DNA from: a virus | IMG/VR virus record: IMGVR_UViG_3300023184_009648 | Location: 1-64,000 of that record | Direction: 5' to 3' (one strand) | Length of the DNA: 64,000 nucleotides | In this document: piece by piece, positions 1 through 64,000 of the stretch | How positions within the stretch are numbered: the stretch's first letter is position 1 | Layout: every line of letters starts with the position of its first letter | Position numbers and translations under genes: made by a program | The notes under the pieces: model-generated | Told to the model about the DNA's origin: nothing | What the model saw: only the letters and a program-made list of their open reading frames with translations | Database searches by the model: none

Positions 1-2523
1 ATGGCTCCGATATGGTCTGACTTTTTTCGTATCTTTGCCTACAGTGCTGAACCCGATCCGCTGACTCGTCGTAAAGACCCTCGGCAATTCAGTTCTGCTG
101 GCATCGCTCAACCTGAAGCCATGGGTGCTGACATTAACAGTGGCCAAGTCAGTGGTGGCTTAAGCAGTTATCGTCAAACCAATGACATGATTGACACTAC
201 AACACTGTCTAATCGTGCCATGAGATATAAAGAGTATGAGCGCCTTCGTAATGTACCTGAAATTGAAAGTGCAATGACAGTATTTGCTGATGAGGCTTGC
301 GTTGCAGGCGATACTCCTATTGCTACTCCTTTCGGATATATCACTATCAAAGAATTAGCCGAAAAAAAATCAGATGAACGCTTTTTGACTTATTGTTATG
401 ATTTTCAGAAAAATGATTATACACTTGGCTGGGCTTATGCTCCTCGTCTTGTAAAGACCGCTCCAACCAAAAAAATTCTTCTTGATGATGGAACACATTA
501 CACTGCCACTGATGATCATCGTGTGCTTATGCGTGACGGATCATGGTCTGAAACTGGTAAATTAAAATTCGGCGACCAACTTATGCCGTTTTATAGAATT
601 CCATCAAGTCAAAATCATACAAAAATTAAACACTCTCAATATCCTCGCATTTATTCAAATAATAAAGGTTGGATTCACGAACGCCAGTTTGTTGATGATT
701 GGCGTGCAGGAAAAACAACACCTGAACTTGAACTTGTAAATAAAGCTTGTCGCATGCTTGGCAATGGATTAACTACTCGTCAAACTATGGCGAAACTAGG
801 TTGTGATTGGCATACAATTGATTCTCGTCTTGCAAAAGAAGGGTTTTCTTATAAAGAAATCAAACGACTTTATAAATTACACCAAGACTATCGAAGAGTC
901 ATAGGAGTTGAAAATGGACCAGTACAACCAGTATATGACCTAAGTGTTGAAGAACACAAATGTTTTGCTACAAATTCTGTTATTTTGCATAATTGTCAAA
1001 AAGACGAATCAGGAAATATACTTAAAGTCATTACTGAAAATGAAGAAATTAAAGAAGAATTAGAATTTTTATTCTATAATCGACGAATGCTAAACATCAA
1101 CCGAAATGGTTGGATTTGGTTTAAAAATCTTTGCATAATGGGCGATCATTTTATTGATATTGTAATCAATACCGATAATCCCAAAGAGGGTATTTATCGT
1201 GCCGTGACACTGCCATGCGAAACCATGTATCGCATTGAAACAGTTAAAGGCAAACTTATTGAATTTCAACAAAGCAAAGAAGGTCCAGATTATCAAGCAA
1301 TTGTGCGTGGAAGTGTTACTGAATTAACTGATACTGAGTTAAATCAAACAACAGCCTTGCGTTTTGCTCCAAATCAAATCATTCATTTTCGAATTGGAGA
1401 TGATAGAAAAACATTTTATCCATATGGGCAAAGTTTAATTGAACCAGCCCGTGCTCCTGCACATAGCTTGAGATTGATGGAAGATGCGATGGTTGTTTAC
1501 AGGTTGGTTCGAGCACCTGAACGCCGTGTTTTTTATATAGATGTAGGCCAACTTCCGCCATTTAAAGCAGAGGCATTTATTGATCGATTGAAGGATCAAT
1601 TTAGAAAACGCAAAACAACCAATCAAAGCGGAAATTCTGGGGCAAACCAAGTCGAAGAACGATGGATGCCTCCCGCTCAAGATGAAGACTATTGGTTGCC
1701 TATTCGTCCAAATAGCAACACAAGAATCGACACACTTCCCGGTGCCGAAAATCTAGGAGAAATTGATGATGCTGTTTATTTTAGAAACAAACTTCTAACA
1801 GCCCTCAATTTTCCTAAAAACTACTTCAACAATGAAGATCCCGGTAGCACTCGAATTACTCTTTCGGCACAAGACAGCCGATTTGCAAGACTTATTGAGC
1901 GTTTGCAAAGTCATTTTGAAGATGGACTTTTAGAAATCGCCGAACGCCATTTGCAACTTCGAGGTTATCCAGAAAGCAATTATCGTGATCTTAAAATAAA
2001 AATGACACCTCCATCAGATTGGAGAGAATTAAGTCGTTCTGAAGTTGTTAGTGCCCGCTACAACAATGCGGGTGCCCTTAAAAGTGGCATGCTAATGAGT
2101 GATTATGATATTTATACTAAAATTCTTCGATATAGCCATGATGATGCAGAAGAAATGTTAGCAAGGTTGAAGATTCAAAAACTTGAAGACTTAAAGATAC
2201 AAATTATGGCTCAAAATCCACAGCTTCTTGGAGTGGGCATTCCGGGTCAGGAAAGCCAAGAACAAGAACTTGGAGCAGAAGCTGGTGGGCCAGCGGCTCA
2301 ACCTTCACCAAGTGGAGAACTAGCTGCTCCAAGCGGAGAAGAATCTGAAGGTGGTGCACAAGCACTTCCCTCACCAGAACAAGGTGCTGCTGAAAAAACA
2401 CAAACAGAACCTGCAAATTTACCAAATGCTTCTGAAGAAGATATCAAAAAATATGATCTTGAAATTCAAGATTATGATTCAGAAAGTGATATTGAAGATA
2501 TTGACTATAGCGTGGAGGACTGA
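1..2523 (+). CDS. gp20: T4-like portal protein containing an intein
   Basis: Motifs RYKEYERL..PEIESAMTVFADE, LRLMEDAMVVYRLVRAPERRVFYIDVG, EDYWLP and TLPGAENLGEIDD are characteristic of T4 gp20; acidic low-complexity C-tail; ATG is at the window edge. Confidence 0.95.
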   Translation: MAPIWSDFFRIFAYSAEPDPLTRRKDPRQFSSAGIAQPEAMGADINSGQVSGGLSSYRQTNDMIDTTTLSNRAMRYKEYERLRNVPEIESAMTVFADEACVAGDTPIATPFGYITIKELAEKKSDERFLTYCYDFQKNDYTLGWAYAPRLVKTAPTKKILLDDGTHYTATDDHRVLMRDGSWSETGKLKFGDQLMPFYRIPSSQNHTKIKHSQYPRIYSNNKGWIHERQFVDDWRAGKTTPELELVNKACRMLGNGLTTRQTMAKLGCDWHTIDSRLAKEGFSYKEIKRLYKLHQDYRRVIGVENGPVQPVYDLSVEEHKCFATNSVILHNCQKDESGNILKVITENEEIKEELEFLFYNRRMLNINRNGWIWFKNLCIMGDHFIDIVINTDNPKEGIYRAVTLPCETMYRIETVKGKLIEFQQSKEGPDYQAIVRGSVTELTDTELNQTTALRFAPNQIIHFRIGDDRKTFYPYGQSLIEPARAPAHSLRLMEDAMVVYRLVRAPERRVFYIDVGQLPPFKAEAFIDRLKDQFRKRKTTNQSGNSGANQVEERWMPPAQDEDYWLPIRPNSNTRIDTLPGAENLGEIDDAVYFRNKLLTALNFPKNYFNNEDPGSTRITLSAQDSRFARLIERLQSHFEDGLLEIAERHLQLRGYPESNYRDLKIKMTPPSDWRELSRSEVVSARYNNAGALKSGMLMSDYDIYTKILRYSHDDAEEMLARLKIQKLEDLKIQIMAQNPQLLGVGIPGQESQEQELGAEAGGPAAQPSPSGELAAPSGEESEGGAQALPSPEQGAAEKTQTEPANLPNASEEDIKKYDLEIQDYDSESDIEDIDYSVED
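298..993 (+). mobile_element. Intein (about 232 aa, C100-N331) in the portal gene
   Basis: N-terminal CVAGDTPI, block B TATDDHRVL, block F/G VYDLSVEEHKCF..ILHN followed by a Cys +1 nucleophile; removal restores DEA-CQKD. Confidence 0.93.
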
Positions 2524-2777
2524 TGAGCTTAGGATTTGCTCAATTGCCTAATTTGGCTTTTAAAAATCGACGATTAGTCGAACAAAGCCAAATTGCGGGA
2601 TGTTATCATTGCGGAAAAACTTTTTTACCTAAAGAAATAAAACAATATACAGACAATGAACAAACAATTATTTGTCCATTATGTGGTGTTGATGCAGTTT
2701 TGGGTGATATGGCAGGATTTTCAATTACAGAACAAAATTTGCAAAATGCCCAATATTATTGGTTTAAAAAGAATTAA
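2523..2777 (+). CDS. Small Zn-ribbon protein (CYHC...CPLCGVDAV)
   Basis: Two CxxC pairs; TGATG coupling to the portal stop. Confidence 0.7.
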   Translation: MSLGFAQLPNLAFKNRRLVEQSQIAGCYHCGKTFLPKEIKQYTDNEQTIICPLCGVDAVLGDMAGFSITEQNLQNAQYYWFKKN

Positions 2778-3121
2778 ACTTTGTAGCCATCTGCAGAATT
2801 AGGATAAAGAGCTTCTTCTTCGCCAGAACGATCACCTAAACCTTTGTCGTTAAAAGTGCCATTCTGTTTGCTTTTTACATCTGGAAAAGAATCAAGACGA
2901 AAATCGTTTAGCATTCTTTTGATATCTGGCTCATTTCTTTGCTGGTTTAGAAAAGCAATAATAATTTCTGGACGACTTTCTAGAATTTTTTGAACAGCCC
3001 TCATAGCTATTTCAACAGCTTGTGCAGATTTTGGGTCACGCTCTTGATTTTCAGCATCTTTTTCAGACTTTTCATAAGAAGCTAATTCACGAAAAGATAC
3101 ATAATCGCCAAATGTTTTCAT
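2774..3121 (-). CDS. Hypothetical protein with capsid-targeting-like N-terminus (MKTFGDYVSFRE)
   Basis: Start chosen at MKTF with GAGG upstream; resembles the T4 IP leader. Confidence 0.65.
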   Translation of the reverse strand: MKTFGDYVSFRELASYEKSEKDAENQERDPKSAQAVEIAMRAVQKILESRPEIIIAFLNQQRNEPDIKRMLNDFRLDSFPDVKSKQNGTFNDKGLGDRSGEEEALYPNSADGYKV

Positions 3122-3281
3122 TTCTTTCCTCATTTTTACATTCTACAGCATACTTATATACTAGGCGGAACAAATTTTATTCCACGAAGAATAGAATATG
3201 AGATTGAAGTATACATACTTCATCTGCAAGCACCGAACCGCATGTAATTCGGATACTACCAGCACAGGGAGCTTAGTTATT

Positions 3282-5036
3282 ATGAAGAGAAAACTGATCA
3301 GCTTCGATGCATTTAAGAAAATCGAAGAAAGTTCACTTACAAAAACACAACAAGAATTGATCAAGGCTGAAGAAGTGCTTGCAAGAACACTGGGAGTCGA
3401 TGAACTCAAGCTGTTCTCGTTCGGCGAATCTGATGTCACATATCAGACGACGGACGGCAACTTCATTCATGCCGTTTATACTATTGATAACAATTCTGTT
3501 ATACTCGAAAACATAGAATTGCTCGTTATTGAAGAAGAAAGCGAGCGTTCTTCCGCAAAGAAAATTCTCAACGATCTCGTTGACAGCATTCTTGAAAACA
3601 AGGTTGCTGAAGCCGATTTGTTGTTTGAGAATTATTTCAATCTTCCTTGCATTCGTCGCACTATAACGAATGAAGGTGCAAAAGCTTCTCCTCTTAAAGG
3701 TCACAAACAAGATGCGGCTCTTATTGCAAAGCGCACAGCGTCACGCAATAGAACCTTATCTCTTATGAGCTCTACCTTGCGTAAATCCAAGCTTGGTGGC
3801 AAAAAGAAGAAGCCTTTTAAACTTTTCTTCAAGAAAATGAGCGAAAAGAAGATGAAGGATTGTGCTACCGTAGCTGAAAATGTTTTAGGTTACATCAATT
3901 TTCAACAATATGGCCCAATAATCAATGAATCTGCTGTTCGAACGGATAATCAAGGTTCTGTGACAGCTGTTCGCATTCCAACTGAATTAAAGCGCAATGA
4001 ATCTAAAGTTTTAAGCTTGGGCTATAAGACCATGGACACCGAATTAAAGGTTCTTCGTGGTAAGTTGAAGCACATTAACGAAGATCAAACTTTCGTTAAA
4101 GCTATGGCTGATCTCAAGCGTTACAATAACATTTCAGACAATAGGGCTTTGGAAGAAACACTTGAATCTATTGTTTCTCGTTGGCCTGATCTTCTCTACA
4201 TTAGCGAAGCAGAATTGTCAGATCAAATTGCTGCTGCTTTAGAAACCGCAAATGTAAAGAATTATGATGACCGCACATGTGCTTTTATGGCTGAAGCCAT
4301 TTTACGCACTGCACATCATGCTTACACTGATCGTGTTCGCAAGATTGGCGTTCTTGGTGGTGCTAAATCTGATATTACCGCTGAGTGCAAAACTTGTGAA
4401 GACGCTTATAAGTCTTTTTCCTCTGTTTCTGAAAGTTTGTTTAATCAACTTGACGAAAGCGAAGAGAACGAACTTCATATTTTTGCCGATCTTTACAACG
4501 CCTTGAACGAAGTTCATCGTGCTGCTGTTGAAGCAAACGATGAGGCAACCCGAATTGAAGTCTCTGACTTTATGAAGGAATGTGCTGCTATCGTAAATCG
4601 CAAAACCGAAATCAACATGGAATTGGCTGAATCTATTGCCGATTACCTTGCAAATATTTTTGAAGGCGATGAAGGCTCACATTGGGATACTGGCGTTGAA
4701 GTTGACGCTATTGGAAACCACAGCATGACTAAGTGGAACGCTAAGCAATCTGCTGTTGCTAGCAATAACACTGGCATGTGGAAAAGCCCTGCTCCCGTAA
4801 GCAACGGCAAGAGTTATTCTGATGGTCTTGAAAATGAAGCTGGTCTCGGAAATATTGCCTCGGATTCTACTTGGCCCGATGTCAAGAATCCCTATCTTCT
4901 CCAAAGTCAAATGCCAAAAATGAAAGAAAAGAATGTGGCTGATGAGGATGGATTAGGCGGAACCGATGGAAATACTTGGCCTAACCTTAGCAATCCCATG
5001 GCTCTCAAGCCTGTGATGCCCAAACCTGTTGTTTAA
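3282..5036 (+). CDS. Putative prohead core/internal head protein
   Basis: Lies between portal and protease (position of T4 gp67/gp68); AGGGAG RBS before ATG 3282; many L/I-x-E sites; helical, with a TWPxxxNP repeat at the C-terminus. Confidence 0.6.
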   Translation: MKRKLISFDAFKKIEESSLTKTQQELIKAEEVLARTLGVDELKLFSFGESDVTYQTTDGNFIHAVYTIDNNSVILENIELLVIEEESERSSAKKILNDLVDSILENKVAEADLLFENYFNLPCIRRTITNEGAKASPLKGHKQDAALIAKRTASRNRTLSLMSSTLRKSKLGGKKKKPFKLFFKKMSEKKMKDCATVAENVLGYINFQQYGPIINESAVRTDNQGSVTAVRIPTELKRNESKVLSLGYKTMDTELKVLRGKLKHINEDQTFVKAMADLKRYNNISDNRALEETLESIVSRWPDLLYISEAELSDQIAAALETANVKNYDDRTCAFMAEAILRTAHHAYTDRVRKIGVLGGAKSDITAECKTCEDAYKSFSSVSESLFNQLDESEENELHIFADLYNALNEVHRAAVEANDEATRIEVSDFMKECAAIVNRKTEINMELAESIADYLANIFEGDEGSHWDTGVEVDAIGNHSMTKWNAKQSAVASNNTGMWKSPAPVSNGKSYSDGLENEAGLGNIASDSTWPDVKNPYLLQSQMPKMKEKNVADEDGLGGTDGNTWPNLSNPMALKPVMPKPVV

Positions 5037-5050
5037 ATAAAGGAGTTTTC

Positions 5051-5728
5051 ATGGATAACAATCAGGTCTTATTTATTGATTGCTGCACCAACGGCGGCTT
5101 CCACATGAATCTGAACGAGTCAGTCACCGATAGGGGACTGACTAAGTTTAGAGGAAAGTTCCAAGAAGCTGAAGCTGTCAATAAAAACAAGCGTATCTAT
5201 CCCTTTTCAGTACTCGACGAAAATGTCAAGAAACTGAATCCTATTATTGAAGCTCGTGGATTGATTGGTGAGTTAGATCACCCTACCGATTCAATCATCC
5301 ACTTTGACAAATGCTCCCATGTTGTTACAAAACTATGGTGGGAAGGCAATAATCTTATGGGCGAAGGCGAAATTCTCAATACACCTTATGGAAAGATATT
5401 AAAAACTCTTTTAAATGATGGTGTGCGTGTTGGAATTAGCAGCCGTGGCGTCGGAAATGGACGCAGCGACGAAAATGGAATTCTAGTAATTGGTGAAAGC
5501 TACAAACTCATTACATTTGATGCCGTAGCAGATCCTTCAACTCATTCAGCATTCCAAGAAAAAGTCGTGGGTGGCAAGAAAGAAAGCTATGTTCCGACTG
5601 AAAGCCAAGCTCCTGCTAAATTCTTAACAAAAAATGAATCCAAGAAACATGTTTCGAAAGACGCACTCTTGGCCTGCATTAGTGGCATCATTAAGAATGA
5701 AGCATCTGCTATCGCATCTAGGATCTAA
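5051..5728 (+). CDS. gp21: Prohead core protease
   Basis: NKNKRIYP, GELDHP, VGISSRGVG and FDAVADPS motifs; AAGGAG RBS. Confidence 0.95.
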   Translation: MDNNQVLFIDCCTNGGFHMNLNESVTDRGLTKFRGKFQEAEAVNKNKRIYPFSVLDENVKKLNPIIEARGLIGELDHPTDSIIHFDKCSHVVTKLWWEGNNLMGEGEILNTPYGKILKTLLNDGVRVGISSRGVGNGRSDENGILVIGESYKLITFDAVADPSTHSAFQEKVVGGKKESYVPTESQAPAKFLTKNESKKHVSKDALLACISGIIKNEASAIASRI

Positions 5729-5759
5729 ATTTGTAAATAATTTGCCTAACAAGGAACGC

Positions 5760-6761
5760 TTAATGCGTTCCTTGTTTGTTTTTATATTGATCCCATTTAC
5801 GACTCAACCTTGGAAGATTGATTGACATAAGTTTTTCAATAATATATTTCGCTCTAACACCTAACAAAAAATATTTAAATAAAGACTTTTTATACTTTTT
5901 TATATCTAATATTTTTTTGTTTAAAGGTGGATACCATATGTCAAACCATGACTTTATCCAAAGCAAAATAAATTGATTTCCCTTTATCTGCATACCATAA
6001 TCATATTTTTGTTTATTGTCATTTAAATCTCCATTGCCATCAAAATAACCAATGATATATGACAAAGCCTCTTTTTCAGATAAATCAATAGGTGGTTTTA
6101 AATTTAAATGTTTTTTAGCAGTGATAGAAAAGTTTTTTGATAAATCTTTTATCCATTTTTCAGCTGAATGAAATTGCAATAATATTATTTTTTCATCTAA
6201 TTCATGAATCAGACCAGTATGACAAGAATCATCCTGAAATTGCTGTAAATGTTTTTTATCTTGTTGATTTAGTTTTATATAAACAGTATTCTTTTGAGGT
6301 GAAATATTTCCCACAGCTGCCAAATAACCAGCCCAATAACATGAAATTAAAGATTTTTTAGAAAAAAAATCTTCATTAAATGAATATTTACGCCCTTTAC
6401 CTTTTCTAGCCTTGATATTTACTACAGAACAATCACCTTGCAAATCTAAATATTGTGCCCGACTCTTTATAGATGCCAAAGTAATGCCACCAAGAGCTTT
6501 AGATATAATGCTACGAGGCTCTTTTCCATACATATTTCTTAATATTTCGTCTTGTTCTTTAGTCCATTCATGATGCAGACAATATTTGCATCCCTCTTTT
6601 CTTTTTATTCTTCTTTTAAATTTATCAAGGCTTATATTACCAAGCCTTCCACATTTACATTGATATTCTAAAGGAACAGAACAAGAGGCGTAAGAACTGA
6701 TGAGCCTACATCCATAGTCTTCAAAAATACTAAAAACTTCTTCTTGGGTTAATTTTTTCAT
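5760..6761 (-). CDS. LAGLIDADG-fold protein with N-terminal Zn ribbon and Myb/SANT-like HTH; catalytic Asp residues substituted
   Basis: YWAGYLAAVGNI and YIIGYFDGNGDL helices; CKCG/CKYC; WTKEQDEILR; very AT-rich, antisense insertion in the head operon. Confidence 0.75.
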   Translation of the reverse strand: MKKLTQEEVFSIFEDYGCRLISSYASCSVPLEYQCKCGRLGNISLDKFKRRIKRKEGCKYCLHHEWTKEQDEILRNMYGKEPRSIISKALGGITLASIKSRAQYLDLQGDCSVVNIKARKGKGRKYSFNEDFFSKKSLISCYWAGYLAAVGNISPQKNTVYIKLNQQDKKHLQQFQDDSCHTGLIHELDEKIILLQFHSAEKWIKDLSKNFSITAKKHLNLKPPIDLSEKEALSYIIGYFDGNGDLNDNKQKYDYGMQIKGNQFILLWIKSWFDIWYPPLNKKILDIKKYKKSLFKYFLLGVRAKYIIEKLMSINLPRLSRKWDQYKNKQGTH

Positions 6762-6888
6762 TTCGTTATTTTTGAAAAAAATAAATACAGCTGCATACTT
6801 ATATTATGCAACATGTTCACAAAAAGCCAAATTACGATTTTGCCTTGATGGGTGGAATGGTTTTTTTGATTAAAAATTTTGTTGTCAG

Positions 6889-6896
6889 CATATATA
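6889..6896 (+). promoter_or_regulatory. Putative late promoter CATATATA upstream of scaffold/MCP
   Basis: Instance of the recurrent TAnATA motif, resembling T4 late TATAAATA. Confidence 0.5.
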
Positions 6897-6924
6897 AAAA
6901 CATCTAAAGCGAGGATAGGCTAAC

Positions 6925-7827
6925 ATGGACAAGATTTTAGAAGCATTGAAAAATCTCTTACCTGAAGCAGAAGTCAATGAAGTGGCTAATGCTATTAACG
7001 GTTTGTTGGAGCAGGCTAAACAAGACCTAGAAACTGAATACAATTCTAAACTTGAAGAAGCCTATGCCGAGCTTACTACCGAATTAGGTAATGCTGAAGA
7101 AACTGCAGAGACTGGCTACGAAGAAGCTTACGCCATTATTGGCGACCTTCGTAATCGTCTTGAAGTTCAAGGCCAAGAATACCAAGCCGCTCTTGAAGAG
7201 GGCTATGAAGAAGCGTATCAGATGCTTAAAGCTGAACGCTCCAAAAATCAAAATATCGAAGTTGAAATGTATGAAGAATACGACAAGAAACTTCGTGAGA
7301 TGAAAGAATACATTGTTAACAATGTAGATAAGTATCTCCAATTCAAAGGTCAAGAAGTTTACGAACAAGTTCGTCGTGAAGTTCTTGCTGATCCTCGTAT
7401 TGTTGAGCACAAGGTTGCTCTTGATAAGATTATCGGCATTACCTCCAATTATGTGTCTGCTGACGAATTCGCTGGCGTGAACAACGCTAAGGTCGAAGAA
7501 GCCATCAAGCAAGTTGATGAACTTAAAGGTCAGTTACGCATTCTTGAAGCTCGCAATATCCGAATCAGCACGGAAAACACCAAGCTGAATGAGGCTGTTC
7601 GTCAAGCTCAAGATGTTATCAATGAGAGCCGACAAGTCGTTTCTCGTGAAAAGAAAGCCGCTGTTATCAGCGAGCAGAATGAAAGAGTACAGAAAGCAAA
7701 GAATGTAACGGGGAGAGGAAACACTTCCAGCCAACAAGTTGTCATTGCGGAACATGCCAACAGTGCTGGTGGTAACGCCGATTTGGACCAAATGTTGGTT
7801 CTATCGGGCTTGAAACGAGCTAACTAA
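6925..7827 (+). CDS. gp22: Prohead scaffold protein (gp22-like)
   Basis: Acidic coiled coil directly upstream of MCP; VDKYL motif; C-terminal MLVLSGL. Confidence 0.8.
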   Translation: MDKILEALKNLLPEAEVNEVANAINGLLEQAKQDLETEYNSKLEEAYAELTTELGNAEETAETGYEEAYAIIGDLRNRLEVQGQEYQAALEEGYEEAYQMLKAERSKNQNIEVEMYEEYDKKLREMKEYIVNNVDKYLQFKGQEVYEQVRREVLADPRIVEHKVALDKIIGITSNYVSADEFAGVNNAKVEEAIKQVDELKGQLRILEARNIRISTENTKLNEAVRQAQDVINESRQVVSREKKAAVISEQNERVQKAKNVTGRGNTSSQQVVIAEHANSAGGNADLDQMLVLSGLKRAN

Positions 7828-7866
7828 ACCTCCTTTTAGTCTAAAAACAGATAAGGAAAACAACCT

Positions 7867-9300
7867 ATGAACGCTAATGCAGCATTTTTGAACGAGGCTA
7901 AGGAGTTGGAAACTCGCTGGTCTAAGACCGGACTCCTCGAAAACATTCAGGATCGATATGTCCGTGCTACGACAGCAGTCCTTCTCGAAAACCAAAGGCT
8001 TATGAACGAAACCAGCACCGACACAGGTGATGTGGCCCAGTTCAAACGCATCTCGATCCCGCTGGTTCGCCGTATTTATCCCCAGCTGATCGCTAACAAG
8101 ATCGTTTCTGTCCAGCCATTGCTTGGACCAACCGGTCTCGTTTACTATCTCCGTTTCCGTTACGCATCCAATAAGGGTGCTACCCGTGGAGCAGACAAAC
8201 TCGGCTTCCCCGGCGATGACGCTAACTCCCTCATGCAGAGGGCTGACGGTACAGCCAATTTGGATGTATTCTACTCCAGCCAATTCGTGCAAAATGAAGT
8301 GAGCGCAACTGACGCTGGTCTCACCACCACCGCTTCTTACGCCGCTTTTGAGCACACCCCCATTCTTGCTGGAACCGTAACTGGTACCATCTATGATGGT
8401 GGCACAGCTATCCAGACCTTTACTGTGTCTGCAGCTGGTGCTTTCGCTTTCAATGATATCGGATCTCCTTCCCCCAAGGTGACCGCTGGTAGCCTTAGCC
8501 TTACCTCTGGTGAGCTTACCTTGACTTGGAACAGCGCTCCCGGTAGCAACAATGTTGTTATATCTTATGAATACAACATGGAATGCAACCAAGATCTTCC
8601 CGAAATCAACCTCGTTGTTGAAGGCGAAGAAATCGCTGCTAAAACTCGCAAGCTCAAGGCTGTATGGAGCTATGAAGCTCAACAAGACCTTCGCAGCCAG
8701 CACAATCTGGACGCTGAGGCTGAATTGACAGCTGTTCTTGCTCAGGAAATCAACCTCGAAATCGACCGTGAAGTTCTCGGCGACTTGCGCAACAACGCAG
8801 GTACCGTTAGTGCATGGGATTTCAACACCGCTCTAGGCGAAACCATCAAGGAAAAATACGAAAGCCTTTATGTTAAGGTTGTAGAAATTTCCAATGTTAT
8901 CCACAGAAAGACCCTTCGTGGTGGTGCTAACTGGATCGTGACCAGCCCAGAAGTTGCCTCGATCTTCGAGACCGCTACCGCTGGCTTCGCTCCTGCTCCT
9001 AGCGAAACCTTCACAAGCTCCATCGGCGTTCAATATGTCGGTACTGTGAACAATCGTTGGAGGCTCTACAAAGATCCTCTCTTCCCAAGCAATCAAATCC
9101 TCATGGGTTACAAGGGCGATAGCTACATGGACAGCGGTTATTTCTACTGTCCTTATGTTCCTCTCACCCAAACCCCTGTTGTGTTAGATCCTGAGAGCTT
9201 CTGCCCTCGTAAAGGAATTTTAACACGCTATGGTAAGAAATTGCTCCGTGAAGGTGCTAAGTTCTACGCCCGTATGTCGATTGCAAACTTCGTAATCTAA
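7867..9300 (+). CDS. gp23: Major capsid protein
   Basis: VQPLLGPTGLVYYLR, AKTRKLKAVWSYEAQQDL, EINLEIDRE, YCPYVPL and GILTRYG motifs; highly-expressed codon bias. Confidence 0.97.
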   Translation: MNANAAFLNEAKELETRWSKTGLLENIQDRYVRATTAVLLENQRLMNETSTDTGDVAQFKRISIPLVRRIYPQLIANKIVSVQPLLGPTGLVYYLRFRYASNKGATRGADKLGFPGDDANSLMQRADGTANLDVFYSSQFVQNEVSATDAGLTTTASYAAFEHTPILAGTVTGTIYDGGTAIQTFTVSAAGAFAFNDIGSPSPKVTAGSLSLTSGELTLTWNSAPGSNNVVISYEYNMECNQDLPEINLVVEGEEIAAKTRKLKAVWSYEAQQDLRSQHNLDAEAELTAVLAQEINLEIDREVLGDLRNNAGTVSAWDFNTALGETIKEKYESLYVKVVEISNVIHRKTLRGGANWIVTSPEVASIFETATAGFAPAPSETFTSSIGVQYVGTVNNRWRLYKDPLFPSNQILMGYKGDSYMDSGYFYCPYVPLTQTPVVLDPESFCPRKGILTRYGKKLLREGAKFYARMSIANFVI

Positions 9301-9330
9301 CGAAAACCCTTTTAAAAAGGGCAATAAATC

Positions 9331-9363
9331 AAAAAACCCTCGACGAAAGTCGGGGGTTTTTTT
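9331..9363 (+). terminator. Intrinsic terminator after MCP
   Basis: AAAACCCTCGAC-GAAA-GTCGGGGGTTTT followed by a T run. Confidence 0.85.
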
Positions 9364-9445
9364 GTTTAATTTTTTTTGTCCTTAAAATGGAATTATAATG
9401 TTCAAAGAAATATAATGTAAATAAAGTTGTTTTAAAGGAGTTGTT

Positions 9446-10249
9446 ATGTCAAACCTTAGATTTCGCCGTTATCATTGGCACACATCTAAAAAGGCCGGAA
9501 CTGTTTATTTGGATTCTTCCTACGAACTTAAAGCTGCTTTGATTCTAGACAATGATGATGACATTTTATTTTACGAACTACACCAAGAGTTCTTGAACGA
9601 AAGCGGTCGGAAAAGAATCACAGATTTTCTGGTAACCTATAAATCAGGCAAAAAAAAGCTTATCGAAATTAAGCCAGCTAGAAGAATCTGCCAATTCACT
9701 GAGCAAATTGAAGACAACAAAAAATACGCTTTTTCCAATGGTTATGATTTTCAAATTTGGAGCGAAAAAGAACTTGGTTTTGCATCGGAAAAAGACGCAA
9801 CCGAATGGGCTGATAAGTATCTTTCAATTACCACAAATACAGATTACACAGCAATTCGCAAAGAGCGTGGAAAAATTAGAAGTAAAAAACATTATCTCAA
9901 GAAGATTGCCGATGACCAAGTAACCCTATATTGCGAGTTTTGCAAAAAAGAACACACCGCTCTAAAGCTCACCCACGACCGCAATCTGGCTCGGAATGGA
10001 CGATACATTTGTGAGCGGGAAGGTGGTCATATAGCAGGGAGTCTACCGAAGTTGCATTTGAGGAAGGACAATCCTCATGTGGCTGATGGCAAGAAGGAGT
10101 GTGCCTCCTGTCAGACGGTGAAGTTATTTGAGGCATTCAGCCCTGACAAGAGTAAGAGAGACGGGTATTGCCGCATGTGCAAGGAGTGTCGCAGCGCCAA
10201 GATGAAGGCTGCATATGAGGCAAAGAAAGCTAACAAGACTGCTGATTAG
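9446..10249 (+). CDS. TnsA-like PD-(D/E)xK endonuclease with C-terminal Zn fingers (probable mobile endonuclease)
   Basis: DSSYELKA..TDFLV..LIEIKP; CEFC; CASC..DGYCRMCKEC. Confidence 0.75.
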   Translation: MSNLRFRRYHWHTSKKAGTVYLDSSYELKAALILDNDDDILFYELHQEFLNESGRKRITDFLVTYKSGKKKLIEIKPARRICQFTEQIEDNKKYAFSNGYDFQIWSEKELGFASEKDATEWADKYLSITTNTDYTAIRKERGKIRSKKHYLKKIADDQVTLYCEFCKKEHTALKLTHDRNLARNGRYICEREGGHIAGSLPKLHLRKDNPHVADGKKECASCQTVKLFEAFSPDKSKRDGYCRMCKECRSAKMKAAYEAKKANKTAD

Positions 10250-10509
10250 TATGAACTCTTTTTCCACCAAGGTTCAAACAGTTTTTTGATTCTTTCTTTG
10301 AAAGGAATTTGCCGTAGGTTACATTGTGCGGTATCAGAAAGAATTCCAGCTGCGAAGATATAAAACCAACCAACAATAGAAAGACTTGCAAGAAAGCCTA
10401 CGAACATAGAAATGCGAATCAAGTGCACTGGTGTGCCCGACCATTCTGAAAGGCCTGAGCAGACTCCCAGAATAATACCTGTATTGCTGTTTTTTCTTAT
10501 AGCTGTCAT
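10246..10509 (-). CDS. pspC: PspC-domain membrane protein
   Basis: GIILGVCSGLSEW..LIRI followed by a TM segment ending WFYI. Confidence 0.75.
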   Translation of the reverse strand: MTAIRKNSNTGIILGVCSGLSEWSGTPVHLIRISMFVGFLASLSIVGWFYIFAAGILSDTAQCNLRQIPFKERIKKLFEPWWKKSSY

Positions 10510-10755
10510 GATTTATTTCTTGTTATATTTATTTTTGTAATATAAAAAAATTATTGACTAATTTTTTATAAATAAAATACTCCTTTATAAGTTTACTTTT
10601 AAGGTTTAAAATGTATGGTTTTTCAACAAATCATTTAGGATGGCCAATAAGTTGCTGCTCTCACAGCAGATTAACTGGGGGTTATACAAAAAATGATGAT
10701 AGTAGTAATACCATTAGTCTAATAAGCATTTCATTTCTTTATTTGCAGGAGTCCT

Positions 10756-11547
10756 ATGTTTAGCTTTAATCCTACTTTACTTTCTTGGCCATCAATTGGT
10801 GGTTATGCCACATATACAGGCGGTTTTCCCGATACAGACGATGAAGGTGCAAGTGCTTCTGTTGCAATTGCTGATTTTGCGATGAATGGCACTGTTTATA
10901 ACACGCTTTGGTTTAGCACAAACGGTTCTGTTACATTTAATTCTGCTACAAGTGCCTATGAGGGATATCCTTCTGAATCGACACAAATTTGTGCAAATAA
11001 TGATGATATGGAATTAGACCCAAACAATATAACGCTTACTGACGGCGATGTGCATAACATTTACTACATGCTTGGATCAAATTTCACAAAAATTATATGT
11101 CATCAAGGTTATCACGAAGACCCAACTGCTGTTGGTTCTTGGTTATTGAATATCTATCGTGACGAGAAATATCAGTGGATAGAAACAAGGCTTAAAGTGC
11201 CAAACGAGGACGAAATATATTCTGGTCCTTACAATGAACCGAACGCTGATGTTTCTGTTCCAGTTTCTACTAGTAGCCAAGTTTGGAGAAGTGATTTGCT
11301 TGGCCAAAACTGGGAATTTATGGGCACAGGAAGTGTTGGTAACATGGTCGAAACCACCTGCAGTCCTTTGAATTGCGATGTTCCAGCATTCAAGTGTTAT
11401 TTGGGTACAAGCAAGTCTTGCACATGTGCTCGTTGGAAGTATTTCACAGCACAGTGCACAAGAAACCAACAAGCTTTAGGTATTTGCAATGGTACATCTG
11501 GTGCGTTTGTGCCAGCAATTACTGTTTGCAACCAACGCTTGCTTTAA
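10756..11547 (+). CDS. Putative virion surface protein (NIDO-like beta domain plus Cys-rich C-terminus)
   Basis: LWFSTNGSVTF motif; 8 Cys in the last 65 aa; CAGGAG RBS. Confidence 0.45.
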   Translation: MFSFNPTLLSWPSIGGYATYTGGFPDTDDEGASASVAIADFAMNGTVYNTLWFSTNGSVTFNSATSAYEGYPSESTQICANNDDMELDPNNITLTDGDVHNIYYMLGSNFTKIICHQGYHEDPTAVGSWLLNIYRDEKYQWIETRLKVPNEDEIYSGPYNEPNADVSVPVSTSSQVWRSDLLGQNWEFMGTGSVGNMVETTCSPLNCDVPAFKCYLGTSKSCTCARWKYFTAQCTRNQQALGICNGTSGAFVPAITVCNQRLL

Positions 11548-11681
11548 TTGGTTGTTTAATTAGGTAAAAAAACAAGAAACTTTCCAAAAGAAAATCATTA
11601 TCTTTGTTTTGGTCAACTATACTTTTTTTATTTTAATACAAAAATAATATATAATGTAGTTCTTTAACAAGGAGGGGAACC

Positions 11682-11969
11682 ATGAAATTCTCTGATTTTT
11701 CCGCTGCTATGAATGAGCACAAAGATGCTAGTTTTGCCGTCGTTGGCCTTAAGGGCAAAATGATGGACGCTGTTATTGCTGACAATCTTGTGAAGTTATC
11801 ACTTGTTGAACAGCCCAAAAAGCATTTTGAAACTGTTGCCAATGTACTTGTAGTTATTGGCAAACTTGATGCTGCTGCAGCTGCCAATTTGGAAGTTGTA
11901 GTAAATGGCAAAGTTATTACTTCTGCTGAGTTCAATGGCGAAGACTATATGGTTTGCAAAGTTTCCTAA
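11682..11969 (+). CDS. Hypothetical protein, CTS-like start (MKFSDFSAAMNE)
   Basis: Strong AAGGAGG RBS; AATATATA upstream. Confidence 0.7.
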   Translation: MKFSDFSAAMNEHKDASFAVVGLKGKMMDAVIADNLVKLSLVEQPKKHFETVANVLVVIGKLDAAAAANLEVVVNGKVITSAEFNGEDYMVCKVS

Positions 11970-11996
11970 GGCATAATTTAATAAAGGAGTTTTAAA

Positions 11997-12473
11997 ATGG
12001 CTACTCAAAGCACTACTGGCGTTGGTAACGGTTCTGCCGAAGGCTTAAATAAAGGCCCCGGCAACAAGCGTACTATTTACGCTCCTCTCAATGGCCCTTG
12101 CGTTCTCGCTGCTGGCGAAGTTTGGGACAATGATGATGTTTGGCAACTTGAAGTTCGTATTCCCGGTATTAACGAAAATCCTGACGATATTACTGTTCTC
12201 GTTACTCAATCTGACTGGACTAACTACGATGGTCGTGGCGACAATCCTCCTCACATTGAGAAGATTGACAGCAATGGCAATAACTTCGAAGATTCTGATT
12301 ATATCGAAGATTGCAGTGGTGATTATTGCGTGTACAAATGGGAACCCGGTGTAACTTTCGCTGGTTTTATCATTCACACAGGTGATGACGATGGAACCGA
12401 TTCGGGCTATCCCCGCAAGTTTGGTTATATCGTTCTTAAGACTGGTGGTGGCAAGAGCTTCGGTTCTTACTAA
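11997..12473 (+). CDS. Probable abundant virion (decoration-type) protein
   Basis: AAGGAG RBS, MCP-like codon usage, MATQSTTGVGNGSAEG start, followed by a terminator. Confidence 0.55.
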   Translation: MATQSTTGVGNGSAEGLNKGPGNKRTIYAPLNGPCVLAAGEVWDNDDVWQLEVRIPGINENPDDITVLVTQSDWTNYDGRGDNPPHIEKIDSNGNNFEDSDYIEDCSGDYCVYKWEPGVTFAGFIIHTGDDDGTDSGYPRKFGYIVLKTGGGKSFGSY

Positions 12474-12499
12474 CTTTAAAAATAAGAGTACATCTCTTG

Positions 12500-12529
12500 G
12501 CCCAGCAATTTATTTGCTGGGCTTTTTTT
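12500..12529 (+). terminator. Intrinsic terminator
   Basis: GCCCAGCAA-TTTAT-TTGCTGGGC plus T7. Confidence 0.8.
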
Positions 12530-12546
12530 ATAATTTGATTATAAGC

Positions 12547-13410
12547 TTATTTTCTTTTTTTGATTTCTTCAACTAAATTTGATACAAGCTTTACGGCAGC
12601 GTCGATAAGTTCGCTTTTTTTAGCCTCTATATTATTAACGCTATAAGCTTTTTTATAACCAAAAACATGCCCTGATATACAATTTTCGGGTACAAAAATG
12701 CCTGAATATCGGCATTGATTAACAATCGGCATAATAGCTTGTTCTGGGCTTATATAATAGTTACTTTTCATTTCGGCCATAGCAAGTGGCATACGACGAC
12801 CAACATAGTCATTTGCTCCATCATCGCCATGGATAAAGAAAGCTCCAACCTTACCTTCATAATGATTTTTAAGTAGCTCCCTATGCTTTCCTGATCTTTC
12901 CATAGCAATAGTCACAGATGGATCTTTAAATTTATCACCCATAATTTTTTTTGCATCTTTTTGATTAAGTGTCAAACTAACACAAACAAGACGATCAAAA
13001 AATGCTTTAACTTGGGTTGAAGGGGCATACCAGTGAACTGGGGTAAATACGGCAAAACCATCTGCTTCTTCCATTTTTTTATAAACATCTTCTTCGTGCA
13101 TGTAATCATTAGTTCCATCGCCTTTTGAATAGCAAGAACAAGGATAATGGCAATGGAAGCCGTTTGATGTTGCCACACATCCTTTGCATGGTCGAACTAC
13201 GGGATCTGTATCCATAACTCTGAGATTAAGGGGTATAACCTTAATGTCTTTTGCAAGTGATTGTAGGGCTTTATTATAAATAAATTCAGTTTTTGAATCA
13301 CCGCCAGAACATGAGTCTTTAGTTCTAGGGCTGCCTTGAATAACAACGATTTTGATGCCTTCATCATTGTTTTTAGTAGTTTCTGCGAGATATTCAACAA
13401 ATGTCTTCAT
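12547..13410 (-). CDS. Flavodoxin-fold NAD(P)H-dependent FMN reductase / iron-sulfur flavoprotein with CTS-like leader
   Basis: VIQGSPR, PCKGC..CHYPCSC, EADGFAVFTPVHWY, FFDRL; likely start MKTFVEYLAE at 13410. Confidence 0.85.
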   Translation of the reverse strand: MKTFVEYLAETTKNNDEGIKIVVIQGSPRTKDSCSGGDSKTEFIYNKALQSLAKDIKVIPLNLRVMDTDPVVRPCKGCVATSNGFHCHYPCSCYSKGDGTNDYMHEEDVYKKMEEADGFAVFTPVHWYAPSTQVKAFFDRLVCVSLTLNQKDAKKIMGDKFKDPSVTIAMERSGKHRELLKNHYEGKVGAFFIHGDDGANDYVGRRMPLAMAEMKSNYYISPEQAIMPIVNQCRYSGIFVPENCISGHVFGYKKAYSVNNIEAKKSELIDAAVKLVSNLVEEIKKRK

Positions 13411-13453
13411 GTCTTTATGTATGTTTGAGATATATAAGTTAAGGAGAACTACG

Positions 13454-13783
13454 ATGAAATCATTTAATGAATATTTGGCGGAAAAAGATGAGATAAACAT
13501 ACATGAAGTTGCAAAAAAAACTGCTACGAAAAAAGATGTAAAGAAAAAAGATGTAAAGAAAAAATCATCAACTGTTCCAAGCAGCAATCGTATTAAGGGT
13601 ATGGTTGCACTGGTCGATTCGCTTAAAAAGTTTTTTGGCGAATATGACTTACCTACCCGTCAATTTCTTTGGAACAGGCTTACCACACCAAAAGGCAAGG
13701 AATTATTGGAAAAAGTGCTAAGAAATCCTAATGCAAATCTTACGAATAGTGTTTTTGTGCAATTGGTTACAACAAAGAAATAA
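13454..13783 (+). CDS. Basic hypothetical protein, CTS-like start (MKSFNEYLAE)
   Basis: AAGGAG RBS; KKDVK repeats. Confidence 0.7.
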   Translation: MKSFNEYLAEKDEINIHEVAKKTATKKDVKKKDVKKKSSTVPSSNRIKGMVALVDSLKKFFGEYDLPTRQFLWNRLTTPKGKELLEKVLRNPNANLTNSVFVQLVTTKK

Positions 13784-13857
13784 TTGTAGTTGATATTCAG
13801 CACTGATCGTGGTATTATATCTTTGCACACGGAATGTGCAGAAAGAGAGAGTGTTTT

Positions 13858-14136
13858 GTGAAAAAGTTTGCTTTTTTGGCGTGCGCTTTGGCTTTGTCTG
13901 GTGTAGTTGCTGCTGAGGCACAAGCGGGATGTCGTCCCGGTTTGTTTTCTCGGTTTGGAGGTCGCAATGGTGGTAGCTGCTCTTCCAACAGCAGTTGCAG
14001 TAATTCCACTTGTGGCAGCTGTACGGTGACTACCACCAAGACCAGAACGGTAGAAAAGAAGGCTGCTCCTTCTCCTGTGACTGAAAAGGCACAGGCTCCT
14101 ACCACTGATAAGAAGGCTGCTCCTAGTCTTCGCTAA
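13858..14136 (+). CDS. Secreted Cys/Ser/Gly-rich small protein
   Basis: GTG start; signal peptide ending AEAQA; six Cys; followed by a terminator. Confidence 0.6.
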   Translation: MKKFAFLACALALSGVVAAEAQAGCRPGLFSRFGGRNGGSCSSNSSCSNSTCGSCTVTTTKTRTVEKKAAPSPVTEKAQAPTTDKKAAPSLR

Positions 14137-14177
14137 TGTGCTCGCTAATGTGCTCGTTAATCTCATCGTGAGATGCG

Positions 14178-14211
14178 AAAAAAGCCCAAGAAATTATTCT
14201 TGGGCTTTTTT
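14178..14211. terminator. Bidirectional intrinsic terminator
   Basis: AAAAAAGCCCAAGAA..TTCTTGGGCTTTTTT between convergent genes. Confidence 0.8.
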
Positions 14212-14213
14212 AT

Positions 14214-14594
14214 TTAATCTTTTTTAGAATCACTTTTAGGCTTTTCATATCGATCTATATTGTTCTTTTTATCATACGCTCCCAGCATATGTCCTTGTCT
14301 ATAATCTTCATTTGAAGACCAACGAAAAAATAGAGCTTTTTTTCCATTATATCCTTCCCAATATCCTGTAATAAAATCTTTACTAGGAACATATTCTTTC
14401 TTTTTATCTTTATCTAATTTTAATTCTTCGTTTTTATCTGGTTTTGTAAAATCATTTTTTGATTCAGCATTTTTTTGAGTTTCGTGATTGCCTTCAATAG
14501 GATGAACTTTATAACGCTCCATGACTTGAATAGTCACATAAGGCGTAAGAAAAACAAATAAGACAATAACAATACCGATTAAAAATTTTCTCAT
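14214..14594 (-). CDS. Membrane-anchored hypothetical protein
   Basis: N-terminal hydrophobic helix; GYWEGY / YRQG motifs. Confidence 0.6.
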   Translation of the reverse strand: MRKFLIGIVIVLFVFLTPYVTIQVMERYKVHPIEGNHETQKNAESKNDFTKPDKNEELKLDKDKKKEYVPSKDFITGYWEGYNGKKALFFRWSSNEDYRQGHMLGAYDKKNNIDRYEKPKSDSKKD

Positions 14595-14603
14595 ATTGCT
14601 TCC

Positions 14604-14948
14604 TTAATTTGAGCACCTACATTTCCAAACTCTGAGTGCAGCATTGATTTTGCTATTAGGATCATTAGCTGTTGCAGCAGAGGTGTTGTGTTTACGCATA
14701 CCGCACATGCGACTGCAAAAACTTTTGCGTCGAGCTTGGGTTTTTTCTGACATCTTGCTGACTCCACCTTTTCGTTCTGCTTCTCGCTTAGTTTCAATTC
14801 CTGCGTGAATTCCAAGTTTTTTTGCATAAGAAGGCTTTAATCCACCTTCAGGATGATGTTTTTTAGGGTTAAAGCCTCTAAATGGTTTTTTGTTTTCATC
14901 CAGAATTTTTGGATCACGGTTATTCAGCCATTCGTGAAAACTTTGCAT
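14604..14948 (-). CDS. Basic protein with RRKSFCSRM..DPNSKINAALRVWKC motif (recalled from T4-like cyanophage proteins, DUF6321-like); CTS-like start
   Basis: MQSFHEWLN start; GAGGAG RBS; CATAAATA upstream. Confidence 0.65.
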   Translation of the reverse strand: MQSFHEWLNNRDPKILDENKKPFRGFNPKKHHPEGGLKPSYAKKLGIHAGIETKREAERKGGVSKMSEKTQARRKSFCSRMCGMRKHNTSAATANDPNSKINAALRVWKCRCSN

Positions 14949-14999
14949 AATGCTCCTCGTTCTTTTACATTTATTTATGAAAGAAACCTAAATATCTTT

Positions 15000-15176
15000 A
15001 TGACATTCAAAGAGTGGCTTACGAAGATTGAAGAGGCTTGGTTTAGTAAGGGCAAAGGTCGTCCTATGAAGCCTAATGCTAGAGATGTTAAGCCTAAACC
15101 TCATGATCTGCATAATTGCGGACAAGGTGGTGGACCCGGCCCTTGCGATGGCGGAGCTCCAGTTGCTGCTGGCTAA
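15000..15176 (+). CDS. Small protein, CTS-like start (MTFKEWLTKIEE)
   Basis: CTAAATA 5 nt upstream of the ATG. Confidence 0.6.
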   Translation: MTFKEWLTKIEEAWFSKGKGRPMKPNARDVKPKPHDLHNCGQGGGPGPCDGGAPVAAG

Positions 15177-15541
15177 AAATGTTCCATATCACAACAAATC
15201 ATTTGAACAACAATAAAATCAACATTACTTGTACAATTAGCATCAACAATTTTTAGAGAAGTAAATACACAATCGTGAAAAATACTTGTCTTAAAAAGTG
15301 TATCATTTGCTTTTACAGCTAAGCAAATTGCTATTTGTTTATGTGAAATGTCACACAACAAGTTGTAAAGCAAATTCTTTTGATAAAAATTTTGAATTGG
15401 AAAAATCAATTCAACTTCAAACTTATTTGTAAAGCCATGACCTTTTAAAATATTGTATTCTAAAAGGTCGTGTGCGTCTGATATATTTTCCCAACTAAAG
15501 CTGTCATGTAATACACAAGAAAAACATCCAATCTTGCGCAT
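15173..15541 (-). CDS. Hypothetical protein
   Basis: ORF with GGAG RBS. Confidence 0.5.
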   Translation of the reverse strand: MRKIGCFSCVLHDSFSWENISDAHDLLEYNILKGHGFTNKFEVELIFPIQNFYQKNLLYNLLCDISHKQIAICLAVKANDTLFKTSIFHDCVFTSLKIVDANCTSNVDFIVVQMICCDMEHF

Positions 15542-15592
15542 TGTTTTATTGCTCCATTACTATTTTTAATTCATTTTAACAAAATTTAAAAA

Positions 15593-16180
15593 TTAGTCAA
15601 AATAATTTATCATAGTCATTGGAAGTTTTGGAGCAACATATCTGAGTAATTCTGCAGCACCTTTATTACTAAAAACAATTTCAAAACGATTACGACATTG
15701 ATGTGCTTCACAATCACAATCGAGACTGTTGAAGTAATTTGCAATAATTTTTGTGCCTTCTTCACCAAATTTATGAGTACGAAGATATGCTTTTCGTTTG
15801 CTTTTTCTGCCTGCATCAATAAACCAAGTCATCCACGCTTCATCTGTTAATATTTCAAGCAATTCTGAAGTAACGATTTTTTCACCATTCTTATAGAATG
15901 TGTGATATACATCATTAAAAATTGGATAGGCAATACTATAACAACGAAAAGTATTTTTGTCTTGTTTGATGGTGTTTTGATCTACTTTAAATAGATCAGA
16001 GAGAACCTCAACTTTGTGTTTTAGCCAAATTTCATTGCTATCTCTCATAGCAAGATAGCAATTCTTGCCTCTATCTGGCTTGATAATACTGGAACCACCC
16101 AAAATCGTGCCATACAAAAGCTGTTTTTGATTATCTTTGAGGGTCGGACCATATTGATATGTCATAGCATTATACCTCAC
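15593..16180 (-). CDS. Free-standing LAGLIDADG_2-like protein lacking catalytic Asp residues
   Basis: YGTILGGSSI and AWMTWFIDAG correspond to GxLLGDG and WFMDDG; the true start may be MTYQY. Confidence 0.75.
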   Translation of the reverse strand: MRYNAMTYQYGPTLKDNQKQLLYGTILGGSSIIKPDRGKNCYLAMRDSNEIWLKHKVEVLSDLFKVDQNTIKQDKNTFRCYSIAYPIFNDVYHTFYKNGEKIVTSELLEILTDEAWMTWFIDAGRKSKRKAYLRTHKFGEEGTKIIANYFNSLDCDCEAHQCRNRFEIVFSNKGAAELLRYVAPKLPMTMINYFD

Positions 16181-16243
16181 ATTTATATATGTTAATTTTG
16201 TTCACTTCGCAATATTTTGACCAAAGATGATTAAATTCAGAAT

Positions 16244-16807
16244 TTAATCTTCGTCTTTGGGACGAAAAAACTTGATATTTTTATCAGCCCATTCTATAGC
16301 CATGTGCGAACCACGGGAAAGAAGGCCTACGAGTTGAGTGGGGTTTCCACTTCCTTCAATGGCGATATTATCTCTTTCAGCATTTTCGATCCAAACAAGA
16401 GCAAAGGTAAGACCTTGGCGTTGTTTGAGTTCGTTAGCCATTTGTCTGATCGTGAGCAATGAAAGGTCTGGAATACCTAGTTCTTTTTGTTTGGCTTTTT
16501 TTAAACTGTTATTGTTTTCAAGAACATTTTCTAATTTCTTGGAAAGCATTTTAATCGCAGGAAGTTTATTGCTATCTTCAAGGACTAGTTGATATGAATA
16601 TTCCTTTGGTTCAGTTTGACTGGCAAGAACAAGCAAATTGCATGGTGTATATTCTTTTACTTCGCTAATTTGGACAGATATTAAATTAAGGCTTTCATCG
16701 TTATTTAATTTAAAATGAATCCATGAAAAATCAGCGCTAGTATCAATAAGGGTGAAGCCCACAAATTTGTTGAGGGCTTTTACAAGTCTTTCAAATTCCT
16801 TTTCCAT
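16244..16807 (-). CDS. Hypothetical protein
   Basis: 187-aa ORF with GGAGG RBS. Confidence 0.6.
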   Translation of the reverse strand: MEKEFERLVKALNKFVGFTLIDTSADFSWIHFKLNNDESLNLISVQISEVKEYTPCNLLVLASQTEPKEYSYQLVLEDSNKLPAIKMLSKKLENVLENNNSLKKAKQKELGIPDLSLLTIRQMANELKQRQGLTFALVWIENAERDNIAIEGSGNPTQLVGLLSRGSHMAIEWADKNIKFFRPKDED

Positions 16808-16810
16808 TTG

Positions 16811-17347
16811 TTAATCCTCCAAGACTCCAGCATCATTTAGAGACCGAGCAAGTTTTATAAGATGTTTGCACATACCGGGCAGTTCCAAAGGATTGGAAGA
16901 GCCGGGATTTACTTTCGCTTCATACTTTGATCGCACACGCCCATATAACAACTTGCGAAGACTGTCCTCGTAATTGAAACGCCAATAAAAATCGGCACAA
17001 TTACAACGAACTACGACTTCGTTGGTGTAGTTAATTTTTTCAAAGACATGTTTGCGTCCATCACTTGCAACAATCTCAATCCAGTTACGGTTCTGCTTAG
17101 AATCGTGGTAATTAACCTTTTTAAACAAGATGAGAGGCTTGTATTCCTTGCCATTTCCTTCATTCTTGGCCAACCCTTTGACCAATAGAGTTTTAACACC
17201 TTTAAAGGGTGTCCAGTCCATTTGACGAACAACAATTTCATCTATTGCGTGTTGTCGCTTGGTGGTTCTAGGGAAAGCCCTAATTGTGTCTGCGTACAAA
17301 CCTGAAAGATTTGCCTCTTGCAGGGATAACCATTTTGTAAACTCCAT
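16811..17347 (-). CDS. SWIM-type Zn-finger protein with CTS-like start (MEFTKWLSLQE)
   Basis: VRCNCADF...GMCKHL. Confidence 0.7.
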   Translation of the reverse strand: MEFTKWLSLQEANLSGLYADTIRAFPRTTKRQHAIDEIVVRQMDWTPFKGVKTLLVKGLAKNEGNGKEYKPLILFKKVNYHDSKQNRNWIEIVASDGRKHVFEKINYTNEVVVRCNCADFYWRFNYEDSLRKLLYGRVRSKYEAKVNPGSSNPLELPGMCKHLIKLARSLNDAGVLED

Positions 17348-17441
17348 ACCATATGTACGAAGTAATTATTTAATTAAAATTACAAACACTCTTATAAACA
17401 GCAGGATTCAAGCTTTACGGCAATATTCATGCGAGGTAACC

Positions 17442-17732
17442 ATGACCGATAATAATTTGACACCAAAAGAAAAAGGAATGAAAAAATTTCAAGTAATGGT
17501 GCGCCCTGCGAAGGGCGGAGGAATTGAAAAGGCAGTATTTATTGATGATCAAATGCTTGATTGGCAAGTAGATCTTATGAGCTATGCAGAGGCCATGAAA
17601 ATGGGACCTGAATATGTCGTAGAAGTACAAAAAAGTATTGCCAAACATTTTATTGAAGCAGTTTCTGATACTTTAGGACGCAAGGTTACTATTGATGAAA
17701 TTAAGAAGGCCACAAAAACTGGCTGGATCTAA
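17442..17732 (+). CDS. Hypothetical protein
   Basis: GAGG RBS before MTDNN. Confidence 0.6.
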   Translation: MTDNNLTPKEKGMKKFQVMVRPAKGGGIEKAVFIDDQMLDWQVDLMSYAEAMKMGPEYVVEVQKSIAKHFIEAVSDTLGRKVTIDEIKKATKTGWI

Positions 17733-17821
17733 ACCCTGCAAGTTTGCCCGATGTTAATATGATGAGGGGGTGATTTCCAATTTACATCCCGCCGCAGGGT
17801 GCTTGGCGGCAAAGGCAAACA

Positions 17822-17857
17822 AAACAAAGCCAGTTGTTCTATCAACTGGCTTTGTTT
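17822..17857. terminator. Bidirectional intrinsic terminator
   Basis: AAACAAAGCCAGTTG-TTCTAT-CAACTGGCTTTGTTT. Confidence 0.8.
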
Positions 17858-17859
17858 CT

Positions 17860-19983
<2,124 letters not shown>

Positions 19984-19993
19984 TCTAATATAC

Positions 19994-20770
19994 CTATTTT
20001 GGAATTGAATATTTATATCTTTGCAACTGTAGCTTAACATATGGCAATACAGGCAAAGATTTATCATCTATATATAGCTGAGAAATACAGTTATCTGTCT
20101 CATCATCCCAAATTTTAAGCTGTTTAATATCAGTAAAATATGATTGTTTGGTCATGATTTGATCTTTATAGTTTCTAACAGCCCTACAGATACCAACAAC
20201 CTTATAATCGAAGAAAAGTGGGCCTCCGCTATCGCCAAATACGCTATAAACATTTGTTCTTATAGTTCCTGAAAAACTTTCTGGGCGATGAGTTTTAGGC
20301 TGTGTAACAATTCCATGATCAATTCTAGCATCATCCATCAATCCAAATCCAACACGCATAACTTTTGTACCAATATAAAGATTGTGATCAAAATCTAATT
20401 GAACAACAGGCAATTTTTCATCGCTTTCAAAAACGCCTATGGCTAAATCATTTTTTTCACTTTTATAACAAATAAAAACAGGATATTGTTTTTCTTTATC
20501 AAAATTAGACCAATCTTTATATTTAATCCAATTCAAAATATATGAACTATCTGCTTCAACAACATGATGGGCTGTAATAAAAGCGTTTCTATATTTATTT
20601 TCATGCTTAGTTGAACGAATTATGAAGCCTGTACCACCAGATTTTCCATCAGCGTTCAAAATCATCACGGTTGGGTGAAGACAGTTGGTGTGAAATTTAT
20701 AATCAATTTCCTGAGTGAAGGAGGTTGAAGAAAAAACAAACAAAAAAATGAAGGATAAAAATTTATACAT
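19994..20770 (-). CDS. Secreted trypsin-like (S1) serine protease
   Basis: Signal peptide; GTGF, TAHHV, DLAI and GDSGGP triad motifs. Confidence 0.88.
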   Translation of the reverse strand: MYKFLSFIFLFVFSSTSFTQEIDYKFHTNCLHPTVMILNADGKSGGTGFIIRSTKHENKYRNAFITAHHVVEADSSYILNWIKYKDWSNFDKEKQYPVFICYKSEKNDLAIGVFESDEKLPVVQLDFDHNLYIGTKVMRVGFGLMDDARIDHGIVTQPKTHRPESFSGTIRTNVYSVFGDSGGPLFFDYKVVGICRAVRNYKDQIMTKQSYFTDIKQLKIWDDETDNCISQLYIDDKSLPVLPYVKLQLQRYKYSIPK

Positions 20771-20807
20771 GAAATGCCTCCCAATGTAGTTAGAGGAGGG
20801 ATGTAAT

Positions 20808-20839
20808 AAAAAAACCACACTGTTTCCAGTGTGGTTTTT
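20808..20839. terminator. Intrinsic terminator
   Basis: AAAAAACCACACTG-TTTC-CAGTGTGGTTTTT. Confidence 0.75.
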
Positions 20840-20860
20840 AATTGTTTTATTGAATAAAAC

Positions 20861-21097
20861 TTAGACGATAAAGAATCCACCAGCACCATTGCTGATTTCA
20901 GTAAGAGCTTGAGGAGCGTCTGAGAAAGAAGCACCATCAAAAATCTCATGAACAACACGATTGCTGCTAGAATCAACAGTCTCGATGTAACCAGTGCGCT
21001 GAATCGAAACGCCGTTAACAACGGAAGTATCGAGAGAGCCTTCGGTGCCGAGATTGCGAATAGTCGGGGTCAACTGGAGGGTATAGCTTGTAGACAT
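20861..21097 (-). CDS. Small probable virion protein
   Basis: CATATATA upstream, highly-expressed codon usage, own terminator. Confidence 0.55.
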   Translation of the reverse strand: MSTSYTLQLTPTIRNLGTEGSLDTSVVNGVSIQRTGYIETVDSSSNRVVHEIFDGASFSDAPQALTEISNGAGGFFIV

Positions 21098-21151
21098 AAT
21101 TTTTCCCTTATAAAAAGAGGTTTAATGTATATATGCCGCTCGGAAAAAAAT

Positions 21152-21493
21152 TCACGAAGGAGTTAAAGGGTCCAAGGTAAAATTCAGAACGGTCGTGCCC
21201 GAATTAGCAAAAATACTAACACAGACATTTCTGCTAAAAGGGTCAAAAGAGTTAATTACCCAATTTGGATTAAGAACTAACATCTTTCTGGGCAGCAACT
21301 GTTCGTAGTACACCCAGACTTTCTTATTTATGTTTGTTTGTATTACATTTTTTGAAATACCAGAAATATCAATTACTTCACCAGTTGTAGCAACTACTGC
21401 CTTACTATAATCAGGGTTGGTCTTCAACATAGCCAAAAGTGTAGATTTTGGAAGAGTATATGGATTTGAACAAGCTTGCGGTGAAATTATCAT
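21152..21493 (-). CDS. Hypothetical protein
   Basis: 113-aa ORF. Confidence 0.5.
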   Translation of the reverse strand: MIISPQACSNPYTLPKSTLLAMLKTNPDYSKAVVATTGEVIDISGISKNVIQTNINKKVWVYYEQLLPRKMLVLNPNWVINSFDPFSRNVCVSIFANSGTTVLNFTLDPLTPS

Positions 21494-21741
21494 GTGACCT
21501 TTCTCTACTACTAATGATATTTATGAACAATACCACACAAAATGAAGATTGTTATTTTTACATTGACGGCTCAGTTCCTGAGGAAGAGCAAGTCATTAGC
21601 TGTAGATGTGTTGAATGTGAAAAGAAAAATCAATCGTCAGGTTGGTTTTGGCAAGGTTCTAAAACAGGTTATGGCAAAAATAATGTTACTTGTAAAATGT
21701 GTGGCCATCAAATTAGCGCTATACCTAAAGGGAATATATGA
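21448..21741 (+). CDS. Zn-ribbon protein (likely start 21523)
   Basis: CVEC..CKMC; ATGA overlap with dam. Confidence 0.5.
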   Translation: MEEYMDLNKLAVKLSCDLSLLLMIFMNNTTQNEDCYFYIDGSVPEEEQVISCRCVECEKKNQSSGWFWQGSKTGYGKNNVTCKMCGHQISAIPKGNI

Positions 21742-22478
21742 AGTTTTCTCGTCCCCTCATTAAATTTCAAAGAGAAAAATGGCCACTGAGACAATGGGTC
21801 TTGTCTTTATTTCCTTCTAATTATGAAGCAATGACCTATATTGAGCCCTATAGTGGTGGTGGCAATCTTCTTTTTACAAAAAAGCCATCACAAATAGAAA
21901 TTCTCAATGATATTGATGGTGAATTGATTGGTCTTTTTCACGCTGTTAGAGATGAATCCGATGAACTCATTCGTCGCATGAATCTTTATAAATACTGTGC
22001 AGAATCGTTTGAAACGATAGAAAATAAAACAAATTTTGAAGATTATCTCGATAAAGCCTTACATGACATAATGTTGCGTAAAATGAGCAAAAATGGTCTT
22101 AAACAAAAATATGCAAAACCTGCTGGTCAAACAGCATGGAGGAATAATATTTCTACTTTAGAAGGTTACGCAGAACGCATGCGAGAAGTTTTTATTTTAA
22201 ATAAAAACGCTTTAGAAGTAATTACAGCATTTAATTCACCTGATACAATGCTTTACTGCGATCCACCTTACCTATATGATGGCAAAGAGATCACTTCCGA
22301 TATAAGTGTTGAAGAACACATGGAATTATCTCGATTGTTAAATTCATTTAGTGGAAAAGTTGTCTTAAGTGGTTGCATATCACCTCTTTATAAAAGATTT
22401 TATAAAAATTGGAATATTTTTAAAAAGAAGATAAATAAGTCCAACAAGGAAACTGAGATTATTTGGACTAATTTTTAG
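21738..22478 (+). CDS. dam: DNA adenine methyltransferase (Dam/D12 class)
   Basis: YIEPYSGGG, EILNDID and YCDPPY motifs. Confidence 0.88.
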   Translation: MKFSRPLIKFQREKWPLRQWVLSLFPSNYEAMTYIEPYSGGGNLLFTKKPSQIEILNDIDGELIGLFHAVRDESDELIRRMNLYKYCAESFETIENKTNFEDYLDKALHDIMLRKMSKNGLKQKYAKPAGQTAWRNNISTLEGYAERMREVFILNKNALEVITAFNSPDTMLYCDPPYLYDGKEITSDISVEEHMELSRLLNSFSGKVVLSGCISPLYKRFYKNWNIFKKKINKSNKETEIIWTNF

Positions 22479-22485
22479 AGGTTCA

Positions 22486-22722
22486 ATGCAGTGTAATATG
22501 CCTAATTGCAAAAATTTGAGTGCAAAAAAACTATGTAGCACAGAAATAGTCAATGGTGTTCATACAGGATTGCTAACCTTTTATGCCTGTCCAAATCATC
22601 CTCCTCTAGAGGTTTATCAACAAGTCAAAAAAACTTTTGAGGCAAAAGCTGCAAGTTTGCAAATTTCCAATCCTTTAAAAGAAGTAAAGATGCATAAGAA
22701 TACTGCTTCACCAGCTAAATAA
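22486..22722 (+). CDS. Small Cys/His protein
   Basis: CNMPNC..CPNH; GAGG RBS. Confidence 0.5.
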   Translation: MQCNMPNCKNLSAKKLCSTEIVNGVHTGLLTFYACPNHPPLEVYQQVKKTFEAKAASLQISNPLKEVKMHKNTASPAK

Positions 22723-22725
22723 GTT

Positions 22726-22932
22726 ATGTTACCGGGATTCAAACAATGGTTAGAAGAACTACTCTCTAAGGATAGTCCTTCTTCTGCAGGCGATTTGGAT
22801 GACAGTCAATCCAATTCTGATCGTGCTTTTGGCCGTAGTGGCGCAAAAAGCAAAAATTTTGCTCCCGGCAAGCCAGAAAATATTACGATCCGCAATCCTG
22901 AAAAAATGTTTGGCAAGAAGGAAAAGTCATGA
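22726..22932 (+). CDS. Small protein, CTS-like start (MLPGFKQWLEE)
   Basis: CTAAATA 4 nt upstream; first of four coupled ORFs. Confidence 0.65.
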   Translation: MLPGFKQWLEELLSKDSPSSAGDLDDSQSNSDRAFGRSGAKSKNFAPGKPENITIRNPEKMFGKKEKS

Positions 22933-23240
22933 ATTTTCAACGCTTGTGGGAAAGCATAGAATTAGCAAAAGAAAAAAAGCAGCCTGTGGAAAATAAGGCT
23001 ACATCAGCTATCCGCACGGGAATTGGGATTGATGAAAATTTTTGGGACAATTTTCTTCTTCTTCTAAATAATGCTGAAGGTTTAGGAGAGCTTCTTGATG
23101 TTGATGCAGATGTAATTGGAACATGGGCAAATAAAATCAATAATGCTCGCAAACAAGTTTCTGATTCTGATGATCAAGAAGATGTAAAGAAAAATAAAAA
23201 ACTTATAAAAACAAGCATTCCTGAGGGTGAACCAAAATGA
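22929..23240 (+). CDS. Hypothetical protein, CTS-like start (MNFQRLWE)
   Basis: ATGA coupling. Confidence 0.65.
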   Translation: MNFQRLWESIELAKEKKQPVENKATSAIRTGIGIDENFWDNFLLLLNNAEGLGELLDVDADVIGTWANKINNARKQVSDSDDQEDVKKNKKLIKTSIPEGEPK

Positions 23241-23593
23241 AAAGTTTTTCTCAATGGAAAATGCAAGAAGCACAAAACCCTGTTTGGGAAAATCTTAAAT
23301 CAACTAATTTAAATGTTAACGATAGTGTTCGCCAATTAGCTTTGCCTAAACTGGAAAAAATTCAAGAAGAATTAGTGCGTCGATTAGTTGGTCAAAAAAT
23401 TCAAAGTTACCGTGATGTGCCACCAAATTTACGAGATATGTATGCCCAAACACTTGTCTCTTGTATTTTAGAAATTTTTTACCCCAACACAACAGCCCCT
23501 ACAGATATAGAAATACCAAAATTAAAACGATCAACTGAACCTGTTTATTTACCACAAGATCAGTTTGTAACACCAGCAGCATCAAAGGGATAA
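23237..23593 (+). CDS. Hypothetical protein, CTS-like start (MKSFSQWKMQE)
   Basis: ATGA coupling. Confidence 0.65.
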   Translation: MKSFSQWKMQEAQNPVWENLKSTNLNVNDSVRQLALPKLEKIQEELVRRLVGQKIQSYRDVPPNLRDMYAQTLVSCILEIFYPNTTAPTDIEIPKLKRSTEPVYLPQDQFVTPAASKG

Positions 23594-23594
23594 A

Positions 23595-24035
23595 ATGAAA
23601 AGTTTTTATGAATTTTGTCGTTTATTAGAGAACAATCAAATTGCATCAGCTGGTGATATGCCAGCAGAAAAAGCTGTTGGTGCTGGTCAAATGCCTCCTG
23701 TTTCTGGCGAGCCTCAACCTCAAATGCAGCAAGATGAGCCAGAACAAATTCAACCTAAAATACCAACTGCTCCGGGTGGACCTGAAGAAGCCAAAACTCT
23801 TGAAGATGTTGGAAATGCTATTCGTAAAGTTTTAGAAGAGAAGCTTTTTCCTGCACTTGATAAAAAACAAATTAGCAAAGAAGTTGCAATGGAATTGTAC
23901 AATACAATTGCATCTGAAATATCTAATCGTTATGGCATAACCGCATCTAAGACAAATCAAGGAATGAATAATGCCATGGCTACTAATTCAGAACCTCGTT
24001 CTCCTTCTCCAAAGCAACCTACGGCACAAGGCTAA
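23595..24035 (+). CDS. Pro/Gln-rich protein, CTS-like start (MKSFYEFCRLLE)
   Basis: Coupled ORF. Confidence 0.65.
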   Translation: MKSFYEFCRLLENNQIASAGDMPAEKAVGAGQMPPVSGEPQPQMQQDEPEQIQPKIPTAPGGPEEAKTLEDVGNAIRKVLEEKLFPALDKKQISKEVAMELYNTIASEISNRYGITASKTNQGMNNAMATNSEPRSPSPKQPTAQG

Positions 24036-24919
24036 TGAAACATCGTGGTAGAATTCAAAGCGATGAAGAAAAACAAAGACGGATTGAGCAAGCATTAAAA
24101 AATCGCCGCCATCCGCCACAACCTATCAAATTGCCTAATCCAGAACCACGCCGTGTTGTTAGTCGCATTCATCGTTCTGGAACAATAATAAAATCTAAAC
24201 CTTTAATAATTAGACCATTTTCTCCATTTACTGCAACATTCAAGCACTCAGGTGATCTTGGAGATTTATGGTATAGTTTGCCAGTAATACGGTATCTTGG
24301 AGGTGGATCACTTTATTTAAATCCTGATGGTCTTAAAACTAGAAAACCTGACGGTACAATAAGCGGTCTTAATCCAGAACTTATAAAGATGAGCATTCCA
24401 TTATTAGAATTGCAACATTACATAAAAAAAGTAGAAAAATGGAATCAGCATCAAAAAGTATCTCTTGATATTGATATATTTAGAAAAATATTTCCTCCAA
24501 AGCCAAGCTTGTGTGAAAAAATTTTAGCTTCTTTTTCTGTTCCTTTTTCTGAGATACAGAAACCTTGGATTGAATGTGATTCTAAAAATATAGCCAAGGT
24601 TGTTTTTAACCGATCTTTTAGATACAGAAATGAAAATACAAAATACAAAGAAATACTTGCAGACAATAAAGAAAGTTCTGTTTTTATAGGTCTTCCAGAA
24701 GAGCATCAAGACTTTGAAAGCAAATTTGGAAAAATTGATTATTATAAAATTAAAGATTTTCTTGAAATGGCACAAATTATAAACGGAGCAGAATTATTTG
24801 TAGGAAACCAAAGTAGTTCATTAGCTTTAGCAATAGCTATGCACAAACCATTCATTCAAGAAGCTTACATCCATGGAGCAGATTGCAAAATTGAAATTTC
24901 TAATGCAAAATACATGTAA
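24035..24919 (+). CDS. GT-B glycosyltransferase (GT9/heptosyltransferase-like)
   Basis: HSGDLGDLWYSLP and FLEMAQIINGAELFVGNQSS..LAIAMHKP motifs. Confidence 0.7.
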   Translation: MKHRGRIQSDEEKQRRIEQALKNRRHPPQPIKLPNPEPRRVVSRIHRSGTIIKSKPLIIRPFSPFTATFKHSGDLGDLWYSLPVIRYLGGGSLYLNPDGLKTRKPDGTISGLNPELIKMSIPLLELQHYIKKVEKWNQHQKVSLDIDIFRKIFPPKPSLCEKILASFSVPFSEIQKPWIECDSKNIAKVVFNRSFRYRNENTKYKEILADNKESSVFIGLPEEHQDFESKFGKIDYYKIKDFLEMAQIINGAELFVGNQSSSLALAIAMHKPFIQEAYIHGADCKIEISNAKYM

Positions 24920-25883
24920 ATTTTTACTTACTGGCGCAAATAAAAACAATTCTACTGATGGTGTAATTGTCAGTGGAATCACACATATACTTAAAAACTT
25001 TTTTCCAAATTGCAAAACAGACTATATTACTCTGCAAGATTTAATCCCCATGGAAAAAAGCAAATTACTAACAGAAAAAAAATATGACATGTTATTTGTT
25101 TGCGGAACTCCATGGTTGTGGCATAATTTTCAAGTTTCTACAAAGTATAAAAATTTAATCAGATTATTTGAAGCACATCCAGAATGTAAAAAAATTTTTT
25201 TGGGTGCTGGGTCATGTTTAAATATTTCAGATATCAACAGTGATATTTTAAAAAGTTCAGAAGAAATTAACGGCATTCAAAAATTGTATCTACAATGTAT
25301 CAACATTGTAAGAGACAATATTGCACATGAACTTCTTCAAAATGCCAAAGTAAATTCTACATTATTGCCATGTCCATCTTATTTTTGCTATGGCACAGAA
25401 TCTATCAACGAAGGACTTAGAAAAAATAATGTACTTGTTTATATTGATCCTCGAAAATCTATATCTGAATCGGGGTGGCAATGCTCTAAAAAATTAGATC
25501 ATTTTAATGAATTGAATTTATACTTTTACAATCAATTTAAACCAAAAGTATATGTTGCAAATAGATTAGATATCGAAGGAGCTATGTCTGCTGGTTTGCC
25601 AAGACCGTTATTGTTAAAAAACTACTATCAAACTTTAAAAGTTATGGAAGAAGCTGATTATGTACTTTCTTCTCGTGTTCATTGTGCAGTTCCGGGTTTT
25701 GTACAAGGAAAAGCAATTGGTTTAATTCCTATTGATAGTCGCAGTAAAACTCTTGAAGATTTTGGTTGCTTAATGATTGATGATGTGAAAGATTTTGCAA
25801 AACTAAAACATGAAAAACGCCATTTTTTAAATGCACTAAAAACTTATAAAGAATTGTTGATTCCAATGACAGAAAACAATTGA
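24903..25883 (+). CDS. Polysaccharide pyruvyl transferase-like protein
   Basis: NNSTDGVI, VCGTP, IVRD, PCPS and LSSRVHCAV motifs. Confidence 0.65.
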   Translation: MQNTCKFLLTGANKNNSTDGVIVSGITHILKNFFPNCKTDYITLQDLIPMEKSKLLTEKKYDMLFVCGTPWLWHNFQVSTKYKNLIRLFEAHPECKKIFLGAGSCLNISDINSDILKSSEEINGIQKLYLQCINIVRDNIAHELLQNAKVNSTLLPCPSYFCYGTESINEGLRKNNVLVYIDPRKSISESGWQCSKKLDHFNELNLYFYNQFKPKVYVANRLDIEGAMSAGLPRPLLLKNYYQTLKVMEEADYVLSSRVHCAVPGFVQGKAIGLIPIDSRSKTLEDFGCLMIDDVKDFAKLKHEKRHFLNALKTYKELLIPMTENN

Positions 25884-25928
25884 ATGTAAAAGAGTCATAT
25901 ATAATTTATAAAAACATAAAGAGGTAAT

Positions 25929-26369
25929 ATGCAAAAAGATTTAACCACTGATGAAGTGCAAGAAGCTTTAAAAAAGCTAAATATTTTTCTAGACGATGCA
26001 AAAAAACAATGGGATGCTCAAAATCCCAATCCCAAAAGTTGGTTTGGGATTAACCGTGGTGTTTTGTTAAAAGCAACAACTTTTCTTACATGCATCACCG
26101 ATGAACTTATTCAATATGTTGAAACGATTATTGATAAAGGACCAGATAAAAGAGCAGCTGTTATTTTAACAATGGGACAATTATTTGATTATGTAATGCA
26201 ATCATTTGCACCCTTGTGGCTCAAGCCTATGCTGCCTGCAATGAAACAAATTGTTGTTACCATTGTTATTGGAAACTTAATTGAATTTATTGTGGCAAAA
26301 TACAGAGCAGGATATTGGAAAATGGAGCAAAAAAATGAGTCTGTCAATCAACCTATCAGCGCTAATTAA
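25929..26369 (+). CDS. Hypothetical protein with hydrophobic C-terminal segment
   Basis: GAGG RBS, CATATATA upstream. Confidence 0.55.
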   Translation: MQKDLTTDEVQEALKKLNIFLDDAKKQWDAQNPNPKSWFGINRGVLLKATTFLTCITDELIQYVETIIDKGPDKRAAVILTMGQLFDYVMQSFAPLWLKPMLPAMKQIVVTIVIGNLIEFIVAKYRAGYWKMEQKNESVNQPISAN

Positions 26370-27306
26370 CAAAATTGGGTTACTTCCATTCACAAGAGAA
26401 GAAGTTCTTTCTGTTCAAGATGTAGAACAGAGATCCGGTTGGGAAATTACTGCTTTTGATCTTCCTGAGTCTTGGAACTACACTCAAGGAGAAGGTGTTG
26501 TTGTAGCCGTACTAGACACTGGGGCTGATCTTAATCATCAAGACCTTGCCCCCAACCTTCTTCAAGGTAAAAACTTCGTTGATCCAAGCAAACCTCCCCA
26601 AGATGATAATGGCCATGGCAGTCATGTATCAGGAATTATTTGTGCCTTAAATAACAATATTGGGATTGTAGGCGTTGCACCCAAAACTAAAGTAATGCCA
26701 GTGAAAGTTCTTGATTCATTGGGAAATGGTAATTTAGATGTAGTAGCAGAAGGAATTAGATGGGCAACAAATCAAGGAGTAGATTTTATTACTATGTCGC
26801 TTGGTTCGCCATCACAAATACCTGTTGTAGAAGATGCAATAAAATACGCAACTGATCGTGGAGTTATTATTTGGTGTGCCGCAGGAAATGCTGGTAAAAC
26901 TCGTCAAATATTTTATCCAGCAGCTTATCCGCAATGCATTGGTATTGGAGCAATTGACGAAAGCTTTAATCGTGCAGACTTTAGCTGTACTGGTCCAGAT
27001 CTTGATTTTGTAGCACCGGGTGTAAAGATTTTGAGCACCGTACCAGACAATTGGTATGCAGTACTTTCTGGTACAAGCATGGCAAATCCTTTTGCCGTAG
27101 GTATTGGATGCCTTCTATTATCATATAAGCGTAAAACAGGAATGAATTTACGACTCAATAATGCCCAAGATTACATTGAAGCATTGAAGCAATATACTAT
27201 TCCAACCACAAACCCTAATTTTGGAAATCAACATTTTTTTGAAGGATTTGGAATCATTGACGCTCGTAAAATGAATGAATGGATTGCGTCACACAACAAT
27301 AGTTAA
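26335..27306 (+). CDS. Subtilisin-like S8 serine protease
   Basis: VAVLDTG, HGSHVSG, AAGN and SGTSMA motifs. Confidence 0.95.
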   Translation: MSLSINLSALINKIGLLPFTREEVLSVQDVEQRSGWEITAFDLPESWNYTQGEGVVVAVLDTGADLNHQDLAPNLLQGKNFVDPSKPPQDDNGHGSHVSGIICALNNNIGIVGVAPKTKVMPVKVLDSLGNGNLDVVAEGIRWATNQGVDFITMSLGSPSQIPVVEDAIKYATDRGVIIWCAAGNAGKTRQIFYPAAYPQCIGIGAIDESFNRADFSCTGPDLDFVAPGVKILSTVPDNWYAVLSGTSMANPFAVGIGCLLLSYKRKTGMNLRLNNAQDYIEALKQYTIPTTNPNFGNQHFFEGFGIIDARKMNEWIASHNNS

Positions 27307-27914
27307 TCTTTTTCTGGTAATTTAATTGGTGGAAGTTCATAAAGCATAAACTCTTGTTCTTGACTCAAACTTCCATCTTTTCCTTGGCCTTTTTTTCCAT
27401 CTTCTTTGCCATATCCCTCAGGATTTTGCTGTCCTTCACCTTTTGCTTTGCCTTGAGAACCACCAACCTTTTTACCTTTAGCTAAAGATTGCATGGCTTG
27501 TTGAACTTTTTCATGTGTTTCACGAGTATAAGGAAGTCTATAAACTCGTGGTTCATCAGAATTTTTTTTAGATGAAAAAGGAGCTAGCCAAGAATTGGGT
27601 TTAGTTTCAACAATTTCATTTTCATCATCAAGAGCGTTGGCCCAAATAAGAATATAACCCTTTTTATTGAAATCACTGTTAGATGGCTCATGAACAAAAG
27701 CCCAAAGCATGCCAAATTTTTTTGGCAAAGGCGATTCAGCAGCCCACCCAGATATATTTCCTAAACTGTTCCAGATTACAAAATTAAAATAAAGAACAAG
27801 AGGAACTGCTATAACTTTAATTAACCAATGTCCTTTGCCAAGAATAATAAACCAAAGCAATACTGCACAAATAACTACAAAGGTGAATGGTATGCCAATT
27901 AAAGATAAATCCAT
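27303..27914 (-). CDS. Two-TM membrane protein, last gene of the ExbB/MotA-like operon
   Basis: Two N-terminal hydrophobic helices; EPRVYRLPY; Gly/Lys-rich linker. Confidence 0.65.
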   Translation of the reverse strand: MDLSLIGIPFTFVVICAVLLWFIILGKGHWLIKVIAVPLVLYFNFVIWNSLGNISGWAAESPLPKKFGMLWAFVHEPSNSDFNKKGYILIWANALDDENEIVETKPNSWLAPFSSKKNSDEPRVYRLPYTRETHEKVQQAMQSLAKGKKVGGSQGKAKGEGQQNPEGYGKEDGKKGQGKDGSLSQEQEFMLYELPPIKLPEKD

Positions 27915-27916
27915 GT

Positions 27917-28534
27917 TTAGCTTCCTTTTTGCTTAAGAGCCTGCGTTAATGATTTTGGCAGTGTATTATGACTCACCATATCACCAGATTTGTTTAGTTT
28001 AAAACGCAATAAAGTTTTTTCGTCTCCTGATTTTTCAAGTATCAATTCATTTACAATCAATGTTTTTACTTGTGGATTTAACTTTTCGACCATAACACTA
28101 ACTTTACAAGGTTTTGGATCATTTTTACGATAGGCGTGAGCATTTATGCAATATTCACCTTCTTCAAAGCCACGAAGTGTGACGATCTCTCTGTTATATG
28201 GATATCTAATTTGTCCATTTGGGGTTTCTACAAAATCATTTCTATGACCAAGATCATCTCGATCAAGATGCATGAGTCCATCTTCTCTACGACGGAAACA
28301 AACAAGTGCACCTCTTGGATCTTCTACATAAAGATCAATATCATCATCCATTTCGTCGTTCCAAGACAAAGTTATCATATATTCTGCTTTGATTTGCACA
28401 GAAGATTTTTTATTTTCTTTGTCTACATTTATCATCGCAAAAGCCAAAACAAACATAGCTGTAAAAGCAAGAAGCATATTAAAAAGAAGATCAAGAAAAG
28501 AAGTGTTGCAGCTATAAAGCCTTTTCATCTGCAT
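27917..28534 (-). CDS. ExbD/MotB-like single-TM partner with YfaP-like extracytoplasmic domain
   Basis: TSFLDLLFNML (membrane Asp); ITLSW..DIDLYVEDP..LDRDD..NREIV; GAGGAG RBS. Confidence 0.6.
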   Translation of the reverse strand: MQMKRLYSCNTSFLDLLFNMLLAFTAMFVLAFAMINVDKENKKSSVQIKAEYMITLSWNDEMDDDIDLYVEDPRGALVCFRRREDGLMHLDRDDLGHRNDFVETPNGQIRYPYNREIVTLRGFEEGEYCINAHAYRKNDPKPCKVSVMVEKLNPQVKTLIVNELILEKSGDEKTLLRFKLNKSGDMVSHNTLPKSLTQALKQKGS

Positions 28535-29045
28535 TGGACTCCTCACTTATATGATTTTTAAAAACTTCTAATCTTTGAGCGAAAAGAAAATACTGTAGCT
28601 TAAGCAACTGCCCGCAAATCAAACCAACAAGTGTGGTGTAAAGTGCTGTTGCCATGCTTTTTCCCAATTCAGAAAGAAGTCCTTGTACTGTTTTTATATT
28701 TTGAAGATCAAGTGTTTCAAACCCTGTAAGCATCATAATGAAACCTATAATAGTGCCTAACATGCCAAGGTTCAGGCAAAACTCACTCATAAACCAACCT
28801 AGTTCTTCACGACGAGCAAAAAGTTCATAGGTTTCTTTATCCATACTTTTACGGCCTCCCATATTGAGAATATGATTGCCACAGTTTGTAGATTGAATGA
28901 CAAATATCAAAAATGTAAAAGCACTAAGATAACTTGCATCCTTTGACCAAATAGTTTGTGGAATTTGCAAAAAAAATGCATAAGCAGTACCAACAATCAT
29001 CAAAATATAAAATAACCACCACTTAAGAAATGTTTCATTTCGCAT
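28512..29045 (-). CDS. MotA/TolQ/ExbB proton-channel family protein
   Basis: LGMLGTIIGF and MATALYTTLVGL motifs; several TM helices. Confidence 0.85.
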   Translation of the reverse strand: MRNETFLKWWLFYILMIVGTAYAFFLQIPQTIWSKDASYLSAFTFLIFVIQSTNCGNHILNMGGRKSMDKETYELFARREELGWFMSEFCLNLGMLGTIIGFIMMLTGFETLDLQNIKTVQGLLSELGKSMATALYTTLVGLICGQLLKLQYFLFAQRLEVFKNHISEESNADEKAL

Positions 29046-29535
29046 CTTTAATCTCCTTTTTTAACTCTTCAATTTTATTTTTTAACATTGCAGCAATTTC
29101 ATAATTTTCAACTTTTACAGCTTTAACTATTTTTTCTTCCAATATTTGAATTTGTTCTTTGATGTTTTCTAAAAAATAATGATCTTCAAAATTTTTGGGC
29201 ATTTTGCCTACATGCTTACATGATTTCTGACAACGGCTAAATATTTGTAAGGCAATAGTTTTATGAGCATCGTAACAATCAGGACAACCAAAAAAATGTT
29301 TACTAGCAATTTCTGTTAATGATGTTCCACAAAATTTACAAATATATTTTTGTAATTTTGATGCGTCTTGTAAAATAAACATATTTAAATTATTTTTCAG
29401 TTGGCAAATTAGAAAATAAGATGGGCCACATACTTGACAAGCGTCACAATTTATTTCAATGTTATTTTCTAATTTTGGAACCTGCATATTTTTGGGATTG
29501 GGGCAGGGATTGTTGGTGAAAGGACAATTATCCAT
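29035..29535 (-). CDS. mcsA: McsA-like protein (CxxC clusters plus UVR domain)
   Basis: CKFCG..FGCPDCY..HVGKMP..AVKVENYEIAAMLKNKI. Confidence 0.75.
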   Translation of the reverse strand: MDNCPFTNNPCPNPKNMQVPKLENNIEINCDACQVCGPSYFLICQLKNNLNMFILQDASKLQKYICKFCGTSLTEIASKHFFGCPDCYDAHKTIALQIFSRCQKSCKHVGKMPKNFEDHYFLENIKEQIQILEEKIVKAVKVENYEIAAMLKNKIEELKKEIKDAK

Positions 29536-29538
29536 GCT

Positions 29539-30069
29539 TTATTCCTTTTTAGAAGTTAAATTATTTTTAAATTTCAAAGCTTTATTCTGCAAAGATTTTT
29601 TTTCAGGTTCTGTGATATCATTTTTTAAAATGATCAAAACATTTTCAACAAATTGACAATAAGAATTTACAAATTCACGACGAACTTCAAGCAAATCATT
29701 ATAATAACTTTGCACTTGTTTTTTTGTTAAAGTTGATTTGTATTCTGGATCATTAAACTTATCTATCTCTTTGGCCCAAATGCTTTGAAGTTTTTCAGAT
29801 TGCTCCAATAATTGATTAGCTAAAACAATTATAAAAACATGTTGTTGAAGATTTGATAATTCAGTAAAAGATTTTGTTTTATTGTCGTCCTTATCAGTTA
29901 CCTCTATGGTTTTCCAAAACTCAGTATTAAAAATTCGTTTGTTATAGCGTCGATTTAATTCAATAACAGACTCATAATTTTCAGCTTTTGCCTGAAATTG
30001 AGGCTGGTCTGCAAAATTGCATATTATGAGCAAAAAAGCAATAGCTGTTATCATTTGCACTCTTTTCAT
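29539..30069 (-). CDS. Secreted/membrane-anchored helical protein
   Basis: N-terminal signal-like segment. Confidence 0.55.
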   Translation of the reverse strand: MKRVQMITAIAFLLIICNFADQPQFQAKAENYESVIELNRRYNKRIFNTEFWKTIEVTDKDDNKTKSFTELSNLQQHVFIIVLANQLLEQSEKLQSIWAKEIDKFNDPEYKSTLTKKQVQSYYNDLLEVRREFVNSYCQFVENVLIILKNDITEPEKKSLQNKALKFKNNLTSKKE

Positions 30070-30902
30070 TAAGGCAAAGCTGTGCCTGATACTCTCATTG
30101 TAAATCCATCATCCTGAGTAGCAGCAGCATTAGGTGGAACAACACGCTTTATCCAAACAGGTATAACATCTAGATTTCTAATTTGTCCAACTTGAAATGC
30201 AGAGGTACTAAAAACAACATTTGTAGGAGGAGTTATTTCTGTATCAATAGAATCAGCTTCACTGTTAATAGGACTCCCGCTAACAGCTTTATAAATATTT
30301 AAAACTGGCTGAGAATAACCACTATAAGTTAAATTGTTATTTGTTTCAACTAAAATTTCATGAAATCGATATCCAGCCAAGCCAATAAAATTTATTTCAA
30401 ATGTTGTAGAATCTGAAATAGAATCATAACTGCCAGAAACTGTTATATCTTCAAGATTTGGAACGGTTCTAAGAGCACTTTGAATGTTCAGTGCCCAATC
30501 TACGACACTGACACTCCAATTTGCAACAAGACCACCATGAACACTAGTGTCTGAATAAGAAAAAACATTATTGCCACCGGTAATAGTAGATGCATTGGTT
30601 ACCGTGATAAACTGACGATCATTTTGTAATAAATACCCAAGATTAACATCAGCACCAGATGGAACATCATATTGAACAAAAATAGATGCATTATACAAAG
30701 TCTCAGTAAGATTATCATTGCTAAGATAAATACAACGATATTTAGTAGAACCAGCAGTTGCTTCACTTGTTGATACATCCTGAAACAATGTGGTTCCAGC
30801 AATAGGATTTACAGACGGAGCACCGCCAAGAGAGGCATTAGGATCAGTATTTGTCAATCCGCCTGAAAGTAAAAACTTTAAATCTCCTGCTCCAATTAAC
30901 AT
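30069..30902 (-). CDS. Probable virion structural (tail/baseplate) protein
   Basis: LSGG..NTDPNASLGG, LFQDV..YRCIY, VWIKRVVP; beta-rich. Confidence 0.55.
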   Translation of the reverse strand: MLIGAGDLKFLLSGGLTNTDPNASLGGAPSVNPIAGTTLFQDVSTSEATAGSTKYRCIYLSNDNLTETLYNASIFVQYDVPSGADVNLGYLLQNDRQFITVTNASTITGGNNVFSYSDTSVHGGLVANWSVSVVDWALNIQSALRTVPNLEDITVSGSYDSISDSTTFEINFIGLAGYRFHEILVETNNNLTYSGYSQPVLNIYKAVSGSPINSEADSIDTEITPPTNVVFSTSAFQVGQIRNLDVIPVWIKRVVPPNAAATQDDGFTMRVSGTALP

Positions 30903-31054
30903 TAAGCTTCCTCGTTGAGATTCCTAGAAATTATATAAGAAACATTACGGCTACTGTAGTCAGCAACATTAAGAATTTCGTCAACGGTCAGTCAATGCCA
31001 TATATATTTAAAATTTTTTCACCATATTTTTTCAACCTATTTGGTGAAATCTGA

Positions 31055-31204
31055 TTATGATGAAAAGTATAATAAATTTTTGCTTGTGATCGCCCTATTA
31101 AAAGGGATAATTTCAGCGATTTTCACATCGAAATCATGCAAATAAAGCTGAATAAGCTTAGCATTATCTCCGCTAATATCGATGAAACAACGAAATCCAT
31201 GCAT
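31055..31204 (-). CDS. Possible 49-aa ORF (MHGFRCFIDIS...), not in the ORF track
   Basis: GTACATA 4 nt upstream of the ATG; fills an intergenic gap. Confidence 0.3.
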   Translation of the reverse strand: MHGFRCFIDISGDNAKLIQLYLHDFDVKIAEIIPFNRAITSKNLLYFSS

Positions 31205-31270
31205 AACATATGTACTGAATAGATACTTTTTTTACTAAAATTGGTTGTCCGTTTTATTTAATCATATAAA

Positions 31271-32128
31271 ATGGTTTATCTGTCTTACCGGAAAGGCGGT
31301 ATGCAAATCCTTAATACAGACAATGCAAGTGAAGGTCTTCGCTTACCGCTCAAGACCTATAAACGAAATATTGTTTGGTATAATGAACCAAATAGTTATA
31401 CTATTTTACAAATTTATAAGAAGGGACTTGAATACGCATTGGTTTCAGACAAATACCAACAATGCCACCAATTTGTGTGGTGTAAAGATTTTTTACACGA
31501 TGTTGTTCATGCTACCGTGAATAATTTTGGGTTTGAATTGTATGGATTTTTATATAGCCCTTTAAATGATCCAAAACCTTGTTTAAAAGAAATAAGGCTT
31601 CTTATAAGTAATTCTAAAGATAAAAAACTTGCTTCTCTAATTCCATCTTGTGTTGATTTTTTAAATCAAATTGAAGCTCGGATTAAAATGTCAAAAACAA
31701 TTGTGCGAAAAGTAGCCAATCCACAATGTGATCGTAAAAAAACTGGTGTTTTTCTTTTTCAAGGCAACAGTCGTTGGTTGATGTCTCCTCCGATGTTGTC
31801 GCTTTATACTTGGTTAATAAGAATAGGATTATGTCATAAAATAGGAACATCATTTAAAGAAACAATCAAAGCTCTAAAAGAGAAAACTATTAGCCCATAT
31901 CAAGTTAAAGATGCTCAATGGATTAAAGATTGTGAAGTTGCATTGCACAAAATTATTCGACTAGGTGATAAAAAAATATTTTATCGTGATATAAAAATGA
32001 ATTATCCCGAGTCGCTTAATATAGATGAAGTTCACAATCGATTGGGTATTCTTTCATACTCATTTGATATTATCGTGCATTCGCTTAAGCAAAAAGTGCC
32101 AATTCCATATTGGCATCGATTGCGTTAG
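31271..32128 (+). CDS. Hypothetical protein upstream of the COOH-NH2 ligase
   Basis: 285-aa ORF; WCKDFLHD and SLYTWLIRIG. Confidence 0.6.
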   Translation: MVYLSYRKGGMQILNTDNASEGLRLPLKTYKRNIVWYNEPNSYTILQIYKKGLEYALVSDKYQQCHQFVWCKDFLHDVVHATVNNFGFELYGFLYSPLNDPKPCLKEIRLLISNSKDKKLASLIPSCVDFLNQIEARIKMSKTIVRKVANPQCDRKKTGVFLFQGNSRWLMSPPMLSLYTWLIRIGLCHKIGTSFKETIKALKEKTISPYQVKDAQWIKDCEVALHKIIRLGDKKIFYRDIKMNYPESLNIDEVHNRLGILSYSFDIIVHSLKQKVPIPYWHRLR

Positions 32129-32152
32129 TTTTCTTTTTAACAAGGAGCTTTT

Positions 32153-33070
32153 ATGGAATTCACTTTCGGAACTGATCCTGAATTTATGGTCTCTCGTTGG
32201 GATGATCTGCAAAGTGCTATTTCTTTACTTCCCAGAAAAGAAGCTGCACTTAGTCGAAATGGTAGTAAATTTTATTATGATAATGTTCTTGCAGAAATTG
32301 CTGTTAAACCCAGCAAAAATCGAGCAGAAGCAACTGAAAATATATGTAAAGCATTACAAAATCTTTCTAAGATCCTTAAACCTGCTCGCTTTACCATTCA
32401 AGCATCAGCTAAATATCCAATCAAACAACTTAATGACAAAGACGCAAGGATTGCTGGTTGTAATCCAGAATGGGACGCATATACTTTGCGTTGTATTTTG
32501 CCGCCTGATGAAGTTATTTCTAAAACAGCTTTTAGAACTGCTGGGGGGCATATTCACATTGGAGCTAAGGATTTTTCTGATTCAATAAACGCATTAAATG
32601 CCATTCGCATGATGGACTTGTTTATTGCTATTCCTGCCTTGTTAATGGATACAGATGAAACTTCCAAAGATCGCCGTAAAGTTTACGGACATGCTGGCAG
32701 TCATCGTGGCACTGATTATGGATTTGAGTATCGAACTCTTGGTAATTTTTGGCTCTCTAGCCCTAATCATGTTAATTTGATTTATGATTTAACATCTTTC
32801 GTTCTGGATTTTGTAAAAGAAGAAATGCATAAAAAGTTTTGGTCATTTGATGAATCTTTATTGCAAAAAGGAGATCCTTGCAAAGCATTTAAATGCACAG
32901 GCTATGATGTAAAACTATTGTGCAAATGTATCAATACATGCGATAAAAAGCAGGCAGAAAAATTTATGCTTATTGTTCAAAACTATTTGCCTGACAACCT
33001 AGTTCAAGAAATTGAAAAATTATCCAGCAATCCCTTGCCTGATCCATATGAGGCATGGGGCATTTCATGA
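32153..33070 (+). CDS. phiEco32-like COOH-NH2 ligase type 2
   Basis: GTDPEFM, DNVLAE, GCNPEWDAY, RTAGGHIHIG, RRKVYG.AG and YGFEYRTLGNFW motifs. Confidence 0.88.
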   Translation: MEFTFGTDPEFMVSRWDDLQSAISLLPRKEAALSRNGSKFYYDNVLAEIAVKPSKNRAEATENICKALQNLSKILKPARFTIQASAKYPIKQLNDKDARIAGCNPEWDAYTLRCILPPDEVISKTAFRTAGGHIHIGAKDFSDSINALNAIRMMDLFIAIPALLMDTDETSKDRRKVYGHAGSHRGTDYGFEYRTLGNFWLSSPNHVNLIYDLTSFVLDFVKEEMHKKFWSFDESLLQKGDPCKAFKCTGYDVKLLCKCINTCDKKQAEKFMLIVQNYLPDNLVQEIEKLSSNPLPDPYEAWGIS

Positions 33071-33720
33071 TTGTTTTCAAGCACACTGTCAGTGTGCCAA
33101 AAAATAAAAAAAGAGGCGTTCTTGTTTTATTTTCCGGTCGAGGCTCTAAAGCCAAATATTTGCTTAATACTTATGCAAATACCGGAGGACTGCAAGAATT
33201 CCTCTTAATTGGTGTTGATCCAGAAAAAGAGTGGTATCCCTTACCAAATGGTAAAGATGATCAATTACAAGCTATTATCGGATTGCAAGAAACAATAATT
33301 AAACTTAAAAGTTTCTTACAAAACCTGCAAACAGAATATGACTTTAAACCAGAACAAACTGTATTGGCAGGGTTTTCTGCAGGAGCCGTAGTTGCTTTGC
33401 AGTTGGCTTTAACTGGAATAGAAGAATATAACATGGTTATATCACACAATGGTGCAATTTTTCAACCTGATGAAATTCCACCTGCTTCTAAAAAAACAAT
33501 CTTTGTGTTGCTGCATGCTCAAGATGATGATTGTTTTAAATGGATGGAAAGATACATTCCAACAAAACAAGGATTAAACAATAAAGGTCATAAAATTGTG
33601 GCTATTGAAAGACCTATTGGGGGACATAAAATTCATGAAAACGACATTGTTACTATGGGGAAGCATTTAAAAACTAGATTCAATTATTATTCGAACTACA
33701 ATCAGGAATGTTCATTTTAA
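33067..33720 (+). CDS. Alpha/beta hydrolase (phospholipase/carboxylesterase-like)
   Basis: LAGFSAGA nucleophile elbow, HAQDD, GGH; ATGA coupling. Confidence 0.8.
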   Translation: MIVFKHTVSVPKNKKRGVLVLFSGRGSKAKYLLNTYANTGGLQEFLLIGVDPEKEWYPLPNGKDDQLQAIIGLQETIIKLKSFLQNLQTEYDFKPEQTVLAGFSAGAVVALQLALTGIEEYNMVISHNGAIFQPDEIPPASKKTIFVLLHAQDDDCFKWMERYIPTKQGLNNKGHKIVAIERPIGGHKIHENDIVTMGKHLKTRFNYYSNYNQECSF

Positions 33721-34430
33721 TAATCTAAAATTTTTCGCAACTCCCGCACATTATCTCGTAGATCAATTTTTCGACAACCTCTACATAACCAGCGACTATT
33801 CATAGATTGTAAAACTCTTACCTCAAGCATTAAGCGTTTTTTGTGCATGAAATACTTGTTCAAACAATTATTACATTGTGTGTTTATATGATTACTTTTT
33901 TTGCGACGAAGAGTTCTTTTTTTTGATTTATTTAAAACCTTGACAATTTCAGGTTGTTTTTTATTTCTAAGATAAAAATTTAGTAGCTCAGGAGGCATGG
34001 GAGGTATAGGGAATTTACTTCCAAAAAGCCAATTGTATTGAGTGCCATCTTCGTGAATAGATGGAGGAACAACAGACTGATGTTTATGTGCTCTAAATTC
34101 TATGCCACCAACGACAAGACGAGTTAAATTTGGGTCAGGGTTAATGAATAAGTTGTGAATCGACTTAGAGCTACGAAATTTGGGCCTTATTGCTCCATCA
34201 ATCATGCGTTCCAATAAATCATTTGCTTCTTCAGTATCGCCTTCTACATCGACAATATCGCCGAGTAAAATGCCCATGTTATAATTTCCTGTCTGAAAAT
34301 GTGGTCGCCAGCGTTCCACACTCCAATTTTCATTCCAACCTACAGCAATAGGCTTTTTTGTGTCAGGATGTACTGCTATAGGACGCAATCCTGCGGCAGT
34401 ATATTTGTCAAAAAAAGCTAAAATATGCAT
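33717..34430 (-). CDS. Bifunctional primase-polymerase (prim-pol) N-terminal domain plus C-terminal Zn ligands
   Basis: KKP..GW, NMGILLG..VDVE, SIHNLF, GIEFR, VVPPSIHEDGTQYNW. Confidence 0.75.
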   Translation of the reverse strand: MHILAFFDKYTAAGLRPIAVHPDTKKPIAVGWNENWSVERWRPHFQTGNYNMGILLGDIVDVEGDTEEANDLLERMIDGAIRPKFRSSKSIHNLFINPDPNLTRLVVGGIEFRAHKHQSVVPPSIHEDGTQYNWLFGSKFPIPPMPPELLNFYLRNKKQPEIVKVLNKSKKRTLRRKKSNHINTQCNNCLNKYFMHKKRLMLEVRVLQSMNSRWLCRGCRKIDLRDNVRELRKILDY

Positions 34431-34496
34431 AAAAAAGCCATAATTTTTACATGGGTGCGATTATTTTTACTTTACTGTATTAGATGGAGGTTTGCA

Positions 34497-35402
34497 ATGA
34501 AAATTACAGCGCTCGTGACAGGAGCAACAGGATTTATTGGTAGCCATTTGTGCAATTGGTTGCATTCAAACAATTATAAGGTTTATGCTATTGGCATCCA
34601 AAAAGAAAACCGCCCCAAATGTGAAAAATTATTTAAAGTACCTGTTGATGAAATACCTTGGCATAAATTACCAAATATTGATGTTTGCTTTCATCAAGCA
34701 GCAAACAACAACACAACTGATTCAGATTTTGAAAGCATGTATGAATCAAATGTAAATCAAACAATTAGATTATTTGATTTACTTCACAATTTAAAAAACT
34801 GTAAAAAATTTGTCTATGCATCTAGTTGTTCTATTTATGGAAAACAACCAGCCCCTTACATAGAAGAAAAAACTAGACCAAATCCTTTAAACGCCTATGC
34901 TCAATCTAAGTTACTTCTTGAAGAATATGCAGAGCAGTTTTCTGAAGAAAATGACGCAGTAATTGTTGGCCTTAGATACACAAATGTTTTTGGACCTAAT
35001 GAAGGACATAAAAAACTTAGAGCAAGCATGATACATCAAATCATTGAAACAGTTGTTGAAAATAAACAACCAAATTTATTTAAATGGGGAGAACAAAAAA
35101 GAGATTGGGTTTATATAGATGATGTTGTGAATGCTAATATTTTAGCAAGTAAGGCAAAAAAATCTGCAGTTTACAATGTAGGATCGGGAAAATCTGAAGC
35201 ATTTATCCACTTGTTGCAATTTATTTCAAAAACAACTGGTAAAAAAATAAAACCTATTTTTAAAGATTGCCCTTTTGAAGCGGCATATCAAAAACATGTT
35301 GAAGTTGATTTATCTTTGATTAAAAAAGAATTAGGATATAAGCCAAAATGGTCTGTAGATAAAGGCATACAAGACATGTATAAAAAAAGAGACGGAAAAT
35401 AA
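34497..35402 (+). CDS. NAD-dependent sugar epimerase (ADP-heptose 6-epimerase-like SDR)
   Basis: VTGATGFIGS, HQAA, YASS, YAQSK, LRYTNVFGPNEGHK, RDWVYIDD; GGAGG RBS. Confidence 0.88.
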   Translation: MKITALVTGATGFIGSHLCNWLHSNNYKVYAIGIQKENRPKCEKLFKVPVDEIPWHKLPNIDVCFHQAANNNTTDSDFESMYESNVNQTIRLFDLLHNLKNCKKFVYASSCSIYGKQPAPYIEEKTRPNPLNAYAQSKLLLEEYAEQFSEENDAVIVGLRYTNVFGPNEGHKKLRASMIHQIIETVVENKQPNLFKWGEQKRDWVYIDDVVNANILASKAKKSAVYNVGSGKSEAFIHLLQFISKTTGKKIKPIFKDCPFEAAYQKHVEVDLSLIKKELGYKPKWSVDKGIQDMYKKRDGK

Positions 35403-35418
35403 TTCCGTCTCTTTTTTT
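35382..35418. terminator. Bidirectional intrinsic terminator
   Basis: AAAAAAAGAGACGGAA..TTCCGTCTCTTTTTTT. Confidence 0.75.
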
Positions 35419-35432
35419 ATATAAATATAAAA

Positions 35433-36485
35433 TTAACCATCAGAACGAACAGCTTGATACAAGTTATTGGTATCAATAGAAGTGAAAAGACCATCACTAA
35501 ATTTATGGTTAGGGTCAATTCCCATCATATTTCTAACGCTGTTCCACCAAGCATCCTCAGAAGATTCATCCTTCTTTTCAGCTTTCTTCTCAGCCTTTTT
35601 CTTAGCATGCATTAACTTGAAATCTTTGGCATCAATTTTGCCATCTTTATTTATGTCTAGTTTATGTTGACCACCCTTGAGCATCTTCTTCTTAGACATC
35701 ATGGGTTTAGAAACTTTGGCACTTTCTTCATCGCCGTCTTCTTCTTCATGATCTTCGTGATCGTCATGATCTTCGTGATCGTCATGATCTTCATGATCGT
35801 CATGATCTTCATGATCGTCATGATCTTCATGATCTTCATGATCTTCATGATCTTCGTGATCGTCATGATCGTCATGATCTTTTTCTTCCTCTTCATGATC
35901 TTCGGCATCTTCAGGAGTATTAGGACCTTCGTCTGAATACATTTTCTTTTTGGACTTCATGCAAGAAGATTTTTCTTTCTTATCTTCTTTTTTATCCTTA
36001 TCTTTTTCTTTTTCTTTTTTGTCTTTAGACTTTTCTGATTCATCATCTTCATCAGACCATCCATCTTCTCCATCCATCTTCTTTTTAGACATCATTCCTT
36101 TGCCACACATCATGCATTTTTTTGCCCAAGCTTTAGCTTTTACACCACACAGCTTGCCACATGATGAGCAAAGACCAGCTTTATCTTTTTTAGATTTTTC
36201 TTCGTCATGATCTTCATGATCTTCATGATCTTCGTCTTCGTCATTATCGACATCAACATCAACATCAATTTCTTCGTCATCTTTTTTGGGTTCGTCCTTC
36301 TTTGAAGAAGGATCAACGATTTCGCCATCACCTGTGGGCATCTTTTTCTTTTTCTTCTTATCATGTTTAGCTTCTTCAAAACCAAACTGAGTAACAATGC
36401 CTAAATTATTAGGGCTGTATAAGCCTAAATTAAAACTGGAAAGTGCAGATTCATTCAATGACTTCCAATGTTTATATGACAACAT
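35433..36485 (-). CDS. Highly charged protein with (DHE/DHD)n repeats, Cys cluster and EF-hand-like motif; CTS-like start (MLSYKHWKSLNE)
   Basis: Translation; LKGGQHKLDINKDGKIDAKDF motif. Confidence 0.7.
   Translation of the reverse strand: MLSYKHWKSLNESALSSFNLGLYSPNNLGIVTQFGFEEAKHDKKKKKKMPTGDGEIVDPSSKKDEPKKDDEEIDVDVDVDNDEDEDHEDHEDHDEEKSKKDKAGLCSSCGKLCGVKAKAWAKKCMMCGKGMMSKKKMDGEDGWSDEDDESEKSKDKKEKEKDKDKKEDKKEKSSCMKSKKKMYSDEGPNTPEDAEDHEEEEKDHDDHDDHEDHEDHEDHEDHDDHEDHDDHEDHDDHEDHDDHEDHEEEDGDEESAKVSKPMMSKKKMLKGGQHKLDINKDGKIDAKDFKLMHAKKKAEKKAEKKDESSEDAWWNSVRNMMGIDPNHKFSDGLFTSIDTNNLYQAVRSDG
35745..35900 (-). repeat. 9/18-nt coding tandem repeat (GATCATGAA/GATCATGAC-type) encoding DHE/DHD
   Basis: Visible tandem array; a shorter copy lies near 36205-36235. 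Confidence 0.9.
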
Positions 36486-36580
36486 GTTGTTTTCCCTTTT
36501 TTTTGTGCGGGTAAATGTCTTAAGAGACATAGCTTTAATCTATATATGTCGAGTAAAATTATTTTGCCCAAGGAATCCTT

Positions 36581-37387
36581 ATGAGAAAATTCATGCTTGG
36601 TGCAATATTTGTATTGGGATTTTTTATAATATTTTCAATATATCAACATAAAAATAAAAAATCACCTTTTGATCTAGACTGTGAAACATTAAATCCAGAA
36701 AATAAAAATTATAAAAACCCTGTAGTTTTTGCACTTATTGATAAAATCAATGATAAAAACAATAGAATTTATAACATTTATGTAAAACAAATGCCCATAT
36801 GGCTAACCATAAACAATATAACATTCAAAGCTCGTGGTGAATTAGCTCATCAAAAAGACAAGCTTTTTCGACTTCATATTAACACAATCATTACTGGCAA
36901 AGAAATGGATTTAGGATCAAATAATGATATATTTTGGTTCTGGTCTAAACGAATGGAACCATCTTATCTTTATTATTCTCGTCATGAAAATATTTCTAAA
37001 ACAAATCTTAAAACTCCTCTCAACCCAATGTGGATGATTGAATCGCTTAATTTTAACTTAATTGATAAGGGAACAATTCAAGCGATGATAGAAAAAAATG
37101 AAATGTATTACATTTATCAAAACAGAACCAGTGCTTCAGGCGAACCCATAATCCTTATTACAATATTAGACCCAAAAAGTGAAAGTGTGATTGGTCGCCT
37201 AATGCTCAATCAAATAAAAGAAAATATTGTAACAATTACCTATAAAAACAAAAGTATGAAAACAATTTGGCACAATGAAGCAATATCCATGGAATGGGAT
37301 ATGAGCAGTATTTGCTACAATACAGAATTGCCGGGAAAATTATGGATTTTACCTGATTATAAAAACAAATTTGACATTGGAAAATAA
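36581..37387 (+). CDS. Membrane-anchored envelope protein (MDLGSNNDIFWFW motif)
   Basis: N-terminal TM; beta-rich body. Confidence 0.6.
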   Translation: MRKFMLGAIFVLGFFIIFSIYQHKNKKSPFDLDCETLNPENKNYKNPVVFALIDKINDKNNRIYNIYVKQMPIWLTINNITFKARGELAHQKDKLFRLHINTIITGKEMDLGSNNDIFWFWSKRMEPSYLYYSRHENISKTNLKTPLNPMWMIESLNFNLIDKGTIQAMIEKNEMYYIYQNRTSASGEPIILITILDPKSESVIGRLMLNQIKENIVTITYKNKSMKTIWHNEAISMEWDMSSICYNTELPGKLWILPDYKNKFDIGK

Positions 37388-37415
37388 AAATGCCGCTTTA
37401 TTAAAGCGGCATTTT
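37387..37415. terminator. Bidirectional intrinsic terminator
   Basis: AAAATGCCGCTTTA-T-TAAAGCGGCATTTT. Confidence 0.75.
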
Positions 37416-37437
37416 GCATAACAACAAATATAGTTGA

Positions 37438-37674
37438 TTATTTGTTAAATGCTTTGCGAATAGCGTTTCGTCGCAAAGCTTGAACTTTGCGTTTTTCAGC
37501 TGCTATACCGCCTTGATTCAAAGGTTGTTGCGGTGGAATTGCTTGCTGAGCCCTTTGTTGAGTTGGACTCATAGAAGCCGCAATTCCTCCTTGAGTGCTG
37601 CGTGCTGAAGTAATAGAACGAACTATAGGAGTTCTAGATTTATACTTAACTCCTTTATTGCAAGAACAAGCCAT
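37438..37674 (-). CDS. Small basic protein (MACSCNK)
   Basis: GGAGG RBS. Confidence 0.6.
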   Translation of the reverse strand: MACSCNKGVKYKSRTPIVRSITSARSTQGGIAASMSPTQQRAQQAIPPQQPLNQGGIAAEKRKVQALRRNAIRKAFNK

Positions 37675-37688
37675 TTTTCCTCCATCGG

Positions 37689-37868
37689 CTACAGAGATGA
37701 TCTTAACCGTGTTTTATAAGTTTTAGACTTTCGAACATATACTGCTTTAATGATATTTTCCAAATCCTTTTGGTAATCATCTAAAGACTCGATGGAAACA
37801 GTGGGTATAATAGTTTTGACTGATGTTTTAGTCTTACAACTACAATTATTTGTTGATACTGCTTCCAT
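37689..37868 (-). CDS. 59-aa ORF MEAVSTNNCSCK... (below the track cutoff)
   Basis: ATAAATA 4 nt upstream of the ATG; CSC motif shared with the downstream ORF. Confidence 0.5.
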   Translation of the reverse strand: MEAVSTNNCSCKTKTSVKTIIPTVSIESLDDYQKDLENIIKAVYVRKSKTYKTRLRSSL

Positions 37869-37896
37869 GATGTATTTATCCCTCAGAGGTTAAAAT

Positions 37897-39414
37897 ATGG
37901 TAGTGAGCCATGAAGAAACAAAAGAACTTGTGGAACAAGCCTTTAATCTTGCTTGTAAAAAATTTGCGGAACAAAAATATGAACAAACAGTTGTTATTCT
38001 CGACCAAGCTCTTAAAGTAGACCCTAAAAACGCCAATATTCTTCAAATTTTAGGATTGGCCTACCATGCTTTAAAAAACAATGAAAAAGCCAGAGAACAC
38101 TTATTTGCATCTTTGCTTATAGAACCCAATAATTCTGAAACTTTGAATAATATTGGGCTTAGTTATTCTAACACATATGATTATGACAAATCAATTGATT
38201 ACATCAATAAAGCTATTTGTTTAAAACCTGAAAATCCATCTCTTTACAGCAATTTAGGATTGCAATATCGTCATTTGCAGCAATATGAAAAAGCAATTGA
38301 ATGTTTTAATAAATCATTATCTTTAAGAGAAGACGCAACTGCGTATGCCATGCTTGGTGGTTGTTATGGAGAAATGAAAAATCTTCAAAAAGCCAAGGAA
38401 ATGATATACAAAGCATTAAAAATAAATCCTAATTTTGCAGCTGCTCATGTTGATTTAGCATCGATTTTACAGCTTGAAGGCAACTGGACTGAGGGATTCA
38501 ATGAATATGAATGGAGATACACGGTTTATGACCAATTGAAACAATGGGAACGCATTTATGATCCAATCAAAAAATGGAAAGGCCAAAATATTCAAAACAA
38601 AATAATTATCGTTCACACCGAACAAGGCCATGGAGATGCAATTCACTTCAGTCGTTATTTGTCTAATTTAAAATATTTAAAACCAAAAAAAATCATATTG
38701 CATTGTGGAAAATCACTCGAACGCCTTTTTGAAGAAATGGCAAATTTTATATTTACTATTGATCCTGTGCAATTGCCAGAGTATAAAAACGCCAAAGACA
38801 ATCTGATTCCCGAACACGATTATCATTGTTCCATCTTGAGTTTACCTTATTTGCTTGGATTTCCTCCAGTGCCAGCAACGCCTTATTTGTTTAGCAAAAA
38901 AAAGTTTGATATGTCAAATTATAAAAATGATTATAAAATTGGAATTGTATGGGCTGGAAATCCACAACACTCTCAAGATCGATGGCGATCTTGTAAATTG
39001 GAAATGTTTAAGGAAATTAGTCAAATTTCAGGAGTTAAACTTTTCAGCTTGATGAAAGACACAAGGTCTCGTGCTTATGTTACGCAAAATCAACCTATTG
39101 ATTTAAGTGAAAACACAGAAGACATGAAGATTGTAGATATGTCAAGTTATATGGAAGACTTTCAAAGCACAGCTGACATTATTTCATCTCTCGATCTAAT
39201 AATTGGCGTAGATACAAGCGTAATTCACTTGGCTGGAGCTCTTGATAAACCAACTATTGCTTTAATTGCATGGAATTGTGATTGGCGTTGGACAATAGAT
39301 GGCGATAAGAGTATTTGGTATAGAAGCTTGAAACTTGTTCGCCAAACTAAAAAAGGCGAATGGGATGATGTTTTTGAAAAAGCAAAACAAGAAGTTTTAA
39401 AATTAGTGAAATAA
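37897..39414 (+). CDS. TPR-repeat protein fused to a GT9-like glycosyltransferase domain
   Basis: About 5 TPRs; EYEWR, EQGHGDAIHFSRY, GIVWAGNP, VDTSVIHLAGAL, DWRW. Confidence 0.88.
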   Translation: MVVSHEETKELVEQAFNLACKKFAEQKYEQTVVILDQALKVDPKNANILQILGLAYHALKNNEKAREHLFASLLIEPNNSETLNNIGLSYSNTYDYDKSIDYINKAICLKPENPSLYSNLGLQYRHLQQYEKAIECFNKSLSLREDATAYAMLGGCYGEMKNLQKAKEMIYKALKINPNFAAAHVDLASILQLEGNWTEGFNEYEWRYTVYDQLKQWERIYDPIKKWKGQNIQNKIIIVHTEQGHGDAIHFSRYLSNLKYLKPKKIILHCGKSLERLFEEMANFIFTIDPVQLPEYKNAKDNLIPEHDYHCSILSLPYLLGFPPVPATPYLFSKKKFDMSNYKNDYKIGIVWAGNPQHSQDRWRSCKLEMFKEISQISGVKLFSLMKDTRSRAYVTQNQPIDLSENTEDMKIVDMSSYMEDFQSTADIISSLDLIIGVDTSVIHLAGALDKPTIALIAWNCDWRWTIDGDKSIWYRSLKLVRQTKKGEWDDVFEKAKQEVLKLVK

Positions 39415-39416
39415 AA

Positions 39417-39443
39417 AGGCGTGTCTTTAAAAGACACGCCCTT
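39417..39443. terminator. Intrinsic terminator
   Basis: GGCGTGTCTTT-A-AAAGACACGCC between convergent genes. Confidence 0.7.
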
Positions 39444-39462
39444 CTAAAAAGTCAAAATAAAC

Positions 39463-39819
39463 TTACGAACGAGACGAATTGCTACACTGAGTTGCACTTG
39501 AACCAGAAGATTTTTGAGTCTTCTGAGTCTTTTGAGTCTTTTGAGAAGACTTAGTTGCAACAGAAGACTTCTTAGCCGCCTTCTTTGCATTTGCAGCAAT
39601 AGTATTTGCATCAACAATAGTTACATCACTGTAACCAAGAGCCTTAGCTACATTTCGAGCACGCCCAGCAACAGCAGAGCGAGTCGGAAAACGGGTGGTA
39701 TTATCGGCTTGACGAACCAACTTAGTAGGCCGAACACCAAGAATATTGGCGGTACCTTCGTAATAGTCTCCAGCAGTAGACTTACAAACTGAAACACGGA
39801 CGGAAAGAGTATTGCTCAT
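39463..39819 (-). CDS. Basic protein with Lys/Ser-rich histone-like tail (QKT repeats)
   Basis: AKKAAKKSS..QKTQKTQK; likely start MSNTL. Confidence 0.55.
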   Translation of the reverse strand: MSNTLSVRVSVCKSTAGDYYEGTANILGVRPTKLVRQADNTTRFPTRSAVAGRARNVAKALGYSDVTIVDANTIAANAKKAAKKSSVATKSSQKTQKTQKTQKSSGSSATQCSNSSRS

Positions 39820-39912
39820 AGTAACTCGTTTGCCTTTCTTAAATAGCGAATAAATTAACCACACTCGTGATTAAAACGCTGCATTCAATATTATGTTTAA
39901 TAAAATAACAAG

Positions 39913-40620
39913 TCAAGTAAATTTCTTACAATCGAAGCTTTGCGAATCAAAATTACGCAATTTAGTTGATGAAATACGATCAGGAATATGTAAAGTGCCA
40001 CAATTAGTAAAGGTGGGTATAAGCATATAACGATTTTTAGGACGCTGACGCTTTTGAAAAAATTCTTCAATAGACTTGCGATATTTTTGAAAAAATTCTG
40101 CTGTATCAATTCCATGTACATTATTTTTTAAATTAAAACAAACAAGTATGTTTACTATCGTGCGGTAAACATCATCAATTGTTTGATGCTTTTTTCCTCC
40201 ACCAATTTGTGCAAAGTTAATAAACCATAGATAAGTGTCTGGGTCATATAAGAACGCTGGATTTGTCAATCCAGTCTGTCTATGTGATTCAATACAATCT
40301 TCAATCTCGCTTAACCACATTTTTTCGCTTGTATTGCTCAAGTATTTGTAATAATACAGCCATGCAATAATAGCTCGAAAACTAAGAATCAATATATCTT
40401 TGCAATTTTTGGTGTGAAAACCATTTCTTAAACAAAAAGCACAATAATAACCATTACCACCACTCATTTTCTCACATATTTCACGATTTAAATCATTTGA
40501 ATGACACTTTTTTCTACAAAAACTACAATAACGAATAAATACATCAAATAACTCACCTGTAATAGTAGGTGGTAAAATTTCTAGATCTATTTGACTTACT
40601 GACAATTTTTGCAGCTTCAT
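39913..40620 (-). CDS. Hypothetical protein with Zn finger (CSFC..CAFC)
   Basis: 235-aa ORF. Confidence 0.6.
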   Translation of the reverse strand: MKLQKLSVSQIDLEILPPTITGELFDVFIRYCSFCRKKCHSNDLNREICEKMSGGNGYYCAFCLRNGFHTKNCKDILILSFRAIIAWLYYYKYLSNTSEKMWLSEIEDCIESHRQTGLTNPAFLYDPDTYLWFINFAQIGGGKKHQTIDDVYRTIVNILVCFNLKNNVHGIDTAEFFQKYRKSIEEFFQKRQRPKNRYMLIPTFTNCGTLHIPDRISSTKLRNFDSQSFDCKKFT

Positions 40621-40697
40621 GAATCACCAGATTTAAAAAAACCTGCATAGATATTATTAAGTGAGTCAGTTCACTCAAGCTTGAGATGAGGAAAAAA

Positions 40698-40922
40698 ATG
40701 AAAACATTCGTTCAATGGGCTGAAACAGTAAAGAAAGAACTTCCAGTTTATGTGCAAGACGAGGCGACTCGTCGTGCCGGTATTGCATATTGGGCTTACC
40801 CTGATGCTTATATTCGCAATCAATATCCCGATTCTTGGTTCACTCCTTATGCTGCTGATGCTGCTTTCAAGCTAGGCTATGCAAAAGGTGGTCCAAAAGC
40901 TGGTAAGGAAATTGCGGGTTAA
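40698..40922 (+). CDS. CTS-like small protein, paralog 1 (MKTFVQWAE)
   Basis: GAGG RBS; GIAYWAYPD motif. Confidence 0.7.
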   Translation: MKTFVQWAETVKKELPVYVQDEATRRAGIAYWAYPDAYIRNQYPDSWFTPYAADAAFKLGYAKGGPKAGKEIAG

Positions 40923-41230
40923 TGAAAACTTTTTTACAATGGGCTGAAATTAAACATCGGGAACTTCCTGTCTATCAGACAGATGAAGGCGGTGGCAGCA
41001 CAGCACGCAACGGCATAGCTTATTGGGCTTACCCAGACGGCTATATTCGTTCACACTATCCTGATGCTTACTTTATGAGTCGTGCTCCTGACGCTCTTTG
41101 GAAAATGTCTCCCGGACCTCCAATTACGCCTCATAAACATCATGTTCATCACATGACGCCACCTGATTATGCGATTGGACCTGATGGACAGGTAAGAAAA
41201 GAAAAAGAAGTCGAATACGAAACTGATTGA
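40922..41230 (+). CDS. CTS-like small protein, paralog 2 (MKTFLQWAE)
   Basis: TAATG coupling; GIAYWAYPD motif; His-rich tail. Confidence 0.7.
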   Translation: MKTFLQWAEIKHRELPVYQTDEGGGSTARNGIAYWAYPDGYIRSHYPDAYFMSRAPDALWKMSPGPPITPHKHHVHHMTPPDYAIGPDGQVRKEKEVEYETD

Positions 41231-41262
41231 TTTACTCATTTACCATGTGTAAAAGGAGTACC

Positions 41263-41294
41263 GATGCCGTCCGAAAAGACGGCATCAGCTTTTT
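41263..41294. terminator. Intrinsic terminator
   Basis: GATGCCGTC-CGAAAA-GACGGCATC followed by a T run. Confidence 0.7.
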
Positions 41295-41300
41295 ATAGTT

Positions 41301-41636
41301 TTAACTTTTAGCTTTATCAATTCTTTTTTTGTGATCATCATCAGTCATGCTGGTTTTTTCATTTGGGATCATATGTGGAACTCGATCCCAATAACCCCAT
41401 TGATCTTCGTTTTGTGGATTTTGAAAAACCATACCTTTTTTCCAATATTTATTTAAAAGTTCTTCGACTCTCTGTTTAGAAAGACCCGATTCTTTAGCAA
41501 TAGCTGCAATTGATCGCCATTGCCACTTGGCATTTCGAGAAAGAGCAATAAAAAATTCTTGTTCTTCATCCCCAGATTTACAGCCTTGTGGATACACATC
41601 CCACCAGTTGGGAAGTTTTTTACTGGTAGCATTCAT
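41301..41636 (-). CDS. Winged-HTH-like protein
   Basis: RSIAAIAKESGLSKQRVEELLNKYWKKGMV; GAGGAG RBS. Confidence 0.6.
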   Translation of the reverse strand: MNATSKKLPNWWDVYPQGCKSGDEEQEFFIALSRNAKWQWRSIAAIAKESGLSKQRVEELLNKYWKKGMVFQNPQNEDQWGYWDRVPHMIPNEKTSMTDDDHKKRIDKAKS

Positions 41637-41734
41637 GAAAATCTCCTCAGAAACTAAAAACAGTTCATACTATAATATCGAGGTGTTTGGAGAAAATATT
41701 ATTTCTTCAGCCCCACACACAAAAAGAAGGTAAA

Positions 41735-42220
41735 ATGAAATATACATCGAAAATGAATCGTCACGAAAGGCGTCAAGCACAAATAGCAAAATTGGAAAAC
41801 AATTTAATTGGCACTGGACTCTATATTTATGAAAATAATACAGCAGGTGACCTTAAACTCCCAAAGCCCACTGCCAGCGGAGTTCGTGTTGTTGGTCCAA
41901 GAAAAAGATTTCAAGGGGATAGCTACTTTATGCAGTTAGTTGGACATCCAATGAATCTTTTAAGACTTGTTGAAGAAATCCAACCCAAAATGACAACGCA
42001 AGACATTGCGGAAAAAATTAAAAAGGAGAATGCCGTGGCAGGAGAAAAACTTATTCTGGATCAACCAGATACCATTACAAACAAGGGTAAAGTTGAACAT
42101 GTTGTTTCAGACGAACAATCTAAGCCCCTTAATGACAATAATCTTTCTGGACAGCCTCAGCCCGAGGTGCTTTTAAATGAACAGCCTCTTGCTGGTTTAG
42201 AAATAATTAAAAAAACTTAA
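41735..42220 (+). CDS. Hypothetical protein
   Basis: GAAGG RBS before MKYTS. Confidence 0.6.
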   Translation: MKYTSKMNRHERRQAQIAKLENNLIGTGLYIYENNTAGDLKLPKPTASGVRVVGPRKRFQGDSYFMQLVGHPMNLLRLVEEIQPKMTTQDIAEKIKKENAVAGEKLILDQPDTITNKGKVEHVVSDEQSKPLNDNNLSGQPQPEVLLNEQPLAGLEIIKKT

Positions 42221-42271
42221 TGAATTGAAGGTCTTTGTAGGTTGTAATAGTGCTAATGACTATATACCTGC

Positions 42272-42751
42272 ATGGGCAATCGTTGGATTCGACAACGCAA
42301 TGGGACTACATGTGGTCCCATTGCTATTATGAACCTCCTCAAATGGCTAGGTCGGCCAATTACCTATCATAAAGATTATAAATATTATAAGAAAAAATGC
42401 CGTTGCAAAGAGTATGGAACAGAACTAAGTGATTTTGTATCAGTACTTTATGGAATAGAAGGCATAAAAATAAGTCCAAGAACTGTTCCAAATATAGGCG
42501 TAATTGATGAGGCTATTTCTCAAGGCCGAGCCGTAGTAATGAAATCCGCCCTTATAGAAGGCGGCGAAATTTTAGGTCATTATTTTATTGTCACAGAAAG
42601 AACTGACAAATCATTTTTTTGCGTAAATGTTAACAACAAACATAGCTGGATTTCTAAACCAGCTTTTAGAAATCAATATCTACAACATCACGCACATTAT
42701 TGCTATTTGTGTGGTATAGCACCATATTGCTGGATTATTAGGGCAGAATAG
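42272..42751 (+). CDS. C39-like cysteine peptidase
   Basis: RQRNGTTCGPIAI and GHYFIV (Q-C-H motifs). Confidence 0.7.
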   Translation: MGNRWIRQRNGTTCGPIAIMNLLKWLGRPITYHKDYKYYKKKCRCKEYGTELSDFVSVLYGIEGIKISPRTVPNIGVIDEAISQGRAVVMKSALIEGGEILGHYFIVTERTDKSFFCVNVNNKHSWISKPAFRNQYLQHHAHYCYLCGIAPYCWIIRAE

Positions 42752-43226
42752 TAGGGTCTCTATATTGAACCCAATCGGAAAAAGATTTTCTGAAATGGTA
42801 CAAAATTTTACGCTTAAAAAATGGCCAAGATTCTTTAAAGCTAGAGTGTAATTTTAAATTTTCTACTTCATCAATGTTAACCCAAACACTATCACTATGT
42901 TCGTCAGAAATACTTACTTTAAAAGGTTTATCAATAGCATAAAAAAAAGTAGTAAAACGAAATCTTCCATCAATATCTTCATAATCACCAAAACGATAAC
43001 CTTCAAAATTTCCACATTCTTCAATAGCTTCTCGTTTGGCAGCATCTATAGTACTTTCGCCTTGTTCAACTTTTCCACCGGGTATGCACCAGCTTTCAAA
43101 GTGATTTCCTTTAGTGGCTCGTTTCAATAAAAGAATTTTTTGGCCATCAGTGAAAAGAATGCCAGCACCTGATTTGCCCCAATATTTTCTTCCATCTCTA
43201 CCAATCCGATGATACTGTTCGTTCAT
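42738..43226 (-). CDS. NUDIX hydrolase
   Basis: Nudix box GGKVEQGESTIDAAKREAIEECG. Confidence 0.92.
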   Translation of the reverse strand: MNEQYHRIGRDGRKYWGKSGAGILFTDGQKILLLKRATKGNHFESWCIPGGKVEQGESTIDAAKREAIEECGNFEGYRFGDYEDIDGRFRFTTFFYAIDKPFKVSISDEHSDSVWVNIDEVENLKLHSSFKESWPFFKRKILYHFRKSFSDWVQYRDPTILP

Positions 43227-43816
43227 CGCTTTGGACCTCTCTTCAACGGAACCGGTTTAAGCTTTTCTATTTGTCGATCTGGCTGATCTTTAAAATAATG
43301 CATTGTATTAGTTAATTCACGGCTAATTTCAGATGCAGAAGTGCCTGTGCATTTTGTGGAGTTTTGTAATGAAACTGTTTTACGATCACGGTTGTAAAAT
43401 CCTTTACTCAAAACAAAACATCTAAGTTCAGGATGCCAAGTTACAACGCCTACCCATTCACCATCATCCCAATTACGAGATGAAACAATTAGGCGTAAAG
43501 GTTTTTCACTATAAACATGTTTTGTGTGATAACCTTGATTTTTCATTGCAGCACTAATATAGCCAAGACAAATGCGAGCAAAACCTTCAAGGGCTTCGTC
43601 GGCTTTTGTACGATAATTGACCTCAACACTGTAGCGTGAGGTTTCAACAGCTTCTACTAGGTTTTTTTGACGATATTCTTGAAAAGTCTTCATAGAACCA
43701 CGAAGAGTGGCTCCAAAATATTCTTTGCAAATTTGAACAAAATCTTCTTGTGAGACTTCTTTAGGCATAAAGTCTGCAAGACTCTGTTCCTTGCGCCAAT
43801 TAAAAAAATCTTTCAT
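43223..43816 (-). CDS. Hypothetical protein with two CTS-like motifs (MKDFFNW; internal MKTFQEY..LVE at 43693)
   Basis: GGAG RBS before 43816. Confidence 0.65.
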   Translation of the reverse strand: MKDFFNWRKEQSLADFMPKEVSQEDFVQICKEYFGATLRGSMKTFQEYRQKNLVEAVETSRYSVEVNYRTKADEALEGFARICLGYISAAMKNQGYHTKHVYSEKPLRLIVSSRNWDDGEWVGVVTWHPELRCFVLSKGFYNRDRKTVSLQNSTKCTGTSASEISRELTNTMHYFKDQPDRQIEKLKPVPLKRGPKR

Positions 43817-43842
43817 CTTTGTCTCCATCTACTATATATTGC

Positions 43843-44487
43843 ATGAAGATTTCTAATTTTAAACAATGGCTTCAAGAGCAAGAAAGATCTGGTGATTTTT
43901 TTGAAACCACCATTGGAACTGAAGAAGTTGAAGCTGGACAAATTGAAAGTATTTATTCTAAAGCCAAAATTTCAGTAATGATGGTTCGTCTTTATGATCA
44001 AATGACTGGTCAAAAACTCTTGACAAATATATCAACAATTGCCAATTTATCTGGAAGTGCTTATGGCGTTTATGTTAGCAGCGAAAATAAAAAAGCAATT
44101 GGTTCAGATGTCATAAATCAAATTAAACTTATTTATCCTAATGACCCAGCCTTAGGTCAAAAACTACAAAAACTGCCGAAGAAAACAATTGCTCAATACA
44201 TTCCTCAGATTGATCCCAAAAAAATCATTCCTTCAGATGTGATTCATGTTGATGTTTTAAAGCACATGAGAGAATTAGGTGATACACCAGCAGCTATTGT
44301 TGAAATTGCATCAACAATTGTTCATGAAGCAACACATGTTAAAGAATTTGAAGAAATTGGTAGTACCCGAGATGGTCCGGGAACTGCTGTTGATGTGGCA
44401 GAAAAAAGTTTTAAAAATTGGGCCAAACAAAATTGGCCAATGTTAAGTCAAAAATTTAATTTTCAAGGACCATTTCCTTTTAAATAA
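43843..44487 (+). CDS. HExxH metallopeptidase-like protein, CTS-like start (MKISNFKQWLQE)
   Basis: ASTIVHEATHVKE..AE; CTATATA 4 nt upstream of the ATG. Confidence 0.65.
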   Translation: MKISNFKQWLQEQERSGDFFETTIGTEEVEAGQIESIYSKAKISVMMVRLYDQMTGQKLLTNISTIANLSGSAYGVYVSSENKKAIGSDVINQIKLIYPNDPALGQKLQKLPKKTIAQYIPQIDPKKIIPSDVIHVDVLKHMRELGDTPAAIVEIASTIVHEATHVKEFEEIGSTRDGPGTAVDVAEKSFKNWAKQNWPMLSQKFNFQGPFPFK

Positions 44488-45366
44488 TTACATCATTCTA
44501 GGTCCAAGCAAATCGCCAAAGCGAACCAAGAGACGATCTTCAAAATCTTTCTTTTCTTGAAGACCTTCAGCAAGAATGATAGCTCCATCTAACTGAACGC
44601 CGCCATTAGGACCCGGAGGATTTCCAATCCTACTTCTAATGCGACCTAAAATTATTTTAGCAAAAGCAAGTGCACCTTCTTGCATTGCTTGTGTAACCAT
44701 TTTAAAATCGGGTTTTTTAGGAAGGTAACGAACTGCAACAGGATAATTACGATATGGAACTGGATAAATCTTGATGTGTTCATAACCACCAAGAAACTCC
44801 CATCCGCCTTGCTGACCTGATATTCGGTTATACATATCTTCATATTGTTTGTAAAGAACCCAATCACTCATTTTGCCCCAAACTGGTTGTTGAGGGTTGA
44901 TACCACCGGCAATACTTCCGTAAGCTCCTGCTCCCATGTATTCAAGGGGAATCACACCACCAAGATCAGAAGCACTAAAGGCGTAATTGGCTGTTTCTTT
45001 ATATGAAACACTTCGAATAAATCCTACATCTACTGGCATTTTATAAACACTTTGACCTGCATTTGTGTAAAAAGTATAGTATTGAAAATATTCCATAGGA
45101 GCATAATCTTCAAAAATTTGAAGAGCAAAATCTATACAATTTTCAAGTTGTTGATCATCTATTTCTAGTGGAAGAACTGGAGCTCCGAGCATAGTAAGAA
45201 CATAATCTTTAATTTGCTCTCGAACCTTAGCTCTATTACGACGAGGACCAATTCGATCAAGTGGATCAGTGGGGCCAAGATTGTTACAACCCGTACCACA
45301 AGAAAGTGCATTATATTGATCTTGGGTCGGTCTAGGAATAAAAAGGGTGTTACTCATGGCTTCCAT
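44488..45366 (-). CDS. gp13: Neck protein
   Basis: IKDYVLTMLGAPVLPLEIDDQQLENCIDFALQIF; GPNGGVQLDG. Confidence 0.85.
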   Translation of the reverse strand: MEAMSNTLFIPRPTQDQYNALSCGTGCNNLGPTDPLDRIGPRRNRAKVREQIKDYVLTMLGAPVLPLEIDDQQLENCIDFALQIFEDYAPMEYFQYYTFYTNAGQSVYKMPVDVGFIRSVSYKETANYAFSASDLGGVIPLEYMGAGAYGSIAGGINPQQPVWGKMSDWVLYKQYEDMYNRISGQQGGWEFLGGYEHIKIYPVPYRNYPVAVRYLPKKPDFKMVTQAMQEGALAFAKIILGRIRSRIGNPPGPNGGVQLDGAIILAEGLQEKKDFEDRLLVRFGDLLGPRMM

Positions 45367-45447
45367 ATGAAAAATTGTGTTTAGTTATGGTTATATATTC
45401 TATCGAGTTGAGATATTTGAATTTCAAGAACACTCCAAAGGTAAGTT

Positions 45448-48258
45448 ATGCAAACATCATTCAGAGAATTTCTATTTCAAGCCATTGAAAAAGATGGAGC
45501 TTATAAGTTTTTAAAGCCAACGATTCGTAAAATCGATGAAATGGCTTTATACGGGGATGTTTCTCGTATGCCAATCAATATCGACAAAGATGATATTGAT
45601 TTTTTAAAACAATTTCCACATCAGTATTGGCCCGAGGCGATGCATCAAAGATATCAATATCTTTTTCATGCAATTAAAAAACAACATGAAACTCGTAAAG
45701 CAATGGGGTGGGATGAATTAGAAGATGCTATTATTGATGCTATGAAAACTGGCGATTATTCTAAGTTAGAAACCCTTGAAGAGCCTCTTGCTTTAGACAA
45801 AAAAGAAATAGAAAAAATTAAAGAATTCAAACCAGAGTATACCGCCACTCTTGAAGACGATGAAATAGAAAAAATCGCAGACAAAATTGCATGGGAACAT
45901 TTAAAAAAATCTACAGATTTTGTTGATGACCCAGAAACTCTTGAGTTTTCTTTTAAAGAAAAACTACTTCATCCAACAACTGGTAAGCCTATTAAAACTC
46001 GTACTCAACGGCGTTTTACAAAAACAGCTAAGCCATTCTTAAATCGTCTTTATCATAAAATTGAGCGCACCGCTGGATTGCCTCATATATCGGGTTCCGG
46101 TCTTGAAGGAGAAATTGCAAAGTATGGCTATGATCTTCGTAACCCGATTGAAGATCCAGAAGGAGCTCATGCTACCACTGGATTTGCTATTCCTAAACTT
46201 GGAGCAATTAAAGATCGTATGCGTGCTTTTATGAATTTAAACGCACACAGCATGTTTGGAAAAATTGATGATCCTGATGTTGTTTGGAAGCCTGTTAATG
46301 CAGAAGATAGTGAAACTGCTGAACAATATCTTAATGTTTATCGCAAAGAATTTGAAGCTCAGCTTAAGAAAAACAAAAATTTGACAATGGATCAGGTTCA
46401 ATCTCAGGCTCGGAAGCTATCAAAGGAAAAATTAGCTGAAAAATTTCCTAATGGAACACTTCGTGGCCCTGCATATCCGGGCGTCGAAGGTGCTGAAAAT
46501 GGTTTTCCAGTAACATTTAAGCGCAAAGAAAATGGTGAAATTCAAGTAATAAATCCACCACTCTATATGCCTTTCAAAAAAATGCCTAATGGCGAACTTG
46601 CTCCTTATCCTGAGGTAAAATCCGCCCATTTCTACCGACCTCTTAGAGACAGTGAATATGTGCGAGATGATCAAGGAAACAAAGTTAAAGATGAAAACGG
46701 TAATTTTAAAACAACAGTAAACCCTGAAAAATTAACTGGTCACAAAAAAGACCATGTTAAAATTGATGATGATGAATTTCAATATGGAATCGATATTCAA
46801 AAAGATGCTGCGATTGATCCTAATCATAACACTCAAAAGAAAGATTTTTTAGTTCGTGGAACATCCGAATACGAAGAAGCTTTTAGTAAAGTTTTTGCAA
46901 ATCAATCTGAAGTTGATGTTGTAAATGGAAGAATGGTTGATGCTCCTCACAGTGGTCTCTATCGAGATATTATACAAGGAATTTTAAATTGCGTTCGCAA
47001 CAAATGTGGAGACATGACTGATTTTGAAGCTGCAATTATGATGCAGAATATATCACAAATTCATGGTTTGATCTATATGTCTATGCTTGAAAGTCTAAAT
47101 CTAAAAAAACAAGCTAGAAGCTTAAGTGATAAAAATAATCGTGTAGAATGGGCTTTCAAAAAGGCTTCATCTTATGCTCAAAAAGATCATGGTGGAGGCA
47201 CACGCCGTCTTCGTGCTCTTAGCGATGCTGCTCGTGCTACACAAACTCGTCGTCACACAACAAGGCGTCGTTTCGACACTTCGGGAATGAAATTCCCTTA
47301 TCGAATTGAAAACTACAATAAGTTTCTTCAAGATCTTGCTGACTTGCGTGAGCGTGCTGCAAAGGCTGATGCTGAAGCAAAACAAGCTGTAGCAGCTGTG
47401 TCTCGTCGTCGTTCTGCATCAGAAGGAATTGGAAATTTACTCACAACATCTTTGCAAGACCGTGCTAAAGTAGCTGATGACCTTGTATTGTTATTAGCTG
47501 TTATTCACCAAGAGTTTGGCGAAGGCACAACTGATTCTCAAAAATACGCAGAAGACACAATTAAGTCTTTCATTGAACAAGGTATGGACTCTATTCAACT
47601 TGTAACAGCTTTTCAAAATTTAGATGTTGTTAAAAAGGCAAAAGAAGAACTCAAGGTTGAACCAGATGTTGGCTCTACCGAAGAACCTAAAGTCAGTACT
47701 GATTCTGATATGCAAAGAGAAATTAGAGATGCTAACAACATCTTTGGCAACGATTTCAATATTGATTTGCAAAGGGTTTCTGGAAACAAACAACATCCTG
47801 AAATTTTATCAAAATACAAAGCAACCATCTCCGGAGCTCTTAGTCGATATGTAAGCACAGAATTAAAACAAAAAATTAAAGGTGAACATCAATGGCTTAG
47901 CATGCCCGAAGGTGCTGAAGATCTAGACAAAGTTCTTAAAGCCGTTCAAAAGGCAATTGATGAACGCATGGCTATGCCAGAATTACCTAGAGGTGCAGAA
48001 ACAGGAGGACAAGCTCGTGTTCGCATAGGAACAGATTCCGGCAAAAACTGGTTTCAAAATCTTCAATCACAAACACCAGAAGGCTATTTTCATGTAGCAC
48101 ATGATCCAATTTTTCATAAAAGGGCTCCAGTAGAAAAATTAAAAGATTTGAAAAATTATTTTAATCAAAACGCAGATAAATTTCACCCTGAAGACCATGC
48201 ATCAGCATTGAATGCATTAGATGCAGCAATCAGAGAAAAAAAGGTGACTAATGGCTAA
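45448..48258 (+). CDS. 936-aa hypothetical protein, CTS-like start (MQTSFREFL..KIDE); candidate internal virion protein
   Basis: Long ORF; no recognised catalytic motif. Confidence 0.65.
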   Translation: MQTSFREFLFQAIEKDGAYKFLKPTIRKIDEMALYGDVSRMPINIDKDDIDFLKQFPHQYWPEAMHQRYQYLFHAIKKQHETRKAMGWDELEDAIIDAMKTGDYSKLETLEEPLALDKKEIEKIKEFKPEYTATLEDDEIEKIADKIAWEHLKKSTDFVDDPETLEFSFKEKLLHPTTGKPIKTRTQRRFTKTAKPFLNRLYHKIERTAGLPHISGSGLEGEIAKYGYDLRNPIEDPEGAHATTGFAIPKLGAIKDRMRAFMNLNAHSMFGKIDDPDVVWKPVNAEDSETAEQYLNVYRKEFEAQLKKNKNLTMDQVQSQARKLSKEKLAEKFPNGTLRGPAYPGVEGAENGFPVTFKRKENGEIQVINPPLYMPFKKMPNGELAPYPEVKSAHFYRPLRDSEYVRDDQGNKVKDENGNFKTTVNPEKLTGHKKDHVKIDDDEFQYGIDIQKDAAIDPNHNTQKKDFLVRGTSEYEEAFSKVFANQSEVDVVNGRMVDAPHSGLYRDIIQGILNCVRNKCGDMTDFEAAIMMQNISQIHGLIYMSMLESLNLKKQARSLSDKNNRVEWAFKKASSYAQKDHGGGTRRLRALSDAARATQTRRHTTRRRFDTSGMKFPYRIENYNKFLQDLADLRERAAKADAEAKQAVAAVSRRRSASEGIGNLLTTSLQDRAKVADDLVLLLAVIHQEFGEGTTDSQKYAEDTIKSFIEQGMDSIQLVTAFQNLDVVKKAKEELKVEPDVGSTEEPKVSTDSDMQREIRDANNIFGNDFNIDLQRVSGNKQHPEILSKYKATISGALSRYVSTELKQKIKGEHQWLSMPEGAEDLDKVLKAVQKAIDERMAMPELPRGAETGGQARVRIGTDSGKNWFQNLQSQTPEGYFHVAHDPIFHKRAPVEKLKDLKNYFNQNADKFHPEDHASALNALDAAIREKKVTNG

Positions 48259-48517
48259 TTGGATGGATTATTTAATGAACCCTCGTGGCCACATGATTAA
48301 AAAGGCCATGTTTGAAGTTCTTAAAGAAAGATATAGTCAAAATGAAAGCATAATAGAAAGAGTTAGCGCACATCTAGTAACAGAAGATGATGTTAAGTCT
48401 TTTTACAAATTGATAACAGATGTATATGAAAAAGCTTATTTCAAAGCTGTTCAGGACCATAGAGAGCAATTGGAAAAAGCTGGATTAGCCGCTAAAATAG
48501 TGCCTAATAAATCTTAA
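48251..48517 (+). CDS. Hypothetical protein
   Basis: Overlaps the upstream stop. Confidence 0.6.
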   Translation: MANWMDYLMNPRGHMIKKAMFEVLKERYSQNESIIERVSAHLVTEDDVKSFYKLITDVYEKAYFKAVQDHREQLEKAGLAAKIVPNKS

Positions 48518-49206
48518 TTTTCTTCGAAAGATGGCTGATAATCTGAAATTAAACAATTCAGAAGCCAGCCATTTGCTTTTTGTTCTTTTTTTCTTACACG
48601 CCACCAGCGTTTAAAATTTGTTTTAGGATATAAAACACTACCTTCACCAATATCGGTGGCATCTGTCCAAATAATCATACCCATATCTTCTTGTTGAAGA
48701 ATTATACCTTCAAAAGAAGTAGGATTACCGTATTGGATAGTTTGAAAAACATCACCATAAAGATCGTCTTTTTTTGTGCGGATTTTTGCTGGCAAACAAT
48801 GAATAAAAACTTTTTCAAGTTGTTCTTTTTGAATTTCTTTTTCTCGCTGTTTATCAGGAATTACTACAGTTTTGCGATCTACAAATTCCTGTTGTGCATT
48901 GGCAGATAAATCCTGCTTAGGTTGATCAGATGCTGGTTCTATAATTTTAATATCATGCTTTAAAGTCGTATCCTTTTTAGGTGGGATAATTTTTATAGGA
49001 GGTTTAGTTTCTTTTAATTCGTCCAAAAATGTTTTTTTAATATTGAGATCAGTACTTATGGGATTTATTTCCATAGTATTTTTGTATTTTTCTGAATCCC
49101 ATTTCATATTGTGAAGTTGAAAATTAGACCATGTATCCTGTTCTTTCATGGCTGGATTAGGGCCAAAAAGCTTATATACAGATCCGTCTTTATTATACAG
49201 TGCCAT
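48514..49206 (-). CDS. Hypothetical protein (N-terminus resembles that of the gp14-like ORF)
   Basis: MALYNKDGSVYKL vs MALKNLDGTPYQV. Confidence 0.6.
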   Translation of the reverse strand: MALYNKDGSVYKLFGPNPAMKEQDTWSNFQLHNMKWDSEKYKNTMEINPISTDLNIKKTFLDELKETKPPIKIIPPKKDTTLKHDIKIIEPASDQPKQDLSANAQQEFVDRKTVVIPDKQREKEIQKEQLEKVFIHCLPAKIRTKKDDLYGDVFQTIQYGNPTSFEGIILQQEDMGMIIWTDATDIGEGSVLYPKTNFKRWWRVRKKEQKANGWLLNCLISDYQPSFEEN

Positions 49207-49330
49207 AAATGAGCCTGTTTCTGTGAAAGGTTGTTAGAATATTGTAGATAAAATACTATCTATTTTGATAAGACAACAAAAACAGTTTGAATAAAAATGT
49301 CTTATATTCAATTGAACACAAGGATTTAAA

Positions 49331-49756
49331 ATGGCTTTAGTTGTACCAAATACTGCCGATGTGTTGATGCTTAAGTTTATTGTGAATCAACTTAAACAAG
49401 ATGGTTCATCTGGAGATCCATCTGGTGAACGCTTATTGAAACTATTCACCAATAATATCGTACCATCAAAAACAACAGTGCTCGGTGATGTTACGGAAGC
49501 AACTCAATCTGGATATACAGCTACAACTTTGTCTGGTGCAAACTGGACAGTTTCCACATCTACAGCAGGAACAAACTCGGCTGTTTATACTGAAAAAGTT
49601 TTTACTTTCACCACAGCGGCAACAGTTTATGGATACTATGTTACCAATCTTGGAGGAGGCGAATTACTTTGGGTCGAAAGATTTTCAACAGCGCCTTTTA
49701 GTTTACCTAGTGGCGGTGGAGAAATTGGCGTTACTGCCAGATTGACTTTAGACTAA
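49331..49756 (+). CDS. Probable virion structural protein
   Basis: LKLFTNN..TEAT..GY..TVYGYYV..LLWVERF pattern typical of phage structural proteins. Confidence 0.6.
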   Translation: MALVVPNTADVLMLKFIVNQLKQDGSSGDPSGERLLKLFTNNIVPSKTTVLGDVTEATQSGYTATTLSGANWTVSTSTAGTNSAVYTEKVFTFTTAATVYGYYVTNLGGGELLWVERFSTAPFSLPSGGGEIGVTARLTLD

Positions 49757-49828
49757 AAATTTTTTGGATATAGTCTTTTTATTTAAAAAAACAAAATACA
49801 AAGGTAAATAAAGTTAAAGAGGTAAATC

Positions 49829-50743
49829 ATGCGTATCCCAGAATTTAAGAGTTGGTTTGTTGAGCAAGAAACATTTACTTTTATTGAGGTCATCCGTGAG
49901 GTTCTTGAATTAAGAAATCTTACTGAGAGCATTCAAGCTCTTGAAGATGAAATTTCTAAGGCAACTGGCGTTCAAGCAAACTGGGTAAATATTTTAGGAG
50001 CTAAAGCCATGCGTAGTGGCAGATTTTCGCCAAGAGATTTGCGTGGCGAACATGCTGCATTCGAAGCTCTTACTAGAATTCTTATGGATCTTCAACCGGG
50101 TAAAAATTTAAAAAATACAGTTGATGAAATTGGTGATCGTTTAGCTGATAATCCAGAGCGAAAAAACAAAGAAATCATTGCTCTTTTAACTTCAGTTGCA
50201 GGAAAAAGAGGCATTGATGTTCGCAAGCGCATTACAAGCAAAGATGATGAAGGTGCTCCTATAGGGGTTGGATCTATTGATAGCGAAGAGGGAATGGGAG
50301 CTATGCACACGGCTCTTAGTGGCCGAAGAGGCGGAAGCGTAACTGGTGCTGATTTGAGCGAATTTGAGGAAATGATGATCAATGCTCTTCGCCAAATGCA
50401 ACAGGGAGCAACTCGTCCTACCCAAGAACGCCTTGAGCAAGCTATTAAAATTGTTCCAGATCGTCTCAAAGGCATGACGGATACTGAGCTTGCTGCTCAT
50501 CACAATTTAAGCGATTCAAGAGTTGAACAAATTATGCAAGACATTTTTGCTGCTATGGAAAAGGCAGCCCAACAACTTGGCGAGCCATGGATTAGTCAAG
50601 TCCGTCGTCAGTTGGCAATGCGTCGAAGGCCTCGTGCTGTTGTAGAGCCTACTTCAGCTAGTTCTTCTATTGGTTCGTCAACAGCTACCGCTCATCCTGC
50701 ACCTTCACCGTTGATTCACGGGTCTGCTGAAACAGGACTGTAA
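49829..50743 (+). CDS. Sigma-factor-like protein with CTS-like start (MRIPEFKSWFVEQE)
   Basis: Region-2-like LLTSVAGKRGIDVRKR, SID linker, region-4-like HTH GMTDTELAAHHNLSDSRVEQI. Confidence 0.5.
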   Translation: MRIPEFKSWFVEQETFTFIEVIREVLELRNLTESIQALEDEISKATGVQANWVNILGAKAMRSGRFSPRDLRGEHAAFEALTRILMDLQPGKNLKNTVDEIGDRLADNPERKNKEIIALLTSVAGKRGIDVRKRITSKDDEGAPIGVGSIDSEEGMGAMHTALSGRRGGSVTGADLSEFEEMMINALRQMQQGATRPTQERLEQAIKIVPDRLKGMTDTELAAHHNLSDSRVEQIMQDIFAAMEKAAQQLGEPWISQVRRQLAMRRRPRAVVEPTSASSSIGSSTATAHPAPSPLIHGSAETGL

Positions 50744-50761
50744 TCTATCGAGGAGGACAAG

Positions 50762-51304
50762 ATGGCCTTAAAAAATCTCGATGGAACACCATATCAAGTA
50801 AGAGGCAGCTATCAGATGTATGATCCAAATGATCGTACACATGATTTGTTTAATCTTTGGGATCAAGAAGCAATTAAAAGAGGCGGCTCTCCAATTTACT
50901 ATTACGAGGTCATCATTTCTCCAAATATGATTGACCCCATTTATCTTGAAGCTCGCAACAAATTGTTTTCAAACAATCCAGTACAATTGTGGTGTAATTA
51001 TGAGCCTATTCCATCTCAGAATCTTATCAATCAATTTGGAATAGATGCTCCAGATGAAATGAAATTTGAATTAAATTACAGAGCCCTTTTACAAGCTGTG
51101 GGACATCCTCCCAAGATTGGATCTCGTTTATTCACTCCTCATTTGCGAGAAAATTGGGTAATTGTACAAAGAAATCTTGGTGAGTTTAAAATGTGGGGAG
51201 CTTTGCGTATTGAATTGATATGTCAAAGATTTCAAGAAGATGTTGTTACTGGCGATGGTAAGGTTTCTCAAAAAGAACCTGATCTTAAAATTAAAATTGT
51301 ATAA
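50762..51304 (+). CDS. gp14: Neck/head-completion protein
   Basis: QEAIKRGGSPIYYY, DPIYLE, QFGIDAPDE, PKIGS. Confidence 0.7.
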   Translation: MALKNLDGTPYQVRGSYQMYDPNDRTHDLFNLWDQEAIKRGGSPIYYYEVIISPNMIDPIYLEARNKLFSNNPVQLWCNYEPIPSQNLINQFGIDAPDEMKFELNYRALLQAVGHPPKIGSRLFTPHLRENWVIVQRNLGEFKMWGALRIELICQRFQEDVVTGDGKVSQKEPDLKIKIV

Positions 51305-51313
51305 AGGAAAATA

Positions 51314-51628
51314 ATGCTATCATTCTATGAATTAAACCAAAAAATGATTAAAGAAGCTGGTCCGGGTATGGTAGCTGGTCCGGGCATGGCGGCTGGTATG
51401 GCTGGTGCTCCACAACAATCTTTGGCAGCCCAACCACCTGATCCTGCTATAATAAGTCTTCAAAAGGCTCTAACACAAATTAAAGATCCTCAAACAAAAA
51501 GTTCTTTATCAAATTTGGTTAATACAGCACTAAGTCAAAAAACATTAACAGGAAAAGTTCCACCTACAGCACAACAACTTAAAGCTGCTCAAACGATGCA
51601 AGCATACCAACCAACAAAAACGACTTAA
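51314..51628 (+). CDS. Ala/Gln/Pro-rich small protein, CTS-like start (MLSFYELNQKMIKE)
   Basis: AGPGM repeats; AAGGA RBS. Confidence 0.65.
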   Translation: MLSFYELNQKMIKEAGPGMVAGPGMAAGMAGAPQQSLAAQPPDPAIISLQKALTQIKDPQTKSSLSNLVNTALSQKTLTGKVPPTAQQLKAAQTMQAYQPTKTT

Positions 51629-51630
51629 TG

Positions 51631-51795
51631 TTATTTGTTAAATGACAGATTAAATTTAGGTTTATAAAGTGCTGGTTTATTTACTTTAGAAATAAAAACA
51701 AAAGGCAATTTTGGCTTTTTGAAATAAGTAATCGGTTCGCCCGGAATATAAAGGTGGCGTCGTTCAGTCTTTTTTTTGATCCGAAAACCCTTCAT
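51631..51795 (-). CDS. 54-aa basic ORF (MKGFRIKKK...)
   Basis: Overlaps the upstream stop, AAGG RBS; below the track cutoff. Confidence 0.4.
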   Translation of the reverse strand: MKGFRIKKKTERRHLYIPGEPITYFKKPKLPFVFISKVNKPALYKPKFNLSFNK

Positions 51796-52615
51796 TTTTC
51801 TTCCTTATAATTGGCTTAGTTTTAAACTTCATTACTTGTGGAGTGAGCAATTTATTATCTATTTCATCTAAAAATCGATTGACCCCATCTAACCCTTTTT
51901 TAACAAATATGTTATTTAGAATTTTATATTTATCATTAAAATTGTGCCCAATATAATCATGCCAATTGTTTTTGGATATTTTATGAGCATATTTGTTAAT
52001 ATTTTCATCTAAAAAATTTCTTTTAAAGGCTTCTTCTGAAGACATTTCTTTTATATCATATGAAATTCTTTGAGGTAGAATTAAAATTTGTCCAAAAGGT
52101 TCACCTTTACGGAATATAAGAGTCTGATCAGGCAATGGGTTTTTAAAAACTACAAAAAATATTTTTGGCCACCATGTTGTTGAAAGATGACCGGGAATAC
52201 AACATGGAACTGTATTGGTGTGATCAGTATAAAAGCGTGGATGGGGTTCTGTTCTCAAAACATAACCATTTGGTACTTTTATATCTAGGCACGATGACAT
52301 GCCAAAATGACCCGGAGCAAAAGTCATAAAAGGTGGCATTGTCATGTGAGGAAGTCGTATGGCATCCTTACTAAAATCACCAGAAAAAACAACCTTACCA
52401 TCAACTATAGTAACATGACACTCGCCTTCAAATGTGTAAATAAGTTCAAGACCATATGTGGAAGCTTCTACATATGGAGTGCAATGCCAAGGCTGTGGAA
52501 CATCTCCATCAGTGTGGGCATTTTTATCACCTGCCCATCCGGGTATTTGTAATTTAATTTGTTGAGGTGGTATTCCTTGATCCCAACATCGATATGTCAA
52601 AGGGATTTTTTCCAT
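51764..52615 (-). CDS. DUF6065-like protein
   Basis: WHCTPYVEASTYGLEL, GHLSTTWWP, FRKGEPFGQI pattern. Confidence 0.55.
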   Translation of the reverse strand: MEKIPLTYRCWDQGIPPQQIKLQIPGWAGDKNAHTDGDVPQPWHCTPYVEASTYGLELIYTFEGECHVTIVDGKVVFSGDFSKDAIRLPHMTMPPFMTFAPGHFGMSSCLDIKVPNGYVLRTEPHPRFYTDHTNTVPCCIPGHLSTTWWPKIFFVVFKNPLPDQTLIFRKGEPFGQILILPQRISYDIKEMSSEEAFKRNFLDENINKYAHKISKNNWHDYIGHNFNDKYKILNNIFVKKGLDGVNRFLDEIDNKLLTPQVMKFKTKPIIRKKNEGFSDQKKD

Positions 52616-52655
52616 ATTTACTTCCCGAATGAATAACTAAACCAGAGGATTATAA

Positions 52656-53660
52656 ATGGGCACTGATTCACCGAATCATAATCAACAGAGAGATTACTCG
52701 CAATGCAATGATAAGTCAAGTCCACCAGACTTGAACTTAGATTCTTCTCCTCCATATTGCGAAAATCCAATTGACGCAAATATAGATGCTGAAAATAAAC
52801 GACGCATCAATGACGATAGTTTTAATTGGCTAAAAGACCAAACCATGAAAAAAACTGGATTTGGTGCTCGTGTTGATGGCGATGCTATGCAGCGTGGCCA
52901 AATCATCAATGATCCTGATCGACCTGAACGAGAGGTCATTTATCGTTATTCCAAATCAATTCGTGGTACAGATGAAGCAATGTTGGACATGTTTCGTAAT
53001 GTAGTTGTTTTAGATGAAGACGGCAAAGCATGGCCTATTCCTATAATGCTTGGCCCTCCAGAAAAAGCTGTAGCAGCAATTGTTCAAGAAAATGTACGCA
53101 AAGATGAAACTCTTGTTGTTAATCGTTTGCGTCTGCCTCTTATGGCATTAACGCAAACTAATATTGAATATGATACAACAAGATACATTTATCACAAAGC
53201 TATAAATTTTTGGCGTGATGCAACTGGCAAGCCGGGTAAACATATTAGTGAAAAATATAATCGAGATACAGTTTTTGGAACAGCTGCAGGCATTCCAGTA
53301 AACATTAGTTATCAACTAACAGCATGGACAATGTATCGAGAAGATATGAATCAAATAGTTGAACAAATTATGACAAAATTTAGTCAACTGGCATACATAC
53401 GAGTGACTGGTGTACCTTGGGAAATTGCCGTCAAGCTAGATTCAACTGCAAACAACCTGAATGCTGAACCGGGTAACCAAGCAATCAGGATAATTAAATT
53501 TGAATTTAATATGACAGCCCAAACATATATACCTCAACCAATTGTACGAAAGAAAGCAGTGCTGAAAACAAAAATTGATTTTGTTGACGGCTTGAATGAA
53601 GAGACCATAACGGCAGTGTTAGCGAGAATTGAAGCCTCAGTAAAGGAACTAGAATGTTAG
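52656..53660 (+). CDS. gp15: Tail terminator / sheath stabilizer
   Basis: PIPIMLGPPEK, RLPLM, PVNISYQLTAWT, DMNQIVEQI; upstream of the sheath gene. Confidence 0.75.
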   Translation: MGTDSPNHNQQRDYSQCNDKSSPPDLNLDSSPPYCENPIDANIDAENKRRINDDSFNWLKDQTMKKTGFGARVDGDAMQRGQIINDPDRPEREVIYRYSKSIRGTDEAMLDMFRNVVVLDEDGKAWPIPIMLGPPEKAVAAIVQENVRKDETLVVNRLRLPLMALTQTNIEYDTTRYIYHKAINFWRDATGKPGKHISEKYNRDTVFGTAAGIPVNISYQLTAWTMYREDMNQIVEQIMTKFSQLAYIRVTGVPWEIAVKLDSTANNLNAEPGNQAIRIIKFEFNMTAQTYIPQPIVRKKAVLKTKIDFVDGLNEETITAVLARIEASVKELEC

Positions 53661-53875
53661 AGATTACAAATCGAAAACGACATCCAGTACAGTTATTGAT
53701 TAGGTCTAGGAGGGCCAGTCGTTCTTTCACAACTCTCAATCTTCCGGGAGTGGGAGCAGGAAAAAATATTTTATTTTTAGAAGATGAAAGATCAACTACA
53801 TACATAGATAAAGCAGCAAACGATGGATTGATTTCCATTAAGCACATAAACAACACGATTCGAAAGGGAGAATAA
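53654..53875 (+). CDS. Small protein between gp15 and sheath
   Basis: Overlaps the gp15 stop. Confidence 0.6.
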   Translation: MLEITNRKRHPVQLLIRSRRASRSFTTLNLPGVGAGKNILFLEDERSTTYIDKAANDGLISIKHINNTIRKGE

Positions 53876-53879
53876 GACA

Positions 53880-56249
53880 ATGGCGATTCTAAAAGGGTTT
53901 CCCCCCTCTAACACAATAAGCCCCAGTGTTAGAATCACTGAAAAAGACCTAAGCTTCATCGCTCCAGACCAATCCTTCCATAGGGCTGGTTTGATCGGCT
54001 TTGCTTCTAAGGGTCCTGTAAACTTACCGACTTCTATTAGCACAAGTCGTCAACTTCATACCATCTTTGGCAATCCTCATCCTGATTCAGGCGACCCTTT
54101 CCTTCTTTATGCCGCTGATCAGTATCTTTTGGTTGCTAGCGAATTGTATGTTGTTCGTGTTGCTGACATCGATCCTGTTAGCGATGAACAAGCCACAACA
54201 GCTACTGTTGATGTACCTACAGCAGGTACTTTAATTGAGATTGAATCTGCAACTGCTGGACCTTATACATTTGATGATGATTCATTCTTCCGTTGGAAGT
54301 TAAATGGATCTCTTTCCACAAAGACTCTTGTGATTCTTGCTGGAACTTATGATGTTTCTGAAGTTGTTGATGGACTTAACTCCCAAATAGACTTTGAAAA
54401 CGATGGCATTCAGTTTTATCTTACCGATGAAAACGACGATAATAGTCCTATTGGCGTTCGCACTCTTTGGGCTTATGGACCAGACTCTTCACTAGAAATG
54501 ATTTCTGTTCAGAACTCAATTTATGGTGGATTAGTTTCTGGAGATCCTATTCGTGACAACCCTACAGGTCTTGGAACGGATATGACTGGTGCTGAAGTTA
54601 CAGGCTCTTTGACAAAATATCCCAACAATGGATATCAAGTAGCTGGCCAATATGATTTATCCGCTTTAAGTGACCTGAACCTAGAAATCGTTATTGACGG
54701 CACTGATAATGTACTCATCGATCAAGTTGTTCAAACAATTACTATCGATGCAGCTGATCAAAATATCGCTACAATCGTTGCTGCAATCAATGCTCAACGC
54801 ACAGAAGAGGCTGGAACTCTTCCGGGTGGTTGGGAAGCCATGGTTGATGGCGACAGCTTAAAATTCATGACAAAGAGTTATGGTGCTGACGCTCGTTTAC
54901 GCATTAAGCCAACAAGCACTGCCACAGACATTTTTGGTCTTTCTACCACAACTAAAGTTGGGGTGACTACTGAAGGCGTGTCTGGAGATGTAGGCATTGA
55001 AACATTTGGTTTAGTTAATGGAGGTCCTAATAACTCTGGCCTTCTTACATTTACAATTAACGCTGACTCACCCGGTATTGATGGCAACTTGACCCAAGTT
55101 GTCATTAAAAACAACATTTATGATAGGTACTTTAATGTTGAAGTATATAACAATTCAATTCAAGTTGAAGCTTGGGGTGGTCTTACAAAGGATTCTGCCA
55201 GTCGCTTCTATGTTGAAACCTATCTTGCTCTAGTGTCGGATTATGTTCGTGTAATCGACAACACTACCGAACTTGCAGGTCCTCTTGATGGCACCTATTC
55301 CTTGTCTGGTGGATCTGATGGTATTCCCGCCGATCCTGATCAACAAGATGTGCTCCTCATGGGCAGCCCTGTTGGTTTTACTGGCATCTATACCTTAAGC
55401 GAACCAGAACAAGTTGACATCGACTTGATCGCAGTTCCCGGACATTCCAGCACTGCTGTTGTACAAGAGCTTCTTGCATTCTGCCGTGATTATCGTCAAG
55501 ATTGCTTGGCAATTATTGATGCTCCTTTCGGCCTAACCGTAAAAGAAGTTGTAGATTGGCAAAATGGAACACATCCATTGAACAATGTACGCTTCGATTC
55601 CGATTTCGGTGCTCTTTACTGGCCTTGGGTCAAAATTTATGACTCATTTAACAAGGTTGATGTTTGGTGTCCTCCTAGCGGTTCCATCATGGCAACCATT
55701 GCTCGTAGCGACTTCCTTGGTGCACCTTGGTTCGCTCCTGCAGGTTTGACTCGTGGACTCGTTCCAAATGTGACCGATGTTTATAATCGTCCTACTTTGG
55801 AAGAGCGTGACTTAATGTATGGCAATCGCAACTGTGTAAATCCTATTGTGCAGTTCACAGACAGTCAAGGGTTTGTGGTGTTTGGTCAAAAGACTCTCCA
55901 ACGCCGTCCAACCGCTTTGGACAGAGTGAATGTTCGACGCTTGATGTTCTACATCGAGAAAAAGATTCGCACCTCTAGCCGTGTTCTCTTGTTCGATCCA
56001 AATGATGATGCCTTCCGCAGAACATTTACCCGTATTGCAGAAGAAATCCTTCGTGAAGTTCGTGTGGGTCGTGGTCTAAATGACTACATTATTCAAGCTG
56101 ATACCACTTTGAATACTCCCGATGTGATCGACCGCAACGAGTTCCGTGCAAGAATTGGCGTACAACCCACTCGTGCAGCTGAGTTCATGTTCATCGAGTT
56201 CTCGATCCACAGAACTGGCTCTTTTACTGAAAACGCTGAAACCTTCTAA
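53880..56249 (+). CDS. gp18: Contractile tail sheath protein
   Basis: SPSVRITEKD, GFASKGP, ALYWPW, PWFAPAG..RG, FGQKTL, DRVNVRRL. Confidence 0.95.
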   Translation: MAILKGFPPSNTISPSVRITEKDLSFIAPDQSFHRAGLIGFASKGPVNLPTSISTSRQLHTIFGNPHPDSGDPFLLYAADQYLLVASELYVVRVADIDPVSDEQATTATVDVPTAGTLIEIESATAGPYTFDDDSFFRWKLNGSLSTKTLVILAGTYDVSEVVDGLNSQIDFENDGIQFYLTDENDDNSPIGVRTLWAYGPDSSLEMISVQNSIYGGLVSGDPIRDNPTGLGTDMTGAEVTGSLTKYPNNGYQVAGQYDLSALSDLNLEIVIDGTDNVLIDQVVQTITIDAADQNIATIVAAINAQRTEEAGTLPGGWEAMVDGDSLKFMTKSYGADARLRIKPTSTATDIFGLSTTTKVGVTTEGVSGDVGIETFGLVNGGPNNSGLLTFTINADSPGIDGNLTQVVIKNNIYDRYFNVEVYNNSIQVEAWGGLTKDSASRFYVETYLALVSDYVRVIDNTTELAGPLDGTYSLSGGSDGIPADPDQQDVLLMGSPVGFTGIYTLSEPEQVDIDLIAVPGHSSTAVVQELLAFCRDYRQDCLAIIDAPFGLTVKEVVDWQNGTHPLNNVRFDSDFGALYWPWVKIYDSFNKVDVWCPPSGSIMATIARSDFLGAPWFAPAGLTRGLVPNVTDVYNRPTLEERDLMYGNRNCVNPIVQFTDSQGFVVFGQKTLQRRPTALDRVNVRRLMFYIEKKIRTSSRVLLFDPNDDAFRRTFTRIAEEILREVRVGRGLNDYIIQADTTLNTPDVIDRNEFRARIGVQPTRAAEFMFIEFSIHRTGSFTENAETF

Positions 56250-56272
56250 GAGATATATAAGGAGAACTTATT

Positions 56273-56917
56273 ATGGACATGGGACTAGGACAACTGGGCA
56301 ATGACGCCTTAGTTTTTAAAAGAAAATATCGCTGGACACTGCAGTTGAGCCCCAACTGCGGTGGTACCATTCCCGAAGCTTTCGTAAAGGTTGCGGCTCG
56401 CCCCAGCCTAACGATTGATGAGCAGGAAATCAACTACTTGCATGGCAAGATGTGGATTCCCGGCAAAGGCACTTGGGAAACAATGTCGGTAACTTATTAT
56501 GATATAGGCAATGCTGGCCCCGGCATGACTGCCTTGTTCAGTTGGTTGGCTTCTGTGTATCAATTCACAAATCCAACCACATTGTATCAAGCTTCCACCT
56601 CTGCTGGCTATGCTTGCACAGGCGTTCTCACCATGTATGATGGTGTTGGAGCCGCTATGGAAACTTGGACAATGCGTAAAATGTGGCCAACTGCTGTTAA
56701 TTTTGGCGAACTAGATTATAGCAACACTGAACCTGCCACAATTGATCTTACTCTGCGTTATAGCGAAGTACAGTACACTAGTCTTTGCGGTGGCGTTCAG
56801 ATCAATCCTTGCCATACTGGCTGCTCTGCTCCTAGCACAAATGGTCAGCAACAACGCAGCAATAGTGGTTCAACTGGCACTCAAGTTGTTACTGGCGGTG
56901 GATATCCAGTTATATAA
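56273..56917 (+). CDS. gp19: Tail tube protein 1
   Basis: KRKYRW, RPSL, PGKGTWETMSVTYYD, WPTAVNFGELDYS, LTLRY. Confidence 0.88.
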   Translation: MDMGLGQLGNDALVFKRKYRWTLQLSPNCGGTIPEAFVKVAARPSLTIDEQEINYLHGKMWIPGKGTWETMSVTYYDIGNAGPGMTALFSWLASVYQFTNPTTLYQASTSAGYACTGVLTMYDGVGAAMETWTMRKMWPTAVNFGELDYSNTEPATIDLTLRYSEVQYTSLCGGVQINPCHTGCSAPSTNGQQQRSNSGSTGTQVVTGGGYPVI

Positions 56918-56950
56918 AATCTATTTTTTGGATTTATATTACTAATATAT

Positions 56951-56992
56951 AAGAAACAGACCTTGTACATAATACAAGGTCTGTTTCTTTTT
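56951..56992 (+). terminator. Hairpin/terminator between the two tube genes
   Basis: AAGAAACAGACCTTGTA-CATAA-TACAAGGTCTGTTTCTT; abuts the AAGGAGG RBS of tube 2. Confidence 0.75.
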
Positions 56993-57005
56993 AAGGAGGT
57001 TATAT

Positions 57006-57638
57006 ATGGGAATTGATATGGGATTTGGCTTTAATATAGCCGACACAACCACTGTTTTTATGAGAAAACATCGTTGGTTGTTTAAAATTCCAGAAATCAG
57101 TGCAGAAGGCGTTGATGCACTTCCACCTTTTAAAGGAGCAAGACCTTCTTTAAGCTTTAAAGAATTAGAAGCCAATCATCTTACAGAAACAATATATTTT
57201 CCCGGACGAGCCGATTGGAAGCCAATTCCTTTAACTCTTTACGAACTCAAAAGAGCACAAGGTAGCGGTCATAATCCAATTTGGAAATGGATAAAAGAAT
57301 ATTATGATCCTAAAAATGAATCAAAAATAAAACCATCAGCAGAAGGTTTTAAAAAACCACAAGCAATTCTTGAGCTTTATGATGGTATAGGAAATGCTTG
57401 TGAAACTTGGATTTTTGAAACTATATGGTTACAAAGTATAGAATTTGGAGATCTTGACATGGGCAATGCAGATATTATTACCTGCGATTTAACACTTAGG
57501 TTTGATCGTGCTTATTTGCAAGAAGAAGAATTAAAACCTGCTGTCAATAATCCATTAGGAGGAGGAGGAGGAGGAGAAGCAGGAGCAGTTGCCGCAGGAA
57601 TTGCTGGAGGGATTTTTAGAAGTGGAGGAATTTTTTAA
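57006..57638 (+). CDS. gp19: Tail tube protein 2 (paralog)
   Basis: RKHRW, RPSL, PGRADW, FGDLDM, LTLRFD; Gly-rich tail. Confidence 0.82.
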   Translation: MGIDMGFGFNIADTTTVFMRKHRWLFKIPEISAEGVDALPPFKGARPSLSFKELEANHLTETIYFPGRADWKPIPLTLYELKRAQGSGHNPIWKWIKEYYDPKNESKIKPSAEGFKKPQAILELYDGIGNACETWIFETIWLQSIEFGDLDMGNADIITCDLTLRFDRAYLQEEELKPAVNNPLGGGGGGEAGAVAAGIAGGIFRSGGIF

Positions 57639-57761
57639 ATCAGATAATTCAATTGTTGTAATTGATAGCGATTTATAAAAATATACAACTATTTTCTAAT
57701 TAAATTTAGAAAATTTACAGCTAACGCAAAAAATTTCACTTATTTGCAAGAACAAGAATAA

Positions 57762-58049
57762 TTACTCGTCATCTTCATTTTCTTCTGATTTATCAAGTTG
57801 CATTTCTTTTTTAAGCAATTCTTGACATGCTTTTATAGCTTCTTCTAATTCTTTAGGCTTACATTTTAAAACACGACAAGCTCCACTTTTATTTAGACGA
57901 CCTTTTTTAGTATAAACTTTTGAGTCGTTCAATAAAAAAGCATCGACTAATTTGCCGAATCCAGAAGCAATCAATTTCTCAATTAACTCTTGGTTTTCAA
58001 TATTATCAAATAAACTTTTTCCTGATTTTGTCATATAGATAGTTACCAA
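57762..58049 (-). CDS. Small protein downstream of the late sigma factor (possible HTH)
   Basis: RLNKSGACRVLKCKPKEL. Confidence 0.55.
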   Translation of the reverse strand: MVTIYMTKSGKSLFDNIENQELIEKLIASGFGKLVDAFLLNDSKVYTKKGRLNKSGACRVLKCKPKELEEAIKACQELLKKEMQLDKSEENEDDE

Positions 58050-58100
58050 ATAACCCCTGTTCGGGGAAGTTAAAAAATTATATACTAAATGATTTCAATA

Positions 58101-58646
58101 TCAAGTTTCGCTGACTATGTTATGTTTTTTATACAAGTTTTTTGTTTTAGTAACTTGAAATTGATGAGACATTTGAATTTGAACATGATCCAAATATTTG
58201 CGTTTTAGTTCATTATAGTTGCGTGCAGTTCTGTATAACTGTCGAAAATGATTTAGTACACAAGTAGTCATATAATTAAAAGCTTTGCCCTTTTTAGGAT
58301 CAAAACGATCAATCTTTTCAAAACAAATCATTACACCTTCTTGAATGGCATCATCTTGATCAATTAAATTAAATTTTGCATATCTAACGATATTTTCAGA
58401 CAATGTATAAAATGCAATTGCAAGATTTTCTTGAGCTTCAGAATATTCAACAGAAATAGAAGTAAAAGTTTTTTCTATAATAGCCCAACCTGAAGGTTGT
58501 TGATATTTGCCTCGATTTAAAGTCCTTTGTTGAGCTCCACGAATATCATCCATGAGTAGTAAATATTTTACCCGTTCTTTTTTGGCTTGCTGAAATCTAA
58601 CTATAAGCTTTTCAAAAGTTTTATTGTTCAAATATTCTGTGGCCAT
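58101..58646 (-). CDS. gp55: Late-transcription sigma factor (gp55-like)
   Basis: YLNNK, DDAIQEGV..C, RFDPKKGKAFNYMTT..NHF; lacks region 4, as T4 gp55 does. Confidence 0.8.
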   Translation of the reverse strand: MATEYLNNKTFEKLIVRFQQAKKERVKYLLLMDDIRGAQQRTLNRGKYQQPSGWAIIEKTFTSISVEYSEAQENLAIAFYTLSENIVRYAKFNLIDQDDAIQEGVMICFEKIDRFDPKKGKAFNYMTTCVLNHFRQLYRTARNYNELKRKYLDHVQIQMSHQFQVTKTKNLYKKHNIVSET

Positions 58647-58702
58647 TAAACTCCTTAAATCTGAACTTTATTTTAGTTGCAATTTAATTACTTTTTTGAC
58701 AC

Positions 58703-58894
58703 ATGCTTATGAACATAGCCAAAATTTTTATTGAACTGCTTGATAAACCCGATGTTCCTCGATATTATCGTGAGCTTCAAAAGCACTACATTTCTGTTGA
58801 TATGCTAGAAGAAGCAGCAGCCATAGCATCTCTACTAGAGCGTAAGTTTGAGAAAAAAAATGAAATCTCCACTGACAATTCATCTGTTGACTAA
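58703..58894 (+). CDS. Hypothetical protein
   Basis: 63-aa ORF overlapping the next gene. Confidence 0.5.
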   Translation: MLMNIAKIFIELLDKPDVPRYYRELQKHYISVDMLEEAAAIASLLERKFEKKNEISTDNSSVD

Positions 58895-59822
58895 AGACAA
58901 TGCTGATACCATCATGTCTTGCTTAGATTCATTAAATGAATTGAATTGCGAATTATTGGTAGGAGATTTGGGCAGCAAAGACAATACTTTACATATTTGC
59001 AACAGTTATAAAGCAAAAACAATCCGATTATCTCTTAAAGACGATATCTCTGATGCTCGCAACCATATGATTGCGACATCCACAACGCCTTGGCAAATGC
59101 TTATTGAACCATGGGAAATTTTAATTTCAGGATTAGATGAAATTAAGCAAGCAGTTGCAGGAAAAAAAGCATGTTATCGTTTTAACATTTTAGAAAATGA
59201 CATTGCAAGTAAATCTTCTCGATTGTGGCATCGAAGCGAAAATAGAAAATTTGAAAATCCTATATTCTCAAGCCTTTCAGGATCATCAACAGATTTATCT
59301 GTTTTTTTAAGTTCAATCCCAAATAAAAGCTCTATTGATATCAAACAGCTTACTCAAAAATGGTATGAAAGACAACCTCTTCAAGCTGAGCCAACATATT
59401 ATTTGTCTTGCATGGAACTAAAAGACAAAAATTGGGATTCATTTTTAAATTATGCTGATCTTTATTTACATCGAGAAAAGCAAAAAACTATGTCTTATTA
59501 CATGACTCACTATTACATGGCAATGGTTTATCTATATGTTAAAAAAAATTATCAGTTATCTTTGAATCACATTATAATTTGCACAATTGAATATCCAACT
59601 ATGGCAGAATATTGGTGTTTATTGGCCGATATTTATTATGCATTGTCCGATTATAAAAGAGCTTATGAATTATATGAAAATGCTATTTTACTAGGACAAA
59701 GAAGAAAGAAAAATTCTGAGTGGCCTATGGAAATATCAAAATATAAAGAATATCCTGAAAAAATGATGAATGCTTGTCTTAATTTAAACAAAAATTCAAA
59801 AATTTATATCAGCAACATTTAG
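58860..59822 (+). CDS. GT2-like domain plus TPR protein (degenerate glycosyltransferase)
   Basis: LTIHLLTKDNAD..CLDSL, VGDLGSKDNT, DARN; canonical DxD not evident; TPR-like C-half. Confidence 0.65.
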   Translation: MKSPLTIHLLTKDNADTIMSCLDSLNELNCELLVGDLGSKDNTLHICNSYKAKTIRLSLKDDISDARNHMIATSTTPWQMLIEPWEILISGLDEIKQAVAGKKACYRFNILENDIASKSSRLWHRSENRKFENPIFSSLSGSSTDLSVFLSSIPNKSSIDIKQLTQKWYERQPLQAEPTYYLSCMELKDKNWDSFLNYADLYLHREKQKTMSYYMTHYYMAMVYLYVKKNYQLSLNHIIICTIEYPTMAEYWCLLADIYYALSDYKRAYELYENAILLGQRRKKNSEWPMEISKYKEYPEKMMNACLNLNKNSKIYISNI

Positions 59823-60199
59823 TACAAAATATCTAATTCATTTACAATTACTGTAATCATATCTTCATAACGAGCCACTGCAAGTTGTTTTCTTCCGGGA
59901 GGTAGAGATTTCAATTTTTCTTCAAGTTCATCTTTGTGACAATTGATAACACGCCAATTGTTTTCTGCTAATTTTTTTGCTTCTTCATCAAGATTGGCTA
60001 TATTTCTATTTGGATAATATGCTTGTAATTGTTGACGAGCCTCTGTCATTAGACGCTTATAAAGCGGTACATTACAAGCACAGCCCGGATTGTTAAGGTA
60101 TTTTTGAATATCTTGTTGAAAAGTAATAGGAAGACTTTCTCGAAATCGAGCATCTCTTAGAGCTTGTTTAACATCCATCAAACCAACAGATCTACTCAT
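59819..60199 (-). CDS. Hypothetical protein (NPGCAC)
   Basis: Coupled operon. Confidence 0.6.
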   Translation of the reverse strand: MSRSVGLMDVKQALRDARFRESLPITFQQDIQKYLNNPGCACNVPLYKRLMTEARQQLQAYYPNRNIANLDEEAKKLAENNWRVINCHKDELEEKLKSLPPGRKQLAVARYEDMITVIVNELDILY

Positions 60200-60483
60200 T
60201 TTTTGTCCTCTATATGCTTGTTTGGATCATAAGCTTTCATTGCAAATCCACATTTAGGGCAGCGAAATAATTTAGTCCGTTTTAAAAGCGGAGGATTATA
60301 TTGTGTTCTGGTCTTAGGATCATATTTAACGCCACCTAATTGAAAATTACTATTTTTTATTTGAACAAGATCATTCAAATCATCACCATTAGTGTAACGC
60401 TTATACTTACACTGTTGACAAAAAATCATGTACTTAAAATTATTATTGCTGGCCATTTTCCGCCTGATCAGGAAGACTAACAA
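60196..60483 (-). CDS. Zn-ribbon protein
   Basis: CQQC..CPKCG. Confidence 0.6.
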   Translation of the reverse strand: MLVFLIRRKMASNNNFKYMIFCQQCKYKRYTNGDDLNDLVQIKNSNFQLGGVKYDPKTRTQYNPPLLKRTKLFRCPKCGFAMKAYDPNKHIEDKK

Positions 60484-60784
60484 TTGTTGCTGCTTCCAAA
60501 TAATTTAAAATAACCGCTGCTAAATTAGATAAAAATCCCCCAGCACATCCACAGGCAAAAATTTGCAATGGATTTTCTGTGAGCCAAACATAACCCATTA
60601 AAAACCCAGTCCAAGTACCAGCACAAAGATAGCAATCAACTATGCTGCCAATTTTTGGATAGCCTACTTTTTGAGAAAAGCTTTTAACAAGATCACGAAA
60701 CCATTGGAGAATGGTTCCGTCTACAATAATGTGACACATGCCAACTGTACTAAAAACAAACAAAAACAAAGAAATAGCGCTCAT
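60443..60784 (-). CDS. DUF1360-like membrane protein
   Basis: TM helices with CYLCAGTW. Confidence 0.55.
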   Translation of the reverse strand: MSAISLFLFVFSTVGMCHIIVDGTILQWFRDLVKSFSQKVGYPKIGSIVDCYLCAGTWTGFLMGYVWLTENPLQIFACGCAGGFLSNLAAVILNYLEAATIVSLPDQAENGQQ

Positions 60785-60798
60785 ATTTTTTCCTTGGG

Positions 60799-61158
60799 TT
60801 AACGCCAAAATGTAATTGATAACTGATCTTTACTGCGATGTAGACAGAAATCTTTATATTCAGTGAACTCACAAAGCCGATCAGCTTCATCCATGTTGCA
60901 ATTATAATGATCGACAATCTTATGATTCAAACGCTGCAAAAGCACAGATTCACCAAAATATGTTTCTAAAGTTTTTAAATGACGCTCTTCTAATGTATTA
61001 AGAACTTCAAAAACACTTCTTTGTCCATGAGCTTTAAGTCCGGGAATTCTATATGCTAATTGCCATTGATCGAATTGTTGCCTAAACTCTGGAAGAAGTG
61101 CTTGAACTTCTTTTTTAAAAAAAATTATTTCTTCAATGTTTCGAAGATTTATTTCCAT
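60799..61158 (-). CDS. Hypothetical protein
   Basis: 119-aa ORF. Confidence 0.55.
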   Translation of the reverse strand: MEINLRNIEEIIFFKKEVQALLPEFRQQFDQWQLAYRIPGLKAHGQRSVFEVLNTLEERHLKTLETYFGESVLLQRLNHKIVDHYNCNMDEADRLCEFTEYKDFCLHRSKDQLSITFWR

Positions 61159-61223
61159 AATACTCTGACTATTTTAACCAATGAAGGATATACTCTAAAC
61201 TAGTATCCAAGGAGACTTTTCAA

Positions 61224-62384
61224 ATGGCTGATGATAATTTCCGTGTAAGAAAACCCGGTCAAGATGTTGGAAACACCAACCCCGATACTTTGGCTCAAGG
61301 TGAAACAGTTCGTGCTCAAGTTAACGAAGGTTCTACTCCACAATTTTCCGAAGGTGGATCACCCAGTGGAACTTTTCCCATGACTGGTCAGGTTCCTCCT
61401 GCATTTCAACAAGCTTTAAATGCAGCCCGTGCAGCAAGTGATCCCAATTTTCAACCACAACAACCTAAACAAGGTTTTGGGCAAATGAATCCTAGCTCCC
61501 AAGTAAATCCCAATGCTCAAATGAGCGCAAGTGGAATTGGACAATCTCCTGCCTTTACTAACACTCCTCAAAATCTAAGTTCCTCTGGACATTTACGAGA
61601 ACTGTTGGAAACTTTAAAGGGCAACAATGCCACTTATGAAGAGATCCAATTGCCTTCTAAGGGTCGATTTTACAATGGTGAAGACGGACCTGCAGATGGA
61701 GTTGTGGCCATTAGGCCTATGACCGGCGAAGAAGAACAAATTTTGGCTACGCCTCGTTTTGTCCGCAAAGGACAAGCAATCAATATGATTTTTCAAAAAT
61801 GTCTTAGGGAAAATTATCGCCCAGATTCTCTTCTCACTGTAGATAGAACTTATTTGCTTATTTACCTTCGTGGTATTAGTTACAGCACTAATTATGATGT
61901 AGAAATCAAATGCCCAGAGTGTGAAAAGAAATTTAGCACTAGCATCGATTTAAGTTCGCTTTATGTCGAATCTTGTCCTGATGACTATGGTCCTGTGCTT
62001 CAAGATGTTTTACCAACTACCAAGCTGCCTTTCCGCTATAAACTTTCTACCGGCAAGGACGAACAAGATATTCAAGATCATCGTGATCGTCGAATCAAGG
62101 CTTTTGGAGATGCATCGGCTGATGATACACTTCTTTACCGCACCGCAGTAATGTTAGTTGATATTGATGGCATCAATAACAAAAATGAAATTCAAATTCT
62201 GCTCAAGAGTTTGCCAATTAACGATGTGGCCTATATTCGCAACTGCATTACTGAACCTCCTTTTGGAGTTGATACGAATATAGAAATTGTCTGCCCAAGT
62301 TGTTTACAGGAGTTCGAAATGGATTTGCCACTTGAAGCAAATTTTTTCTTCCCTCGGCGGAAGAAGGGCAAGACCCAAGCTTAG
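61224..62384 (+). CDS. Baseplate hub/tail assembly chaperone (T4 gp26/gp51-like)
   Basis: IQLPSKG, IRPMTGEEEQIL, LLTVDR..LR, CPEC, CPSC, NFFFP; long Q/P/G-rich N-extension; AAGGAG RBS. Confidence 0.75.
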   Translation: MADDNFRVRKPGQDVGNTNPDTLAQGETVRAQVNEGSTPQFSEGGSPSGTFPMTGQVPPAFQQALNAARAASDPNFQPQQPKQGFGQMNPSSQVNPNAQMSASGIGQSPAFTNTPQNLSSSGHLRELLETLKGNNATYEEIQLPSKGRFYNGEDGPADGVVAIRPMTGEEEQILATPRFVRKGQAINMIFQKCLRENYRPDSLLTVDRTYLLIYLRGISYSTNYDVEIKCPECEKKFSTSIDLSSLYVESCPDDYGPVLQDVLPTTKLPFRYKLSTGKDEQDIQDHRDRRIKAFGDASADDTLLYRTAVMLVDIDGINNKNEIQILLKSLPINDVAYIRNCITEPPFGVDTNIEIVCPSCLQEFEMDLPLEANFFFPRRKKGKTQA

Positions 62385-62572
62385 CGCTTTGGACATCTCT
62401 CGCCGAAGAAATTTTCTTCTTCCAATATCACATGGGGCTAGAAATGTCTGGCTCCATGAGACTGCCAATTAGGATGAGACGCTGGTTAATCGATAGATTT
62501 ATTCAGCAAAAAGAAAACGAAAACAAAGCAATGGAAGCTGAGCAACGAAAAGCCAAATCAAGGTCTAGATAA
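62342..62572 (+). CDS. -1 frameshift extension of the chaperone (gpGT-type)
   Basis: Open -1 frame from the slippery site A AAT TTT TTC: FLPSAEE..EEIFFFQYHMG..LPIRMRRWLIDRFIQQKENE..; in-frame TGA immediately upstream (62333-62335). Confidence 0.72.
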   Translation, partial: FFLPSAEEGQDPSLALWTSLAEEIFFFQYHMGLEMSGSMRLPIRMRRWLIDRFIQQKENENKAMEAEQRKAKSRSR

Positions 62573-62575
62573 TCT

Positions 62576-63316
62576 ATGGTAAAAGAAAGAACGCAAAATC
62601 CGACTTGTGGCGACACCATCAATTTAAGGCTGTTTACTTATAACAGCAATAATAAAAGAGATGTACAGTCGATTAGTGATGTAAAAATTTACTTCATTGA
62701 TGAATCTCTCAGAACTACTCACAATCCTGAGGGATTGCATTTGATGCAAACTATAGATGGAACTGAAATAATTAAAGATGGCACAGGCCAATATAGAGTT
62801 CCACTTTATCTTGATTCAAATCTTTACAAGATTGGCACATACAGAGATGTATGGAGTGTAGTTTTTGAGGATGGAGAATGCCCTAGTGCATCCATTCACA
62901 ACAACTTTCAAATATATAGTGACTTGTGGTTTACTACTCCAACACCACCAATTTATGACTTCAAATTTGACTTTCGCCCCAACCGTATCAGGAAGGGCAC
63001 TAAGCGATATATACTAATCAGTGTTACTCCCAATGTTCCACGAGGGGCTGATATCTACCCTTATTATGAATCCCTAACCGTTGTTTCTGAGCTTAGAGTG
63101 TCTATGGAATTAGCGTGCGGGGATTGTGTGCCTGCTGAAGCCGATTTGCGTGTTGTAGTAGATAGGCAACTCGTGGAATATAGGGAAAAAAGTTATGGTT
63201 ATTTCTATTTAGACACAACTCTTTATGACGAAGGCATTTATAACATCTGGTTCGAAGTAGCCTTTGGAGAAAGCGTTTTTGTTTCAGAAAAGAACGCTTT
63301 GCAAATTTTCAGCTAA
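62576..63316 (+). CDS. Probable baseplate/virion protein (Ig-like beta domains)
   Basis: GDTINL, GTGQY, GTYRDVW, GIYNIWF. Confidence 0.5.
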   Translation: MVKERTQNPTCGDTINLRLFTYNSNNKRDVQSISDVKIYFIDESLRTTHNPEGLHLMQTIDGTEIIKDGTGQYRVPLYLDSNLYKIGTYRDVWSVVFEDGECPSASIHNNFQIYSDLWFTTPTPPIYDFKFDFRPNRIRKGTKRYILISVTPNVPRGADIYPYYESLTVVSELRVSMELACGDCVPAEADLRVVVDRQLVEYREKSYGYFYLDTTLYDEGIYNIWFEVAFGESVFVSEKNALQIFS

Positions 63317-63519
63317 TCAAGTTTACGAATTGTATAAGAAGTGGTAAGATTCTTCGTTGGCATCAAAGGGAAAATCATTAGAAAATCCCTAGTTGCCGTT
63401 GCCAATCAACGAAGTCGTCAAAAATTTTTTTATTTTTTCAGACTGATCTTGAATGTCCTGCGATGGTCTATTGTCAGTAAGGGTTTGCTGACAATTATCA
63501 AACAAAAGGAGCTTATACA

Positions 63520-64000
63520 ATGTCTAGTGTTTTCAATGCTAAGTTAGATTTTTGGGTCAAAAATAATCAAAATGTACTTTTTATTGGCCGACATGGAGTT
63601 GGAAAAACTGCCATTGTTAAAGAAACATTTGAACGCCATGGTTTGAAGTGGAAATATTTTTCTGCGTCCACCATGGATCCTTGGGTCGATTTTGTTGGTG
63701 TACCTCGTGAAAAAACTGAGGATCAAATCCCCGAACAGTTTAATATTATCAAAGAACTAGGTCGTATCAATCAAAATTTGGCTATTGATTGGGTTGTCAA
63801 TAATTGGCACATGCCTCAAGATCAAGCAACTGTAGTAGTGCATCATGCACTTAATCGTCAAGAAGGCGTAACACACCTTGATATTGTACGCCCGTTTAGT
63901 TTTGCAACAGGCGAAGTAGAAGCTTTGTTTTTTGATGAATTTAATCGTAGTCCTAAAAAGATTAGAAATGCTGTAATGGAACTGATCCAGTTCAAATCTA
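63520..64000 (+). CDS. AAA+ ATPase (MoxR/CbbQ-like), 3' truncated by the window; not in the ORF track
   Basis: AAGGAG RBS; Walker A GRHGVGKT, DFVGVP, Walker B LFFDEFNRS, NAVMEL. Confidence 0.85.
   Translation, partial: MSSVFNAKLDFWVKNNQNVLFIGRHGVGKTAIVKETFERHGLKWKYFSASTMDPWVDFVGVPREKTEDQIPEQFNIIKELGRINQNLAIDWVVNNWHMPQDQATVVVHHALNRQEGVTHLDIVRPFSFATGEVEALFFDEFNRSPKKIRNAVMELIQFKS

What the first reader, a model, noticed from the sequence alone, without database searches (positions are those of the whole stretch)
2774..51628. About 21 unrelated ORFs share a T4-type capsid-targeting leader: a candidate large injected-protein payload
Seen in sequence: N-termini MKTFGDYVSFRE (3121-), MKRKLISFDAFKKIEE (3282), MKFSDFSAAMNE (11682), MKTFVEYLAE (13410-), MKSFNEYLAE (13454), MQSFHEWL..ILDE (14948-), MTFKEWLTKIEE (15000), MEFTKWLSLQE (17347-), MITFSQRL (19983-, weak), MLPGFKQWLEE (22726), MNFQRLWE (22929), MKSFSQWKMQE (23237), MKSFYEFCRLLE (23595), MLSYKHWKSLNE (36485-), MKTFVQWAE (40698), MKTFLQWAE (40922), MKDFFNW (43816-), MKISNFKQWLQE (43843), MQTSFREFL (45448), MRIPEFKSWFVEQE (49829), MLSFYEL..IKE (51314). 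Consensus: M-(K)-S/T-F-x-E/Q-W/Y/F, then hydrophobic-x-E. I did not find it on tail, neck, membrane, glycosyltransferase or DNA-metabolism ORFs. Established: T4 internal proteins carry a ~10-aa capsid targeting sequence (IPII/IPIII MKTYQEFIAE) that directs them into the prohead, is removed by gp21 after I/L-x-E, and the proteins are injected with the DNA. Inference: this phage uses a portable tag to load about 20 diverse cargos (58 to 936 aa, including enzymes) for delivery at infection, far more than T4's few.
Basis: partly seen in the sequence, partly recalled or inferred. Interest (0 to 1): 0.9.

Follow-up and report, generated by a model that had tools for sequence, protein, structure and literature searches.

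The report
T4-style capsid-targeting tags on many phage proteins
A freshwater phage related to T4 puts the same short N-terminal tag that T4 uses to load proteins into its head on about 20 unrelated proteins, so its packaged, and probably injected, proteins can largely be predicted from sequence.

Summary
All 21 listed N-termini are at the stated coordinates. A scoring matrix trained only on related phages ranks them at the top of 1,982 candidate starts in the contig: 13 strong, 3 moderate, 5 weak, plus a second in-frame leader at 43693.

A strict DNA pattern derived from the T4 tag finds exactly ipI, ipII and ipIII in 100 kb of T4. It finds 9 ORF starts in this 86-kb contig.

The best-conserved leader columns are aromatic residues at positions 4 and 7, then hydrophobic-x-Glu. 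T4 genetics maps targeting and cleavage to these same residues.

The contig encodes a gp21-type protease with the His and Ser motifs kept, and a gp23-type capsid protein whose 48-residue N-terminus carries five hydrophobic-x-Glu sites.

Nine orthologue pairs with a 595-kb relative keep the leader. About 100 orthologues of a flavodoxin-like enzyme keep it; distant homologues start at the fold. Tail, neck, baseplate, replication and sugar-metabolism proteins lack it. Leader genes are enriched for T4-late-type promoter boxes.

Best reading: prohead-targeting propeptides removed by the head protease. Packaging, cleavage and injection are inferred, not shown. This is a greatly expanded variant of a known T4 mechanism. 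Another window of this scan noted the same thing independently.

The parts
2774..3121 (-). 115-aa ORF with leader MKTFGDYVSFRE (strong). It lies between the portal and protease genes, where T4 has gp67/gp68.
   Evidence: Highest matrix score, 21.8. Strict-pattern hit. 35-member family in IMG/VR relatives, all with a leader ending in L/I/M-K/R-E. TATATA box 33 nt upstream.
3282..5036 (+). 584-aa ORF, MKRKLISFDAFKKIEE (weak motif). Candidate prohead-core protein by position.
   Evidence: The N-terminus is conserved in the LR756511.1 orthologue (MKRKLINYDVFQKISE). It does not score in the matrix. No Pfam or PHROG match.
11682..11969 (+). 95-aa ORF, MKFSDFSAAMNE (weak).
   Evidence: Matches the loose regex. 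The same MKFSDF start occurs on T4 rI.-1, a probable false positive.
12547..13410 (-). 287-aa flavodoxin/WrbA-like enzyme with leader MKTFVEYLAE (strong).
   Evidence: Pfam FMN_red 4e-11, with the domain starting at residue 19. About 100 orthologues start M-[IK]-[ST]-F-x-[ED]-Y-L-A-E-A-T, while distant homologues start at strand beta-1. In the AF2 model (pLDDT 88.7) the leader is helix 4-11, followed by coil 12-18 and beta-1 at 19-25.
13454..13783 (+). 109-aa basic ORF with leader MKSFNEYLAE (strong). Divergent from 13410- with 43 nt between the two starts.
   Evidence: Matrix score 18.6. Strict-pattern hit. Shine-Dalgarno sequence and TATATAAG box upstream. Mature part pI 10.2.
14604..14948 (-). 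114-aa ORF with leader MQSFHEWLNNRDPKILDE (strong, long form with the cut site at about residue 18, as in T4 IPI).
   Evidence: Matrix score 18.1. CATAAATA box upstream. T4 ipI has MKTFKEF...ITE at residue 19.
15000..15176 (+). 58-aa ORF with leader MTFKEWLTKIEE (strong).
   Evidence: Matrix score 15.6. TAAATA box 5 nt before the ATG. Starting here removes the overlap with the 14948- gene.
16811..17347 (-). 178-aa ORF with leader MEFTKWLSLQE (strong).
   Evidence: Matrix score 15.1. The 51%-identical orthologue in LR756511.1 starts MNFSGWLNES. PHROG 18980, unknown function.
17860..19983 (-). 707-aa ORF, MITFSQRLQIE (weak).
   Evidence: It lacks the second aromatic residue. A leader-like SFVDWL lies at residues 32-37. 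TATAAATA box 26 nt upstream.
22726..22932 (+). 68-aa ORF with leader MLPGFKQWLEE (strong). First gene of a run of four tagged genes.
   Evidence: Matrix score 9.8. TAAATA box 4 nt before the ATG.
22929..23240 (+). 103-aa ORF, MNFQRLWESIE (weak; the two aromatic residues are one position further apart).
   Evidence: The orthologue in LR756511.1 starts MTFLEAWESVRKLKE.
23237..23593 (+). 118-aa ORF with leader MKSFSQWKMQE (moderate).
   Evidence: Strict-pattern hit. Matrix score 7.2.
23595..24035 (+). 146-aa Pro/Gln-rich ORF with leader MKSFYEFCRLLE (strong).
   Evidence: Matrix score 16.1. Strict-pattern hit.
35433..36485 (-). 350-aa ORF with leader MLSYKHWKSLNE (strong).
   Evidence: Matrix score 14.8. 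Weak EF-hand/dockerin-like calcium-loop hit only.
40698..40922 (+). 74-aa ORF with leader MKTFVQWAE (moderate). Paralogue of the next gene.
   Evidence: Strict-pattern hit. Paralogy at 4e-14. The orthologue in LR756511.1 starts MVKTFMQWAEE.
40922..41230 (+). 102-aa ORF with leader MKTFLQWAE (strong).
   Evidence: Matrix score 11.6. Strict-pattern hit.
43223..43816 (-). 197-aa ORF with two leaders in tandem: MKDFFNWRKE at residue 1 and MKTFQEYRQKNLVE at residue 42 (Met at coordinate 43693).
   Evidence: Matrix scores 15.2 and 6.7. The 61%-identical orthologue in LR756511.1 begins at the position of the second leader (MLNFKDYVEE).
43843..44487 (+). 214-aa ORF with leader MKISNFKQWLQE (strong). 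Divergent from 43816- across a single palindromic TATATA box.
   Evidence: Matrix score 10.3. The box lies 4 nt before this ATG and 16 nt before the opposite one. The orthologue has a leader.
45448..48258 (+). 936-aa ORF with leader MQTSFREFLFQAIE and a distal site ...RKIDE|MA at residues 29-33. Function unknown.
   Evidence: Of 84 full-length family representatives, 74 have the aromatic core in the first 30 aa (11% in control windows) and 73 have hydrophobic-x-E-[M/F]-A in the first 80 aa (4% in controls). F5, E31 and A33 are at least 90% conserved. In the AF2 model residues 21-33 are below pLDDT 50 and the confident domain starts at about residue 41.
49829..50743 (+). 304-aa ORF with leader MRIPEFKSWFVE (strong).
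   Evidence: Matrix score 8.9. Only one homologue (83% identity) among 5.8 billion proteins. No sigma-factor domain in Pfam at E<=0.05 and nothing in PDB sequences.
51314..51628 (+). 104-aa Ala/Gly/Pro-rich ORF, MLSFYELNQKMIKE (weak; Leu in place of the second aromatic residue).
   Evidence: It does not reach the top of the matrix ranking.
5051..5728 (+). Prohead protease of the T4 gp21 family. Presumed to remove the leaders.
   Evidence: Pfam Peptidase_S77 3.6e-24. 32% identity to T4 gp21, with GELDHP and GISSRGVG aligned to the GELNHP and GVSSRGLG motifs.
6925..7827 (+). Acidic 300-aa protein between the protease and capsid genes. Candidate scaffold (gp22 position) and presumed docking partner of the leaders.
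   Evidence: Synteny with T4 genes 21-22-23. 21 hydrophobic-x-E sites in 300 aa. No sequence similarity to gp22 and no family hit.
7867..9300 (+). Major capsid protein of the gp23 family, with a propeptide-like N-terminus.
   Evidence: Pfam Gp23 3e-87. 29% identity to T4 gp23 from residue 53 onward. LNE10, AKE13, LLE25, LLE41 and MNE48 are followed by no such site until residue 162.
1..2523 (+). Portal protein (gp20 family) interrupted by an intein.
   Evidence: Pfam Portal_T4 2e-72 and Intein_splicing 6e-12.
58101..58646 (-). gp55-like late sigma factor. Presumed reader of the TA[AT]ATA boxes in front of the leader genes.
   Evidence: PHROG 234, late sigma transcription factor, 3e-8. Pfam Sigma70_r2 1e-6.

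Best explanation
The shared N-terminus is a capsid targeting sequence of the T4 type.

Anatomy. It is a short amphipathic helix: M-K-[S/T]-F-x-[E/Q/D]-[W/F/Y]-[L/hydrophobic]. The two aromatic residues sit at positions 4 and 7. A hydrophobic-x-Glu site follows 10 to about 31 residues from the start.

Proposed mechanism (inferred):
1. Tagged proteins are made late, from gp55-type promoters.
2. The helix docks them onto the scaffolding core while the gp23-type shell assembles around it.
3. The gp21-family protease cuts after the Glu and releases the mature protein inside the head.
4. By analogy with T4 internal proteins and Alt, many mature proteins then leave with the DNA at infection.

What is shown: the tag exists, is under peptide-level selection, is modular and portable, is restricted to a subset of late genes, and co-occurs with the T4 head-maturation machinery.

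What is inferred: docking to the scaffold, cleavage, retention in the head and injection.

My confidence in targeting plus cleavage is about 0.72. My confidence that most of these cargoes are injected effectors is about 0.5.
For: 1. Positive control. The pattern ATGAARWSNTWYNNNSANTDB finds exactly ipI, ipII and ipIII in T4 50-150 kb (reversed-pattern control 0). It finds 9 ORF starts in this contig (control 1), 13 in LR756511.1 and 4-7 in each of five large IMG/VR relatives (controls 0).
2. Functional residues. In T4, targeting maps to CTS residues 4 and 7 and processing to residues 8 and 10 (PMC9026906). Among the 24 leaders that could be aligned on the aromatic core, residue 4 is F or Y in 24 and residue 7 is W, F or Y in 22. 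Leu dominates residue 8, and Glu peaks two and four residues later.
3. Cleavage site. Hydrophobic-x-E with the Glu at residues 8-16 occurs in 21/26 leader proteins against 11/86 others (p=1.6e-10). Glu makes up 21.5% of residues 9-13 against 4.2%, and the two sets are equal further in.
4. Machinery. An S77 protease with the His and Ser motifs kept, and a capsid protein with five such sites confined to its first 48 residues.
5. Conservation. All 9 orthologue pairs with LR756511.1 keep the leader, even where the linker shrinks from 35 to 10 residues. In the 936-aa family, F5 and E31 are at least 90% conserved in an alignment of 36 members sharing down to 17% identity with the window protein.
6. 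Modularity. The leader is absent from distant flavodoxin homologues and sits outside the fold as a separate helix. Across the contig and +-10 kb around the capsid gene of 80 relatives, 126 leader ORFs fall into 53 BLAST clusters.
7. Specificity. Sheath, tube, hub, sheath stabiliser, adaptor, late sigma, Dam methylase, Prim-Pol, subtilase and sugar enzymes have no leader.
8. Timing. TA[AT]ATA occurs within 45 nt upstream in 15/26 leader genes against 16/86 others (p=2.7e-4). In LR756511.1 it occurs within 16 nt in 17/36 against 67/2162 (p=7e-16). The protease, scaffold candidate, tail tube and adaptor genes share the box.
Against: - There is no virion proteomics, N-terminal sequencing or cleavage assay. 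The phage is uncultured and known only from lake and freshwater metagenomes.
- Five of the 21 are weak matches. The MKFSDF type also occurs on T4 rI.-1, which is not known to be packaged.
- The candidate scaffold has no detectable similarity to gp22.
- Two tagged genes outside the window lie among nucleotide-metabolism genes: 68924- next to a CTP-synthase-like gene and 71279- next to ribonucleotide-reductase-like genes. However, 68924- has its own CATAAATA box 4 nt before the ATG.
- Mature parts have mixed pI (4.8-10.6) and are not uniformly basic like the T4 internal proteins.
- The control set includes spurious ORFs, which inflates the odds ratio.
Confidence: 0.72

Rival explanations
1. The tag does target proteins into the prohead, but most tagged proteins are assembly components of an enlarged scaffolding core. 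They would be degraded or stay behind, as T4 gp22, gp67 and gp68 do, and would not be delivered to the host.
For: - Several cargoes are short and low-complexity: 77992+ is 57% P/G/Q/S/N, and 15000+, 22726+, 23595+ and 51314+ are 41-46%.
- 3121- and 3282+ sit where T4 has gp67/gp68.
- 3282+ has 3.7 hydrophobic-x-E sites per 100 aa against a background of 1.7.
- Relatives have genomes up to 595 kb. By inference their heads would be very large and might need more core proteins.
Against: - Folded enzymes (flavodoxin-like 13410-, FkbM methyltransferase 71279-) and a confidently folded 936-aa protein carry the tag.
- Most cargoes have few or no further cleavage-type sites. Seven have none beyond the leader.
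- Cargo families turn over fast between relatives: 53 clusters, many of them singletons, and one homologue in 5.8 billion proteins for 49829+. This resembles the diverse T-even internal proteins (PMC3012670) more than conserved assembly parts.
Confidence: 0.17
2. The conserved N-terminus serves some other purpose unrelated to the head. It could be a requirement for translating leaderless late mRNAs, or a handle for a chaperone or for another protease such as the subtilase at 26281-27306.
For: - Six leader genes in the contig, and 17 of 36 in LR756511.1, have a promoter-like box within 16 nt or less of the ATG, so their mRNAs may be leaderless.
- A subtilase is encoded in the window.
Against: - Conservation is at the amino-acid level with synonymous codon variation.
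- Leader genes with ordinary Shine-Dalgarno sites (13454+, 14948-, 11682+, 49829+) carry the same peptide.
- The conserved residues coincide with those mapped functionally in the T4 CTS, and the strict pattern picks out only the internal-protein genes in T4.
- Cleavage after Glu is the known specificity of gp21-type proteases (PMC5694885). That it is not what subtilases typically do is my own knowledge.
Confidence: 0.08
3. The motif is a chance or compositional effect of AT-rich starts (ATG AAA ...).
For: The genome is 32-41% G+C, and Lys is a common second residue.
Against: - Start-versus-internal and start-versus-off-frame contrasts.
- Reversed-pattern controls give 0-1 hits.
- The independently trained matrix puts the hits more than 3 sd above the mean.
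- Other T4-superfamily phages have 0-1 hits.
Confidence: 0.01

Closest known systems
[quoted passage not shown]
   Same: - Extreme N-terminal position and a length of 10-20 residues.
- Near-identical consensus: T4 MKTYQEFIAE and MKTFKEF... against MKSFRDFIAE, MKTFVEYLAE and MKSFNEYLAE here.
- Aromatic residues at positions 4 and 7, then hydrophobic-x-Glu.
- Attached to unrelated, fast-evolving cargoes.
- Co-occurs with gp20, gp21 and gp23 homologues and a gp55-type late sigma.
   Different: - T4 has three such genes in the 100 kb scanned. This 86-kb contig has 9 strict and about 22-27 total.
- Trp is the commonest residue at position 7.
- The spacing from Met to the first aromatic residue varies (residues 3-6).
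- Some propeptides are bipartite, with the cut site about 20-30 residues downstream (936-aa family).
- Cargo includes a host-type flavoprotein and proteins up to 936 aa.
- The host phage is only 29% identical to T4 in the capsid protein and belongs to a freshwater lineage with genomes up to about 600 kb.
- Nothing has been shown experimentally.
T4 Alt, gp24, gp67 and gp68 propeptides
   Same: N-terminal propeptides removed by gp21 after hydrophobic-x-Glu (PMC5694885). Alt is a large (682 aa) enzyme delivered with the DNA (T4 record annotation).
   Different: Their leaders (for example MELITELFDE and MAKINELLRE) lack the M-K-T-F/Y-x-E-F core that the window's leaders share with the internal proteins.
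Long propeptides of ejection and inner-body proteins in phiKZ-like giant phages (SPN3US, 201phi2-1, phiKZ)
   Same: Many head-internal proteins (about 50 head proteins in SPN3US) are processed by a gp21-related protease after Glu and ejected into the host (PMC5694885, PMC7411985).
   Different: Those propeptides are mostly longer than 100 residues, use A/S/G-x-E sites and share no common short tag. Here the tag is a short, recognisable, shared peptide.
Mobile regulatory cassettes of T4-type phages (PMC2839356)
   Same: Short promoter-containing modules at gene starts are associated with gene shuffling in T4-type genomes. Here a late-promoter box is often fused directly to the leader-coding start.
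   Different: I took only the title and abstract of that paper. No DNA-level repeat or recombination junction was demonstrated here, and the leader codons differ between genes.

Membership tests
T4-type capsid targeting sequence (CTS) | Sits at the extreme N-terminus, about 10-20 residues, with the core M-K-T-[Y/F]-x-E-F | tested here: met
   The strict pattern recovers only ipI, ipII and ipIII in T4 and hits 9 ORF starts in the contig. Alignment of 24 leaders. Independently trained matrix.
T4-type capsid targeting sequence (CTS) | The residues needed for targeting (4 and 7) and processing (8 and 10) are the constrained ones | tested here: met
   Among 24 aligned leaders, F/Y occupies the first aromatic position in 24 and W/F/Y the second in 22. 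Leu is commonest next, and Glu peaks at +6 and +8 from the first aromatic residue. The T4 mapping is taken from PMC9026906.
T4-type capsid targeting sequence (CTS) | Ends in a gp21-type cleavage site (hydrophobic-x-Glu) | tested here: met
21/26 against 11/86, p=1.6e-10. E31 is at least 90% conserved in the 936-aa family.
T4-type capsid targeting sequence (CTS) | The phage encodes a gp21-family prohead protease with catalytic residues | tested here: met
   Pfam S77 3.6e-24. His and Ser motifs align with T4 gp21.
T4-type capsid targeting sequence (CTS) | A gp22-type scaffolding core to which the tag binds | tested here: inconclusive
   An acidic 300-aa ORF lies in the syntenic position with 21 cleavage-type sites. 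It has no sequence similarity to gp22 and no family hit.
T4-type capsid targeting sequence (CTS) | Portable: the same tag on unrelated cargoes, and cargo folds complete without it | tested here: met
   Only one paralogue pair among 26. 53 clusters when relatives are included. Flavodoxin homologues without the tag, and the tag outside the fold.
T4-type capsid targeting sequence (CTS) | Late expression, concurrent with head assembly | tested here: inconclusive
   Leader genes are enriched for TA[AT]ATA boxes, which structural genes share, and a gp55-like sigma is present. No transcript data: no RNA holder was listed.
T4-type capsid targeting sequence (CTS) | Sufficient to direct a protein into the prohead, removed by the protease, and the cargo delivered at infection | not testable with these tools
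   Needs virion proteomics, cleavage assays or fusion experiments.
phiKZ-type inner-body / ejection-protein propeptides | Long (>100 aa) propeptides with A/S/G-x-E sites and no shared short tag | tested here: not met
   Predicted propeptides here are 7-31 residues with a shared tag. The description of the phiKZ-like propeptides is from PMC5694885.

The most novel reading that the evidence does not exclude
A widespread freshwater lineage of large to huge T4-related phages may use one short peptide tag, often fused directly to a leaderless late promoter, as a general address label. The label would load dozens of fast-evolving proteins, including captured host-type enzymes, into the head for co-injection. 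If so, the injected proteome of uncultured phages could be read from sequence. The promoter-plus-tag unit might also act as a gene-capture cassette that turns any acquired ORF into a delivered effector.
Probability: 0.4. Interest if true: 0.8.

Novelty: new variant of a known kind. Interest (0 to 1): 0.66.

Why it matters
T4's capsid targeting sequence is the classic example of a portable tag that loads proteins into a virus head for delivery into the next host. It is already used as an engineering tool.

Finding the same tag multiplied about tenfold in a distant, uncultured phage lineage has three consequences:
- A simple sequence rule can nominate the packaged, and probably injected, proteins of phages that cannot be grown.
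- It gives a ready list of about 50 unknown protein families as candidate first-minute effectors, such as anti-defence or host-takeover proteins.
- The tag may be ancient or convergent within the T4 superfamily. It is absent from the cyanophage, Xanthomonas, Listeria and Microcystis relatives tested.

The near-identity of some leaders to the T4 tag makes cross-testing in T4 straightforward.

Tried and rejected
- Function of the cargoes. Pfam, PHROGs and PDB-sequence searches left most cargoes unassigned.
- The 936-aa protein. The ESM Atlas gave nothing usable. Its good AF2 model (pLDDT 83) has no Foldseek match in PDB or BFVD at E<=0.001. Only generic helical-bundle matches at Z<8 came from the wide VIA search. 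Profile searches of the family against PDB and PHROGs were also empty.
- Sigma-like reading of 49829+. It is not confirmed: no sigma domain in Pfam at E<=0.05, only troponin-like noise in PDB sequences, and too few homologues to fold with an alignment.
- Nearest phage by DNA. Megablast of the head module against phage records found nothing. Relatives were reached only at the protein level.
- RNA evidence. No RNA holder was listed for the stretch searched, so expression timing could not be checked.
- tRNAs. None in the window.
- Raw start-versus-internal contrast in the 80 IMG/VR loci. It looked weak (107/4368 against 132/7152). Two conserved internal regex matches in the window's scaffold-candidate and portal genes (7267+ and 220+) lie in the conserved head module. 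I inferred that they recur in most of the 80 loci, but I did not check this, and I did not use the contrast as evidence.
- Cargo charge. Mature-cargo pI is not uniformly basic, so the idea of DNA-binding internal proteins like T4's does not hold for all.

Full report
WHAT THE WINDOW IS

The window is the first 64 kb of a single 86,320-bp virus contig. It carries a T4-type head module:
- a gp20 portal interrupted by an intein (1-2523);
- a Peptidase_S77 prohead protease (5051-5728);
- a gp23-family major capsid protein (7867-9300).

It also carries tail sheath, two tail-tube paralogues, baseplate hub, sheath stabiliser and head-tail adaptor genes, and a gp55-like late sigma factor.

The capsid protein is 29% identical to T4 gp23. 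It is 79% identical to that of LR756511.1, an uncultured 595-kb phage. IMG/VR holds 397 relatives, on contigs up to 533 kb. Near-identical DNA occurs in lake and freshwater metagenomes from several studies. The contig is therefore probably a fragment of a large freshwater T4-superfamily phage.

CHECKING THE OBSERVATION

I tested the motif in three ways.

1. A loose regular expression matches 17 of 197 ATGs near ORF starts. It matches 6 of 397 internal in-frame ATGs and 2 of 676 off-frame ATGs. Three of those eight exceptions are themselves real leader starts that my crude gene caller had over-extended.

2. I wrote a strict DNA pattern from the T4 tag: M-K-[S/T]-[F/Y]-x-[E/Q/D]-[W/F/Y], as ATGAARWSNTWYNNNSANTDB.
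   - In 100 kb of T4 it finds exactly ipI, ipII and ipIII (reversed-pattern control 0).
   - It finds 9 sites in this contig, all at ORF starts (control 1).
   - It finds 13 sites in LR756511.1 (control 1), and 4-7 in each of five large IMG/VR relatives (controls 0).
   - Five other T4-superfamily genomes have 0-1 hits: Microcystis Mel-JY01, Xanthomonas Xoo-sp13, Listeria LIS04, cyanophage P-RSM1 and the 484-kb LR756508.1.

3. A position matrix trained only on 73 leaders from IMG/VR relatives was run over all 1,982 candidate starts of the contig. Scores have mean -14.6 and sd 7.0.

On this basis I grade the 21 as follows:
- 13 strong: 3121-, 13410-, 13454+, 14948-, 15000+, 17347-, 22726+, 23595+, 36485-, 40922+, 43816-, 43843+, 49829+.
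- 3 moderate: 23237+, 40698+, 45448+.
- 5 weak: 3282+, 11682+, 19983-, 22929+, 51314+.

There are also five more leaders beyond the window: 68924-, 71279- (weak), 77992+, 78785+ and 78967+. The last reads MKSFRDFIAE, and the T4 tag is MKTYQEFIAE.

The mature parts are unrelated by BLASTP except for the paralogue pair 40698+/40922+. Leader codons vary synonymously, so selection acts on the peptide.

WHAT THE LEADER LOOKS LIKE

I aligned 24 leaders on the first aromatic residue (two could not be anchored). That position is F or Y in all 24. Three residues later comes W, F or Y in 22 of 24. Leu is the commonest next residue. Glu peaks at +6 and +8 from the first aromatic residue.

In the commonest form (M-K-S/T-F...) these are residues 4, 7, 8 and 10-12. 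The T4 literature reports that targeting by the IPIII tag depends mainly on residues 4 and 7, and processing on residues 8 and 10 (PMC9026906). It also reports that gp21-type proteases cut after Glu (PMC5694885).

Hydrophobic-x-Glu with the Glu at residues 8-16 occurs in 21 of 26 leader proteins against 11 of 86 others (p=1.6e-10). Glu is five times enriched at residues 9-13 and not further in.

The protease aligns to T4 gp21 with the His and Ser motifs conserved. The capsid protein has five hydrophobic-x-Glu sites in its first 48 residues and then none until residue 162. That is the pattern expected of a gp23-like propeptide.

EVIDENCE FROM RELATIVES

Nine of the 26 tagged proteins have orthologues in LR756511.1. 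All nine orthologues carry the leader. This holds even where the linker between leader and conserved domain shrinks from 35 to 10 residues (78967+). It also holds where only the second of two tandem leaders corresponds to the orthologue's start (43816-).

The flavodoxin/WrbA-like protein 13410- gives three lines of evidence:
- About 100 orthologues at 50% identity or more all start M-[I/K]-[S/T]-F-x-[E/D]-Y-L-A-E-A-T. Homologues at 45% identity or less begin directly at the first beta strand.
- Pfam places the start of the domain at residue 19.
- An AlphaFold model (pLDDT 88.7) shows the leader as a separate helix (4-11), joined by a coil to strand 19-25.

The 936-aa protein 45448+ belongs to a family with 111 representatives at the 50% clustering level. 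I looked at the 84 full-length ones:
- 74 have the aromatic core in the first 30 residues (11% in control windows).
- 73 have hydrophobic-x-E-[M/F]-A within the first 80 residues (4% in controls).
- F5, E31 and A33 are at least 90% conserved in an alignment whose members share as little as 17% identity with the window protein.
- In the model, residues 21-33, which hold the predicted cut IDE|MA, are disordered. The confident domain starts at about residue 41.

Across the contig and +-10 kb around the capsid gene in 80 relatives, 126 leader ORFs fall into 53 BLAST clusters. So the tag is portable and the cargo turns over quickly.

SPECIFICITY AND TIMING

The following proteins do not have the leader: tail sheath, tail tubes, baseplate hub, sheath stabiliser, adaptor, late sigma, Dam methylase, Prim-Pol, LAGLIDADG endonuclease, subtilase, esterase, pyruvyl transferase and epimerase.

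A T4-late-like box TA[AT]ATA lies within 45 nt upstream of 15 of 26 leader genes against 16 of 86 others (p=2.7e-4). The others with a box include the protease, the scaffold candidate, a tail tube and the adaptor. In LR756511.1, 17 of 36 leader starts have the box within 16 nt, against 67 of 2,162 other near-start ATGs (p=7e-16). That control is diluted by spurious ORFs.

Leader genes without a box of their own mostly follow another leader gene on the same strand (22929+, 23237+ and 23595+ after 22726+; 40922+ after 40698+).

The gene 68924- sits beside a CTP-synthase-like gene and has its own CATAAATA box 4 nt before the ATG. These data support late expression but do not prove it.

INTERPRETATION

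The proposed steps are inferred. They are late synthesis, docking of the amphipathic leader helix onto the scaffolding core, cleavage after Glu by the S77 protease, retention of the mature protein in the head, and exit with the DNA.

The main rival keeps targeting but doubts delivery. Several cargoes are short and low-complexity. Also, 3121- and 3282+ occupy the gp67/gp68 position. Some tagged proteins may therefore be core components that are degraded.

Against that as a general explanation:
- Folded enzymes carry the tag.
- Most cargoes have few further cleavage-type sites.
- Cargo turnover resembles the diverse T-even internal proteins (PMC3012670).

A translational or other non-head role does not fit the synonymous codon variation. 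It also does not fit the presence of the same peptide on genes with ordinary ribosome-binding sites. Chance is excluded by the controls.

COMPARISON WITH WHAT IS KNOWN

The mechanism class is known. [quoted passage not shown] The Black-lab review suggests the tag may be an evolutionary device for loading various proteins (PMC9026906).

phiKZ-like giant phages package many processed proteins, but through long, dissimilar propeptides (PMC5694885).

Full-text searches found no paper that combines capsid targeting with huge or mega-phages.

What is new here:
- the lineage (29% capsid identity to T4; freshwater; relatives up to about 600 kb);
- the scale (9 strict and about 22-27 total in 86 kb, against 3 in the 100 kb of T4 that was scanned);
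- bipartite propeptides;
- enzyme cargo;
- frequent fusion of the tag to a promoter box that abuts the start codon.

I class it as a new variant of a known kind. Another window of this scan noted the same phenomenon on overlapping DNA.

Noticed in passing
window 15000, 22726, 43843; contig 68924-, 77992+, 78785+; many sites in LR756511.1: A T4-late-like box (CATAAATA, CTAAATA or TATATA) ends only 2-6 nt before the ATG, with no Shine-Dalgarno sequence. This implies leaderless or nearly leaderless late mRNAs. In LR756511.1, 17 of 36 leader starts have the box within 16 nt.
   Followed up: partly
window 43816-43843: Two divergent leader genes start 26 nt apart across a single palindromic TATATA box. 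The box lies 4 nt before the plus-strand ATG, and 16 nt (with GGAG) before the minus-strand ATG. A similar arrangement is at 473532-/473554+ of LR756511.1. It may be a bidirectional late promoter.
   Followed up: no
window 43223-43816 (-): Two leaders in tandem in one frame (residues 1 and 42). The orthologue in LR756511.1 starts at the second one. This is either a duplicated tag or an upstream extension.
   Followed up: partly
window 45448-48258 (+), residues 29-33: In this family a Met-Ala directly follows the conserved, predicted cleavage Glu. A few database members (P0179, P0203, P0206, P0187) begin exactly at that Met. These could be miscalled starts, or an internal start that yields an untagged, unpackaged form.
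   Followed up: no
window 1-2523: The portal gene carries an intein (Pfam Intein_splicing, residues 114-331) ahead of the Portal_T4 domain.
   Followed up: no
window 9446-10249 and 15593-16180 (-): A TnsA-like / restriction-fold endonuclease lies just after the capsid gene, and a LAGLIDADG endonuclease lies among the tagged genes. Both are probably mobile insertions. The 333-aa minus-strand ORF at 5760-6761, between the protease and scaffold-candidate genes, has no family match.
   Followed up: no
window 26281-27306: A subtilase (Peptidase_S8, 2e-51) is encoded by the phage. It carries no leader.
   Followed up: no
contig 64001-86320 (L014/L015): Five more leader ORFs lie outside the window. 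They include MKSFRDFIAE (78967+), a Pro/Gly-rich 105-aa protein (77992+), and an FkbM-type methyltransferase with a weak MKFSDF start (71279-).
   Followed up: partly
T4 NC_000866 (L016/L017): The loose regex also matches the starts of T4 rI.-1 (MKFSDFSQ...), 57B and rnlB. These are either false positives of the loose rule or unnoticed CTS-like starts in T4.
   Followed up: no
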